Positions 1-64,000 of a stretch of 64,000 nucleotides of DNA are shown one piece after another; position 1 is the first letter of the stretch; the number at the start of each line of letters is the position of its first letter. The stretch comes from Tubiluchus corallicola (Eukaryota; Animalia; Priapulida). Below the pieces are notes generated by a model. That model was given only the letters and a program-made list of their open reading frames with translations, was not told where the DNA came from and searched no databases. The translations under genes were made by a program, and so were the position numbers. Where the stretch lies: assembly GCA_030141605.1 (NCBI GenBank), contig JAQGDQ010000378.1:162652-226651 (forward strand). The letters run 5' to 3'.

Positions 1-463
1 GGGACACTCGCTTATAAGGGACCATCAACAACGGTCCCGATTTTCGTAACGTTTTTCGTATGCAAAAATCTTCGTATATAAGGTACTCGGATATAAGGGA
101 CTTTCGGTTATAAAGGACGATATTTTTATGTCCCACGTAATAGATACCCATGTAAATTACCTCGCATATAAGGGGCGCTATGATCAAAGCGAAATTGATT
201 GATCTTTAACCTCAATTTTTCGCTCCTCGACCTTCCAACTGCTCGGTTTCTGTAGCCACATACATCTCGCATCACTAAAGGAGCTCCCTACATACTGTAT
301 GCACTGAATGTGTAGCAATAATCCATAAAAATATGGGTAAACGTACAGAAAAGTACAGGTCTAGATACACCTTCGGTCTGACTCAACTCTGGCTATAAGG
401 GACATTTGATATAAGAGACGTTTTTTCCGGTCCCGAGGTGTCCCTCATATACGAGGTTGACTG
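1..463. mobile_element. Tc1/mariner-pogo-type MITE, left end cut by window edge
   Basis: Right end GTGTCCCTCATATACGAGGTTGACTG followed by TA (464-465); window start GGGACAC is the reverse complement of GTGTCCC; repeated TATAAGGGAC subterminal motifs; non-coding. Confidence 0.65.
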
Positions 464-840
464 TATGTGGTTTACCCGAAACATTTGTGTGTTTTGGATG
501 TTCACTGGATAATCTTGTAATTTATAATGATCTTCCCTCAGTATGTGGTAAATTGATATTATACATAATGGATGCTTGTATTAACAATTTTCCATTATTT
601 TTGCATTTTTGCAATAATATTAATGGTCTGGCCCAACTGTCATTTTCAAATGTCATTTAAGACTTTTGTGAAAAAAAAAACACAATTTCATTGATGTGCA
701 GTATGTTTATTTTTTCACTGTCGGAATATTTTTACATTTGTGAAATTCTGTCACATAAGATTTTTTGGTTCGGTCTATTTGTTGGGTTGTGCTTGAGAAG
801 TATCTTATGAAGTAAAACAGCTTGAATCTTATGATTACAG

Positions 841-3800
841 ATTAGTAGAAGGGGAACTCGTGGAGGACGGACGCAAACCAGAACTGCGCTTCATATCAGA
901 GACATTGTCAGAGTAAGCAGTGCTTGGATAAATTTTAGTTTTTTATTTAATAATGAAATAGTCTGATATGAGTTGTCTTTTGTGTTAACTGAGAGTCGAT
1001 AGCCAATTGTTTGTAAATCAGAAATTCTTGATTTGCTGATAAATACATTTCAGAATGCGTACTTTTAAAAACAGAGTGTTTTATTTAATTTTTCTTTCAT
1101 GGATTTATAAAATTTGAAATAAACGACGAGCCTGATTCGGTCTGTAAATATATCTCATTTTTCTAAATTTTTAATTCTTCGATGCAGTTTTGCTTTTTTT
1201 GTACATTAACTTATACTTACAGTCTCTTCAGAATAACAAATAATTTAAAACGTACTTCACATTTATTTATTATTTGTTAGTTTAAGAAAAGACATCAACA
1301 AGTTACTCTATTAACATTCAGTTATCATTGTATCATTTGTCAAAATTTATGGAATAGTTAATATGTTTCTAGTCTGCATGACGTGGATTTGATATGGAGT
1401 CACATGGATTGGTTAGCAAGGAAAGATGCAGATGCTGCGTTGAAGGTAATATTTTATCTTTAAAATTATTGTTAACAGTCAATTATGGAACAATATTTTG
1501 TTTTCTAGTATCGATACTGTTTAATAACTTTGTCTCTAATACCCTGTTCATAAATTTATTTCCCTTTTGTTTATTTTTGTTGTCGCGAGTCATTTTTTGA
1601 TAGTTGCTGCCCTTTTTGACTTTTTAGTATAATTTGTGCTGTTGTACAGCCTTAGTTATACATACATGACATCAAAAAAAGGCTAAGCATACTCAGTAAT
1701 AACATTGCAGAGAATGTTCTATGTTAAACGTTTTGACAAGTCAATCACCCATTTAATCTTCAGTGCTCAAACGCTGTCAACTTGATATTCTAGTGCCATG
1801 TCACTGCCTGGAGCTGATAGGTATCAAGTCTAAGTGGAATAACCATCTCACGCGTTAATCGTACTAACAGTAGTGGCTGTAACAGTTTGAAGGCTTCGAA
1901 AGAAGTGCTAAGTGATTTTGATTTAAAGTTTCTGTTTTAACTGATGGCAAATAGTAGAGACACATGCAGTTTGTGGTTGACTACGTTGGTGCGCTGAAAT
2001 CTTGTTGCCCTAACTAAATGATTCTGGATTTCCGGATTTCTCTGAAAATACTGTCACCAGGCATTGTGAGGAATGATAGTTAACAAAAATCCAACTAATG
2101 TGTCTTCATTAATTAAACGTCCAAAAATATTCAGGCTGTGTAATTATTTTCCGAATTCTGATGCAAGGCTACTTTGTGATTTTGCAGCACTTGATTAAAC
2201 TGCTGCGAAATTTTTGTTTTACCGTAGACAGCTCATCCTTAACACGATGAAATAGAGTAAAAACTTATGGTACTGTAGACACGAATAACTTAAATGTTCA
2301 GAAATTCATTTTAATATATTTACAATCATAAAATTCTCCAGAGTTTGATTACTCTAAGTATACACCTCGTTTTTTTTTTTAAATTGTATTAATATCTCAT
2401 GAAAGCTAGATGCTTGAACGTGTAACGCTTCATTATAATTAATTATATATTATAGTCCACCACCTAGTGTTTGGGCATGTTTCGTTAATGTTTTAGTTTT
2501 TTTATTGTTTGTTGTAGGTTTTCATCTCTCACACGGCTATCGATGGAAAGATAACTACTTTACAGCCCGAATCGGTCATAGAATTCTTACAGCATTACCC
2601 CGAGTCATTAATCAAATATATGGAGTATCTCGTATTTACACAACTTTCAAAGGTAAAGTATGCTTTGACACTTGTACAATACTAGAATACTGTAAAAATC
2701 CAAGCATGCATGTAAATCTGTTGTACGAAATGTTTATTATTGTTGCTTTGATCAGCCCTGTTGGCTATATGTCGATATCTTACCTATCTAGGCGAATCTA
2801 TAGAATCTAGAGAATCTACCTATCTTGTGAAAATGGAATATTGTCTTAGCTTGCAAGATTTTTCGAATTTTTTCTTAGATTTAAACGACTTTGTTTTTTT
2901 AGAAAGAAAAACTTCACACCCAGCTAGCACTGTATTACGTAGACAGAGTGAGGCAGCTAACGAACTCGAACGCAATTAACGAAAACCTCATTAATCAGTC
3001 TAGGTATGTTACATGCTTGGGTAATAATTGTATTTCAATACATTTTTGCTCTTTTGAATTTTGTCATGAGTTGTCAGTTTTTCTTGTGTCACTGACATCA
3101 CGCTTGTATGTATCTTTAGAAAATTTAACCTTAAACATAATTGTGATCATCAACACATAGTTGTCAAATAAATGAAATGAGAAAATCAGGATATGTACAG
3201 ACTTTTTGATACGTGTATCTAATTTTCCATTTCCAGGGCAGATCTGCAGTATATGCTACGCTGGTCTTCACTGTATCGTGTAGAGATTCTGTTAGGAAAA
3301 GTAAAAGATATGCAGTTGTATACTGAGTGTTCTATACTGTATGGAAAGGTATGTGAATCAGCCTTTACGAACCCTTATTGTATTATTCAATAGCTGATCT
3401 GCTAAAACTCGATGTATGCAAACTAATCACTATCATGTTCTGATGAAGGTGAATTTCAGTTCTATATGGTGCCTGCAAATGAGAGATCGTTAAGATGACA
3501 CTGAAAAAATATTTATTTGAAGTTGTGTGCTCCTTGCCTTTCTGTTGCCATATGGATTTTTCATCTTCAAGAATAAAATGTTGACATTCTGTGGGAAAAT
3601 AGTATTATTTGTTATAGAATTATTATATTGTCCTTCTTCTTCAACTTAAATCCTCAGGAGAGCAGGCTTTAAGTGAAAACAATATTTACCCTCATAAAAA
3701 GTTATTTTGGTTGCCAGAATATTGTCAGTATGGCATGGGGCACTCTGTAACGTTAATTTAACAAAGTTTTCTTAATTTAATGTGCATTCGTGATATCATT

Positions 3801-6800
3801 CCCAGGATAACATGCTATTAAAACTTGGCCATAAATTGTTACAATAAACCTCCAGCATTTCAAACTTAACAACAAAAAGTGTACATTTAATATCTAAACA
3901 AGAAAAAATAAAAATACTGTTGGTTCAGTAAACTTAATCAAGACCAGCATTAAAATAATTGCCACACAGGTCAAGCATCACTTCAAAATATCACAATATA
4001 TCAATGCACAATAGTATCTTAATCAATCCGAGTGCTATCTCAGAATAAGCATTTCATTGTAAGAGAAAGGCTTTATTTGTGCTGCAATAAGACTTTCTTA
4101 TGATGAAAAAATATGATGCTCTATGAAAATAATTCATTTGGTTCGCACATTTCATTCAATTAATAACATCGTACAGAAAGCTTAATTTTTTTTATTCTGT
4201 AGCTAATCAGCTAAAACCCTATGTACGTAAGCTAGCAAACAAAATAGCAGCCAGTCTAACAAACTTGGAAACTGGATATGCCTTTGTTTGTACCTTCAAG
4301 ATAAACTGTGAGAAGATGCAGGTTGACCACCAATTAGTATAAAAATGGTTTGGGCTCCAGTATGAGGCGACCGACGTTACATGAAATAAAGGCAATATAT
4401 GGAAAGAAGCTAAAAACCACACATTTTACTGGGGTTAGGGTTAGGGTTAGGGTTAGGGGAGGGATGTGGCAGTTGGACTTGCACGACACAAGACAAGTTG
4501 GGAAAAAGTGACTAAATGTAATCAGATGTAGAATATCAGATGCAACTGATGAGTCTTTTGCATGGCTGAAACTTTAACGACTGTACAGAAAGGGATCGGG
4601 CTGAAATTAGCTATACTGCTTGCGGTCTGATCAACTACACCTTTTGCACTTTATAGCAGTTCTTTACGTATGTATATATATATATATCGTGTCAGTCATG
4701 TCTGCTTTTTTTATTTGTTATATTTTTATGCCCTTGTTATAGTTTTATAAGTGATATATTTATTTTCTACTATCTAATATCATGTACGTATTGTAAAATT
4801 GTTTGCTGTTGGTATCTGACCTGTTGATGAAGACATTCCATTACATTCCAAAATCAATTTTTTAAGCTCGGTGAACACGAGAAGGCTCTCGACATTCTGG
4901 TGCATCAACTTGGTGATTACAAAGCAGCTGAGGATTACTGCATCTCAAACGCATCGGGGAAAGATCGCAGTTCGCGACAGCATCTCTTCGCTAGTCTTCT
5001 ACATGTTTATCTAAACACGTCTCAAACGTAGGTATCCAACATTCCGTACTGCATGTTTGTTAGTTTGTTGATGAATTATGCAGCTTAGCGTATGTGTGCG
5101 TGTGCATGCGTGCGTGTGTGCATGCGTGCATACGTGCATGCGTGCATACGTACGTGGGTTGGGCTATTTGTTTATGTCAGATATTCTATGTTGTATCATA
5201 CTCATATCCCATAGATGCTATTTGAACAGCTAATATAGAGATCAATGTCGGCACTAAGCCTTGTGGTTAAGCGTCATAAAACTTTGGTTAACTGACAAGA
5301 CAGCTACAAGATAACTAACTACAAGCATTATGGAAAAAATGCGAAAAGCGAGTGGACATTTTGTAATGATTTGTCACTTATTCCAGAGAATGTATTAATA
5401 TCACACTTAGCTGACTGACCACCTTGGAAAAATTCAGCGTGGTTTTTATTGATTTTTAAAGAGTTCATGAGGTCTGTCACATGTTCGATTAATAATCGGC
5501 AACGTTTGTCTGTCCTTTTTGTCTAAACAAAAACAATCTAATCATGTGTATGCACACATTTGCAGTACCTTTGGTATGTTTAATAATAAATTTCTCGAAC
5601 GTTTACTATGGTGTTTGTGAGTAAAGTTATGACACTGTGGAGCAGCTAGCTAGTTAAACACCTGATTGGCCATTGTGAGGTGGACTCCCAAGATTGATGG
5701 TTAGTGGCAGATTCTGGTGCTTGCTTCGAGATCTATTGGGCTTAATTGTGAATACTTAAATACTTCACATACATGAACATTTTGTTTATGATGCACACAT
5801 TATTTTCAATTAATATTTCACATTTGTTTATGATAATAATTTTATGATGTGACAATCTTATAAATTTATCATAGTAAGATTTGGACTATATGTACATTTT
5901 GCAATTTTTTTATCAGTTACAGTGTTCCCTCGCTTATCGCGGGTGTTCCGTTCCAGGCCCACCCCTCGATAAGTGAATTTCCGGGAAGTAGGAACGCTAT
6001 ACTTATTTTAGGGCGCAAGTACTACATTTCGTTTTTGGTTTGTATTCATCCGCTGTATAAATACACTATTTAATGTAAATGGTAATTTTTTATGATTTAT
6101 AATATTCTTTTGATGTTAGAATTAATGTTTTTAATATATTTTTATACATTTTGCGATTTTTTATGCAAAATTCATCAAATCTATACATTACTGTACAATA
6201 CGTACTACGCATGCGCAACAATACTTTAGACGGAGTACCGCAAAAACCCGCAAAACAGCGAGTCTGCGATAAACGAACCGCGAAGTAGCGAGGGAACACT
6301 GTATTTTATGTTGTGTATTTTATGTGTATTTTTTGTTTTACACAAGTCATAACATTTTTCTTGTATAACTTGCATCGTGGTGATACCCATTATTAACCAG
6401 CTGTTTTACTGCTCAATGCTTATATCATGGCTAAACATTTTGTAAATGAGCATTACGCGTTATTTCCTATGCTTTCGTGGAGAACTTGAAGATATTTTTA
6501 CTAACCATGAACTGTAACTCAAATATTCTCATTTTCTTATAGAAACACAGATAGAAGTGAACTATTAGAGGCTTCCGTAAGATTGTTGAACAGCCACCTA
6601 GCTGACTTTGATGCCGTACAGGTACGGTGTTATGATTCAAATTGAATAATGTTGTCCTACTATCTAGTGTTGTAGCATAAAAATGATTTTGAATATTTCA
6701 TTTAAAATATTACCTTCTGTATCATCTCTGCTATCTCGTTGGTATAGATATACTTTCATTTGAATCTTTGGCAACCTTCAGTAAAGAACACCTACCTGAC

Positions 6801-9774
6801 AGCTACAGTCACAGCCAGCAAGAAGTAGCAAAGTACAACTATGTGCAGGGCCGGATTATGACCTATTGTTTCCCTAGGCTAATGAAATTATGGGACACCC
6901 TGTAATTCGCCTACACGATTGCACCTCTCTTGAATATTTTATACTCCTGATATATTTTAGTGACATTTACATAGCTTGAAGTAAACTTATTGCAAATTCT
7001 TTAGATAAACTAGAATGGCTATCTTGTTTGTCAATAAAAATATTCTTTAAGAAATGCCACTATTTTGTTATTTATTGCAAATCAAATTAGCACTTATTTC
7101 AACACAATCATAGTGAAATAACAGATTTTTTACCAAATGTTACCAAAGCTTGGGGGAACGCAAGTTTCAGGGGCCCTAGGCTGCAGTCTATGGGGTAATC
7201 CCGCCCTGACTACATGCCACTTGAATCAGGCGCTGCAATAAAATGATGGAATCAAATGATTTCTGCCAATCTGGGCATCTTAAACAGCTTCTCAGACAAT
7301 AAATCTGTCATATCCAAAAGAAGCCTAACAGTGATATTCTCTAGTCTCTTGCAAAACCTGCATTTTTGCTACTTTTCAAAAGGCATTTCTTACTTTCTCT
7401 TTTAAGTACTAGGTTTTCATGTTTTCTGGTTGCTTCCGATGTTTAGAAATTCATTTTTAGTCCGTGCAGACGTTAAGAAATGACGGAATTTCGTATATGT
7501 TTCATCCTGTCTTAATGCCTAGGTAATCATGCTTCTTCTAAGTACTGCCCTTACTTTTACTGTTATTTTGTACCTGTTGTACTACACGAAGAAGTATCCA
7601 TAATAGCAAGATGAGAATAGTTAAAAACTAATCGCACAGTTATGTCTCGTTTGTATCTTCATTTCATACTCATTAAAGCTGTATTAACTCAAAAATAAAT
7701 TTCCTAAAGTTAATTTATGATTTATTAATGAAATGTGGTTGTTGTAACTGATGTGTTTGTAACTTTATTTTGTCAAATGCAGCAAACTGTAGTAGCACTA
7801 TAATTGATTCAATTGAAATTTTGAGACGAAACTTACTTGACAGGAACAAAGTGTGAAAAATTTGTTACATAGGCTTTGCTATTTTGGGTTTTTTTCATTC
7901 TGTGTAAATTGTTCGTAGGTTACCTCGAAATCTTTGACTTTTTTCGTTATTATTATTATTTATTAGACAAAAATATATATATATTTATATGTTAGTAAAA
8001 AGTAAACAATGAAATTATATAGCAATGTTTAGTATGATAGTATTGCCTACGACTGTGTGCTATTAATAACAGCAGAGAAGTAAATCCTTGAACAGGTCAC
8101 TGCCTGTCACATAACCAGTAGTAGGTACACAGAGTATTAAAATAAAAATTAAAACATCGTAAAAATTACATAAAGTATTTAAGACAATTTACATATATTA
8201 CAAAAATTATCTACAAAAGTAAGTAAAGCAATTTTACGAGGTCTGAAGTTTTAAATGCTTGCTCTTGAATTGTATAATGATGCATAACAACCTGTTTGAA
8301 GAAGGATAATGATGTCGCTTAAATTACACTTGAGTTAGTTGATTCGACAGTCGAGGGAATCAGTTATAAAGAGGCCCGCAGGTGGGTTTATTTAAAGAGG
8401 ATTCAACCACATGTTACCATATCAGAATTAAACACTTTTCGGTTATTCTATTTGTGGCTGAACTTTGTTGTGTTTCACAAAGCAGTTGTTTTTCAAGGTC
8501 ATACGGATGATTCCTTCGCATTGGCCGATCGCAAAAGTGGAGCAGTTTCTAATGAGGTCTGTGAGGAAGACGCAATCCCTGGCCAGAACGAAAGTCATAG
8601 AGCAAGCTTTGGCTAGAGCGTATAGCATACGAACACAAGTGCAAGCTGCTAGTATCAAAAATAATCAAGAAATAATAACAGAAGACAGGTATGACACGAC
8701 ACTCTTTCAATAAGTTGCATAAATACGTGTTACAAATGAATACATAGGTGCATTAAGAAAGTATTAGAGTTTAGACATTTCTAAATTATTAAGTAATAGG
8801 GTAGTAATGGAATTACTGACAATAAGTACTTTTACTGACATCATGCTGTTTTTATTGATTTCTTTAACCACATACATTTCGACCATAAAACACGTTCTTG
8901 CACTATTTTCATGGTACTGGCATTGTATGTTGTTCTGTCTGTAATCCGCAATTTGATCTTTCAGTACTTTGCTCAAGTTTGCTCAAGCAGTTGTCGGGAT
9001 ACGCGTTTATATTGCATGGTAATTGGAACGCGCTTTTTTCTTCCAAAATGGCAGTATCCAAGCTTGAAGCAATAGTGACTTTGAATTGATTTTATTAATT
9101 ACACGAGATGCTTGTCGCACTTTTATTGCTGAAAAGTTCTAACATTTTTGTCAAATGTTAAAATAAGCTCAGCTTTGCGTGAGACTTGGATCTTGCTTTT
9201 AGGTACGGGGCTCTGTCCACTATTAGTAACATCAAAATGCGATTCACATCACTACGCACACCTGCACCAGCAAATTACATTCCCTGTCTAATTATGATCT
9301 CCTTTCTTACTTTAGAGGAATTTCGCGATTTGTTAAAAATTTTGAAATTATTGCTAAATGCAGAAATAACATCAGCACATGTAAAGTTTTGCCATTTGTA
9401 AAATGGAGAAATGGTTCCCCTATAATGACACTCTGATATCGTGTCTGGCAGGTTTACAGAATCAAAACTTTCTTTTTGATTAGTCGTAGTTACAAAACTT
9501 AGGGAAAGTGTTTAATTGATTTTTAATTTGTTTATATCCAACCTCAATTCACAATATAATCTTCGTTTTGCCCAGGTTGTGTGGAGTGTGCCATCGACCA
9601 TTTTCCGAAGAGGATTTTCTTAGGTTCCCCAATGGTGTTTTGTGTCATCCGAGGTGTGTAAGACATCGACACATGTGTCCTGTAACGGGCAAACTGTTTG
9701 ACGTAGCTTCCCCGAGTGATCAATCAACATTATCGAATCAGAGAAAAGCTAGTGCCAATAAAATTATGAGATAA
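841..9774 (+). CDS. TGFBRAP1: TGFBRAP1 (Vps3/Vps39 family, CORVET subunit), 3' portion, 9 exons
   Basis: Phase-consistent GT-AG exons 841-912, 1373-1445, 2518-2652, 2903-3003, 3237-3348, 4867-5027, 6543-6621, 8498-8688, 9576-9774. Peptides KEKLHTQLALYY, SSLYRVEILL, ILYGKLGEHEKALDILVHQLGDYKAAEDYC, LLNSHLADFDAVQVIRMIPSHW and LCGVCHRPFSEEDFLRFPNG match the C-terminal half of TGFBRAP1 as recalled (ILHGKLGEHEKALHILVHELQDFAAAEDYC; LCQICQNPF...VRYPNG). 5' exons lie upstream of the window. Confidence 0.9.
4432..4458 (+). repeat. Interstitial telomere-type repeat GGG(TTAGGG)4
   Basis: Directly visible in a TGFBRAP1 intron. Confidence 0.9.
5092..5155. repeat. (TGCG/TGCA/TACG)n microsatellite
   Basis: Alternating purine-pyrimidine simple repeat. 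Confidence 0.8.
5920..6301. mobile_element. Tigger/pogo-like MITE
   Basis: TIR CAGTGTTCCCTCGCT ... AGCGAGGGAACACTG flanked by TA on both sides (5918-5919, 6302-6303). Confidence 0.85.
6846..7208. mobile_element. hAT-like MITE
   Basis: TIR CAGGGCCGGATTA ... TAATCCCGCCCTG; imperfect 8-bp TSD ACTATGTG/ACTACATG; CCCTAGGCT subterminal repeats. Confidence 0.7.
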
Positions 9775-10479
9775 CGCCCCCGTTATGTTAATGTATGAAG
9801 AGGCTCCTGTCACCCATTTAGTCTGCAGTTTATTGAGATGTGATTGCGTGGATGACAGTACGAGACTGAGGCTGGAAAGTCGGTTGCGCTTGTTTAATAA
9901 CTAATGGCTAAACGAATTTGGAAACATGGCACAGTCGTAGCGCAGTTACAAATGTGAGCTGTTTGGATATGTGGTTATTATGATAATCATAGCTTCAGCT
10001 TTACAAATCGTTGGAGGCCAGTGTATCTAACTTCCTGTTCTGCTCATGCTGACATATTATCACGTATGGTTCATCATCATCCCGTTACATCAGTTGCAGA
10101 CATTGGGCAGAATTTTAAAATAAAAGAAACCTGCCTTCAGGACAGGTAAACACAGCAGTAATTGAGCAGAAACTAAACTTTGCCACGGTTAACTTGACAT
10201 TGACATTTAAACTGTCAACAGCCAATATATCAGGTGGGAACATATGAAAAAGAAATCACAGATTGTGATGATTTCTAGCACAGAATTCAGAATTTATAAA
10301 GTACTTACAAGGTGCTGAAGCACAATACGCATCCTTCACTTGTGGGTATGATTGCCGCATCCTCACGAACCAAAATCAGGACTGGTGGCAACCCTGCTTG
10401 TAGACAATAATGAGTAATTAAGGTTAAGGTATCTTGTTTATGTAGTATTCTGTTCATGTGTCAGATGATCTAACCGACA

Positions 10480-10754
10480 GGAGGCAGTGCTTAAATACTC
10501 TCGAACACTACGACAAGCTTAGAAGGCCAAAGAGAAAGACTAGATTTATTTACCTTTCCTCATTTAACAGACAACAGTAGCACTAACGGTTATTTAGCAC
10601 TTATACTTACAACAACACAGGTAATTAAAGACGCAACACACAAATAACATGTAACAAGTAGGTATACGCACTGGTGTTGGCAGCCGCTAGATTCGAACTC
10701 AAGACCGCTCGGTTGCTGTCCGAAATCTAAACACTTGGTTACTCAACCCAGGCC
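10480..10754 (-). mobile_element. tRNA-derived SINE-like remnant
   Basis: Minus strand starts GGCCTGGGTTGAGTAACCAAGTG and has a B-box-like GAGTTCGAATC (about 10690-10700); no full cloverleaf; 3' boundary approximate. Confidence 0.45.
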
Positions 10755-11397
10755 AAATATGCATTTATTGCAAATTAGCAACGAGTGCTAAAAGTTTGGT
10801 TAATTAGTAATATTGCTCTAGCATACCTAAGCTAAAACTTGAAACTTTGAATTACGTGTAGTTATTCATTTAATAGTACTGCAGAACTGCCAGGATCACA
10901 CATGGCTGTATAGCCTGTGGTTGGGGTATTCGGTTTTTAAATCAAAAGTCCTTTCTCTGATTAAAGTTTTGGTTTCAAAAATTCAGTAATTATGAGTTTA
11001 TTGTGTTTTTAAGCAAAGCAAACGGTGTGATAAATGTTATTACTAATTCTGAATGATATTAGCTGCATGGTCATGATAATCATTATGGTTATATATTGTA
11101 AAAAAATCATGCCACATGAGAATATAATTTGCAAATTCATTCATATATGTTATACATATAGGTTACTTATTGTAGTCATATTCTTATTAATCAAAATTAT
11201 GTAAATATTGAAAATAAATAATAAATTAAGGCAACATCGTGACACTTTTAGCTGCCATATTATTTGAACAATATGTTTGAGAAAGTGAACATAGAGTGCA
11301 CACGAATGTGCAGTAGTTTTAATATAACTTCTTTCTTCATCTGTTGCTCTAAACATCTTTCATAGACATTGAGTCTCTATTCTTTATTAGGGCATCC

Positions 11398-11700
11398 CAC
11401 TGTTTTCTGCCTGCAGCTAAAATTTTCAACTCCTGTGATTTTATTGTTAAGTTTGGTTTTCAGCTGTTGTAAATCTTTATTAACTCTTAATATCCAAGTT
11501 CTTTTTGGTTTGCCCGGAGATCATTTAGTAGACTTTGTTTAATGCTAATCTTACGAGTGTTGTTTCTGGCAAGCCCATTAAATGTCCTACCCATCTTATT
11601 GTTCTGATTTTAGTGCTTCAAAGATCCTCTTCGGTTCTGTTACACAGCTACTCATTTGAATTGATATATGGCCATTTTATTTTTAAGATTTTTCTGAGTA
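11398..11700 (-). mobile_element. Degenerate RTE-clade LINE 3' fragment
   Basis: Minus-strand translation with stops and frameshifts: LRKILKIKWPYINSNE*LCNRT, IRWVGHLMGLPETTLVRLAL, PGKPKRTWILRVNKDL, LAAGRKQW; these resemble the C-terminal motifs of RTE LINE ORF2. Confidence 0.7.
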
Positions 11701-12175
11701 GAGTAATGTAAAAATGAGTAGAATAATGTAAAATTAAGCAAAACCGTAAAAGATGGCAATGCAGCAATGGCAGAAATCTTGGTTTTATTCCTGTGCCTTA
11801 ATTTGTAAGTTGATATAGACATACAAATTTAATTCTCATTACAAACAGATGCGTCATGAGGAGGTGTTAGTATGTTAGATGCCTTATACATGTGTCAAGT
11901 GAAGTTATTTTGGTCTCATTGACATTGCAACAGGTACAAGTAAAATAAGTGTCTAGGCAGAACAAAAAACCAAACACGTAAGTAACTGATAGAAACTATG
12001 ATATATTTAATGAAACAAACCAGACCACAGTGCAAGAAACACACAGTTTATGTGTTGAATTTCAGAACAAAACACAGATTCTTTAATTATCAATGACGCA
12101 GTGGCACATTTATTTGCATCAAACCAGACACAAACACGAATGATGAACTGTAGAAAAAACCAATCAGGCAGACTG

Positions 12176-12751
12176 CTCGTGGCGTAGCAAAGGTTTGTGG
12201 CACCCGGGGGAAAAACACTTCTGGCACTCTACCTTTTTATGGTTTTATTTGTTTCATGGGTGAAACCACAAATTGAAAACCCTGAGCCTCACTTTCCTTT
12301 TTCAACATGATGGGATAAACGAATTTTCCCTAAGAATCGCCTGAGTTTGATTTGCGGTACTGCACCAGAATAATTCTTTTCTTTGCATAGGTCTAGGAAA
12401 ATTGATGGTAACACGACAGTCGTTAAGCTTTCCGTTCCATTAACTGCTGCAGTATTGATAAGTATTGCATTAAAACATGTAAAAAGTATGAAAGATGCAG
12501 AACATCTTGTTTCACAATTGGTATTTAGAGAATAACACCACTGTTTCTCCCAAAATTATCAAGTCCCCCACTGCCTACACATGCCGTAAAGTAACAACGA
12601 TGGCCTTCTTTTATGCTGCTGCAGTTTGAACACTTTTGTTAATTCCTTGTCAGATTAGTCATTAATAATTAACTAGAAGAATTTTGCACCCTCTCACCCT
12701 TGCTCCTGGGGACGATTGCCCCCTGTCGCCCACCCCCTTGCTACGCCTCAG
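12176..12751. mobile_element. hAT-like MITE
   Basis: Ends CTCGTGGCGTAGCAAAGG ... CCCTTGCTACGCCTCAG (degenerate CAGTGGCGTAGC TIR); imperfect flanking duplication GCAGACTG/GTACACTG. Confidence 0.6.
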
Positions 12752-14942
12752 TACACTGACATGTGGTGGGGTGCATACTCAACTTCTGGCACCATACATT
12801 TGCATTCCACCACAGCCAGAAGAGTAATCTGATGAGCCGAGTAATTAACATGGGGTAACGCTACAAGCAGCAGTCGTATTAACTAGATTTCTAGAACTAA
12901 ACAGATAATATTCTAAATAAGTAACGATAAATTTTAACAGCAACTTAATACACAAATTTATAATGAAAATATTTTCTGATACTCACGCATTTGGTAATTA
13001 CAGATGTTTATTTCTGTCTTGCAACAATAAATCAGTATTTAGCAAAGTTCTTTTTTGCAATTTATATGAAATAAAAAATACGTATGTATTACACACTAAT
13101 ATTAAATTACATATCACTCGTAATCAACAACCTTGGAGTTTTGTTAATCAAACAACAAATGCAACATTTGTCAAAAATTTGCCGTGTATCTAATGAAACC
13201 AGTCGAACTACGTGAATATAATGAATATAACGCAACACAAAATGATCAAAATTTACACTTAACGCAGTGAACAATTGATCAATCACACAATATGGAATGC
13301 ACATTAACACCATTATTAACAAACAAGACACCTAAATATCAGTAAAAGAACATTCTAATTTTAGAGAATGGCTCTTGCTTTGTGCATTAAATGTAGGGCG
13401 TACTATAAGTACACAGAACGATGAACCAATTTAGTGCCAATGATCTCTCTCTACATGAATTTTTCCTGTAAAATTATACTAACCGAAATGATGACTAACT
13501 TCAACTGTTTGTAACATTAAAACGAGCTCATCATTAAATGCAAATAAACAAAAAGCGAGTCTAAGCACGTTAACTTTTGTAAGTAAACTCAAAATGAATT
13601 AATTTTGACAACACACTGCTGTGTGTGTTATTGGCAATAGACAATGCAGACATTGCTTTTAAAGGGGACATGCCATTTAACATGTTGGGTTTATTTCACT
13701 ATGATCACTTAAATTTATAAAATATATAATAAAGAAATTAGCAAAAAAATTCAGCATAAAGCTAATTAATGCTACCACCAAATAGAGATTTTCAGGTACG
13801 GTGGTTGCCATCATTCACTTGAAAAGTGTAACATGGGCTTCATGTAAGCGTGCTGCTCATACTGATTCAAACTTCTGCACTTTACCTAGTGTTCGCACAA
13901 AAAAATTACAAAATTAGGCATCTAATTTTTTGTAAAACCTTGTACTTTTCACGGAAATTGACGAACAAATTTTCTTCAGTCGACAAATGACGTCAATGGT
14001 GGAAAAATGAGAGTTCATAATGGAAGTGCCGAAGCATGATAAAAATTTTCAAGTGATTTTACTAATTGCATGAAGCGCGCTTATCACACTTTTATTGTGG
14101 AATCTTTCTAACATTTTTTGCAAACATTGAAATGAGCCTAATTTCCTAGAAGGCTTGGCATTTCCTTTAACCAAAGGCATGTATAATAGCAAGCACAACA
14201 TTATGACTAACATAGGAAATGGTATTATTATGGTTTTCATAACATAATAATCAGTTTAACACTAATAATTTTTTAGTTTGAACATCGAAACTAAGTCGGT
14301 ACATTTAACACGAATTGCACATTTATTCCATCGAAGTTTGGAAGTAACTTACGAGAAACAAGCAAAAATTGGAATGCGTGTAAAAACTAAAACAATTCAA
14401 GCTAAATACTTATAATTTTCTGCATAGTCTAGACATTTGCAACATTGGTGTATGGCAGATGCCAAACGCTAGTTTATCTTAGACATATCAAACTGCAATT
14501 AAAATAAAAATATTGACTTCACCTCAGAGGACCTTCCGCCAGTCGTAAAGTGCTCTTGGCATAATTAGCATCATTAGAAAAGTAACATATTTTTGAATAC
14601 TTAATCACTACACAACAAGATATAATCTTTCACAATATAGGCTAACACTCATTAAACTGCAGAAACTTCAATCTTACATAGCTAACCATTTTGATAGCAA
14701 AAAGTACACTAGTAAAATTTTTTCAAGCTGGAAAAGCGATTCTACAGATGGACGAATTTACGGGACGGAATAGTTAAAATATAAATGTACGATTTATTGC
14801 TTTTATAGAAAAGACTGCAGTTATTATAAATGTAATCAAAAAGTCAAATATATAGCAATCTATTTATATCATTTGTATATAAAATATGGGCGGTAAATTT
14901 CTTTAGCTGCTACTGACCGCTACTAGCGGATATTACAAACGT

Positions 14943-15158
14943 CTACAACTTGTTCAACATTTCGTATTTCTGTTTGATGTCCATGTTTGGATTCAGTCGT
15001 GGATCCCTCCTCTTCTTCGATGTGAGCTGTGCTCGGAGCTGTTGAGCACTGAGCTGGAACACGTCACCGTCCGCCTGCGGTGCTGCAGCCGGTGGTGGTG
15101 TCGCTGCGGGTGCGGTCGCAGCTGGTGGTGGTGCTGATACTGTTGTCTGATCATTTCG
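14943..15158 (-). CDS. NHERF terminal exon: Pro/Ala linker and ERM-binding tail
   Basis: TAG acceptor at 15159; RNDQTTVSAPPPAATAPAATPPPAAAPQADGDVFQLSAQQLRAQLTSKKRRDPRLNPNMDIKQKYEMLNKL*; resembles the Sip1/EBP50 C-terminus. This frame is not in the ORF track. Confidence 0.9.
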   Translation of the reverse strand, partial: RNDQTTVSAPPPAATAPAATPPPAAAPQADGDVFQLSAQQLRAQLTSKKRRDPRLNPNMDIKQKYEMLNKL

Positions 15159-18100
15159 CTATAAAAGAAAAGAATAAAAAACTCAAACAATTAAATTGCA
15201 TTAATAAGAAGAATAAAGAAACACAATTGTCAACCTGAATTGGTGTGACAAGCATGCGTCAATGAGTGCGCAAAGGCACACATTACTCAAATGTGTTTGG
15301 GCACTGTTAACACAAACTGTTACCTAATAACTAATATCACTTTCATAGCTTGCAAATATTACAGTGTATAAAAATACACACTATATGCAAAAAATATACT
15401 ATATAGTAGTGTTGCTCCGGATACACTTTTTTTGCTGGGTAGCGAATACCGGATATCATCAAATATTTCCTCACGTTGACTTCGGTTAGCTAAATTCGGA
15501 TGGTAAATGCGGATCGGTTCGGATAATGAAAAAATAGTAAATTGTTTGCAAACTTTAGCTTTTTCATTTAGTCTGTCAAAAAAAGACTATCATCTTAAAG
15601 GACATACCCCGAAGACACACCGTGTTATCACACACAAACGAAAAAAGATGTGTGTAGAATTTTCGTCTTGAAAACACAAACATAGGCAATATTTTTAGTT
15701 ATTTTCGGCTGTTATTCGAAAACGGTTTTCAATTGCACATTACAAAAACCAGATAGCGAATATTTTCTAATGTCAAATTTTTATAACTACCGGATAATAT
15801 CGGATACGAATACTTATAGAATTTCGAGAAATATCACCATTTTCGGATACGAATCGGATATCCAGATCAACACTACTACATAGCAAGCGATGTTAGAGTG
15901 CATGACATTTTTCAAAACGTTCAACACGAACGGTAGCACAAATATAGGTGGATTAAATACCGCCTTTATTTACAGTAAAAAATACTACAAAACCACTTCA
16001 ACTTGCGCTTAGTTACCGTATAAAACATTAACAAAAGCGTTGAAAAACTATAATGAAATTAAACACAAGGTTTAGACATCGATTTGGTGCTGAACGGTGA
16101 AAAAACTGTAATATACCACCTATCACCAAAGATGTTTACTGCAAATGGCAAAAATTTGCAGATTTTCCGCTAAAAGCTTAAATTTTTAAAGAGTAGTGCA
16201 CCGACAGAAAACACAAACACTCTTGGCAACAAACGACAAGCAAGAAACATAAGTCATACGTATGAGAAAAGGCTTAAATTGCCATATTTTCACAACAAGC
16301 CTCAGTCACAATGACATACTAATGTACTAAACTGTGAAAGCTTTTTTGAGGAAGTTAACACATAAGCTGTTGCATACCAACTAAAAATATTACAATACAT
16401 AAAAAATTACATGCTAAAACTACTAAGTTACTAAACTGCGAAAGCTTTTCCGAGGAAGTTTAAATTACCGCACCAATATACAGTTATTTTACAAGCAAAA
16501 GTGAATACTGCATACCTCTACCTCTGGTTCACCGATGAGTCTAGAGCCAGGTCTTGGTACAGGTGTTTTTATGTATTGAATATTTCCTAGGTCTTTGCTA
16601 ACTTTGATGTCCCTAGAGTTGTAGTAACTGTCCGTAGCTTCGTCTACAACCAGCAGTTTGGTTTCATCTGAAATGGCCTTGATCTTCTCTACAACCTAGG
16701 TAACAAAAAAATTATGGTTGTCACTGTCCAAAACTTCACGATGCCCTAGGTTGATAGATCTTTCCCGCCCATGTGTATTGTAAATTTATGATTGGTTATG
16801 TACAGATTAAACAATTACTTGTGGTGTATTAGTATTACCTAGTAATATACTATTAACCTAGTTTCTATATGCTCATTCTTAATTACGTGCATATGAACTG
16901 CGCTTATATATAAGCAACAGATCTCAGTAACTGCCTGTGGTGTGTTATACAATACTGGTTTTACATGGATATGAACGGATACACATTTTCCGAGGAGAAT
17001 AAGAATTTTTTTTGAAATTGGGCAACTAAAACGTGGCGCCCCTCAAAACTTTGGCGCCCTAGGCTACAGCCTAGTTAACCTATTGGCTAATACGCCACTG
17101 GTAACGGGAAGGTAAATTTGATGACTGTTTCTAGGTTTCATTTTGTTACAAAATACTAACATTTAGTTTAAATATGCCATTTTGAATAAAAAAGTACCAC
17201 TACAATACATACATGTAAGTGAATAAGAGTTTATCACTCCAGGTACTAATATGAATTAGTGGTAAACGAAACAAAGCAGCATCATACAAAAACGAGAAAA
17301 AGTACAGAACGTTCTACCGTGCACCTGCGTCGGCTTAATAATAATTCTTTAAAGTTCAGAAGAGTATCATACGACATAAGAAAGCACAGGATTTTATCGG
17401 CTTACTGGCCAACTGGCATGGTACATGAATCAAGGTTGAACAAAGACCAATGCAAAAAAGTTATTATATCTCCTTGTTTAAAAACTGTTATCTGATTTAT
17501 ACTGTCAAAGGCCAGACAGACTTGGCAGTTTCGGCATTACTGTGTTCCATGGTCTTCCCTCATATGCTTGTATTATATGTGGACAGAATTCGTGTAAATT
17601 ACACAAAACATTAAGGCCACATGAAAACGGTTAGAAATCTCTGCTAAAAACAAGAATGTGGAATGGCCTACATTATGAGATTGAGCCATTACCTGTGAGT
17701 GTGTACAGTGCTCCACGTGGAATGGCCTACATTATGAGATTGAGTCATTACCTGTGAGTATGTACAGTGCTCCACGTCGAATGGCCTACGTTATGAGATT
17801 GAGTCATTACCTGTGAGTGTGTACAGTGCTCCACGTGGAATGGCCTACATTATGAGATTGAGCCATTACCTGTGAGTGTGTACAGTGCTCCACGTGGAAT
17901 GGCCTACATTATGAGATTGAGCAATTACCTGTGAGTGTGTACAATGCTCCACGTTTTCTTTATTCACTTCAATGATGCGATCACCTCTCTTGAGCCCGGC
18001 AAAATCCGCAGGACTGTCGGCATCAATGTCTCCCATGAATTCTCCACGGCCGGCCTTGTCTGCCACCAAGCTGAAGCCAAAGCCCGGGAAATCCGGCCAC

Positions 18101-21100
18101 TTGCAGACGTGGCAGTAGCGAGGCTGGGGTGCATCCGACGGGATGTTTGCTTCTCGTGGCGCTAATGTCTCCGGCGCACGATCCTAACAAGCAGCAAAGC
18201 AGTTTAATAACGGCAATGTTAGGATAAGACAAGCCAATTACCATGTCAGGCAACAATTGAAATTGAAAAAAGATAAAAAACAACATAGAACATTTTCAAT
18301 ATCAACGAATATCCATAGAAAACGCAGATTTTTCATTACCAACTTGATAACGCACAGTTAAAAATGATTTTCTCTTACTGCACTGGAAAAACTATGAAAA
18401 CCCATTAGTACCACGGCTATTTATTTTTTTCTGTTATTTGAGAAACTTATTTAGTGTGCGACATGTAATGAATTCGCACATGTGCCAGATAACAACTTGT
18501 GCATGAAAGAGAAAAAATAATTCACTATGGTACCATAGGGCTTCCGTTGGAAACTATTGTGAATTTATATTCATGAATGTTAAATAACTTAAATACACAC
18601 AAAAAATATAAAACTGAGCAACATTACAGCAAAGCAGATATGTACATAAACTAATGATTATCAATGTAATACGTAAAAAATAATTTAGAAGTTATTAAAC
18701 GTAATCCATTACCCAAACAAATTCAATTGCTGATAAAATGTGATTTAGTACATAGTAACACAAAACTAGCTAACAGATAGTTGCGGTGACCTTGAACAGT
18801 TAAATACACCCTTATTTTAACTACACCACCAATTTTACATAGTATCTAGTAAAAAAGACAGAAAATTGTTACAATTGTTTATGTTCTACAATCCAGTTAC
18901 ACCCAAAACATTATAAATGAATACATGTAATCAGAAAAGACAAATGAACATATAAAAGAGGAAAACGCCATCGATATGAAGTAAAAGAAAAATGTCGCTG
19001 AAGAAAGAAATGAAATTTTCTTTTTGCTAATTTGATGTTCGCAGCTCTTCGGAGCAAATAACATTCATTGCAGCAAGTACAGCTCAGAACAGCAAGAAAT
19101 GATAATGGCGTTTGAATGTATGGAAAATTGAAAGGCAAGCTTTCTCTAAAACGATTAGTCTGTAACAAGGCTAGCGTAAGAGATAATGGAAAACTCGCTA
19201 ACTTAAATAAGAAATGTAAACATTTTACGATTGCTAATGCTTGCAGGCATCACAATGGATACCGTTATGGACTAGCGACTTCAAGGACACAAATCCCTCG
19301 GGGCAAGAAATAATGCCAAATATCATCTTCAAATTTGTGCCAGGTATTTAGTTCAATACTGAAATCGTGGTACTGCTAAAAACATAAATGATATCATTAC
19401 AGGATTAAAAAAAACCATGGTTTTTAATTTAGCAGTATACCTGTATTTTAAAAACACTTTACAGAAAGCATAGATGTAAAAAAAGCATTAGTGAATTGAA
19501 AGGTCTTCAGAAACTGTGCGAGATTGAAACAGAGTTGTTCATATCTCAAGTACATTGCAAGAGTTCAGCCAGCCAAAAATATGTAATACGAGAACTATTA
19601 AACAGGTTTTGCTGAGATTAATATAACACACACTAGACTAGAACCTGCCATAGTTAGCATGTTAAGTTCTGAAAATTGTTAAGTTTTAAGAAAACTAATG
19701 AAAAATGTTAAGTTCTGCCAGATGAGACCTTCCAAACTTTGGCAGTCGACAGAAGTCAATTAAAGCAGAAGCGGTTAACTTGTACAAGCCATAAGAGAGA
19801 GAGACATTTAAGAATCGCTGGGTGATATATAAGTTAGGTGATGGCCATAGCTACCTCAATTAGCTGTTCTTCATTATACTCATTGGCCGGTACGATAGCG
19901 GAAGCCGGTCGCAACAGCGGCGTCTCAAACACCTGTATGCCATGCAGTCTCGAAGTCAATGGAATCCTCTGACTTTTGTATGTCAGGTAAGTGTCTTCAT
20001 CGGCAACAAGGAAAGTAACTGAGGTCGGACTTTGCTTTATGTACGTCTCGATTTCTTCGCAACTCCGTTTCTCGACATTAACCCCATTGACTTCAATGAT
20101 AAAGTCGCCCTGGGCCAGACCACCGGCTTCCGCTGGACTGTAGGCGTCCACTCTACCTATCATATCGATGCTTTGTGCCCTGTTGTACACCAGACAGAAT
20201 CCGTACCCTTCAAAATCTGGCCACTTGTGGATCTTGCAAAGTCTAGGCACGTTAACAGCCTCTTCTGCAGGCAGTATGTTAGTAACAGGAACCTTGCAAA
20301 AGCATATTGAAGATAAGAAGCAAATACTTACTGAGTTTTATTAATGCATGCATTCCCAAGCAAAGTAACATGCCACATCCCTATGCAGCAGCCGGCAAGA
20401 TATACCTTTCCCTGTATGACTATAACATTGGCCTATACAGGTCAGTTTGTAAGAAATTAATCCCTATATTCCCACGAATCTTGGCAGAGGTAATAATACA
20501 AACAAGTATACATACAGACATACTTGTTAGCCCAAGTGCATATTTACAGACCATAAATACTGGAAGGAAGTGTAGCGTCATATAATATTATAATTTAGCA
20601 GTTCATTACACCTATGATATTCACACGGGATTGTTTGTCATGTTCACAAACAAGCAAAAGGTCACTTCTGAATCATGCGGCCACACACCATCCCATTTTA
20701 TTCCTGTGATTCTCTTTGGAAGGCAATTTATACATAGCTCAAAGTGGAATATGACCCAAAATATCATGTAGTAAATGACATACGAAGTAGTGCGCTCATT
20801 GCTTTATTGTATTTATATGCATTTTATATATGATTACAAAACAATGTAGTAATTATTTATACACCTCGTATCTTACAAAATAGTACAGCAAGATTTGTAT
20901 AATAAGGTAAATATGCATTTTATATATGAATATGCTATGAAGAAATTATTTACACATCTTGTATCTTACAATATAGTACAGCATTATTTGTACAATAAGG
21001 TACTTTACAGCTACTATAAATATTATAGTGCATAACAATTATATACAATATATTTGGTAGCTTTCAACCGTTCAATTTCTATGTGTAACAACTGTGCGAT

Positions 21101-24100
21101 ATCCTTTCTATACTAAGATATTATACATAATATATATGGCTACGTTGAAAAAGTGTTTAACTAATATACTGTATTAAAACTGCTAGCGTGCGGCGGTAAA
21201 ATGGACTTCTAAATTCAAAGATTTCTGAATGCTTATCAAATGTATCACAGTCCAGGAGCAATACAGAACACATGAAATCTACAATAGCAAACTTTACAAC
21301 AACGTAGCAACATTCCAAAATTCACTATCTGCTTCTCAAAAACAGAACTAGAAAACAGTGACTGGGAGTGGGATACCATGTAGTTCCATGTGATCCACAT
21401 TCTTTGATTGATTCTACATCAACTTTTAGCCATGTACGAAAAATGTGCGAGAAAATGTCAACCAAATATACAACCTTTAATCATGTAAGTCCACCAGGTC
21501 AGTTCTTTTGAATTTGTCTTATTAGCAACAAATGTCGATAAAAGCACGAAGACAAAAGACAAATGTAGACAAAAGGCTCTCCAAGACCAGTAAAAATGTG
21601 GTGCTGTAAATCATCGACCGGAAAAAACAGCAAACATGGCTGCAAATGCAGCAGCTAGCGACAGTTCAATCTCTCAAATAGCAGCCTTTTCAACAAGTTA
21701 ATCAAAACTGAAAGTTATATCCCACAATGAGGCAATACTCTAGGAGCCGAGAAATATAGAAAGTTTAGCATTGTTCACGGTATTATTTGCAATGTATGAC
21801 ATTGGTTCTACATACCCAACGAAAATGTAAACTAACTTAATGACATAATCATGACATCATGACTCAAGTCATCATCATCTGATCATCTTACAACCCCAAG
21901 AAAACATTGAAAAAAAGAGTGTGAATTAAATCTCGAGAGTACGATGATCTTAATGCATCCCATAACTGTTACACTTTCATACGAATCAACACAAAAATTA
22001 ATCAACGGATATTAAATGGGAAGATATGAAAATAATACAGAAACATTCAAGAATGTACGAACGAACATTATGTTTGACGACATGTGACGCCAAGACATTA
22101 AAAAACGCCTTGTGTAATTAAACGCCTGCAAAACACCATAAAAATGTAATTAAATAACAGCAAAACACCAGCTAAACATCTCAATCTCAGTATTTACCAA
22201 CACCAACAACAGTTACAACACCCGTCACCGATGCTAGTCACAACACAATGTAATGAACATAGCCAATGCCCATTTCTATAGACGGCACATATACTAGAAC
22301 TGTCAGTAATCTAGGCAATATCTATGACTGGATCTATGAAGCTGAAACAGCCAATATAAACCTTGAACAGAACGAGGCCCCTACCACATAACATACCGGT
22401 GCCTCCAATAATTCCACATTTCTCAACTGAGAGGTTACTTTGATGTTACGCGAAGAATAATATTCGTCTGCTTCGGCGTCAACCACCAGGAAAACCACCT
22501 CGCTTGCATTAGCTTTAATTGCTTTAACGATGTCGAGATGCGATTTCCCGTCAATGTTGTCGTCATTAACCTCCACAATGCGATCACCAACTCGCAGGCC
22601 TCCGGCGTAAGCGGGACTTTCACTTTCGACCTTTTCAATATATTCAGCTTGCTTGGTTTTATCGTACTTAAGATTAAATCCATAGCCTTCATAGTTGTGC
22701 CACATGCAGATGGTACACTTGCGTGGTTTTGGTGCACCTTCAGCAATTTCACTTATTACCGACACTACCTATATTATTGAAAGCCTTATGTCAGAAACAA
22801 TGAAAAATATAGGAGGAATAATTAAAATAAACTGAAAAGAAAACTCATATATAATAAATAAAAATTTAATAAATATAAATAAAAATAAAATAGAAAGCAT
22901 GCATAAAGAAAAAATTCTCAATTTTTCACTAGAAGCAACTTAACATTGAGCAGCACTGCATCTAGAAATTGTTATAAGCTGCTATAAGCATAACTCAGCA
23001 TTTATTTGTAACACGAGAGCGAAAAACAGGATTGTTCTGCAAGCTTACTCTACTAACACACACAGCTAGCAGCGCAGGAGGATTGCAATACCTTACGCTC
23101 CGGTTCAGCAGTACCGGGTCTCGGAACAACCGTTTCCAAGTTCTCCACATTCTTTTGTTTAGAGGTGACAACAATGCCAGCAGCCGAGTAGTATGATTCT
23201 GCCTTCTCATCGACTACTAGCAAGGCAACCATTGCGTCATCAGTCCTGATCAGCTTGATCACTTCCAGATGAGATAGACCGCTAATGTTCGTACCATTGA
23301 CTTCTACAATTCGATCCTCGTCTAGAAGACCTGCGCTGTGAGCCGGACCATCCTCCTGGATTTGGGTAACTGTCTCCTGGTCTCCGGATTCGTCGTACTC
23401 TAACGTGAAGCCATATCCATCATAATCTGCCCACTTGTGAATGGTGCATAAACGAGGCTTTGGCGCATCCTCGGCAATTTCTTTTACTGCCTCTATTATC
23501 TGTCTCCGAAGAACAAATAATGCTAAAGTTGTGTTAGTAAAAAGCAAAGCATAAAATAAACAAAAGGATAAACAAACAAATAAATAAAGCAAAGGAAAAG
23601 AAAAACTTGCTTTCTATCAACAGCTTTGCAAACATGCATAACAAAAACTGATTTTTTTATTAAAGTGAACCAAAATTGTTAGTAGGCATGGATTATGCTT
23701 GCAAAAAACAGATTACTAAAGATACATGCTGCCCCCTGCATTACCTAGTCGCTTTGGAACTCCGCTTTAAACAGCTTTTAAAAATTTGCAACATTTAAGA
23801 TGAAAACTGCAAATACCTGCTCCGCTACCCTGGCAGGTCTAGACTCTGGTGTTTCAATTCGTTTAATATTTGGCAAGTTGGTGGTAACTGTTATGCCTCT
23901 GGATGCATAGAACTCATCAGCTTCTGGGTCAACTACAAGGAAAGTAGCACGACCAGCGACCGTCTTGATAACATCGATGACCTCCTTATGACCTTTATCT
24001 TCAATATTTTGTCCATTCACTTCAACCACGCGGTCATTTGTCCGCAGTCCACCCGTCTCTGCCGGACTGTCTGCTTCAATGTCACCGATAAACTCCTGCT

Positions 24101-27100
24101 CTTTGACTCTGTCATACTTCAAATTGAATCCGTAACCCTCGTAATCCGGCCACTTATGAATCGTGCATAATCGGATTTCTGGAGCATCATTCAAAACCTC
24201 TTCTACCCTTTCTGCTACCTGACCAACAAAATAATGTTGAGAAAATAAACACGATTATTTGTTAGTATGCAGCTCATACTAGAAGCTTAATGTCGACATC
24301 AGATTAAAAGATTATTTGACATGATAAATGTCAATTAGTCATTGCGCTTGTCAAGAAACAGAGAATAGTTAATCACTACTAATCTTTTTACATTTGTACA
24401 TCTGAAAATAACTTTGAAAAAGAAGTGAATCATTGAAAAGAAAATTCATAACCATGCGAACGGCGAATGTGATTTTTTTTGTGGTTGTACTCTACAAGAC
24501 ATTAGTTACGAAAAGCTAGCGACACAGTGTCTACAAACGATGCAGCTCGGCAGCTACAATGCCTCCTACCTTTTCTTTTATAAGAGGCGTTTCCAGTTTC
24601 TCAATATTGTCCATACTAGAAGTTATTGCTACACCACGAGAGGTATAATATGCAACTGTTTTCAGGTCAGCAACCAAGAACACGACATGGTCAGTGTTAG
24701 ATTTAATGATGCCAACTATATCACTATGCGATTTGTCTTCTACGTTTTGCCAATTGACCTCAATCACACGGTCACCACTTTGCAGGCCACCAGATTCGGC
24801 TGGACTGCCCGATTCTACACTTCTGATAAGTTCGAATTTCTTATCCTTGTCGTACTGAAGGTTAAAACCGTAACCTTCATAGTTTGGAAGTTTGCGAATT
24901 GTACACAGACGAGCAGATGGTGCAGGACCCTTAAATGTACAAACGACAAAGAAATGCACAGTGTTAAAAGCACCGAAAGTTAACCCATCATAAATAATCT
25001 AATGCCATTGAAATGCAGTTATCAACAAATTTACTCACACAATCACCTAAAAATACAATCGTCTGTAAAGTAATAAGTTTAGCTGCTTCATTTAATTAAG
25101 CTTCATCCTAAAAAAGGTCTTCCAATAAACTAAAATAAACCGGTAACTAAAATATTCTGTATGTACAAGCAAACCGAAAACACCATTAACCTATAAAGAA
25201 CTAATAATTAACATAGCTCACTATCGCAAATGTTATGCATGGTCGTTCTTGAAACGAAAATCAGATATCAGCAAAAATGTTGATAAGAGAGTTAACTGCA
25301 AACGATTTAATTACTAACACAAATAGCTTTACAGATGCCTGCAACACACATAGCTAAACAACATCACTGCTTAGAAGACGAGCACCACATTCAACCTCAC
25401 TTGACAATTTTTGCCAGATCTTCTGCACCATTTATAACAAATGTCACAAACCAATTTGTTATTTATAAAAGACTATTACTTAACTCTTTCATAAGAAACA
25501 TTAAGAAACAGTAGCTAAGATATAAAAAGCAAATAATAATATAGGTAATTTAGGCATTACTCGAGAAAGGTATCTTTGAGATTTAAGCCAAAAAATGGTG
25601 ATTCTCAAAAATTGGGGCTGGAAAGACAAACATCGACCATGTATATAAGATATGTGGCTGGCAAAAAGCTAACTGATCAAAACAAATCTCAAACAGACAT
25701 TTTGCAACAGTGCACTTGCAAAGCCCCATATTGAAATACTTATCAAGTAACTGAACGAGACAAAACTGTCGGTAAAGCACGAAGTACATCTCAGCTTTAC
25801 TACAGGCAGACAGCATTTGTAACAAATGTCACAGCTAATGATTCGATCTCTAAGGAAGAGACAAGGAGACAGCAGAAAATATCGACTACAGGCTTTAACT
25901 ACTAGCACACAACTGAAGAACACAAAAACCAAGAGATTTACAATGTCATACGAGAACATGAGCAACACAAGAGATCATGTGCCAACGGTTATTTCTAATC
26001 GTAACTACCAGACAGACAAACATAAAACATAAGACAGTACGATAAGCACTGTTAAAAGTGGTGCCATACGCAAGACGAATACATCAACGTACCTCGGCCT
26101 CCCTAACTGGCGTCTCCAGTTTTTCGATATTTTCCATACCAGATTTTATCGTGATACGACGAGCCTTATAATGAGCAATAGTCTTTGCGTCGGCAACCAG
26201 GAACACGACATAGTCGCTGTGAGACCTGATAAGGGCGACAATTTCCGTATGGGATTCTTCCTCGACATTGCGACCATTGACTTCTATGACTCGATCGTCC
26301 GACCGAAGGCCACCGGCCTCTGCTGGACTTCGTGGTTCAACGTTACGAATACTTTCGAATTTTTTGTTCTTGTCGTAAAACAGATTAAAGCCGTAGCCCT
26401 CGTAGTCAGGCCACTTGCGTATAGTACATTGTCGAACGGAGTGAGTAGGTGCCTTTAATATTGAAAACAAGGCTACTTCAATAAGGAGTGGGAAGAAAAT
26501 ATAAACACATTAAAGTATTATAATAGCCTCCTCATAATGTCTCATTTTAGCCGACAGAAGAAATGACAATTTTTTAATTTACTACTTTAATTTGTTTAAA
26601 TTCACCAGTAGATATCGTTTACACCAAATTTAAAAAAAATGTTAATATGTCGAGATATTTTTACATACATTTCTTTATGTCTACAAAACCAATTGAAAAA
26701 GTTAGAAATATATGTTTAATAACAAACGGTACAATGCAACAACATGAATTCTGAGCTATAACACGACAAGCTAACTAAGCCAGTTCTAGACAAAATATTC
26801 TTTAATTGTAACCTCATTTTGGTCATATTTGTATTAGTTATGTTTGTATTAGTTATTTGTTTTAGCTGTTTGTTTTAGTTAATTAAAATTCAGGAGCTAC
26901 TTCGCCTCATTTTGGTGCTGATGATCTATAATAATAAATTAAATCTATTCTCCTGAATCTCACAAAATGGGCAAAAGAAAACATGAAACTTTATCAGATC
27001 GTCATCGGAAAAATGGAAGGCATCAAATACTACGGTGACAATTATATATGCATAACATACAGCATAAAATCTCGATACAATATGGTCAAAAGAAGCTTTG

Positions 27101-30100
27101 TACATTTTTCAACGCATTTTTAAGTCCCTGATTTTTCCACCATATTATCATTTGAATACGAAGTATTACAAACTCGATAGTAATAATCAAATAATGGAGA
27201 CTTAAGGAACACAAAATTTAGACAAGACAAACAACCAACAAAACAACCAACACCATCACAAACGAAACCAGTAGCAAATCAGCACACAGCTGTAAGACTC
27301 CCTTATATGACCAACATCGACTACACTAGGCTTAACGAGTCCGACCAATTCTACAACGTATGAAACACGTAGGTCTGCAAACCTTCACCGACATTGCAAG
27401 TGACAAGCACTCCTTGCCAGGAGACAATAAGGACACTTTGTCTCTGCACCGCACAGCTGCAACAGGAGCACATATCCATACCTGCTCTGGAATCTGTGCT
27501 ACAACTGGTGTCTCCAGCTTTTCAACATTGTCCATGCTTGATGTTATTGCAACACCACGAGAAGCGTAGTAGGCAACCGTTTTCAAATCAGCGACCAAGA
27601 ATATGACCTCATTGTCGTTTGACTTAATGATGTTAACAATGTCACCATGCGACTTGTCTTCAACATTTTGCCAGTTGACTTCAATCACACGGTCTCCGGA
27701 TTGTAAGCCACCGGATTCGGCTGGACTGCCCGACTCCACATTACGTATAAGTTCGTACAGCTTATCCTTGTCATAATGAAGGTTGAAACCATAACCCTCA
27801 TAGTCTGGAACTTTACGAATCGTACACAGACGAGCAGATGGAGCAGGACCCTTAATACGGAAATGTTAAAAGTTTAAAACCAATATTACTTTACTCAATT
27901 TACAAAATTCAATGCAGAAACGAAACCAATGAAATTATAAGGAAAAGTGGAGAAAAAGCAAAATACGAAAAAGTCGTGTACAGTCGTTAATGTTCATACA
28001 CACTGCCTAATTGCTACATATTGCAGAATGAAGGCATACCTCCTGTTCCACAAGAGGTGTTTCCAGCTTCTCAATATTCTCCATACTAGAAGTTATCGCT
28101 ACACCTCGAGAGGCATAGTAAGCAACTGTTTTCAGATCAGCAACCAAGAATACAACATGATCGCTGTTAGACTTAATGATGCCAACAATATCGTTGTGCG
28201 ATTTGTCTTCAACATTTTGCCAATTGACTTCAATCACACGATCACCAGTTTGTAGACCACCGGATTCGGCCGGACTGCCCGATTCTACATTACGTATAAG
28301 CTCGTATTTCTTATCCTTGTCATACTGAAGGTTGAAACCGTAACCTTCATAGTTTGGAACTTTACGAATCGTACACAGACGAGCAGATGGAGCAGGACCC
28401 TTAATGTGCAATGTAACAATATTAAAATAAAATTCATCTAGATGAGGTAAACAATTTTTTATATAATCTAAACGGAAAACACAGAAAGTCAAAAGCGATC
28501 CAAAGCATTAGTAAGTTATGTTCATACTAAATAAAGATACGATGAGACGCAAAGAAGAAAGAGGAGCATACCTCCTGTTCCACAAGAGGTGTCTCCAGCT
28601 TCTCAATATTCTCCATACTAGAAGTTATCGCTACACCTCGAGAGGCATAGTAAGCAACTGTTTTCAGATCAGCAACCAAGAACACAACATGATCGCTGTT
28701 AGACTTAATGATGCCAACAATATCGTTGTGCGATTTGTCTTCAACGTTTTGCCAATTGACTTCAATCACACGATCACCAGTTTGTAGACCACCGGATTCG
28801 GCTGGACTGCCCGATTCTACATTACGTATAAGCTCGTATTTCTTATCCTTGTCATATTGAAGGTTGAAACCGTAACCTTCATAGTTTGGAACTTTACGAA
28901 TCGTACACAGACGAGCAGATGGAGCAGGACCCTTAATGTGCAATGTAACAATATTAAAATTGAAATTCATCTAGATGAGACAAAAAATTTTTTTATATAA
29001 TCTAAACGGAAAACACAGAAAAGTCAAAAGCAATCCAAAGCATTAGTAAGTTATGTTCATACTAAATAAAGATACGATGAGATGCAAAGAAGGAAAGGCA
29101 TACCTCCTGTTCCACAAGAGGTGTCTCCAGCTTCTCAATATTCTCCATACTAGAAGTTATTGCTACACCTCGAGAGGCATAGTAAGCAACTGTTTTCAGA
29201 TCAGCAACCAAGAACACAACATGATTGCTGTTAGACTTAATGATGCCAACAATATCGTTGTGCGATTTGTCTTCAACGTTTTGCCAATTGACTTCAATCA
29301 CACGATCACCAGTTTGTAGACCACCGGATTCGGCTGGACTGCCCGATTCTACATTACGTATAAGCTCGTATTTCTTATCCTTGTCATACTGAAGGTTGAA
29401 ACCGTAACCTTCATAGTTTGGAACTTTACGAATCGTACACAGACGAGCAGATGGAGCAGGACCCTTGAAAATTCAATATTGCGAAGCAACACAAATAGAA
29501 CAAAAGTAGTATACATGTGTATGCAGAATACAGAAATAGAAGGTATTAACCTGGTACAGCATATATGTGTACATAAATGATTACCATATAAATAGAACTG
29601 GCATTTATAATATACCTCAGTTCATTGCCACTCAGTGAAGACCTATGTGATCTATAATTAAAATTGCTCAGTTTAGTAAAAAGTGCTGTACATACAGCAT
29701 GCAAAGACAAGAACAACAGCTAACATCGCTGCAAAAAAGCAACATAGCAAACACCAACTGCACACATGTAAAGAGCTGCTACACTTTTGATACACGTTGA
29801 ATGCACAATTACATAGACAAAATGGCACCTAGCACCACATACTTCTATGGGTTTTGTTGTCGGTGTTTCTAAACGGATGACATCTTTCATCTGTGAGTTA
29901 ACAGAAATGGATTTTGACTTATAATATCTGGATGCCTTATCGTCGACGACTAAAAATAGTACCCGGCTGGGATGCTTGTTAATGGCTTCGATGACACTGT
30001 CGTGAGACCATCCGCTGATATTTTTGCCATTGATTTCCACAACAACGTCATCTACTTGCAGTCCCCCAGCATCAGCCGGCCCACCGGCTGCCACAGTATG

Positions 30101-33100
30101 CACATATTCCTGCTTCTCCAACTTGTTAAATCGCAGAGCAAAACCGTAGCCCTTATAATCTGGCCATCTATGTATAACGCACTCCCGGGGTGGCTTCACT
30201 CCTGTATATACCTTCAAAGTCGTGAAACGAGAGCTTGTTTAGTTTACTTATAAGAACTACTCAATACAATATTAAACCAGTGGAAACTGTGAATGTATAA
30301 GCTTTTTTGTTCTTACCTGATTCAGAATGTAGTTAATGAAATGGACTGTACAGCTAACACCAACCTAAGCTTCTAGTAAATGCAAAATTATCCATTATAA
30401 TGGTCATCTAGTTAGCGAAAACCGGTTGCGAAGATAGAAAAATTTCAAAATTTGGCTAGGGAGTTTGGACACAACTGATGCTAATTTTGCAGTTTTCTGA
30501 ATGTGTAAATTTTACATTAACCTAAAAAAATGAAAAAGTTGCAAGAGCACTAATGAAACCAGAAGTTTTTGTCCAATTTCAATCTTAACAGAAATTGACC
30601 AAGTACATTAAGAGACGTGTTCACCTAGCGATGAATGTTTAAAGGCAAATGTAACCAATGGGGTTAATAAAATACCTGAACTTTTCCGGGTTGATTCTCT
30701 GGTGTTTCTAGTCTTCTAACGTTTGGTAACTCACTACTGACATTAATCTTCCGGGCACTGTAATAAGATACAGCTTCTTTACCAAGCACCAGAAGTGTCA
30801 CATGGTCTTCAATAGACTTCACAAGTTCTATTACATCTGCATGCTCGGCTCCCACAATGTTCTTTCCATTCACCTCAACGACTTGATCATTTTCCAACAG
30901 ACCGGCTAGGTCGGCTGGACTGTCAGGTGTCACCTTGTTGACCATTTCAAATTTTTTATCCTTTATGTACCGCAGTGTGAAGCCATAACCACTAAAGTCT
31001 GGCCATTTACGAACCAAACATTCTCGAATCCATGGTGCACTGGTCGGAATAACCTTTAATTTTTATTTGTAACAATTATTTTAAAACAAATGGCAATTTT
31101 AGCAGTAAACGTAGAGGTAACAGTACATGTACACACCAACCACTTAACAGATGCAAATGTACTACTAATAAAAACATTAAAAACGTCTAGCTCTAGCATA
31201 TGCAAACATTGGCCATTAACACTGCCATACTTATGAACTGCTTTCAAAATTGACAGCTAAAATGAGAAAAATTTTGAGACCGCAACACGTTCATATATAG
31301 ATGAACTTCAAGACCCGTGACAGACAACAGAGTGTAACTGTAATTCAAGTAGCTGCCTGACAAATACCATATTTATGTACACAATAAAAGCAAGCATTAA
31401 ACTCATGCAAGGCAAATGATTTGATGAACACTGGATGCAAAGGACTGTGCAGCAACTGCAACAGCAACCTGGTTGCTAATAGACAAAAAGCTAGTGTTCC
31501 AACAGGACAGAAAGTAGTGTAGCAGCTATCAGAAAGTCACAAACATGTAACAAAACGTAATACTCATCATACGGTATCTGGTTGCTCTTCTGGAGTCTCT
31601 AGTCTTGTCACCTTCAATCGCGCCGTAATCGGCATGTTACGAGACTGAAAGAATTTAAATGCTTCCGAATCGACAACAAGGAATGTCACCCGATTAGGGT
31701 TACTTTTAATATTGTCGACGACTTCCTCGTGTGACAGCCCCTCAACATTGGTTTCGTTAACTTCGACGACACGATCGCCAGCAAGAAGACCGCCCGCATC
31801 AGCAGGACCATCAGCTTCCACGTTCCCAATATATTCCTGATTTTGGTCTTTCTTGTATTGCAGCGTGAATCCGTACCCACTGTACTTTGGCCACTTTCGT
31901 ATGGTGCAGTGTCGTATAGGTGGCGTGTCCTCTTCGCTGGCTTCCGGCTCTTTTTCAATCTCATTGACTACTGCCTTTAATGTGAATTAACTGTTTGTAA
32001 TACATTTATAACAGGCAAGCAGCAACGCGGTGCAGCTATCTTATTTTCTGAGCTGACTAAAATAAGCCAAATTTAAACAGCCCAAATTAAGTAATAACAC
32101 AGCTATAACCATTTGGCTAATACATCTGTAATTATGATCCCCAAGTAGATGTAACAAAAATGGCAATGCGTTTGAACCTAGACAGGATAGGATCACTACT
32201 CATGACTGAAGATTTGACACTGTTCAGTAAGCTATTGTTTTAACAAAGAAATGCAAGTAAAAAAATGTAGCCAGTGATAATTCCAGCCACTGAGATTCAT
32301 AGTAGGAAACACCATCAAATTTAATGACGTCTTTTAGCAAGGGATATCCAAAATATGAATGGTTTATTTCCCTTTGATTATAAAAATAACAAATAGTGAA
32401 CCAAGTTCAATTTAAGTTGTAATTCTCATAACAACCTGTCTAAAGGTGTTCAACGAATGTGCTGTTTACAATTAGCTTTATTCATTGGCTATGAATGGCG
32501 ATTAATGTTAATAATATACCTACCACATCTTTCCGAATTTAACCTTATTGCTACAACTATATTCACTTTAGCCATTCATAGTGTCAAATATAGCAGTTCG
32601 TTTGCTACTTTTGGCAAGTAGCACCTATCTATGTGGTGCTAATGCCCATAAAGCACCTATCTATGTGGTGCTAATGCCCATAAAGCAATTCTGAGTGGCT
32701 TGTGAAATGAAGAGACTATAAGCTAGGAATTGAACATAACATGATAAGCATTCTGTTGTAATTGAAAACATAAAAAATTGTATTTATACATACCTGCAGA
32801 AACATCACTTCCTACATGTTATTAAAAAAAACTTAGTGTAACAAAATAATGTAACCAAGACGTCCAACAATTTGTAATCTCTCCCTCCCCCCTCCCGTAA
32901 TGTAGAGCTAATAAGAAAAGCAAGAACAACTGCCAAACTTGAGTGAGTTTGTAGTTTCAATTTGGCTAGAAGGAAATATACCTGCAGAATAAAATGTCAG
33001 GCAAATAATATTGTGAAACAATTCATTCACACAGTTCGAAAATGGCAACTGCACACATGTAGCATCATCGGGCTGTTAAGGAAGTGTGTAAATTACTAAA

Positions 33101-36100
33101 TAGTATTTATTACAGAACTGCTTTAAGTTAGTTTGATCTGTGTAAGCTAGCTAATTTGGCAAACTTTGCTGATTTTTTCTGCCATTAAATGACAGAAGCA
33201 GTTAGAAAATTCAGGCATGAAGCTAAAGTGACTCAAGATTGGAAAATTTGATAATCCTAAACTGAGATTTAAATTATAAAAAATACAGGCAACAAAAGTA
33301 TGAAAAAACATATCCTCACCTGGACAACAATTCCGTCTGCATCACCATTTTCACGCGGGCGTGGCACGGGCGTGGCAATATACTCGATGTTGTCAAGTGC
33401 GCTAGAGATGGGAATGCCACGAGCCCTGTACTGCTCGTAAACGTCACTGCTGACAACCAACATTTTAGTTTCACTTGGATTCGATTTAATCTTGTTGACC
33501 ACATCCATGTGAGGAAGACCCTCCACGTTGTCACCATTGACCTCGATGACTCGGTCGCCCTTCCGCAACCCACCCATGTCAGCCGGACTGTCGTGGTCAA
33601 CATCACCGATGAACTCCTGACTACTACTCTTATCATACTGGAGATTGAAACCATATCCCTCGAAATCCAGCCATTTCCTTATGTGACAGAGTCTTGGGGC
33701 TGGCAGCGTGGAAACGGCAAGATCCGCAATGGCAGCTGTTACCGCCTCCACCTAAATAAATAAGAGACAAGCCACCCTAAATACCTAAATTTCTGTGTAC
33801 AATTAGTTTCTAGAATATCCACAAGATTTTTACCACCCCTTCAAATGTGTTGCATTTGTCCCATATAAGCTCACCCCAATTTCCAAGTAAGAAGCTGATT
33901 TTCTGTATTTAATGTTCAAGGTTAGTCCCTAAACTTCACTTGAAGAATGAAATGTCTCATGACAATGTTAACAGCAACATAATAAGCTTGTTGGTGAAAT
34001 TACTGCAAACATTGGCAGATCACAATTGTACGTGCTGTAAATACGACAATTCAACTAATAAGACACCAAAGCCGAAACTGTGCAAAAGAATAATTACGTA
34101 AGTATTTGAACGGAAATTTCAGAAACATTAGCTAAGCAAACTAACACATAAACTATAGGAATTGAACAAGATTGTCCCAGAGTTGTAGCAAAATGGTAAG
34201 TGGTATAGTGAAGACATCTAAGAGAAGAGCAGCGAGGTCATGAAGAATGTCACTTCAAAGTGGCACAGAAACACAACGTTGACAATGTACCCTTACTTTC
34301 GTAGGTTCACTTTCCTCGCTCTGCAGCGATTCGGGAGCTGAGGGCGCATCACCACCCTCAACGTGGACTTCACCAGTTTCAGCAGAAAAGGACCCATTTA
34401 CCTGGCCGGGCCGTGGTCGGGGTACGGGCGTCTTGATATACTTGATCACCCTCATCGAGCCGTCAATGGGTATCCCGCGTGAATGGTAGAAACTATCTGT
34501 ATCTCTGTCGACGACGAGCAGCTTGGTCTCATGAGGAATTGCTCGAATCTTGTCTACAACCTGTTGAACAAAGAGACAATGTTTAGTGCAGCAAACAACC
34601 ATGAACATCCACACAAAGACTTATTACGACTGAGAGGGAGCGTTATAACAGCTGCACTCCATTGCTGCAATTGGTTGAGCAAAAATCTTTGCACAAAAGC
34701 ATCTCAGTAAAAAACTCTAAACATTTAGCAAACAGCAAATTTCAAACTAAATGTGCCGTAAGCAAAGATCTACTTCAAATGAAAATAAAGATAAAAACTA
34801 AAGATTAAAAAAAAAGATATACTAAAGATGGCAACTACTGTCGCAGATTTCAGCCGCTGAGGCACAGGGGTATGACTGACAGAAATATTTGGTTAATTGC
34901 TATCTTTAGTATACTAGTAGCATAGTAACTCCTTTCTTTTTCTATTTCAATTCCAATTTATTTAATGCATGAACAAACGAAGCTCTTCATAAGCACCTTA
35001 ATAAAGTACAGTCACATCTCTTTACACCACAGCTTTGGACATTAAGTGAGTCTGACATTACAAAGAGGTGCATTAATACATACATGTCTATGCAAATATA
35101 GGCCAAAAATGTGGGCGTTAAGCAAGGTCGGCATTAGAAAGGCGGGGCAATATAACTGTACATAGCATTCAGTTAGTTTGATAAATTTACTGTTTCATAG
35201 TTTCATCAGGAACTATGACTAAGCATTTGCATGTAAACAAGACATAAGAGAAATCAAAAAGTCATTCTTACAAATGGTGTGTAGAAATGAGAGCATCTTA
35301 GGTTAACATTTTAAAAAGCTTACACAAGGCTGTACTTTGTAGACTACAGTCAATCAGTACGCAACCAGTAAAGTACCAAAACACATAAATGACTGACATT
35401 TTCAAGTTTTGCCGCATCAGATAGCAAGGGTGTACATCAAGTAGCTATCACACCAACACAAATGTCAAATCAAATATAAATATTTACAAGGTAAACAATA
35501 AACTGCTTCTTGTTTACAAAGTGAAATTTTATTTGTCTGCAGGCAAATTTGATTTCATTATGGCACTTCACAATCCATCATTTTCCGCTATTTACGTTTC
35601 AGTTTTCCGCTTCCACTATTCTTCCTGTTAGGTGAAGTAATTACGTCGCCATCGAGTTCACAGCTGGAATAACAGGGATTAAGGAGACGATTAGGGATTT
35701 AATGTAATTAGTAATCTGTTTAAACAACTGACAGTCATATGTGGCCGAGCAGGAAACAGACCACCACACTGGCAGCCCTCTCAACTGTGTCTGCACACAT
35801 ATTCTAGGAGGACAACCAGGAACTTGTTACGCATGTTGTGTGCAATGGGGCAAATGCAGGCAATAGATCCACATTACAAATGCAGACCAACATTAAAGGA
35901 CATTCAGTTCTAGCATTCACTGAAATTTTTTTTATCGTATCCTTGCATTAATTAAATTCATCCTTCATCATTCTTTGAGCACTGGGACACTTTAAACTTT
36001 TAACTCTGCCACAACATTTGACGTAAAATTCAAGGTAATATGATGAATGTCTGCCACAATATTTGATATAAAATTCAAGGTAATATGACGAATGTATCAC

Positions 36101-39100
36101 TTGCGTATTTTGTTTGATAACTCAGTATTGGCCAACAAATGCATTTTGACAGATAAACGTAACGCATGAACACCCTTTTGCTAAACAGATTACTCATGAG
36201 TTTATTCATCGGCTGTTTGAAGTATCTTGCGTACTAGACAGTAGGTTCTATGATTAAGACCTGTTTTACACTTGTCTCACATAAGCCTCAGTGTTGCATT
36301 CAACAACAAGGATCTACATCAGATAAGCACTTAAATGTAGGGAATTATAGAGAGCTTCAACAACTGCGTAATGTGTAAGATAAAGACCCAGTAAAAAATA
36401 GAATGAAAGACTGCAACGTTTTAGATGTTTCCGAAGATTTTCTCAACATATGAGTTTTTTGTATGATGTCGGACATCAGGCAGGGGTAAGGCGAGCCTTA
36501 GAAAGCTACTTAATAATCCTAACTGTATTATTAAAATTTTGACACTAATAACTGTTTACCTTTTGTATAAAGAAGCAGATTGCTACACACTTCAGGCATT
36601 ATAACTTAGTGCTACATTTGCAAATTAATATAATTCAGAATCCATGCAGCTTAAATTCATCAAACATAAGCTGTTGACGTTCATAAATAATAATAATTTA
36701 TCGCATGTGTAAAACGCATTAACATTAAAATAGACAAATACATTTTACATACACGAATCATACCATAACATACATACATAAACACATAAACAGAACATAA
36801 ATACTAGATTATTTTAAACTTCAAACTTACTTCACCCAGCAAACTACAAATTACAAATAGAAATTTACAACATAGCTGAAGAAAAACAACACAAAAAATT
36901 AATATATTTACACTACAAATAGTAAAGCTGTGTGGCTCAGGAGACCTAAAAATGGCAAAACAGCCGCATAAATAAAAGGTGATTAATTAAAATAAATTAA
37001 AAGATTTAACAAAGCTAAAATCGTATACATGTATATAAAATCGCTAGAAATCAGCCCCCAAAACCAGTACTTTCAGTCCCTAATAAATTTTTAATTAATT
37101 AAAAAGGCAATTAAAGTTCTAAGAAATGATTTGTAGTTGTCAACATTGGTCATTCTATGTGCATAAAATGGTAAATTGTTCCATAATTTTGGTGCTGCTA
37201 CACAAAAAAAAACTATGAAATCCATACATGACTAGATTACAACACGGGTCGGTACAACAAGAGTCAATGAGCTAATTGATCCAAGATTATTACCTGAGCA
37301 TGAGGTAAATTCTCTACACACTCTCCATTTACTTCCACTATCCGGTCTCCATTTACCAGACCGGCCATGTCAGCTGGACTGTCCGACTCCACAGATCCGA
37401 TAAACTCCGCCTGCTTCTCCTTTTCGTATTGCAGGTTGAAGCCGTAGCCATCGAAGTCGGCCCACTTGACGAGGTGGCATAGTCGCACAATGGGGGCATC
37501 GTCCGGGAGCTCCTATAATTCCAATATGCAGTAATGTTTTATGCAAAGAAACAAATGTAACAACCTTGGCAAATACGTACTGTATGCCATTACCGCATAG
37601 CTCGAGATTAGTTTATTTTTCTCTCATTATGAGTGCAAGGTAATCAGTACTAAACAAGACTGTTTGCAAGGTTAGTGCCCCTAGGAAAGTTACACAGTTA
37701 CTGGCCCAGACTTAAGAATGCTGGAAAACTACTGACATAGTCCGTTCACTGCTGCATTAAATGCATTATGTGGAAACTTCCATTTAACTTCTATTGCCAG
37801 ATATTTCCATTTTTAAAATCAATCAAAAACAGAAAATCACACTTTTTAATGTAGATAAATTGAAAAAAATTGGAAATTTGTAGGAAAATAAAAAGGAAAG
37901 AGTTTACAATTCCCCACACAATTTAAATACCCTAGTCCTAATTCTAACCCTAACGCAAAGTCTAACTATAATTTCGTTTCACGAACTAATTTCCTGTGTG
38001 TGTGGACAATTGTAAACTTTAGCCAAAAATTTTACAAAATAACAACTACAAGAACTTTAGGTCTTTCATATTATTAATACTTTCACATCAGCTTAGAAGT
38101 GAGTGCCAGAGAAAAATTTTTAAATTTATAACAACATAAAAAAGCTATGGATAATATATCAATCAAAAACTACACTGCCTAAACCATTATAAATGCTGTA
38201 AAAGCCATAGCAGGTAAAAAAGATACCATCAATCTTACTATATCGCTAATCTTGGCCATACAGTTAACAATGAAAAATAAAAGTTTTTCAATATCAGGGT
38301 CTAAGATTAGTGAACTGTCCTTCTTTTGCTCTAGTGGTTCATAAAACGCTTCGTGGGCAGAAAAACAAACTTGAAAAAAGACTACTTGAGCCGAGTATAT
38401 CAGTGAAGTTACAAACATTTCAGGAATTTGTAATGATAAAGCTAGCAACCATTGTATGCACAAGGACATACTTCAGAGCCATAAACCTACCTAGATGTTC
38501 TGACTTTTTTTATAACGGTTGTTTGCACAGCTACAGTAGCACGATGCCTTATCAGCTTTTATCCTGGACTGTGGGACAAAATAAATAATCAATTTTTGTG
38601 CAATCAGACATACTGACAGTAGGTCAACTGCATTAATGTTGGCATAATAATCATTGTGGGGCACATGTGTAATGAACTACACTAGGCACAGGTGTGCTTG
38701 CAGTTATTAGCCAGATTTTTGAGTTATCATAGCTCACTTAATGTATGATATAATGAAAAAAGTGAATTAATAAGAAATTTGTTTGCAGTCCATATTATTT
38801 TCCATATTTTCGTTATCTTTATGTAGTGGTCTCAGTTACTGTACCCGACAGTATAACCCAACGCCCAAATATAATCATGCAAAGCAGCTTCGTTGCTGCT
38901 CTTTGTTTTTTTGCTTGTTAAACAAGGCCTAAATTCAGATTACATTTTCTATATACAGCTTTAATTTAAATTTGGTAATTATTTTTTGCACATAAGTCTT
39001 AAATTTGCTATTATTAAAACTAACATACAAAGCAGAGTTTAAAAAAATTTGGACCGAGCAATCACGTAACATAGAATCATTAGAAACGAGCAAAACTGCA

Positions 39101-42100
39101 CTTAAAAATGCACCGGTTCACAAATTTGAACATTCATTGTCTGTTTTGACAAATTTCGCACCCCCTTGGCCTTTTTCTGTTATCTCGTCATAAAGAATGC
39201 CTGTAATGCTGCTAATCACCTTTCAGACACGAGTTTGGCGGACAACGCGTCCTTGACAACAATGCTGCCCAAACGCAATTTTCAGAGCATACCTAATTCT
39301 TGCGAAAAAGCCACTCAGCATTCTTTCCGACCTGCGAACTGGACAATAAAATTCGTGGACGACCTTGGATCAAAAACACACGCAGAGCAACATAAATTTC
39401 TACGAAGTATGTTCACCGCACTACACAAAAATACACAAAAATGTGTTTATTTGCTACTTCTAGTATGAGTAAACTCCTTACATTAGACACGCCTAAGTTG
39501 TCAACTATGTTCTAAACGAAAAAGAATGTATGATATTTGCATTGTTACTTACTACATTGCCATAATGTCAAATTTCCAGAAAAAGGCCAAAAGGGTGCAA
39601 AATTTGTCAAAGCAGATACAATGAATGTTCAAATTTGTGAAATGGTACATATTTAAGTGTACATTTTGTTCGTTTCAAATAAATGTATATTACATGATTG
39701 CTTAGTTCAAATTTTTTAAACGTTACTTTGCATTTCAGTTTTACCGAATGTAAATTTAAGACTTATACACAAAAATTAAATTGAATGCATTCAGAAAATG
39801 TAATTATAATTTAGGCCTTGTTTAACAAAGACAAAAATAAAAAACAATACAGCTACGTCGTATTGTCAATTTTTAATTGTATAATTTGTACATTTTGTAA
39901 TTTTATGCTAAATGGATGAATAAAAAATCTGAAAAATCTACATAACTCTTGTGTAATAGTAAAATTTATATAAAGGACTACAGGTGGATCTCAAAGCTAC
40001 AAAAGTGTTTATTAGCTAAACAATAGTTTAATAAAACAACACAAATGCAGTTAATGGCACTAGTAATAGCACGTAATGCAAGACATGGCATGATTTAGTG
40101 AAAAAAAACAGGAAGCAACATAAGTTGGTGCCTTTTTAAGTTTTGCAAATCAAATAACCATAATTTCTGGAAAAATAAAGCGTGAATTGCTTTCCAGAAG
40201 TAATTTCAACAGCAGAAATGAATTTACAGTTAATAGACACTTGGCTATCGATTAGTCATGTTTTTCACTGTTAATTCTCAAGTATTCAAAGAATTAAATC
40301 AGTTTTAAGACATAATGGGTTTATTGTCAAATGACCTGGCATAATTGGCAATAGTGGCACACAGCACAACACAATACAGGCTATTGTGAAAAATAACTAC
40401 TTACGATATGTTCTGCGGGCATTGCGGAGTATAGTTTAGCCGAAATCACGCCCTAGAGCAATATTCGATCAACCAAAAGATTTGCTCAGACGTATCGTGT
40501 AGAAGAAAGCCGGACAGACACAACCTTTAGACTTACAAGCTCTGCTATCTGTATTTACTTACTGTACTCTCTATCAATAATAATGCACTATCTAAATCTG
40601 GCGGCTTTTTCACCATTAATAAACTGTAAAAACTCTGTGCCTACACAGAACTTATAACCGATCTAAGTCCTGCCACGAAGAGGCGAAGCGTTGATTTAAA
40701 CTGCGCCAACACGACTCCCCAATTTTGTAATCAATTTGCGAAACATGTATGGGTTGGAAAGTGTAAACGAATGCTGAGTCACAAGTGTGCATAGGGTGTT
40801 TGTTTGTTTGTCCAACAAACAATCTTGCACATTTTCGACAGGAAATTGTTTCTATGGACAAATCGTGTCCAGTAAGTCACCAGGGGCTAATACACATTCT
40901 AATTAAAAAATTTTCTTTGACAAACAGGCAATTTCAGTCGAACTGTGAAAAACTGCAGGAGCTTGAGAATGAATTCATCTGACCGACTCACAACAGTGAA
41001 GGTCCACAAAATTGCACAAATTGGACAGGCAGTAGTGACTCTAGTGGAATTGACAATACAATTATGTAAACAGTAAAGACTAATTGCCTACAAAAGTTCG
41101 CTACTTCGGTATAATTTTCACATTTTGGTTTCAACAACTAGAAAGAGAATGGAACTGGTTTCTGTTATCTGAAATATAATCTGCACTTTCGTTGTCAAAA
41201 GCAAACAAACATGTATCGGTAGCTCGACATATAAACTAAACTTTGAAACTATTATAAATTCGTATTGGGGAGATTGAGAACAGGGAATATTGTAAATTAT
41301 GATGCGTTCTGACAGCTATAGGCCTACTATACAGTGCATTCAAGAGCAACATTTTGAATTTAAATTCTCAAAATCTGGCTACGAAACATATTTCTGGAAG
41401 TCTTTGAGCCTAAATTGGTAGTGCATTGTACTGATGACTATATAGTAACCTTAAAAACAGCCGCTATAAAATATATAAGTATACCCAGTGTTAAGGCAGA
41501 ATTTCATAACATTCTCTCTAAATTCTCGTTTACAGGTTTTTACACCTATCAAGATTAAATACTATAAATTTTTAAGTTATTCATTTTTTTACTTTCTACA
41601 ATACCTTGCTGGATAACATACAGTTTCTGTTGTTTAAATGCAGCTCCATTAATCCACTAGGTTGTTAGTGTACCTGATTACAAGGCAAACTTGGTAGTTA
41701 AGCAGCTTAATGTCAGATTAACATCTAGCATACCTCTCACTGAGTGCAAATTAACACTAATTATCAGTATAAAATTACTGCCTGTAATGTCAAATACCTG
41801 TATTTAAGAAGCTAAGTAAGTATTATGATATCAGACACTTTGAAATGGTGAACTGAATTACAAAATTATACGCAGATAATTTCCCTGTACTTACAGCACA
41901 TACTGCTGGAATTAAATTAGAGGTTCAAAATACCAACGAACAATTTTTGAACATGCCTAGTTATAATCTAAATGGTATCACTGCATTGTTATAACAATGC
42001 ATCATGCTTCAATTTTTTCATACTGGTAGTGGTGTGATATTTTTAGTTAAGTACTTTATAATTTGCTGTGTAATATCTTATATATATTGCAGTGACAAAT

Positions 42101-42871
42101 CACTGCAGTTTCCATTTTTATGCAGGGAATATGTGTTTTTATGTAACAACGATATTCAAAAATTAATAAATTGGAAATGTTTTGGGAAACTGAAGTTTCT
42201 GTAGCCCAAAAGTTAATTAGTAAAACTGCACAAGAATTTGCTTTTTCTAAGTACAAGTGTGTGATGTCATAATGTTATCAAATTGTTTGCACTCAAATGA
42301 TGAAATGTTGAAGGTAAATGGAAGTTTAAAAAAATTAATAATGTGCAATCTATAAAATACATTTTAAAAGCATTCTATAGTCTATGACAAATTACAATGG
42401 ATGTGATTTCAAAAACGTATAGAAAATGCTACAACTTTTGTCTCCAAAATAACAAGACAACTGTAGTCTTATACATACCCTAATTTCATGATTGACTGAG
42501 CCTGGTGTTTCTGGTGTGGACAGCAAGAGGACATTATTCTGTGTTCCTTTTACGACAATTTTTCTAGCTTTGTAGTACTCGTCCGTGGCTGTGTCGACCA
42601 CCAACAACTTGGCTTCATCGGGAAACTGTTTAACTCGTTCCACGACCTGCCGGTGGTTCTCGTTGGCGATGTTGATGTCGTTGACTTCAACGATGCGATC
42701 CCCGGCTTTTAAGCCGGCCGCTTCGGCAGGTGAACCTGGGTCCACTTTTCCGATGTACTGCCCAGGCTTGGACTTGTCAGCACGCAGGTTAAATCCATAT
42801 CCTTCGTAGTGTGACCATTTTACAATCCGGCACATGCGAGGTGCAGGCGCATCAGGAGGAATATCTGCCAT
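14943..42871 (-). CDS. NHERF1: NHERF/EBP50/Sip1-family scaffold with 17 PDZ domains and C-terminal ERM-binding motif (20 coding exons, about 2298 aa if all included)
   Basis: ATG at 42871; all 19 coding introns are phase 0 GT-AG; each PDZ shows the NHERF signature PRLC..KW..Y.GYGF.L...SPA..GL..GDR..EVNG.NV...H..VV..I...LLVVD; last exon ends MDIKQKYEMLNKL* like NHERF1 MDWSKKNELFSNL. Symbol is family-level; orthology to a specific vertebrate paralogue is not established. Confidence 0.88.
15407..15875. mobile_element. hAT-like MITE in last NHERF intron
   Basis: TIR TAGTGTTGCTCCGGATA ... TATCCAGATCAACACTA; 8-bp TSD CTATATAG/CTACATAG; many internal CGGATA/CGAATA motifs. Confidence 0.8.
16516..16695 (-). 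CDS. PDZ17 second half exon
   Basis: VVEKIKAISDETKLLVVDEATDSYYNSRDIKVSKDLGNIQYIKTPVPRPGSRLIGEPEVE; TAG acceptor, GTATGC donor; 180 nt. Confidence 0.88.
17030..17100. mobile_element. hAT-MITE terminal fragment
   Basis: GGCGCCCTAGGCTACAGCCTA...TAATACGCCACTG resembles the right ends of the MITEs at 6846-7208 and 12176-12751; matching left end not found. Confidence 0.4.
17657..17953. repeat. 59-bp x5 minisatellite spanning the PDZ17a exon-intron junction
   Basis: Unit GTGGAATGGCCTACATTATGAGATTGAGCCATTACCTGTGAGTGTGTACAGTGCTCCAC; minus-strand CAG|GTAAT donors at 17929, 17870, 17811, 17752, 17693. Confidence 0.95.
17929..18183 (-). CDS. PDZ17 first half exon
   Basis: DRAPETLAPREANIPSDAPQPRYCHVCKWPDFPGFGFSLVADKAGRGEFMGDIDADSPADFAGLKRGDRIIEVNKENVEHCTHSQ; 255 nt. 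Confidence 0.88.
19855..20292 (-). CDS. PDZ16 exon
   Basis: VPVTNILPAEEAVNVPRLCKIHKWPDFEGYGFCLVYNR...EEQLIE; AAG acceptor, GTAGCT donor; 438 nt. Confidence 0.82.
20815..21002. repeat. About 96-bp imperfect tandem duplication
   Basis: ATATGCATTTTATATATGA...GTATCTTACAA.ATAGTACAGCA...AATAAGGTA occurs twice. Confidence 0.7.
22397..22768 (-). CDS. PDZ15 exon
   Basis: VVSVISEIAEGAPKPRKCTICMWHNYEGYGFNLKYDK...ELLEAP; TAG acceptor, GTATGT donor; 372 nt. Confidence 0.82.
23092..23499 (-). CDS. PDZ14 exon
   Basis: IIEAVKEIAEDAPKPRLCTIHKWADYDGYGFTLEYDE...AEPERK; CAG acceptor, GTATTG donor; 408 nt. Confidence 0.82.
23817..24218 (-). CDS. PDZ13 exon
   Basis: VAERVEEVLNDAPEIRLCTIHKWPDYEGYGFNLKYDR...RVAEQ; CAG acceptor, GTATTT donor; 402 nt. 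Confidence 0.85.
24570..24929 (-). CDS. PDZ12 exon
   Basis: GPAPSARLCTIRKLPNYEGYGFNLQYDK...PLIKEK; AAG acceptor, GTAGGA donor; 360 nt. Confidence 0.85.
26093..26452 (-). CDS. PDZ11 exon
   Basis: APTHSVRQCTIRKWPDYEGYGFNLFYDK...PVREAE; AAG acceptor, GTACGT donor; 360 nt. Confidence 0.85.
27482..27850 (-). CDS. PDZ10 exon
   Basis: GPAPSARLCTIRKVPDYEGYGFNLHYDK...AQIPEQ; AAG acceptor, GTATGG donor; 369 nt. Confidence 0.85.
28040..28399 (-). CDS. PDZ9 exon
   Basis: GPAPSARLCTIRKVPNYEGYGFNLQYDK...PLVEQE; AAG acceptor, GTATGC donor; 360 nt. Confidence 0.85.
28572..28931 (-). CDS. PDZ8 exon
   Basis: Protein identical to PDZ9; AAG acceptor, GTATGC donor; 360 nt. Confidence 0.85.
29104..29463 (-). 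CDS. PDZ7 exon
   Basis: As PDZ8/9 except SNHVV for SDHVV; AAG acceptor, GTATGC donor; 360 nt. Confidence 0.85.
29843..30211 (-). CDS. PDZ6 exon
   Basis: VYTGVKPPRECVIHRWPDYKGYGFALRFNK...TKPIE; AAG acceptor, GTATGT donor; 369 nt. Confidence 0.82.
30676..31053 (-). CDS. PDZ5 exon
   Basis: VIPTSAPWIRECLVRKWPDFSGYGFTLRYIK...PGKVQ; AAG acceptor, GTATTT donor; 378 nt. Confidence 0.82.
31573..31974 (-). CDS. PDZ4 exon
   Basis: AVVNEIEKEPEASEEDTPPIRHCTIRKWPKYSGYGFTLQYKK...EEQPDT; AAG acceptor, GTATGA donor; 402 nt. Confidence 0.82.
32620..32686. repeat. 32-bp perfect tandem duplication
   Basis: AGCACCTATCTATGTGGTGCTAATGCCCATAA x2. Confidence 0.9.
33320..33751 (-). CDS. PDZ3 exon
   Basis: VEAVTAAIADLAVSTLPAPRLCHIRKWLDFEGYGFNLQYDK...DGIVVQ; TAG acceptor, GTGAGG donor; 432 nt. 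Confidence 0.88.
34297..34560 (-). CDS. PDZ2 second half and linker exon
   Basis: VVDKIRAIPHETKLLVVDRDTDSFYHSRGIP...TPVPRPRPGQ...EESEPTK; CAG acceptor, GTAAGG donor; 264 nt. Confidence 0.85.
36005..36095. repeat. About 45-bp tandem duplication
   Basis: TCTGCCACAA.ATTTGA..TAAAATTCAAGGTAATATGA.GAATG x2. Confidence 0.8.
37294..37512 (-). CDS. PDZ2 first half exon
   Basis: ELPDDAPIVRLCHLVKWADFDGYGFNLQYEKEKQAEFIG...ENLPHAQ; TAG acceptor, GTAATA donor; 219 nt. Confidence 0.88.
38915..39828. mobile_element. Foldback/long-TIR non-autonomous DNA element
   Basis: Arms about 38915-39179 and 39577-39828 are imperfect inverted repeats of about 260 bp (TTGTTAAACAAGGCCTAAATT ... AATTTAGGCCTTGTTTAACAA; CACAAATTTGAACATTCATTGT ... 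ACAATGAATGTTCAAATTTGTG). Confidence 0.8.
42479..42871 (-). CDS. First coding exon, PDZ1
   Basis: MADIPPDAPAPRMCRIVKWSHYEGYGFNLRADKSKPGQYIGKVDPGSPAEAAGL...NHRQVVERVK...HEIR; CAG acceptor at 42888 just upstream of the ATG; GTATGT donor. Confidence 0.9.
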
Positions 42872-44483
42872 TGCTTATGTTGCTTTTCTGGAACAAATAC
42901 AAAATTACCTCTTAATGATTGCCATTATCTATGCATTACAAAATTTTTAAAAGCACTTAAAAGCACACCTTTTTAGGCAGCATTATGAACCATAGCATTA
43001 TCTGTACATGTTGTAGAATATGTTGGTAACAATTTTACGAGGCTTTTAGAACCGATCTTATAATCTTATAGCACTATTTACAATGACTATAAGTTTGTGA
43101 TTTTAGAATGATTATCTTTATAACGCCTGTTCATGTAAATGTAATTTATAAGTCTTTTTAACTGTAAAGTGAGATCATATCGAGATCTCGATGTGATGCA
43201 TTATATAAATATTAAATTACTATATTATTATTAATTAATGCCAGCATAAGATAATTATTATAGACTATCTGAACTCAAATATCGTAACATGGCATTTTGT
43301 ACACGAGTTTTTCATAAAGATATGGTAAACAAGAAAACAATTTGTTTACAAAACAATTTCCGAAACCCATCCATCAGTAGTTAAAGAAATATTAGGAGTA
43401 TTGTGTAAAACATCTGACAAAAACATGTACACCTACACTGCACAGATTAGAAAACAAAAATTTTATATTCTACTATATGAGCTAGAAACTTTAAAAAAAT
43501 ACATTTCATATAGGCCTATACATGTTGGCACCCAAAATGTGTGAAACTCAATGATGCAAACTGCAAGCGCAACCTACTGGTCCTGTGCACTGACTTGACT
43601 TTCCTATCTGGACAATGCTTGGCTGGTGTAGGCAGGGGTAGTGGTCTACATCATGCTTAGTCCATTTTGTAAAGACTATGCAACTCTTTTTAGTAAATTC
43701 TTATACAACATCAAACTTCAAACACAAATGTAGAGTTTGAAGTGAAAAAAATAAACAAAATATTGTTATAAAAGTGATTAAAACAACAAGTGATTAATGA
43801 GCACAACATTGTAATAGGTCAATAATATATACGTTTATATATATATATATATATAGATGCTCTGATGAAGATTTTAATCGAAATTAGTTATTGATCAATT
43901 ACAATGTTGGTATTGTGCGCAATATTTTCATTACCCAGTACATTATAGCATCACTTGTAAAATGGGCATACACGGTATTTATTTTATTTTATTTCGACTG
44001 AAATAAACAAAATAACTTTTTTAAGGAGAAAAGCAACAAATGGTAAGGCTAATTTCCACGCATAATTTACATGCAAATAGCACGACAGTGTCTACAATTC
44101 TTCGTTTCTTCACAACTTTTAATGTTGTCCTCAAGTAACGCGTAAACAAAATAAAGTCTGTAAAAGTCTAAAACTCCACAAAAATCTATGTCACAGGTCT
44201 ATGGCCGGAGGAATATTCAGGAAGCAAAGCTTAACCAGCAGCATGCAATAGACATGCTAATGTGTAACCTACAATTACCAGAGCCCTACACAGTCACCTG
44301 CTGTCTGCACTGAATAATAAATATTCAATCTTGAAGCATGCTTTCAAAAAACCCAGCATGTCAACATTAGAGTGACAATCATAATGAAAAATCATAAACA
44401 TAAACAAGAAGCTTAATACAATGTCGGCCAGCAGGATTTATAGAAAAAGGCATACGAGTTGGACTGGCTTATTTATTTCCAAG

Positions 44484-44884
44484 CAGGGTTGTGGAGTCAG
44501 TACATTAAACTCCGACTCAGACTCCGGGTTCTAAAATTTTAGATGCAACTCCAACTCTGACCCCAACTCCGACTACTGCCTATAAATAATCGTTTGTAGA
44601 AGTCTCAATATTTAGCTACAGTGGCATTTCATCACTACTCTCTACGCTTGGAAAACAGTCTAGCTGCTTAAACACCAATACAAAATCGTTGTTAGGCCTA
44701 AATGTGTTAAAAGTTAAAAGTAACTGGAGTTTAAGTTTGTTTATTTTTAACCAACTCTAACACCGACTCCTTTAACAATAAGTGTACTCCCGAGTCCTGT
44801 GACTCCGACTCCAAAACCCTCAGTTTTAACAACTCCGACTACTTTAGCAGTAAATTTACTGCCGACTCCGACTCCACAGACCTG
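44484..44884. mobile_element. hAT-like MITE with (GACTCC)n subterminal repeats
   Basis: TIR CAGGGTTGTGGAGTC ... GACTCCACAGACCTG; 8-bp TSD TTTCCAAG/TTTCCAAC. Confidence 0.85.
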
Positions 44885-44923
44885 TTTCCAACCATTTCAA
44901 AATTACATTTAATTAACAAACTT

Positions 44924-45179
44924 GTAAAATAACTGCTGCAAAAAGATGACACTTCCTAAATGCTGGATATCAGATTGAATATCAAATGACCAGTTGTCAA
45001 ATAAACAAATCATACATGTACTGAGGGACTGAACAGTGAACAGGTGCACGTAAAATAACTGCTGCAAAAAGATGACACTTCCTAAATGCTGGATATCAGA
45101 TTGAATATCAAATGACCAGTTGTCAAATAAGCAAATCGTACATGTACTGAGGGACTGAACAGTGAACAGGTGCACGTAA
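44924..45179. repeat. 126-bp x2 near-perfect tandem duplication
   Basis: Units start at 44924 and 45050; this explains the internally repeated ORF 44909..45205. Confidence 0.92.
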
Positions 45180-46989
45180 TAACCCATAACCCTTAGAGTG
45201 CACAATCTGAATTGTATTCACAACCAGCCAAAGACTAAGCAACGATGATTACTAAGGTCAATGACTAAAGGGGAGGTGCGTAGTAAAAGATACTTAACAG
45301 CTACCTATGTAAGTCATAAAATGGTGACTTTTGAATGGCAGATGCAAAGTAGGTAGCCGGTACAACTTACAAGAAATAGAACATTTTGCTCAGAGGCATG
45401 CAATGCGAAAATAATGAGATGCTTTGACTTCAGCCACAAGATAAAATGTTTATGAATATCAGTAACTTTCCAGTTTATTAAAGCACCAAAAGTCGATTTT
45501 GCTATAGATAATAATCACAAATTTTGACAACCTTGAAACTCGTGAGGGCGTATAATTTACTATGCTCATATTTCCTGACATATTTCCCCTTGGTATTAGC
45601 TTCAAGATTTGCAGCATCAGACTTAGAAGTTGTCGGGAATATTATAGTTCAAGTCTAAAGAAATCAGAAACCCATGTCCTTATCTGCTGAATCAATACAT
45701 ATAGATCTTTATAAGTTAAGCACCTAAATAGTGAGCATTAATTAATGGAAGCCACTTACCTTTATGCAAAAAAAGTTGAGAACTTGACCATAAGTAAAAT
45801 ACATTACTTATTATATATTACATATTATCAACACGTTAATCTGCTCACTTTAACAGAGAGCTCTGAAAGCAGAGACTCCAATGGTGAATGCGTACAACCT
45901 GTTGTGCCATAGCGCATGTATGCTGAAAACCAAACAGCATCCGAATGCTATTCAAAATTTCACTGAATCACGTTTTTCTTACTTGAATTTTGACAAGACA
46001 ATTAAATTTCATTCTTCTCCAAAATTACCGCACAAGTTTACAAAAAATGACATTTTAGTCCCTAAAAATAGCCGATAATGCTAGGCCTTGCAAATGTTTT
46101 TGCAAAACTAACTATTGTATCTAGTGAATCACTGTAAAACCTATTTTTGCGAACAAGGAATGAGAAATGTAACATGATAACATTTATTCAATTTATTGTC
46201 CTTTATTAACCCCGAACTTGTATTATAACTTTTATAGTACTTAGCTGCTACATTACCAGTCTCAGTGTACAGAATTAAATGCTTTGACAAAGATATAAAT
46301 TCTTTTATTGCACAACTATAACAGGATCTGGAGCAGAGGTCAATGAAATAGAGGCTAGAATTTAATACAGATAAATAATTGGTACTCAACACATCCACCT
46401 TAAGGCTCAGATTGAGTCCTATTATTACCGTGATGGTAAGAACTTGGCAAAAACGTCTCAAGACAATGGCCTAGGACTAGGAGTGATCACGTGCCACAAC
46501 TTTAAACTTTGACACATTTTGATGAAGCATGCTAGACAGCTAACCACATGATTGACAGCTATGATTAAGAGATTTTTTGAACCAAGAACCAAAGTTAGAT
46601 CAGTTAAACAAGGTGTACGTTCAGCCAATTCTTGAATTCGCAAGTGTGGTTCAGGCCCCTTCAAATTTTTGGTATTAGAAATTGTAACAAGTGCAGAATG
46701 GATGCTTAAGGCCAAATTGTGTAACTGACCCCTGTATCTTCTCTGGCGGCTGCTGATTTGCGGGAAGCACACAAACATCTTCGCACGATAAATCATGCCT
46801 CCCAAGCTGTAGCAATTGTGGGTTTACGTGACACTTTTGAAGCCACATAAACATGCAAGCTAGAACGAACTGTTAAAAGGTACATTCTTCCTTTGTGATG
46901 TTATGAAATTACTTTACTTTAATGATGCACTGACTAAGACCTTAGACCTTCGACCTGTGCAATGTTCTCGTCATCTCTACTAGTGATGA

Positions 46990-47650
46990 AACTAAAATAG
47001 TCTGTGTGCACATGGTTGAAGGATATAGGCCTAGTTTGATACCAAAATCTTCTCCAATACTGATCTAACCTGACCTTGAATACATTAAGTGATGAGGCAG
47101 TGAGAACAACAGGATCTGACAATAAACTCCGGAGATTAAAAATCCACAATGAGATATAATGTTGCCTAACTGATGTCCTACAGTATGGTTTCTTCAATTT
47201 CGTTGCCATCTAGTTCCTGCTCATCAACTTCAAAGGTAAGTGGGAGGTTGTATGCACCCTGGATAAACTTGTAGCATTCTGTCATATCACCTCTTGCTCT
47301 TCCGTAATGCAAAGATGGTAATACGTAATGGCTGCCAAACGATCTTTGTAGTCCAATAATTTTAACCAGGAATCAATTCCTGTAATTTTCCTTTTTCAAG
47401 CAATTTATAATCCTTGACATAGCAAGGGTAAGTTACAACATGCCCATATTCCAACAAGAGCTTCACTGATGACTTATACAGTAGGATACCATTATTTTTA
47501 ACTGTGATGCATGAAGATTCTTCTTTATCAAACCCAGTAACATGTTACCATTATTGACTTGTAGTTGTAGTTCAGCATGTTTACTAAACTTTAGTTCATT
47601 ATCGACATGTAACCCAAGATCTTCAGTATTAGCTAATGACAAGAAATATT
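46990..47650 (-). mobile_element. Degenerate CR1-clade LINE 3' fragment (ORF2 C-terminal region)
   Basis: Fragments EDLGLHVDNELKFSKH, NMLLGLIKK, RARGDMTECYKFIQG, KLKKPYCRTSVRQHY and VVLTASSLNVFKVRLDQYW lie across frameshifts and resemble CR1 ORF2 C-terminal motifs. Confidence 0.8.
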
Positions 47651-48030
47651 GCAATAGTTTGCCAGAGTATACAATTCAAGGTGGGAATGGGCGCTTCTAA
47701 GAAATAACATAGTAAAATTTAAAAATGTCACATAGTGCAACGCATACAAGTTTAAAGCGATTTAATTTACTGTTAGTTTATTTATACTTTATTCAACCAT
47801 TATTTACCGTGAAACATGTACGATTACAGTATCCCAAGAAATAAAACGAAACCTTGCAAAACGAAGCTACCACAAACTTATCAAAGTTGTGCAATGTGCA
47901 GGCACTAGGATGTACTCGCGATGCAATGGTAACTCAACGCGTTAAGCACTCTCAAATCAATTTTAGCCTAAGCATCACGTTTCTGAAAAACACCCGCGGC
48001 CAAAAACAATATTATTTCAAATGAGCATGG

Positions 48031-48042
48031 ACTTACCGTGGT
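48031..48042 (-). promoter_or_regulatory. Candidate splice donor of a non-coding 5' exon of the NHERF gene
   Basis: Consensus CG|GTAAGT donor (exon end 48037) between the IQCE 3' end and the acceptor at 42888 that precedes the NHERF ATG. Confidence 0.4.
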
Positions 48043-49648
48043 CTTGTAAGTAACACAAAATATTGCCACACCTACATACCTGTTCACTCCAAGTTCAAGT
48101 AAATAATCATCAACAGCAAAAGAATACAAGGTGCGCGTGACGCACCGATGATCTCAAGCATGATCTTCACACCACTATCAAGCCAAACAGACACGTTGAG
48201 TCGTAAATGGGAACTTCTCAGGACGCATTCGCATTCTGTCATTTTCAAGGCACCATGTTCAAGAGAAACAAAGCAGCCATGGCCATGATCACAATAACTA
48301 ATTTTTAATTGTAGGATTCTTTTGCTAACAAATTTATATATGAGACTGTTAGAAAAAAATAATTATGCTAAACTTGGTTTTTACAAATCATCTGCAACAG
48401 AACTAATAAGGTTTCATTAATTGACTGTAATAAAATAAAATGAGTGTTCCTTGAAGGGTTTGGCAAGCAGAAACATAAGCTTTTTAAATGGAAATATTTA
48501 ATTAGTAAGGGCATACTCAGTTGGACACAATTTAATTTAGGTTCATACAAGAGATAACTATTTGCTGTACGCTAAACAGTTTTAATTTTTTAACTTACAT
48601 ACAAAAGTAACAATTAGTCATACAAAGCAATGCCAAAAATACACAGTAATTGTAGACAGTAATCGATATGTACAAATAATCACAATTAAATTAGTAGTAA
48701 AAGATTAATAAAAAGAATACTGTGCTGTTCAATGTTCAAAAACCACTCCAGCTAACAGAATACAGACCGTAGCAGTCAATATAAACTAATAAGTCCTGCT
48801 ACTTAAAATGCAGTAATAATTTTATGCACACCAAAACAAATTTATGATTCTATAAAAATTGCATAGCTATTATTAGCACGATGATATTACATAATTATAC
48901 TGAACTATAATAGCTACTTAAGATTACCTGTGTCAGTTATAACACTAAAAAATATAATGAGGCATTGTAACACAAGACACATCATTTTGCCTAAAAACTT
49001 TTAGACTACAGGTGTCACAAAAACAAGAACAGATTTAAACACACAATTTGTTCAGCATTTCGATAAACAAAATTGTTTAACAATAAAAATAGCGAAATTT
49101 GCTGTGAGCATTTCTTCCTATAAACAGGCCACTAGTTTTGGGTTCCAGCGCCCCGCCTGTTGTCAGACAGAATAACGAATCACTTTTCAATGTGCAAGTG
49201 CTGGTGTCACCATTGTCATATTTCATAACTATTCTAGTCAATAAAGCTCATTTGATTAGTGAACCACTTTGATGCGATTACTATCCTTTCCCCCATGTTA
49301 TATACAAATCAGCAGTAAATAATACATTGTATTGTGACTGGTAGCCTCTTGTGGAAATGCTTAAAGCAAGTCAGTCCAAGTAAATTAAATAGCCACAAAT
49401 TTGGTCTATATTCTCGCTACTTGGGGAGAGCTTGTTAATAGAAATCATCATGAAGTGATGTCTAAAGCTCAAGCAATGGCTATTATTATACTGCGTTGTC
49501 AGAGCAAAAATTGGAAAAACACTGGCATGTGCTTATTGTCATACTTGCACACACAGACTTTAAAAAATGCTAGTTAGCATCATTAGAAATATGAAATCGA
49601 AAAGCACAACAATTAAAATACAGCACAGACTCGGATTAGTGCATTAAA

Positions 49649-52600
49649 TTAGAAGTTTTCATCGCTGTCATCATCCTCATCATCATCACTGTCAGCTGAC
49701 TGAGGTTTCTTAAATTGTGTCCTTTTTGCGCTCACAGGTGTACTGCGTCGTATCACCCTTTTCTGGAGAGCTGAAGGAGACGGACTTTTGTCATGACTAG
49801 AAACAGTTTTTCTCGGTCGTGGAGTGGTTGAAGAGCTTGACCTTCGTGGTGGACTTGGAGCAGACGATGTTCTTCGTTCCACGGATTCCTGATGGCGAGG
49901 TGTGGCTGTAATACCAACTTTTTCACGTACAGAAGAAAAACTAGAAAAAAAAAACCTCATTCAAGTAGTAAAACAGTTAGTCAAGTAACTTATCACCCTA
50001 GAGTAATAAATAATAATGCTGATTTCATGTAATATGTTTAATATTAGGTAATTTGTCGTCTTATGTAACTCTCTCTCTATATATACACACACGCACACGC
50101 ACATGCACACGCACACACATACACACATGTATAATTACCTAAGATATATATCTGCTGTTTAACAGAGAAAAGAGAAAAAAGAGAAAGGAACAGCTGCGTG
50201 ATTTACATCTGTGCTTACTGGTCTAGGCTAAGCAACATTTGGCTCAGACGATAAATAAATGGGTAACTGCAGAGAGAACTGCTGAATGGTTTCGAATGCA
50301 GTACTGCCTCTGATATAAGCTATGTTGAAGGAAGATGTGAGCTCTACCAGTTCAGTGTGTCATCTTACAGGCTTATCCTTGACAATGAACTGGGCTCTCT
50401 CTGGTCTTGCCACAATCATCTACATTATGCAGATGGTTTCATTGTTGTCAAACTATGCCGATGAATATTAGGTTTCAATCCCCGCATAATACAGAATGTC
50501 AAACTGATTTCATATGGTTACCATGGATATTTTGCAACTCAAAGCCCTTGGTTCAAATCCAGATTCTGTTTTTCACAGATTTTTTACATTTCCATTTTTC
50601 GTCAAAGTTGGATACAAACCTCTAATCAATAACTGAGTAACGTTGAATTAATCTTAACTCATGTCTCATAATGAACTCGCAAATGATAACTTTCAAGCAG
50701 GAACCAAAGGAAATTTGAGCAAATGTAATAATAAATCACTCAAACCTCTCTTGATTACATTCCTCTTTCTGAAGATACTTTTCCCGCAGCAAATGGCCTC
50801 TAATAGCTGACTGTATCGATGTGATCACCTCGTCATCATAGAGCTCCTCGTCTGAATTACGTGAAGCCTTCTCTTTTTGTCGCCACTTCTGCACCTGTTG
50901 ACTCCTTTGGATATACCCCCTGAGGGCCGACTGAAGAAGAATTGTGGATGTCTCATCAGCATAGAGTCCTTCCTGGTCCTATCGGGTAGTGAGAGTAAAA
51001 AAATAAAGAACGGGGAAATACAAATGCACAAAAATTAACCTTGCATCAAAGATTGCGAACTTGGACGGTTTTGCAGCACTAAATAACTTTAAAATGAATT
51101 CCAGCAGGCAGTTAAGGCACATAACACTGCCATGTTACATGTATTATATTTAGAGTATCAATTTAAACTCTTAAGGTTCAAAAAAGCAAGTTGTTATTCA
51201 GAGAAAAACAACAAAATATGCTAATGTGCTGAAATGTTCTGGCCCTCTACTGTGAATAACGTTATTCATATTTTGCATTCAAATTTAGCAGTTAAGGATG
51301 GAGCTAAAAGGAAGTAGCAAGATATAATGTAATAATAGCAATTCAGGTCTGTTTTTATTCCTTAAATGAGTTTTATAACACTTTCTGACAGGCGGCAGTT
51401 AGGCTTTCATCTTTTAAAAGGCTAAACCATTTAATCAGTTACTAAAATGTTGTCATGCATAAACCCATTAACTCACTGCAAACTGATAACTATACCATTT
51501 GTAATCTGTACGTCTTCCAATGCCTTTGTATTTTCTTAGCCGCATTTTTTTGCCTCAAATCTTCAATTTTGGCTTCAAGTGCATTGTCACCATATGTACC
51601 ATCAGTGACCACTTCAGTATCTGACCCAAGTTTTTGGCAAATTAAGTCGTCTCTTTTTTTCTGAACCCTGTTAAGGCTCTCGAGATCTTCAGCAGTGTCC
51701 GTGTGAGTCGTTATCTCTTCCGTGTGAGATGCTATCTCTGGCAGGTTGCACAGAGACAAGTTTGAACTGAAACTTGTCTTTTCAAATGTATTCCAACTGT
51801 CCATATTTGGTAAAGATGACACGCCTACAGATTCGTTGTCCGGTTGCAATGATAAACTTAAACTTAACACTGACAATCCACATTCATCCGAGATTGCTGG
51901 TGCCGTGTCCAAAGACTTGGTTTCAATGGCACCTTGTTGCAAGACTATTTCTGAATAGCCTGGTTCAAATGGCTGCGATTTTGATTGATGGGGTGTTTGT
52001 AAACTCTGTGCAAAAAGAAAACAAAACTAGCCACACGTGCAAACAACAATCTAGAAAAAATGGTGAAAACGATTTGAGAGTTTGCTTATTATTTAACCCC
52101 CATTAATCGCCATCTAACTTTCAAGGCAATATCAACCAAAAAACTTAGACAGACGTGTGGCGATCATTCATATGTATTAAGAGGACATAAATTTTATCAG
52201 CATTAACTTTACTGATCCAAAATAGCTGCTATTTAACACTTTGCTACATGCGACATTTTAGTAACAAGATGACATCAATGTTAACGCCAGCGAATTTAAA
52301 AAGAAATTCATTAACCTTATAGAAAATTTTAGCAAAAAATGTTTTATCCTTGAAATTACACTTTATATCTGAAATGTTTCACACATTTTAAGTTTAAAGT
52401 CAGTGTTTAATACTAACAGAACTTGTTTTTTCTTTCAAATACGTTACCCCCTCCCAATGACCCAAAACAAAACTCTCTTGGTAAAAAGCCATTTTCTGCC
52501 ATGTGCTAAAATATAACTGTACAACGAATCTTTTCAGACCACACGTGTGAAGAGCAAAAACATGGCACAATCAAACAAAAGACCAAAAGGAGTATATTTG

Positions 52601-55600
52601 TAAAGCTAAAAGCCTCACCGTTCTGCGTCGAGCTATTGGTCTAACTGAGTGACTTTCATTTCTTGTTACCCGTTCAGAAGGCTTGGCAACATCTTCCTCA
52701 TCGCTGCTAATTTCAGAACTTCTCCTTTTTGATGACCTAAAACATTTTCACCTCTGTTTAAATCAATTCAAAATACACTGCTTACATGCGCTGCTATATT
52801 TTAAACGATTAAGTTTAAGTTTGTTTTACTTTTCTACAGCTGACTATCCATATATAAATGCTTTAGCACACTTTACAATAGTTATAATTCTAATGTTACA
52901 TACTAAGATAACAAATTTACATAAAATTATAAGCTGTATAAAGTGGGTGCAAAATACATCAAGAAAATAAAACTATTAAAACCAGTGAGTTTGCAATTTA
53001 GATAAAAATATTAAAAATTTGCAGTATGAAGCTAAAAAGTTTCTAACTGTGCAAATATTTCAAACAAGTAAGTATTCAATTCACGATATATATAATTAAA
53101 TCTATGAAATTACAAAGACGATCTAAAATAATCTTTAGGAATCACAAAAAGCTTTTAAGAAGAAGTGAGTTTTTAATTTGGATTTATTTTTTAATGTGTA
53201 CAATAAAACATTTTTTGGTCTTAGTTTAAACATCAAATGAGGATTGGTTTCCTTACATACAACCCTGAAACTCGTAGTCTTATACTTACTTGTGACTTTT
53301 ATGCATTTTAAAAGGCATCAATTACGGGATGCATACCTGCTACGTCGGCGGTTGTCCCTAGGAGTCTGATCGGTTAAAGAAAGTCTAGGATCACTTAGAG
53401 GCCTTTCTTTTCCGGAACGCAAATCAGCTTGTCTGTCGTCTAACTCCTTCTTTAAACGTTTTATCTCTTTGCTGAAAATATTTTGTAAAGACAGTTCTAT
53501 AACGATTCGGTAGAAATTCCTTTTGTGCATAAGATACACATTAAACCCACGTTACATTATGAGAACCAAATCAAATTACAGTAAGTCCTTGCTTAGTGAC
53601 TCTAATGAGTTCCAGCAAAATGTGGCATTAAGCGAAATGTCACTTCCATAGTAAGTAATGTAAAGGAATTGAGGTATGTTCCAGAACTAAAAATCAATGC
53701 TGCTTAAGTCATACAAATTAAACATTTTATGAGTTTTATTCATATTTCTACAGATTAATTTCTTTCAGTTTGCTTGACACCGCCTATCTTTCTTACCAGT
53801 ATCTAGACAGACTTGCCAACGATTTCTCTTTCCTTAACGCTGAAACCTATATAGGCAGTTAGCGGTTGAACACTGTGTAGTGAAAGCACTAATCTACTTG
53901 TTATAGCAATAAGTTGCAGACAAAATTCTTGGCATAAAGTTTAGACTCAGGTGTTGCTTGATACAAACAGTTAGAATTTACTACGTAATAAAAACATTAT
54001 AATAATTGCATTGTTTAGGGTACTAATGCATTTTTAGAACAGAATAATGCAGTATGTTCCATTTTAATGCTTCAATCCGATAAAAAAGTTGTTGATAAAA
54101 TAAAAATGGTTGAGCAAAGTAAAAAAATCACCATTAAAATAAAAAGTGCATCGTTAAGTGAGAAAAAGGTGTCAAATGTTTAGTGTCGTTAAAAGAAACA
54201 TGACTAAACGGGATGTCGTAAGGGAGGAATTACTGTAAATAAAGTCTGATGTTATTACTCACTTTTTCATGTCAAGTTGCTGCCTGTAATGAGTTCTGTC
54301 CTGACGCAGCCTCCGCACCACACCTCGTAGTTTTTCCCTCTCCTGCAGTAACTCTGTTTCCCGCTGATCCAGCTGATGCGCACACTCCTCAGCTGTTCCA
54401 TGTGGTTTCAGTTTACCTGTGAATTATTGTTACTAATCAGTGCATCTCAATCAGATACATAAACCTCTTTGAAGGGCAGTCTAAATCTTACTGCTTAATT
54501 CAGTCCTTTGACCACCAAACCTGCCAAGTCTTCAATTATAACTGGCAATTGGCATGTATGGCATCTAATTTATGATTTGCTTGTTCTAGCACTAAAGTAA
54601 GTTTTTAGGTTTGTTTTAAATTTAAGATACTGTGTTCTATTTTATATTTTAACTGCTACTAACATGCCAGGGACCATTATGGAAATATTATGTATGCAAG
54701 TTAATGTGCACTGTGCAAAAATCCTATTCTATTCTATTCCATTCCATTCTATTCTATTCTCTTCTATTCTATCCTTACCATTTTGTTGCATTTGTAATAT
54801 GATGCTTAGTTAACTGAACTTAGACAGCATAGCAATCTTAATGGAATCAGCACAGTAAAACCACCATAAATCAAAGTAACCACTAATTAGATTATTTAAA
54901 TTTGAGCTTTTTTATAGTGTAATATCAAATCACAAGTAACAAAAGTGACAGCATACACAGTAATGAAGCCTATTTTGAAATTTCGAGTTTATAATCAAAG
55001 TTGTCAATTCAAACATATTCTTTCAGTAATTGTTTGTAAAAATGGGTAACAAAACATTGCTTATTTTGACTACATCGAATGACTACTTTGCTTAAAATCT
55101 AAAAATTTCAAGATAGACTTCATTGCTGTTAATATAAAGTCACCTTAGCTATTTGTGATCATTGAGTTACACTTTGAACCTTTAAATTTAAATAAAAATT
55201 TTTAATCATTATTTTGACTTCGGCAACAGCTTTATGACAGTTAAGTGAACGCGAAGTGATCTCACCTTTAAAATGATTTTACTAGTCACACGAAGCGCTT
55301 ATTGCACTTTTACTACTAAATCCTTCTAATATTTTTTCCGAATATTGAAATAGGCCTGTCTTCCCAGATGGCATCGTCTTTCCTTTAATCATAGTCATTT
55401 ATTCCTAGTTATTGGACAGTATCTGTGTGCTAAGCAAGTAATCAACTGTTGAATTGTTTACATCAAAGTTACCAAATAAATACAGCTATGATCGCTATAC
55501 CAATCCATTACACTGTTATTATATTTAATTTGCACTTTAGTTCCTTATGCATCTTCTAATTAAGCAATAAAAATGTCATAATTCTGAGGTGTTGAAAGGT

Positions 55601-58600
55601 AAGTAAGTAGATTTCACTATTGTCATGAATTCATTTAAAACTTCTTTCATTCTTTCATTAAAAAACAGAATTTTTTGCCACATCAGTTATTAAAATAAAC
55701 AGTTACAAATTTAAAAAAAACGAAAATGATTTCACTCTACATGTCAAGTTACCTTCTACATTTTCGTCATTCACTGCTTTACTGAACCAGTCATGTTTTT
55801 CTTCTTTTTCTTGTCTCACCTTTTCCAGTTCCTGCAATGAAATATTATTACAAGTAAATAAAACAAACTTAAGCATATACAAATTAATGTGAAAATAGAT
55901 TGAAAATAGATAATAGTAGTTTTGATGAAATGTTGTGTAGTGCGTGACTAAAGTTAAACAATGCTGAGGCGGGTTAGTAAATGGATATGTGCTGGCCGGC
56001 TCCACACTCACTCTAGGAATTTTATTTCTTTATACTGATTCTGCGTGTTTACTATCTCTTAGAGGTAAATTACTCTCATTCAAAAATCAATAAGATATCT
56101 CTGTCAGTCCTACGACTCTTAAGAGGCATTTACCTGACATCCGGAATGCGTATGCATTATGCAGATGTGAAATAGATAAAATCGGTTTATACTGTTTTTA
56201 ATGCACCCGTTTATCACACTTGCGTTGTGTTATTTTTTCTGCAGCCATTTTCTATTGATTTTTAACGTATCTTTATTACACAATTTTTTATACTATTCTG
56301 CAGGTGGACAACACATAACCTATACGCATTGTGGATGCCAGGTAAGTGCCACTCAAGAGGATTCACATTAAGAAGAAGCTAGGTTCCAGTCCCACCATAC
56401 CCACCTACATTAAGTAAGCCTTGCAAGCATTTCCAGCTTGCAGAGTGCCAACAGCATAAGAAAAAATATCTTCACTTTAATTATCTCATAAAAAATAGCT
56501 GATTCCTCAGTCTCAATCTTTGATCCTTTGTTATATTTCTATCTGACAAATCACATTCAGTAAATTGTATAACTCATAGGAATCACTCCTATATTTAAAG
56601 GCCTATATAACCCCAAAGAAGTTTTTTTAATACATTATTATGATTACACAAGGAATTCATAGTTATTATTAAACAAAAGAGACTTATAAATTAAACAACT
56701 TGCCTTTTTATAGTGAACTTCGAATGTGTGGATTGCCGTAAAGATCGCCATGCTTTGCTTGTTGGGTAGGAGTGAGCGAGAATCAGGGGTGATATAAGGT
56801 ATAGAAAGAGTCTTTGGTTACCGATGTTTCTTTACTGATCTTTGGTGACCTCGTGACTGTACTCATAACGTAACTCATCTCGCGCAACGAAAAATGGTGG
56901 TTCTTGAAATTGAATACAGGCTAACAACAGGGTGATAAAGAATCAAAAGAAACAAGTTTTACAGTAAGTTTATAATAAAATAAATTGAATGTTCGTAATG
57001 AGAGTAGGATAAGTTGAGACTAGTGATAAGTTGTAAAAGTTTATATCATAGTGAGGGTTTAGTCTGACTTTAATGTAAACATCAAAAGAAAACATAATTT
57101 GACTTAACTTTGTCACACAATTCTACTTGAGTGGCTCATATTAGTTAATTCTGACACAAACTACAAAATATAGACACTGGAAAAGTCACAACTGCTCTGA
57201 TAACATCGCGTAACTTTTAGAATTTCACGAAATCCTACCTTCTTGAGCTGAGAGATAGTCTCGAGCAACTTTGATTTTGCATTTTCAGATTTTAACTCTG
57301 CAAGTACAAAATATACATGTTAATTATTTGAACTAATCATCATTACATTAAGCTACTGATTATAAACACTTTCATCAGTAAAATGGTTCAGAAATTAATT
57401 TACAAGTTATAGCTTTCAAAATGTTGCCAAAAAACAGGGTTTGCAAAACCAAACTAAAATCACAAAATAATTAACGCTTGTCAATGATATAAAAGTGCAT
57501 GTATCATGGAATTATATGAGTGGTAGTAATTTGCACTTAATAGCTGAACTTAAGTGCAGCTAGACTTGAATAGAAAATGAATGGGGTTGATCAACAGAAA
57601 CAATGCTTAAGAGATTCATGAATCACCTGAGTCAACAATATAAGGTCAATAAAAATGCAAAACAAAAAAATCATTACAACTTTCAACTATCAACTGCTGA
57701 GAAAATTAAATACTATCACCAAGGGCATCTAAATGCACAACAGGCAGACAAAAATAAATGCAATAAATTAATACATTTAACCTCGTTACATACCTTTTGC
57801 CCTATCAAGAGTAGAGTCGAGTGCTTTTTCCAAGTTTTGCTTCAACGCCCTGTTTTCATTGGCGACCTTTTGATTTTCTTTTCGGAGTTTTTTTACCGTC
57901 CTGTTTGCCGTTTGTAACTCAAGCATATGTTCTTTTGCAGCTTGAGTATGCCTACACCAATAAGAAAAAACCGTTGTACTGCTAAAACAAAAAGTAATGG
58001 TAAAAATTCCAAAGTTCGTTTTTAGTAAAACTATATAAACAAGTATACCGATTAGTCACATCTGGGTTCGGAGATACAGCAGAAGCAGTAAGTTCAGCTT
58101 TCAATCTCAATGTCTCTTGGTAATAAACCTCGGCTTGAACTCGCAGTTCTTCAAGTTTTGTTGTTTTTATGTCACCTTCCAACTTCCTAAGAAAGCAATA
58201 ATATTACCTAAGTCTCTGGAGAGCACATGTGATTTAAAACAAATTTGAATGGGTTTAGTTACCTTTCAATTCGAAATTTTTCCTGAGCATTAAGCACGGG
58301 TCTTAAAAAAATTGGTTTTTTATTCGTTCACTCCATCCACCACACTTTTCAACTTCAAAAGTATTTTTTTGTTAATTAATTTCAAATTGAACCCAATTCA
58401 AAGTGTTAATTCAAATGAGTTGAAATTTCTTATGGTGACTAGTTGCAATATCCTTTGTTCAAAACAAAAAACTAGCAGCAATTTGTTGATAATTAATTAA
58501 TTAGAACTCTTTGATTAATTAATTTTAATTTGATTAAAATTGCGTCTTCCCATGATCCAATCCAGTTGAAATTTGACAATATGATTAGCAAGAATGTCTT

Positions 58601-61600
58601 TGGTTAAAAATATCTCCAAAATCATCATTTTCAAGATCATCGTTAACGTCATCGGCAGCTCTGTCTCATCATCAGCATTTAAGATACAGATTTATAACTA
58701 ACTTTATACTAACATAACCATCAAACAGTTATCATGAAATATTTTTCATTTTCATTCATCACATTTATCGTGCTCTCATTATTTAAAATAATTACTTATA
58801 TCTAATTAATTATTTAGGTATAGATGACTAACTTTTACACTAACATATTCATTGTACAGTTATCATGTAATCAATTTACTAACATGTTAATTGTATATTT
58901 ATCCTGTAACATCTCTCAGTTTTGTTTCTCATATTTATCATGTTCTAATTATTTAAATAATTTTTGACTCACACTAATAATAATCTTTAGAACTTGTCTT
59001 GTCTCTCCCGCTTGCTTCTTAATCAAAAAGTCCAAACTTTTCAATTATGTTACAATCGTCACCACCACAAACTTCATCACTACCATTATAGAGTAATTTT
59101 TTTTGGTAACATATTCTTTTGGATTGACTTTATAGACCTTCAAGGTCAAAGTCAATAATAAGAATATCAAGTGCTTTCAAGAATGACAAATGCAAAAACT
59201 TTCTCAATGGCCTTGGAAATAAAATGCGAATTCTTTTGCATATGCTAAAAAATTAACCCGACCAATCTTTAAGCTTAAACATGAAATCAACATAGACATG
59301 CTGTAACAAATTTTAGATATTTTTATGCCATCTCTTAAAGCTATAAACAGTCAGATATAAGACTTTATAACAGATGAAACCAAAAACATGGTCATCCATC
59401 CATTTAATAATCAAAACCTGGCAGTTTTAATCTTCATAGTGAAACACAAACTACATAAACACAATGATTACAAAAATTTGCATTAACTATGATGAACTTT
59501 GCATCAATAAAGTCTATACAAAAGTAAATACTATGTAGATTAAAAACAAAAATTTACCTCACTGACTTCTCTTTCTCTTTCAGGCTTTGCTCCAGTTTCA
59601 ATATTCGGTGTTTTAATCTATTTATCACCTAAAAGACAAAATGGAAACAATGAGCATAACTGCATTAATTACAAAAAAGTTTACGCATGCCTGCTGTCAT
59701 TCTGATGGGTACAATGATAAAATGACAAAATGTGTCAATTAACAGCAACACGTATGTGCAAAATCACAAAAACTGAGCAGCTTATTAAGACGTAACAACA
59801 GGACAGAATCTGACAAACAATAAATCACGCATCACAACATGTATCTGTTAAGTTCACTACGACGTAATGTATTACCCTAGCTGACACAAACCGTAATAGT
59901 TACTAGTCAAATTCATTTGCCATAGAAAACCAAAAAAATCATACATACAGCAACGGAGTCAGCTTGTTTACTAGGATACGTCCGTAAAGCCACATCTCCG
60001 TTCACCGGTTCCAACAATTCTTGTAACTGTTTATCCTGGTGAAAGAGAACACAAAAATTACCATAGAATTCAGGTCCAATTTCACTGTGATGATACAGTT
60101 AGTCAAACAATGAACATATGCAAAGCATGTTGTTTTTACTACTGTTTAAAATATAAATTCTCTTTCAAAAGCACATAAAAAGAATTTTTAGGAATAAACA
60201 ACTTTCACAAATAAAATAAAGCAAAATTTACAAATATGACTAGGAGTGAGCTTTTTTAAGCAAGGATTTACGATGCACTTACAAACGTCATCTATATTAG
60301 ACTACAAAAATTATTACAAACTGCTAACAGAAATACTGCATCTTCCACCAGGTAACTACCATCACCACTAAGTAACCAACTATATAGTCCCTCTAGGTAA
60401 TCAAAGAGAAAATTACCTTTTTTGAATTTTCTTCTTCCAGGCGACGAATTTTAGTTTTCATAACTGAACTCTCTCCCTCAGCATACTGTAATACCTGCAA
60501 GTCAAAATTATAATTTTTGAGGTTTAATACCGGTAAATGATACTGCAACGATATAAAAAAAAAAACAATACGTAGTAAAAATACACATGGTTTCTAATGT
60601 GCTATGCTGGAAAAAAGAATATTCTGAAAAGATGTATGTGTTAGTCAGTATATAATACATGTAGTTAGGATTATCTAAACTGCAAAGTTTGTAATAAATC
60701 ATTTCTGCATGACTGCTTCTACTACAAAATGCAGTAGTATAACTACTAAACAGATAATCTCTACCTTCTTCAGTTGAATAATTTCATCATACATCTCTAA
60801 TGGATCTTTTCCATTTGGTCCCAATGGGGCACCACCTCGCCCTGAAATTCCAATACAATGTTGAACACGTGACAAAATTGATCTACTCAGAAATTAAAAG
60901 GCCAGTATTCAGTTATAAAAACTAACAATGAAGTTTCCTAGAAAGTTAGACATCAGATTTAGTGACCAATCGTCGCCAGTGATACAAAAAGTAAAAAGTT
61001 TCAAACAAATTGGCTTTCAAAAAACATTTACAAGGTCAGTTACCTGTAGCACTGCTGCTATGAGGTCGTTTGTTCAATCCATTAGTCATGACCGTCTGTC
61101 TTAAGTAGTCTGAAGTGCTGAGGAACGGAATGTTTGACATAGACGTGGAAAATTTGCCAGTGGGGTTATTCTTATTTCTGACATTTAGTGCTATAACAGA
61201 AAACAGAAGTAGCTATATGTTACCTTCATGCTAAAGTTAGCATAAAGTGTTGTTCATCAGACATCTGGCATTGTGTATTCATTATTGCATTAAATACAAA
61301 AAATACTCAATGCTATATTTTTTTAATGTACCTGTTTATCAGGCCTGTATTATTGTGTATTGGACCATGAAGATGCAAAAAAATTTCACTTACTGTAGCA
61401 ATCATTCCAAACAGGGTTGCGGAGAAGGTCACGTGACACTTCTTACTTGGCAGTGAAATACTACTGTATATGTATTCTAGCAAAAATTCAAAACAATATG
61501 CATTCCATTCCACATATCTGGTGAAAACCCTTGCATTATATCACAACTGTTTTGAAGAGGTTTATAATGCATACACAATTACAAATGTCTGGTAAACGAG

Positions 61601-63320
61601 GCTTAAAGAAGTATGAAAGGTTAAAAGTTGCTTCTCGATTACAAACAATGCCACTATAAAAAGCCACTGCTTCTTAAAAACTACATAACAACTCACTTCC
61701 TCTTTTCATGGATTCCATCCAGTATTCCCTTCCTACTTTGTAGTTACCATTTTCGGCTCTTAGCTTGCCAGTACTTGCACTTCTTCTAGCACCTGTTGAT
61801 GTACAGTCACAAAAACATAAAGTATTTAACATTGAAAAAAGCAAGAAATGTCTCGCTCAAATTTATATGTTATGGTACTCAAGTAGTACTTAGTAATTAA
61901 GTTATTATACCCAAGCTAACAAAAATGAATTACGAATTTTCGAAGAACATAAAAGCAATGAACGTGTCTAAACTCTAGACTCCACATGGTCAAAAACTTA
62001 CATAGTTTTAGATAACTAACTGATGACATTAAAAGGTATTTTCCTTTAACATCAACTATACCTAAATCTGAAAAGTCTGAACATGAGCATGTAGAGGTTG
62101 TGGGTTCAATGCTCAGCCAAGTCAAACCAAAGGCACAAAAAATGGTACTGCTGGTTCTTTGACCAAACACACGCAAGTTTTGTCGCAGTAACATGTTGGT
62201 AATAATAAACGCAAACTTGGAAATAATCTATTTATCAAGTTACTTTAGGTGTTTGTATGTCTGGATTATGTCCTCAACAAATTATTATACTAAGCGAATC
62301 TACCTCACTTTGGTCTGTTATTGCTATTAAATTGTATCTGCATTGAAATGCACTATGTGTGTGTGGCGTTTGATCTGAGCTTCAAGTGTGTTTTTTATGC
62401 CTGCACTACATGTGACCAGTAGCGATCTTAGTCAGTAATCTTTCACCAGATGTGTAGCCAGGTTTTAAAGTTAAGGGGAGCAAGCACATCCAAAAAGGCG
62501 CTGTAACATATGAAGTAATTATATGTTTGTCTATGCCACAACAGACAACATTCTTGTCGGCTTTTGCTCAAATTTAAACTAGAAATTAATTTTTAGACAT
62601 ATGAAATAAACAAAAAATGAAATGAGTCAAACTAGGTGAATTTCATCAGTTAGAGAGTAACTTTCATTTAAATGAACAGCGATTTAAGGCGATCGTTTAG
62701 GATAGGTGAGCTGTGAATACAGTTCAGAAGATCAAATATTTGTATTTTTAATAACTAAGGTTTGTTGTTGACAGGAAAAAACATAATGGAGTGGTGTGCA
62801 ATCAAAATAGAAGCTATTTCTATTTTAAAACACGTACCAGTGTCGCAATGAACGTGCATGCCACACACTGCTAGTGTAGCTGGAATAAGTTGTTTTAATT
62901 ATTCACAAAAATGTAGTGTGCATAGTGCACCTTCCATGCAGATGCACCTTTAGTCATACCTGGTTTTCTTTGCTGATTAACTTTCTTCGGTTGTTCTGGA
63001 ATTAAAGAATATTAAAATTATCAGAAACTCACCTAAAACGGTTAAAAAAACATGCAAGTAACTTTCTGATCAACTATACAATAATCAAATGTGTAATAAT
63101 GTATTACCAAACTCAGAATGTTTGCTACGGTGTTTTAAAATATAAAACACAGTTATTTTTGATGCAACATAGTCAACGTACCAGTAAAATTAAGAGTTGA
63201 TGCTGGAGATTCGGACCTTGTATATTGCATAGTTGCTGTACTATCTGTATCCTTCATGTTGCGCTGTGGAGTTACTGCTGAAACGTCGTCAGAATCGGAG
63301 GAATAATGATCCGCCGATGA
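49649..63320 (-). CDS. IQCE: IQ domain-containing protein E (IQCE)-like, 18 exons, start codon not located
   Basis: Phase-consistent exons 63182-63320, 62960-62995, 61697-61792, 61044-61190, 60765-60841, 60417-60494, 59949-60035, 59558-59628, 58049-58186, 57794-57951, 57239-57297, 55753-55831, 54263-54416, 53337-53471, 52619-52736, 51496-52005, 50746-50978, 49649-49940. EMYDEIIQLKK, MKTKIRRLEEENSKKDKQLQELLEP, VINRLKHRILKLEQSLKEKE and KLEGDIKTTKLEELRVQAEVYYQETLRL match the IQCE coiled-coil as recalled; IQ motifs LQSALRGYIQR and IQSAIRGHLLR; acidic tail. Confidence 0.87.
50070..50128. repeat. Compound (CT)/(TA)/(CA) microsatellite
   Basis: Directly visible. Confidence 0.8.
54724..54772. repeat. 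(ATTCT)n pentanucleotide repeat
   Basis: About 9 imperfect ATTCT/ATTCC units. Confidence 0.85.
56116..56359. mobile_element. Small MITE-like inverted-repeat element in IQCE intron
   Basis: CTCTTAAGAGGCATTTACCTGACATCCGGAATGCGTAT ... ATACGCATTGTGGATGCCAGGTAAGTGCCACTCAAGAG, about 40-bp imperfect TIRs. Confidence 0.65.
62090..62180 (+). mobile_element. tRNA-derived SINE-like fragment
   Basis: GAGGTTGTGGGTTCAATGCTCAGCCAAGTCAAACCAAAGGCACAAAAAATGGTACT: B-box-like GGGTTCAA followed by a SINE-core-like tract. Confidence 0.35.
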
Positions 63321-64000
63321 CTATAACAATGCGTGACATGAATTTTTCAACACAAGTAACAATTATGACTCAGTAATTTCTATGAAACCTACTTATTTTC
63401 ACAGTTTAATTAATTTGCAATCATAGACATCAGTATCAAATTTTCCTGCACCAGGGTGAGGCATTTATGAAATTCTTGGGAATGCTTTGCAGTGTTCCTG
63501 AGACTGTTATTCATCACTATTAAAATACAAATGTTTTTTCACTAAAAGACATTTCACTAAAACCTTTTTCAAGAACAATCAAAATCATATGGCTGAATAA
63601 AAAGGTCCAACAAATTACACAAAGACTGGAACTGCTGCCTTTATTTTGGCCATTACAAGATAGTTTTCCAATATGTTCGGGCAAAATGACCAAGCACATA
63701 ACAGTGCTAAAAATGTATTTATTAGCCAATATAAATTTTCTTTAGTTCGTGGAATTATTTCTTAGTTTATTTTATTTCCAAAATGCCAATAAGTACAACA
63801 TTGTTATAATATTTATATAGAAACTGTTACTACAACAAATAAACAAAATTTAAATTCACCATAAATTGATATAACGACTCAGGCCAAGACAGACTTAGAC
63901 AGGACTGAGCAGAAAGCAATTTAATGGAAAAAGAAGATGTAATAGATGTAAGGGATAAAAAAGCAAAAAAATGAAATACAAGGGTGGTGGTAAGGATAAG

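Follow-up and report, generated by a model that had tools for sequence, protein, structure and literature searches.

A priapulid NHERF/EBP50-family gene with 13 inner PDZ cassettes and a predicted ERM-binding tail, in which splicing likely sets scaffold valency

Introduction

The NHERF/EBP50 proteins are well-studied membrane-to-actin adaptors that carry one or two PDZ domains, although the PDZK1 branch, which has no tail, carries four. A histidine at position alphaB1 is a feature of class I PDZ grooves, the ligands of which are the -S/T-x-L tails of transporters and channels. Raising domain number through exon duplication is a known process, and both the length tuning of titin and nebulin and the Dscam1 arrays involve tandem-duplicated symmetric exons that encode one domain each and are alternatively spliced.

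Invertebrates are described in PMC4603932 as having a single form of the NHERF gene. The Caenorhabditis elegans member, NRFL-1, occurs as single- and double-PDZ splice variants with the double-domain isoform dominant, and ERM-binding tails are characterized by Motif-1, MDWxxxxx(L/I)Fxx(L/F) (both from PMC3419730). The C-terminus of EBP50, -FSNL, binds the protein's own PDZ2, and an engineered chimera of PDZK1 with the EBP50 tail rescues microvilli (PMC2958488, the latter as work cited there).

Here we describe a gene in a 64 kb window (the whole stretch of DNA analysed) from the priapulid Tubiluchus corallicola. It is one NHERF/EBP50-family gene, with four core PDZ units (PDZ1-3 and PDZ17) and a tail placed around 13 inner cassettes. 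NHERF-type PDZs and a C-terminal ERM-binding-type tail are common to this gene and to NHERF1/EBP50, NHERF2/E3KARP, Drosophila Sip1 and NRFL-1; those proteins have one or two PDZs, whereas the gene described here has four core and 13 optional ones. With 17 PDZs in the gene and four in the shortest form seen, it lies beyond the one or two of the EBP50 group, which is a variant architecture and not a loss of orthology with the NHERF1/2-Sip1-NRFL-1 group. PDZK1/NHERF3 and IKEPP/NHERF4 resemble the shortest form in having four tandem NHERF-type PDZs, but their count is fixed, and the PDZK1-like sequences compared (P0025, P0026 and P0028) are without the EB tail; the EB-type tail of the present gene places it outside that tail-less group. 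The layout of its four-PDZ-plus-tail form matches that of the PDZK1-EBP50 chimera. MPDZ/MUPP1, PATJ and other many-PDZ scaffolds are similar in having at least 10 PDZ units per chain and many splice isoforms, and differ in having an L27 domain (PF09045) and no EB tail; the start exon of the window gene gave no Pfam match to L27 and encodes a PDZ. Against an NHERF-type profile, MPDZ-type units score ~20 bits and those of the priapulid Priapulus 110-140. As an initial sequence-only reading of the locus had supposed, the literature searched contained no description of an NHERF as large as this.

Results

Gene model and PDZ count

Twenty coding exons, all phase-0 and all on the minus strand, run from ATG 42871 to TAG 14943. 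Joined at GT..AG sites chosen in phase 0, they are free of stops and sum to 6897 nt, i.e. 2298 aa plus the stop codon, with the C-terminus KKRRDPRLNPNMDIKQKYEMLNKL; an in-frame TAA lies two codons upstream of the ATG. Donor 16522, instead of 16516, is used in both RNA sources described below, giving 2296 aa and ~255 kDa. A profile made from the window's own units placed 17 PDZ units at 42871-16516, all on the minus strand, and detected no extra unit elsewhere in the window. Pfam PF00595 was matched above cut-off by 17/17 units (E 2.8e-15 to 2.6e-8). The only intron-split units, PDZ2 and PDZ17, reached this on their first exon alone, and their second exons gave no Pfam match. Rfam returned 0 matches in the window. 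The sequence-only reading, which had proposed 17 open units in frame from this ATG to the tail of a single NHERF/EBP50-family gene, is borne out in these respects, including the single start and tail exons; PDZ1 has its best PDB matches among NHERF1/2 (E 4e-28, NHERF1 2kjd, to 5e-22), ahead of PDZK1 (1e-15) and others.

Evidence of splicing comes from two relatives: X2, contigs of a related run taken by guess to be RNA (~90-94% DNA identity), and P0004, a spliced 890-aa protein of another relative (84-96% protein identity). X1, the other of the two runs listed, is DNA-like and consists of contigs; its pieces are ~99% identical over PDZ3, 4, 13 and 14 and nearby introns, and it may be the window's source.

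Among the core exons, the start-codon exon with PDZ1 (42479..42871; PF00595) is joined to the next through an X2 loose end that maps uniquely to the PDZ1 end. PDZ2 is divided between 37294..37512 and 34297..34560, the latter with an acidic linker and a possible internal phase-0 donor at 34402, and an X2 joint (34558-37292, skipping 2733, GT..AG) connects the halves; no junction from the second half to PDZ3 was seen in the relatives' RNA-type sources. The donor of PDZ3 (33320..33751) is a branch point toward PDZ17 or PDZ13. PDZ17 comprises 17929..18183 and 16522..16695, joined in X2 (16693-17927) and included in P0004, and a further X2 joint (15158-16522) leads to the terminal exon (14943..15158), which encodes an Ala/Pro linker, a basic stretch and the ERM-binding-type tail ending MDIKQKYEMLNKL.

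Each of PDZ4-16 is one symmetric exon of phase 0-0, so any subset keeps the frame. PDZ4 (31573..31974), PDZ5 (30676..31053) and PDZ6 (29843..30211) have AAG acceptors; PDZ4 is covered by an X2 piece (31640-31835) and joined to PDZ11 in P0004, and PDZ5, an open frame, and PDZ6, with X2 depth in its bin, match PF00595 with no junction seen for either. The young cassettes PDZ7 (29104..29463; X2 piece 29120-29419), PDZ8 (28572..28931) and PDZ9 (28040..28399) form a tandem repeat of a 532-nt unit and are 98-99% identical in DNA, PDZ8 being 99% identical to both neighbours and the same in protein as PDZ9, with 5 synonymous differences. PDZ10 (27482..27850) belongs to the PDZ7-12 family (dN/dS 0.09-0.12), again with no junction seen. 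PDZ11 (26093..26452), to which P0004 is 92-96% identical, has P0004 junctions 4|11 and 11|12 and an X2 joint to a PDZ7/12-type start; PDZ12 (24570..24929) has P0004 junctions 11|12 and 12|13. PDZ13 (23817..24218) and PDZ14 (23092..23499) have CAG acceptors, the former entered directly from PDZ3 in X2 and the latter with P0004 junctions 13|14 and 14|15 and an X1 DNA piece. PDZ15 (22397..22768) has a TAG acceptor and is joined to PDZ17 in P0004, with PDZ16 skipped. PDZ16 (19855..20292), in which Cys replaces the alphaB1 His, is covered by X2 pieces in which 17/24 listed changed codons are synonymous; no spliced junction was seen for it.

Since the divergence of PDZ7-9 is close to the ~1% difference between X1 and the window (9/758 letters over PDZ4), the safe PDZ count from sequence is 15-17, pending long-read support for these three units. 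Their 1-2% differences, near the allelic level relative to X1, are also what might be expected if the locus were a set of separate paralogues or of stacked haplotypes, and X2 pieces that continue past the PDZ12 donor and, at PDZ16, start ahead of the acceptor point the same way. We consider that explanation very unlikely, given a single start exon and a single tail exon, parts joined by RNA, protein identities of only 32-93% among the other 14 units, and the near-identical X1 pieces across four exons and their introns.

Tail, binding grooves and predicted structure

The tail exon had no match to Pfam EBP50_C at E<=0.1, a check that the sequence-only reading had proposed, and no meaningful match among PDB sequences. 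The relationship to ERM-binding regions that this reading had claimed was nevertheless recovered by an independent profile, seeded with fish NHERF1 and extended without any priapulid row: E was 0.64 with the 2-sequence seed, 1.2e-6 with 15 rows and 9.6e-17 with 40 rows. By this profile evidence the tail is homologous to the NHERF ERM-binding region. Its last 13 residues keep the M, D and terminal L of Motif-1, with W replaced by I, L/I by M and F by L. The C. elegans tail, MSLNEKYQLVSNM, is further from Motif-1 and still mediates ERM-1 binding (PMC3419730 and PMC8860247). Unlike EBP50, the window tail has -LNKL at its end and lacks the S of -FSNL, and the head-to-tail self-binding of EBP50 is therefore likely absent here.

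The G-Y/F-G-F loop (GYGF/GFGF) is present in 17/17 PDZs and the alphaB1 His in all except PDZ16 (16/17); groove-lining residues vary between units, and binding residues are retained in 12/13 cassettes. In an AlphaFold model of P0004, the units reach pLDDT ~85-97, the linkers are of low confidence, an additional helix and strand follow each PDZ, and helices are predicted in the tail. With a pTM of 0.32 and a shallow 27-row alignment, this model gives no support to a rigid-rod spacer.

Splicing of the inner exons in relatives

In X2, a joint at 18182-33319 links PDZ3 to PDZ17, skipping 15136 with GT..AG borders. A loose end maps uniquely to the PDZ3 end (33331-33348) and abuts an 11-letter overhang of a PDZ13 piece (0/100 shuffles match), providing a PDZ3 to PDZ13 link, with no X2 junction seen beyond PDZ13. 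The short sides, 30 letters for the former and 29 for the latter, fall just below our 31-letter bridge rule; 30 letters would be expected of a 31-mer graph at a branch. Together with the skip joint, X2 contains parts of PDZ4, PDZ11, PDZ13, PDZ16 and one PDZ7-type unit, and thus skipping occurs in an organism that possesses those exons. Its contigs do not cover PDZ5, PDZ10, PDZ14 or PDZ15, and contig gaps prove nothing. An apparent X2 depth at PDZ5 was a misplaced PDZ2 piece and disappeared on re-mapping. Contig depths in X2 (328 for 3|17, 160 for 3|13, 34-75 for inner pieces) cannot rank isoforms, nor are those in X1 (31-64 over PDZ7-8 vs 8-19 on the listed single-copy exon pieces) a copy count. 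A further X2 joint goes back 3371, from the PDZ11 donor to a PDZ7-type start. As PDZ7-type and PDZ12 exons start almost alike, this is most simply PDZ11 to PDZ12, the junction found in P0004; it may alternatively be a back-splice or reflect a different exon order in X2's organism.

P0004 reads PDZ4-11-12-13-14-15-17-tail, with 8/8 junctions on predicted exon borders, and skips PDZ5-10 and PDZ16. Its 4|11 junction could also stem from exon absence or reordering in the relative's genome instead of skipping. The claim that the inner exons are spliced to one another and to the tail is thereby upheld in P0004. That of one constitutive 2298-aa product is not: skipping is represented by four junctions (3|17 and 3|13 in X2, 4|11 and 15|17 in P0004), whereas of the 19 junctions of the full 17-PDZ form 8 were seen, all of them in sequences of relatives, and 11 were not. 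A ~255 kDa adaptor or spacer in which all 20 exons are normally joined would accord with frames that are open and in phase throughout, with six inner cassettes in one relative's transcript and with Priapulus models of 10-11 consecutive PDZs, and the skip joints do stem from relatives only; yet those joints, the unseen junctions and the omission by X2 of exons that it contains make such a product improbable.

AAG acceptors are weaker. They precede 10/13 cassettes vs 0/6 other exons, a contrast (Fisher p=0.003) inflated by the cassettes' shared ancestry. Since the relatives' RNA both skips (X2) and joins (P0004) the inner exons, these are best read as optional cassettes that enter transcripts in blocks and are not mutually exclusive. 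The optional cassette array is the more notable feature of the locus and was absent from the sequence-only reading. Homologous symmetric exons in tandem, a PDZ3 that splices to different acceptors and dissimilar groove-lining residues would also suit an array of the Dscam kind, with one inner PDZ per transcript, fixed length and varied ligand specificity. That scheme is scarcely credible, being largely refuted by PDZ4, 11, 12, 13, 14 and 15 in a single P0004 frame: one-exon-per-mRNA choice conflicts with six cassettes there and with none in the X2 skip joint (both relatives), and Priapulus models combine 6-7 inner units. Of 239 inverted-repeat pairs, the 25 longest included none convincingly of the docking/selector type (no shuffle control).

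Orthologue and history of the array

The lineage uniqueness initially suggested for the gene did not survive comparison. Priapulus caudatus LOC106807044 (XP_014664746.1, isoforms X2-X5, 'uncharacterized') has 11 PDZs and a matching tail, and is likely, on sequence, the orthologue: PDZ1 is 71% and the last PDZ 64% identical, and the tail is common to both. It is a database prediction for which our literature search found no paper. Its models have 10-11 PDZs in tandem with 6-7 inner units together, predicted isoforms X4 and X5 each missing one whole inner PDZ. It differs in having 7 inner units vs 13 here, from separate amplification. A further tail-bearing NHERF, P0005, has 7 PDZs; 43/55 of the tail-bearing proteins fetched have 1-3.

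In a tree of 84 rows, which carried long-branch warnings, PDZ1 and its Priapulus counterpart grouped together (99/90), as did PDZ17 and Priapulus PDZ11 (100/90). The inner units of both species formed one group (82/97, the ultrafast bootstrap being only 82) that excluded the four RNA-defined core units and contained lineage-specific subgroups scoring 98/93 and 96/80; P0028 units fell outside the priapulid group, on long branches. A repeat tree with 48/84 rows, omitting long branches, P0004 units, PDZ9 and several outgroups, recovered the same inner group (SH-aLRT 97). By these trees, the inner units expanded separately in the window's lineage and in Priapulus.

Such rapid, lineage-separate turnover, the near-identical PDZ7-9, AAG at many acceptors and the viability of C. 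elegans after loss of the whole gene (PMC8860247) could all be accommodated if only the four-PDZ form were functional and slippage-prone duplicated cassettes, included at low unregulated levels, were merely kept as harmless. We regard this as unlikely: dN/dS is 0-0.16 in 10/10 pairs among PDZ7, 8, 9, 10 and 12 (near 0.1 for young copies; 0.09 for PDZ7 vs PDZ12), 13/13 cassettes are intact with synonymous sites saturated in most, nearly all retain their binding residues, and the array has been retained in Priapulus as well as in at least three taxa that are closer.

Discussion

The account we favour, and consider fairly probable, is of an NHERF gene with 13 PDZ cassettes in which splicing likely sets valency and activated moesin/ERM is the predicted docking partner of the tail. 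A PDZ3 to PDZ17 splice would give a four-PDZ form of 650 aa and ~71 kDa, and the order PDZ4>11>12>13>14>15>17>tail a 10-PDZ form of 1418 aa, provided PDZ1-3 start it. The weaker AAG acceptors suggest that the cassettes may be skipped by default and their inclusion regulated. Judging from the family, the tail is predicted to bind the ERM FERM domain at the apical cortex, and the 16 PDZs with both loop and alphaB1 His to take -S/T-x-L tails of transporters and channels. The units would behave as independent beads on a flexible string and not as a rigid spacer, and long isoforms may cluster more cargo per ERM anchor through avidity, most probably in epithelia engaged in transport (gut, protonephridia, body wall). 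More tentatively, the array may act as a valency dial, presenting from four to as many as 17 ERM-anchored PDZs in blocks chosen by cell type and so setting the density and mix of transporters. Block inclusion would thus alter the binding valency of a cortical adaptor, whereas Dscam arrays serve mutually exclusive choice and those of titin sarcomere spring length.

The array may go back to a single PDZ exon without introns, akin to PDZ3, in an ancestral priapulid; the founder cassette would then have been amplified separately per lineage, with duplication apparently ongoing here (PDZ7-9). The locus would thus offer a live exon array in which the core is old, a single cassette was the founder, two lineages amplified it separately and new copies still arise, and an 11-PDZ orthologue has already been present, unremarked, in RefSeq. 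Constructs with 4, 10 and 17 units would suit the standard EBP50-knockdown microvillus rescue assay for separating avidity from reach. If the valency dial is real, it would provide a natural series for testing scaffold valency in apical clustering and microvillus form. With up to 17 PDZs, 13 of them optional, the gene indicates that NHERF valency can evolve and can probably be regulated.

A single NHERF gene with 17 PDZ units

Six-frame translation, combined with a profile made from PDZ units of the window itself, gives 17 PDZ units, all on the minus strand, from 42871 to 16516; the same profile found no further units elsewhere in the 64-kb window. Fifteen of them occupy single exons, and an intron splits PDZ2 and PDZ17 at an identical position. 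For each of the 19 introns a phase-0 GT..AG placement exists, and the joined exons give 2298 aa without an internal stop, ending in the expected C-terminus, as the sequence-only reading had claimed. The Pfam domain PF00595, proposed there as a check, is matched by 17 of 17 units, and the closest solved structures to PDZ1 are NHERF1 and NHERF2. Unrelated genes lie on both flanks. One is the 3' part of a Vps39/TGFBRAP1-like zinc-finger gene (840-9771, plus strand; zf-Vps39_C, E 5e-9), convergent with the NHERF gene; the other, upstream on the same strand, is a coiled-coil and IQ-motif gene (~49650-64000, minus; PF00612, E 1.6e-9), which resembles IQCE. The locus therefore has a single start exon and a single tail (terminal exon 14943..15158), the claim of one gene holds and the feature is real; several genes or an artefact fit these data less well and are very improbable.

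Other elements were noted around the gene. A possible non-coding first exon (~48300-48080, minus; by eye) ends in AACAG/GTATGT at 48080, a donor for which the acceptor at 42887, immediately ahead of the NHERF ATG, is a possible partner. A decayed LINE-like reverse-transcriptase end (46937-47700, minus) was called by eye from a motif, and a 126-nt duplication (44924-45179) and a short interstitial TTAGGG run (4432-4458) are also present.

Inner PDZ exons are optional in relatives

Two sequencing runs matched the window: X1, DNA-like, with ~99% identity and pieces over several cassettes and introns and possibly the window's own source, and X2, RNA by guess, with exon identity of about 90-94%. 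Canonical joints in X2 connect the halves of the split units (PDZ2a/2b, PDZ17a/17b), PDZ17b to the tail (donor 16522) and PDZ3 to PDZ17a; this PDZ3 joint passes over 15,136 nt and leaves out every one of the 13 inner exons (PDZ4-16). Two loose ends, uniquely placed at the ends of PDZ1 and PDZ3, add PDZ1/PDZ2a and PDZ3/PDZ13; the links from PDZ3 to PDZ17a and PDZ13 have short sides of 30 and 29 letters, just below our 31-letter bridge rule. Pieces of PDZ4, PDZ11, PDZ16 and a unit of PDZ7 type are also present in X2, which therefore skips exons that it has. A spliced protein of a relative, P0004 (890 aa, on a 3120-nt Logan contig), runs PDZ4(part)-11-12-13-14-15-17-tail at 84-96% identity to the window, with 8/8 junctions on predicted exon borders; since its tail exon and PDZ17 differ from those of X2, we infer a further taxon.

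The 17-PDZ form needs 19 junctions; 8 of them were observed and 11 were not, alongside four skip junctions, all in relatives. Judged by these junctions, the inner exons are optional, and inclusion is by blocks. That inner exons are joined to the tail stands for the form spliced together in P0004; for the full chain there are the 8 junctions and the four skips, and the 17-PDZ protein marks an upper limit rather than a demonstrated product. A constitutive giant, open as its frame is, fits the data less well and appears improbable, and mutually exclusive choice, to be set beside the several inner units that P0004 joins in one chain, also fits less well and is hardly credible. Computed sizes are 650 aa (4 PDZ), 1418 aa (10 PDZ, if the P0004 form starts with PDZ1-3) and 2296 aa (17 PDZ). 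AAG, a weaker acceptor, precedes 10 of 13 cassettes (non-independent samples) versus 0 of 6 core acceptors; two such sites are used in P0004.

Several further features concern splicing. A 59-nt repeat in five copies (17658-17954) duplicates the final bases of the PDZ17a exon together with its 5' splice site, adding four CAG/GTAAT donors downstream, and X2 uses the first. One X2 piece reads through the PDZ12 donor (24535-24570, minus), where the frame would end ...HRL-stop in both window and X2, and another starts upstream of the PDZ16 acceptor (20292-20356, minus); these may be nascent RNA or tail-less/alternative ends. An X2 joint (26093/29463) runs backwards, linking the PDZ11 donor with the start of a PDZ7-type unit; the simplest reading is PDZ11>PDZ12, with circular RNA or another exon order possible. 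At 33676, 23 loose X2 letters resemble an Illumina small-RNA adapter, which would fit an RNA library.

History and selection

In an 84-row tree, PDZ1 and its Priapulus counterpart PDZ1 form a pair (99/90) placed among arthropod-type NHERF units. A single group (99/86) takes in all the other units from the window, P0004, P0157 and Priapulus, and PDZ17 pairs with Priapulus PDZ11 (100/90). The inner units of window and Priapulus fall into one cluster (82/97), in which each has young subfamilies of its own (98/93; 96/80); a 48-row repeat with long branches removed kept the inner group (SH-aLRT 97) and did not resolve the wider one. The four units outside the inner group are exactly those that the RNA treats as core. 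These results make a priapulid the likely source of the window. P0157, a single-PDZ frame on a 7205-nt Logan contig, groups with Priapulus inner units and probably represents a single cassette exon in the genome of a further priapulid.

All ten pairs among PDZ7, 8, 9, 10 and 12 have dN/dS of 0-0.16, and four of five PDZ11 pairs are saturated; in the older cassettes synonymous sites are saturated, yet the exons are intact. Synonymous changes make up 17/24 changed codons in PDZ16 and 8/8 in PDZ17a of X2 (a best-supported subset of differences) and 12 of the 18 exonic differences listed for X1. The peptide-binding loop is present in 17/17 units and the alphaB1 His in 16/17. The main rival, tolerated duplication with unregulated low inclusion, has to be weighed against these figures and seems unlikely to us. 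PDZ7-9 are 98-99% identical and may include an assembly or copy-number effect, so the safe PDZ count is 15-17.

An ERM-binding-type tail

The sequence-only reading had proposed an intact ERM-binding tail. Neither Pfam EBP50_C, its suggested check, nor a PDB search matched the terminal exon; homology is supported by an independent profile that took two fish NHERF1 tails as its seed and was extended, among fetched proteins, by non-priapulid rows only (E 0.64 for the seed, 1.2e-6 with 15 rows, 3.3e-15 with 35 and 9.6e-17 with 40). Against Motif-1, given as MDWxxxxx(L/I)Fxx(L/F) in PMC3419730, the C-terminal 13 residues MDIKQKYEMLNKL retain M, D and the terminal L, and the remaining three positions carry hydrophobic substitutions. 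The C. elegans NRFL-1 tail MSLNEKYQLVSNM lies further from Motif-1 than the window tail, and its last 28 residues are required for ERM-1 binding and apical location (PMC8860247). From profile, motif residues and this diverged yet binding tail, ERM binding is therefore expected here. In an AlphaFold2 model of P0004 (27-row alignment), each complete unit folds confidently as a PDZ that carries one additional helix and strand (pLDDT about 85-97), linkers are low-confidence, pTM is 0.32 and a C-terminal helix spans 880-889; the model fits beads on a string, and packing of the units is possible.

Distribution and meaning

We fetched 228 proteins through word searches, look-ups of clusters and a profile search from which the best 150 of 19,632 hits were taken; this is a best-hit sample and not a census. 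The tail occurs in 55 of them. Of these, 48 contain 1-4 PDZs, P0004 and P0005 contain 7, and the five with 10-11 all come from one Priapulus gene. This gene, Priapulus caudatus LOC106807044, has 11 PDZs, the same tail and five predicted isoforms, of which two, X4 and X5, are each missing an entire inner PDZ. P0005, a 7-PDZ NHERF with an EB tail, may be a separate expansion, because its units fall outside the priapulid group. Oikopleura and rotifers have tail-less NHERF-like chains of 6-9 weaker-scoring units (P0020, P0170, P0171, P0006, P0177, P0178); NHERF-type PDZs seem to have expanded on several occasions. In full-text searches that mostly miss subscription journals, no title or abstract opening among the papers listed reports a many-PDZ NHERF, in agreement with the earlier reading, and no paper that combines Priapulus with NHERF came up.

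The gene belongs to the NHERF/EBP50 orthology group, and its architecture is new: whole-PDZ exons form an optional array. Priapulus shares it in kind, so it is not unique, although the earlier reading had taken it as lineage-specific. EBP50 connects the ligands of its PDZ domains, such as transporters and receptors, with active ezrin, and microvilli need it (PMC2958488, PMC4603932). By family resemblance, the priapulid protein would likewise tie PDZ ligands to an ERM anchor, with the 4-PDZ form as putative default and tissue-regulated inclusion as a putative step, and longer forms would cluster more, possibly different, cargo per ERM anchor.

Follow-up and report, generated by a model that had tools for sequence, protein, structure and literature searches.

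The question raised by this locus, in a 64,000-nucleotide stretch of Tubiluchus corallicola DNA (hereafter, the window), is whether a tandem array of single-domain PDZ exons generates different splice forms, and whether such forms would differ in the number of binding pockets or in their specificity.

Architecture and family of the PDZ gene

Judged by its sequence, the gene encodes a scaffold of the NHERF/EBP50 family with 17 predicted PDZ domains. PDZ3-16 occupy 14 minus-strand exons of 360-438 nt, all with lengths that are multiples of 3, all bounded by AG/GT and open in phase 0 (predicted phase 0-0), and all passing the Pfam PDZ cut-off with nearly the whole profile covered. The sequence-only reading had described such an array of 14 symmetrical one-domain exons at 19855..33751, and every exon was recovered, as were the motifs it quoted after GYGF (9/9) and at helix B (9/9). 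The common phase was inherited from one duplicated exon, and thus the 14 of 14 do not represent 14 independent events.

The exons are listed below with their basis. X2 is a run from a relative (presumed RNA) with exon pieces about 90-94% alike to the window, P0004 is a transcript-derived protein of a relative with 84-99% protein identity to window exons, and X1 behaves as DNA (its contigs cross introns and have no splice joints).

42479..42871, minus: PDZ1, whole, coding exon with ATG (backbone); Pfam PDZ; a loose end of X2 at 37513 fits the exon's 3' end
37294..37512, minus: PDZ2 first half, 2a (backbone); X2 joint 34558/37292, CT..AC, short side 219 letters
34297..34560, minus: PDZ2 second half and acidic linker, 2b (backbone); X2 joint, donor predicted
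33320..33751, minus: PDZ3, single exon, 432 nt; donor used by X2 joint 18182/33319
31573..31974, minus: PDZ4 cassette, 402 nt; donor confirmed by P0004; X2 piece 31640-31835; X1 contig 31275-32032
30676..31053, minus: PDZ5 cassette, 378 nt; ends predicted; Pfam PDZ; not in P0004; its bin without X2 cover
29843..30211, minus: PDZ6 cassette, 369 nt; ends predicted; Pfam PDZ; X2 cover in its bin; not in P0004
29104..29463, minus: PDZ7 cassette, 360 nt; young copy; X2 piece 29120-29419 and joint at 29462
28572..28931, minus: PDZ8 cassette, 360 nt; young copy; dS 0.024 against PDZ7
28040..28399, minus: PDZ9 cassette, 360 nt; young copy; same protein as PDZ8
27482..27850, minus: PDZ10 cassette, 369 nt; ends predicted; Pfam PDZ
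26093..26452, minus: PDZ11 cassette, 360 nt; start and end confirmed by P0004 (92.5% identity); donor in an X2 joint
24570..24929, minus: PDZ12 cassette, 360 nt; both ends confirmed by P0004 (91.7%)
23817..24218, minus: PDZ13 cassette, 402 nt; start confirmed by P0004 (87.7%); X2 piece 23934-24229
23092..23499, minus: PDZ14 cassette, 408 nt; both ends confirmed by P0004 (87.5%)
22397..22768, minus: PDZ15 cassette, 372 nt; both ends confirmed by P0004 (83.9%), there joined straight to PDZ17a
19855..20292, minus: PDZ16, divergent copy, 438 nt; ends predicted; not in P0004
17929..18183, minus: PDZ17 first half, 17a (backbone), common acceptor 3' of the array; X2 joints; P0004 98.8%
16522..16695, minus: PDZ17 second half, 17b (backbone); X2 joints 16693/17927 and 15158/16522
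14943..15158, minus: last coding exon, with Pro/Ala linker, invertebrate NHERF-type tail (predicted ERM-binding) and stop; X2 joint

Exon boundaries were picked among several AG/GT candidates. Through P0004, exons 11, 12, 14 and 15 are confirmed at both ends, exon 13 at its start and exon 4 at its end, and X2 confirms the end of exon 3 plus a 7-like start; the ends of exons 5, 6, 8, 9, 10 and 16 are predictions. The X2 piece and joint placed on PDZ7 may instead stem from its paralogue, exon 12. PDZ3 is present in the skip-all form (see below) and is therefore read as backbone, and the optional array is better read as 13 exons (PDZ4-16), or as 12 should exon 16 not be used. At exon 16, X2 contigs read through into intron at either predicted splice site, and use of this exon as a cassette is unsupported.

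Searched with hmmsearch against solved structures, the domains matched best the PDZ domains of NHERF1/2 and PDZK1 (E to 4e-29), and they are of the NHERF type with a C-terminal helical extension. The class-I pocket (GYGF and the Leu after it; in helix B, the His and hydrophobic residues at positions 5 and 8) is kept in 13/14 array copies and in 16/17 domains of the gene. The exception is PDZ16, which has Cys for the helix-B His and Glu at helix-B position 5; its predicted model has the full extended PDZ fold (pLDDT 89), with the extended NHERF1 PDZ2 as the best Foldseek match (rmsd 1.4). According to the excerpted text of PMC3788737, these pocket positions set class-I binding in NHERF1, in which His27 and His29 contact ligand positions -1 and -3; the array copies vary at the positions matching these two residues. 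By eye, the C-terminal tail resembles those of mollusc, mite and priapulid NHERF proteins. It had no match to Pfam EBP50_C at E 0.01, and a fish NHERF2 tail was weakly alike (5/13 identities, E 0.042). By analogy with NRFL-1 and EBP50 as described in excerpts of PMC8860247, the tail would bind ERM proteins, the pockets would bind the tails of membrane proteins, and the protein may be apically localised. More than four strong NHERF-type domains were found in 7 of the 196 proteins compared, that is, five Priapulus isoforms, P0004 and P0005.

Probable exon skipping in transcripts of relatives

The splicing evidence comes entirely from the relatives X2 and P0004, and none from the window's own genome. 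In X2, the joint 18182/33319 links the PDZ3 donor to the PDZ17a acceptor and skips 13 exons; it is canonical (CT..AC) and falls exactly on both predicted exon ends. The short side of this contig has 30 letters, one below the 31-letter bridging rule, and is unique linker sequence that contains no PDZ repeat. The remaining three X2 splice joints (2a/2b, 17a/17b and 17b/last) are likewise CT..AC and at predicted ends. X2 contigs also lie on exons 4, 7-like, 11, 13 and 16, indicating that the array is present in the lineage of X2. The lack of X2 cover on exons 5, 9, 10, 14 and 15 was not counted as evidence, and contig depth, which is unable to rank isoforms, was not used for ranking.

P0004 matches exons 4, 11-15, 17a, 17b and the last exon at 84-99%, in the order PDZ4-11-12-13-14-15-17, and lacks exons 5-10 and 16. 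Its junctions, placed by blastp, are exact in six of eight cases and within 1-5 residues in the other two. P0004 includes six array exons, of which one is partial; five (11-15) are neighbours joined in series. P0004 derives from an assembled contig, so chimerism among its repeats is possible, and exons 5-10 could be lost in its genome. Exons 5 and 6 are old copies (34-48% identical to other array copies) and should predate the split from the P0004 lineage, thus their absence from P0004 is most simply explained by skipping.

The in-frame skipping anticipated by the sequence-only reading is therefore supported, in relatives only, by the PDZ3-to-PDZ17 joint of X2 and by the omission of exons 5-10 and 16 in P0004. 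Exclusively consecutive junctions, which that reading had equated with a constitutive repeat protein, occur in neither record. The relatives' transcripts yielded just 3 to 4 junction patterns, full-inclusion RNA was not found among the transcript records examined (X2 and P0004), and a search with a single exon returned no longer homologues at E 1e-10.

Two further X2 contigs are less direct. A PDZ3-to-PDZ13 joint is only inferred, from the piece at 23934-24229, whose contig carries a 29-letter overhang identical to that of the PDZ3-to-17a contig; when 11 of the 29 letters were compared with 19 exon ends, the PDZ3 end was the best (9/11). A joint that goes back from the PDZ11 donor to a PDZ7-like acceptor was not counted as exon scrambling. 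In P0004, the exon that follows 11 resembles exon 12 (91.7%) more than exon 7 (86.7%); the joint is therefore more probably a normal 11-to-12 junction that was assigned to a paralogue, and less probably a back-spliced circle.

Copy age, selection and splicing signals

The youngest part of the array is the triplet PDZ7-9, made of 532-nt exon-plus-intron copies with dS of 0.02-0.06. PDZ8 and PDZ9 differ by 5 synonymous and 0 non-synonymous changes and encode identical proteins, and PDZ7, 10 and 12 are 86-99% identical to 8/9 and to one another over the core, so there are fewer than 14 distinct pockets. Among copies 7-12, whole-exon dN/dS was 0-0.16 in 11 of 15 pairs (those with computable dS), older copies being saturated. 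The recent copies are under purifying, not diversifying, selection, and at this whole-exon level no diversifying selection on the binding face, of the kind reported for ROCO genes, was found among copies 7-12. The sequence-only reading had suggested that splicing could tune both valency and specificity. With the class-I pocket kept in 13/14 copies and dN/dS so low, tuning of valency is favoured, while the specificity half of that suggestion is weakened. In the tree, the array domains formed lineage-specific sub-clades; forcing all 18 inner domains (window and P0004) into one clade gave p-AU 0.53, a value that does not reject such a clade and does not demonstrate it either.

Docking/selector pairing did not rise above shuffled sequences in a crude scan for ungapped duplexes, in which introns 3 and 16 were compared with the 12 internal introns less intron 8, a near-copy of 7 (11 introns; 60 shuffles each). 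The best observed score was reached by 5/60 shuffles for intron 3 and 20/60 for intron 16, and a loop-out scan of intron 3 against intron 16 gave a score reached by 14/60. Of 198 inverted repeats, the longest 25 contained no recurring intron pair. AAG acceptors occur in 10/13 array exons vs 0/6 backbone exons and in at least 2/7 exons of the neighbouring gene; they look weak as acceptors, but the copies are not independent, and as evidence they are insufficient for a mechanism. The frequency of YGCY (34 in 1800 nt vs 9 in 900, p 0.055, in a comparison chosen after looking) is likewise too weak a basis for one.

Interpretation and relation to known systems

We consider it probable that one internal PDZ exon was copied in tandem to give the 13-exon array, that relatives skip this array whole or include runs of it, and that splicing sets the number of pockets. 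A front end of three PDZ domains and a last PDZ domain with the predicted ERM-binding tail would be fixed, with pocket number varying in between. Skip-all RNA would encode a 650-aa protein with 4 PDZ domains, and full inclusion one of 2296 aa with 17. From what is known of the family, the pockets may take class-I C-terminal tails (-S/T-x-L), such as those on transporters and receptors, and longer forms may gain avidity and reach by clustering or spacing a larger number of copies of similar membrane partners; tuning at ligand positions -1 and -3 would be secondary only. The 532-nt triplet suggests that the array may gain and lose units by unequal crossover of exon-plus-intron units, which would leave the reading frame intact, all units being phase 0-0. 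A bolder version, in which priapulids have a regulated splicing dial by which every cell type selects a particular run of at most 13 PDZ domains (4 to ~17 pockets) with tuned partner preference, rebuilt by separate duplications in two lineages, is tentative and in our view doubtful.

The main alternative is a mostly constitutive repeat protein whose skips are minor, unregulated by-products of weak, frame-safe exons. There is precedent in the excerpted text of PMC3484663: teleost piccolo b, also a scaffold gene, has 8-16 tandem copies of one phase-0 zinc-finger exon, with single gains and losses and independent expansion in several lineages, and the 15 tandem phase-0 exons of zebrafish pclob are nearly all joined serially. 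The serial run of exons 11-15 in P0004 fits this reading, as does the outcome of the intron and motif scans, from which no regulatory element emerged. We nevertheless regard it as unlikely, as two separate records have large block skips (13 exons in X2; 6 and 1 in P0004), neither has full inclusion, and the skip-all joint came through contig assembly as its own contig. Somewhat less likely still is that the apparent skipping is due to genomic copy number, through deletion alleles or arrays specific to a lineage, or to chimeric assembly of repeats. The array is turning over, as seen in the young triplet and the sub-clades, the relatives X2 and P0004 are diverged and disagree with one another at some residues, and the key joint has a short side of just 30 letters; but its CT..AC borders lie at both predicted exon ends, that short side is unique linker, and array-exon contigs occur in the same X2 run.

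Mutual exclusion of the Dscam type would place one array exon in each mRNA through competing docking/selector pairing, for ligand diversity. In Drosophila Dscam1, exactly one exon per cluster is chosen in this way (PMC6071210, in excerpt), and the two loci share tandem homologous alternative exons, here of similar lengths and with variation at the positions of the ligand-contacting NHERF1 His27/His29; the inferred PDZ3-to-PDZ13 joint would also resemble one-of-many entry. The records, however, contain none or at least six array exons and not exactly one: P0004 strings 11-15 in series, and X2 both joins two array exons and skips all. Together with pairing scores within the range of shuffles and purifying selection, this makes mutual exclusion very improbable, and the Dscam-like comparison made in the sequence-only reading did not hold.

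We therefore return to a variable number of pockets as the favoured explanation. The locus is a tandem symmetric one-domain cassette array, in that its exons are same-phase duplicates and transcripts of relatives differ in repeat content. Tandem symmetric exons, cassette skipping and NHERF PDZ domains are all known parts, and it is not a diversity generator of the Dscam kind. In the excerpts available, piccolo b exons straddle domain halves and are almost wholly serial, whereas the present gene is a further example of amplified exons that each hold a complete domain, with skipping of large blocks. Brown-algal ROCO genes have one LRR per same-phase exon and splice variants with different combinations (PMC11378527, in excerpt), but there 72-nt motifs build one joint binding surface under diversifying selection, unlike the intracellular scaffold described here, whose domains are autonomous, 120-146 aa long and under purifying selection.

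Within the NHERF family, NHERF1/EBP50 and NHERF2 have 2 PDZ domains and an ERM-binding tail, PDZK1 and IKEPP have 4, C. elegans NRFL-1 has 2 and Drosophila Sip1 has 1 (excerpts of PMC3419730, PMC8860247 and PMC4603932). The window gene shares the PDZ type, including the extended PDZ, and the class-I pocket, and its tail resembles by eye those of invertebrate NHERF proteins, but it has 17 PDZ domains, 13 of them on skippable one-domain exons, vs 1-4 in described NHERF proteins, in which the number is fixed by the gene. Splice forms with 4 to potentially 17 pockets would represent a natural series relating scaffold valency and length to the clustering and retention of membrane transporters. The gene was not described in the literature searched (most subscription journals lay outside its scope).

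LOC106807044 of Priapulus caudatus, an 'uncharacterized protein' with 11 PDZ domains and RefSeq predicted isoforms X1-X5, is likely orthologous on the basis of sequence. Its first and last PDZ domains pair with those of the window at starred support (100/89 for PDZ1), the tail is similar, and it also has an internal repeat array. In contrast, 6/7 internal copies group in a starred clade of their own, without one-to-one matches among the window copies, and on this tree-based evidence the Priapulus expansion is its own. Of the RefSeq-predicted isoforms, X5 has a deletion that is ambiguous between near-identical repeats, and X4 lacks exactly one whole repeat.

An expanded NHERF-family gene

Scanning the window in six frames gave 17 PDZ starts with the G[YF]GF motif, every one of them on the minus strand (18,084-42,802), and 20 coding exons were predicted for the NHERF gene, with exon ends chosen at AG/GT sites that preserve the reading frame. 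Coding exon 1 carries PDZ1; PDZ2 and PDZ17 take two exons apiece with an identical split point, and PDZ3-16 are encoded by a single exon each. These predicted models bore out the sequence-only reading of 14 one-domain exons (360-438 nt, lengths multiples of three, phase 0 at both ends); all 14 passed the Pfam PDZ cut-off, and every motif quoted in that reading was found in them. The predicted product has 2296 aa if every exon is included and 650 aa from the backbone alone (PDZ1, 2, 3, 17 and the tail), the remaining 13 exons, PDZ4-PDZ16, being hereafter the array. Contigs of X1, a DNA-type run, span several array exons plus introns with few differences from the window, so the array is not confined to this assembly, though X1 may come from the source sample itself.

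A profile built from 15 exons had NHERF1/2 and PDZK1 domains as first matches among solved structures. The most divergent copy, PDZ16, is predicted to fold as a complete PDZ domain, NHERF helical extension included (pLDDT 89), closest to the extended NHERF1 PDZ2. The top named homologue was Priapulus caudatus LOC106807044 (11 PDZ), whose first and last PDZ pair with those of the window with starred tree support, which makes a priapulid or something close to one the probable origin of the window. The tail is similar to invertebrate NHERF tails, matches the fish NHERF2 tail weakly and gave no match to Pfam EBP50_C; the corresponding tail of C. elegans NRFL-1 is described as binding ERM-1 and taking NRFL-1 to the apical membrane (PMC8860247).

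Family members described in one account have one to four PDZ domains (PMC3419730), and a single NHERF form is said to exist in invertebrates (PMC4603932). More than four strong NHERF-type domains were present in 7 of 196 fetched proteins. P0005 (1059 aa) is a distinct NHERF of invertebrate type; its PDZ domains, seven or more in number, group apart from the priapulid array, so NHERF PDZ number expanded more than once. No description of an NHERF from a priapulid, or of a comparable array, was found in the accessible text of the open-access literature. The array is a real, undescribed set of optional whole-domain cassettes in an NHERF scaffold, a variant of an already known kind, with skipping supported in relatives and with splicing that may be regulated.

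Copies 7-9 are a young triplet of 532-nt exon-plus-intron units. In a tree of 64 domains, window copies 7-12 and six Priapulus copies each formed a starred clade of their own, no one-to-one window/Priapulus pairs appeared among inner domains, and a single clade of all inner window domains was neither rejected nor shown (p-AU 0.53). The triplet and the lineage-specific clades fit recurrent gain and loss of single exons, the pattern reported for teleost piccolo b, whose 15 phase-0 exons are, unlike this array, joined nearly all in series (PMC3484663). Two features that might make the exons skippable were too weak to serve as a mechanism: AAG acceptors occur at 10 of 13 array exons and 0 of 6 in the backbone, but also at 2 or more of 7 in the neighbouring gene, and a YGCY excess behind array donors was marginal and post hoc.

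Probable skipping of array exons in relatives

Run X2 carries the same species label as the window and is about 90-94% alike in exon pieces; it is a relative, not this DNA. Its behaviour is that of RNA: of five distinct joints, four lie at CT..AC on predicted exon ends, and one loose end agrees with exon 1. A loose end at window 33676 resembles an Illumina RNA-ligation adapter, which would fit an RNA library. One of the four joints at predicted ends connects the donor of PDZ3 with the acceptor of PDZ17a, skipping 15,136 bases and all 13 exons PDZ4-PDZ16; its short side is 30 letters, one below the bridging rule, and these are unique linker. X2 contigs also lie on exons 4, 7-like, 11, 13 and 16, so the array is present in the X2 lineage. 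The fifth joint connects the donor of PDZ11 with an acceptor resembling that of PDZ7. It is most probably a junction of exons 11 and 12 aligned to a paralogue, possibly a circle; under either reading, two array exons are joined. A matching overhang suggests a PDZ3-to-PDZ13 joint in X2.

Skipping is also supported by P0004, a relative's protein of 890 aa from an assembled contig. Aligned to the window's exons one at a time, it matches 4 (last 39 residues), 11, 12, 13, 14, 15, 17a, 17b and the tail, with identities of 84-99%; six of eight junctions are exact, and exons 5-10 and 16 are lacking. Because exons 5 and 6 originated far earlier than the window/P0004 divergence, skipping is a simpler explanation for this record than loss, which may nonetheless have occurred. 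P0004 and X2 have some substitutions in common and differ at others, and are thus separate records. Among predicted Priapulus isoforms, X4 is missing exactly one repeat and X5 has a deletion of ambiguous placement.

Exon 16, counted among the cassettes on sequence grounds, is unsupported as one: over the PDZ16 region (19834-20356, minus strand) X2 contigs cross both predicted splice sites into the intron on either side, and it is spliced in none of the records. A read-through transcript would stop the protein six residues on, without the tail, and PDZ16 is a candidate retained-intron, terminal or decaying exon.

Exclusivity, valency and specificity

In the cited account, a Dscam cluster is defined by the inclusion of exactly one exon in each mRNA and by docking/selector pairings that compete (PMC6071210). 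The Dscam-like exclusivity raised by the sequence-only reading is contradicted by zero array inserts in one relative's record and six in another. The docking/selector search it had suggested, run within the gene's introns (ungapped helices; 11 of 12 internal introns), found none above shuffles: the best candidates were equalled by 5/60 shuffles in intron 3 and 20/60 in intron 16, and loop-out pairing between these array-flanking introns by 14/60.

In NHERF1 PDZ1, Tyr24, Phe26, Leu28, Val76, Ile79 and His72 are reported to set ligand positions 0 and -2, and His27, His29, Glu43 and Arg80 to tune -1 and -3 (PMC3788737). Residues matching the first set are retained in 13 of 14 copies, and the variation after GYGF falls at sites matching the second. 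Core identity is 86-100% among copies 7-10 and 12 (n=5), and among copies 7-12 dS was computable for 11 of 15 pairs, which have dN/dS of 0-0.16, unlike the brown-algal ROCO LRR exons, described as diversifying (PMC11378527). Together these features predict that the copies bind similar class-I tails, and array inclusion would mainly alter pocket number and spacing. Splicing had been proposed to tune both valency and specificity; the former is favoured over the latter, and the older copies 4, 5, 6, 11, 13, 14 and 15 may still add fine tuning.

Repeats, candidate sites and neighbouring genes

Further features of the window are as follows.

17658-17954, minus strand: 59-nt tandem repeat that takes in the final bases of exon 17a, whose donor is therefore present five times (17929, 17870, 17811, 17752, 17693); copies after the first would give a frame shift or stop, and X2 uses the first.
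26813-27462, PDZ10-PDZ11 intron: X1 contig depth of 38.8 versus about 4-19 in other listed gene pieces, which hints weakly at additional copies in that animal or at a repeat, depth being no copy number.
32794-32811 and 32982, minus strand, PDZ3-PDZ4 intron: two AG-GT sites with no transcript support seen; one may form a microexon of 18 nt that keeps the frame (predicted EVMFLQ), the other has a strong acceptor with donor-like sequence immediately after.
38897-39846, intron 1: long imperfect inverted repeat with ~280-nt arms, likely a non-autonomous DNA transposon.
2518-9774, plus strand: seven predicted exons joining as an open frame that ends in a zf-Vps39_C domain (Pfam), presumably the 3' portion of a gene like TGFBRAP1/Vps39.
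49649-56029, minus strand: open frames resembling exons of a further gene, one of them weakly matching the IQ motif (E 0.056).
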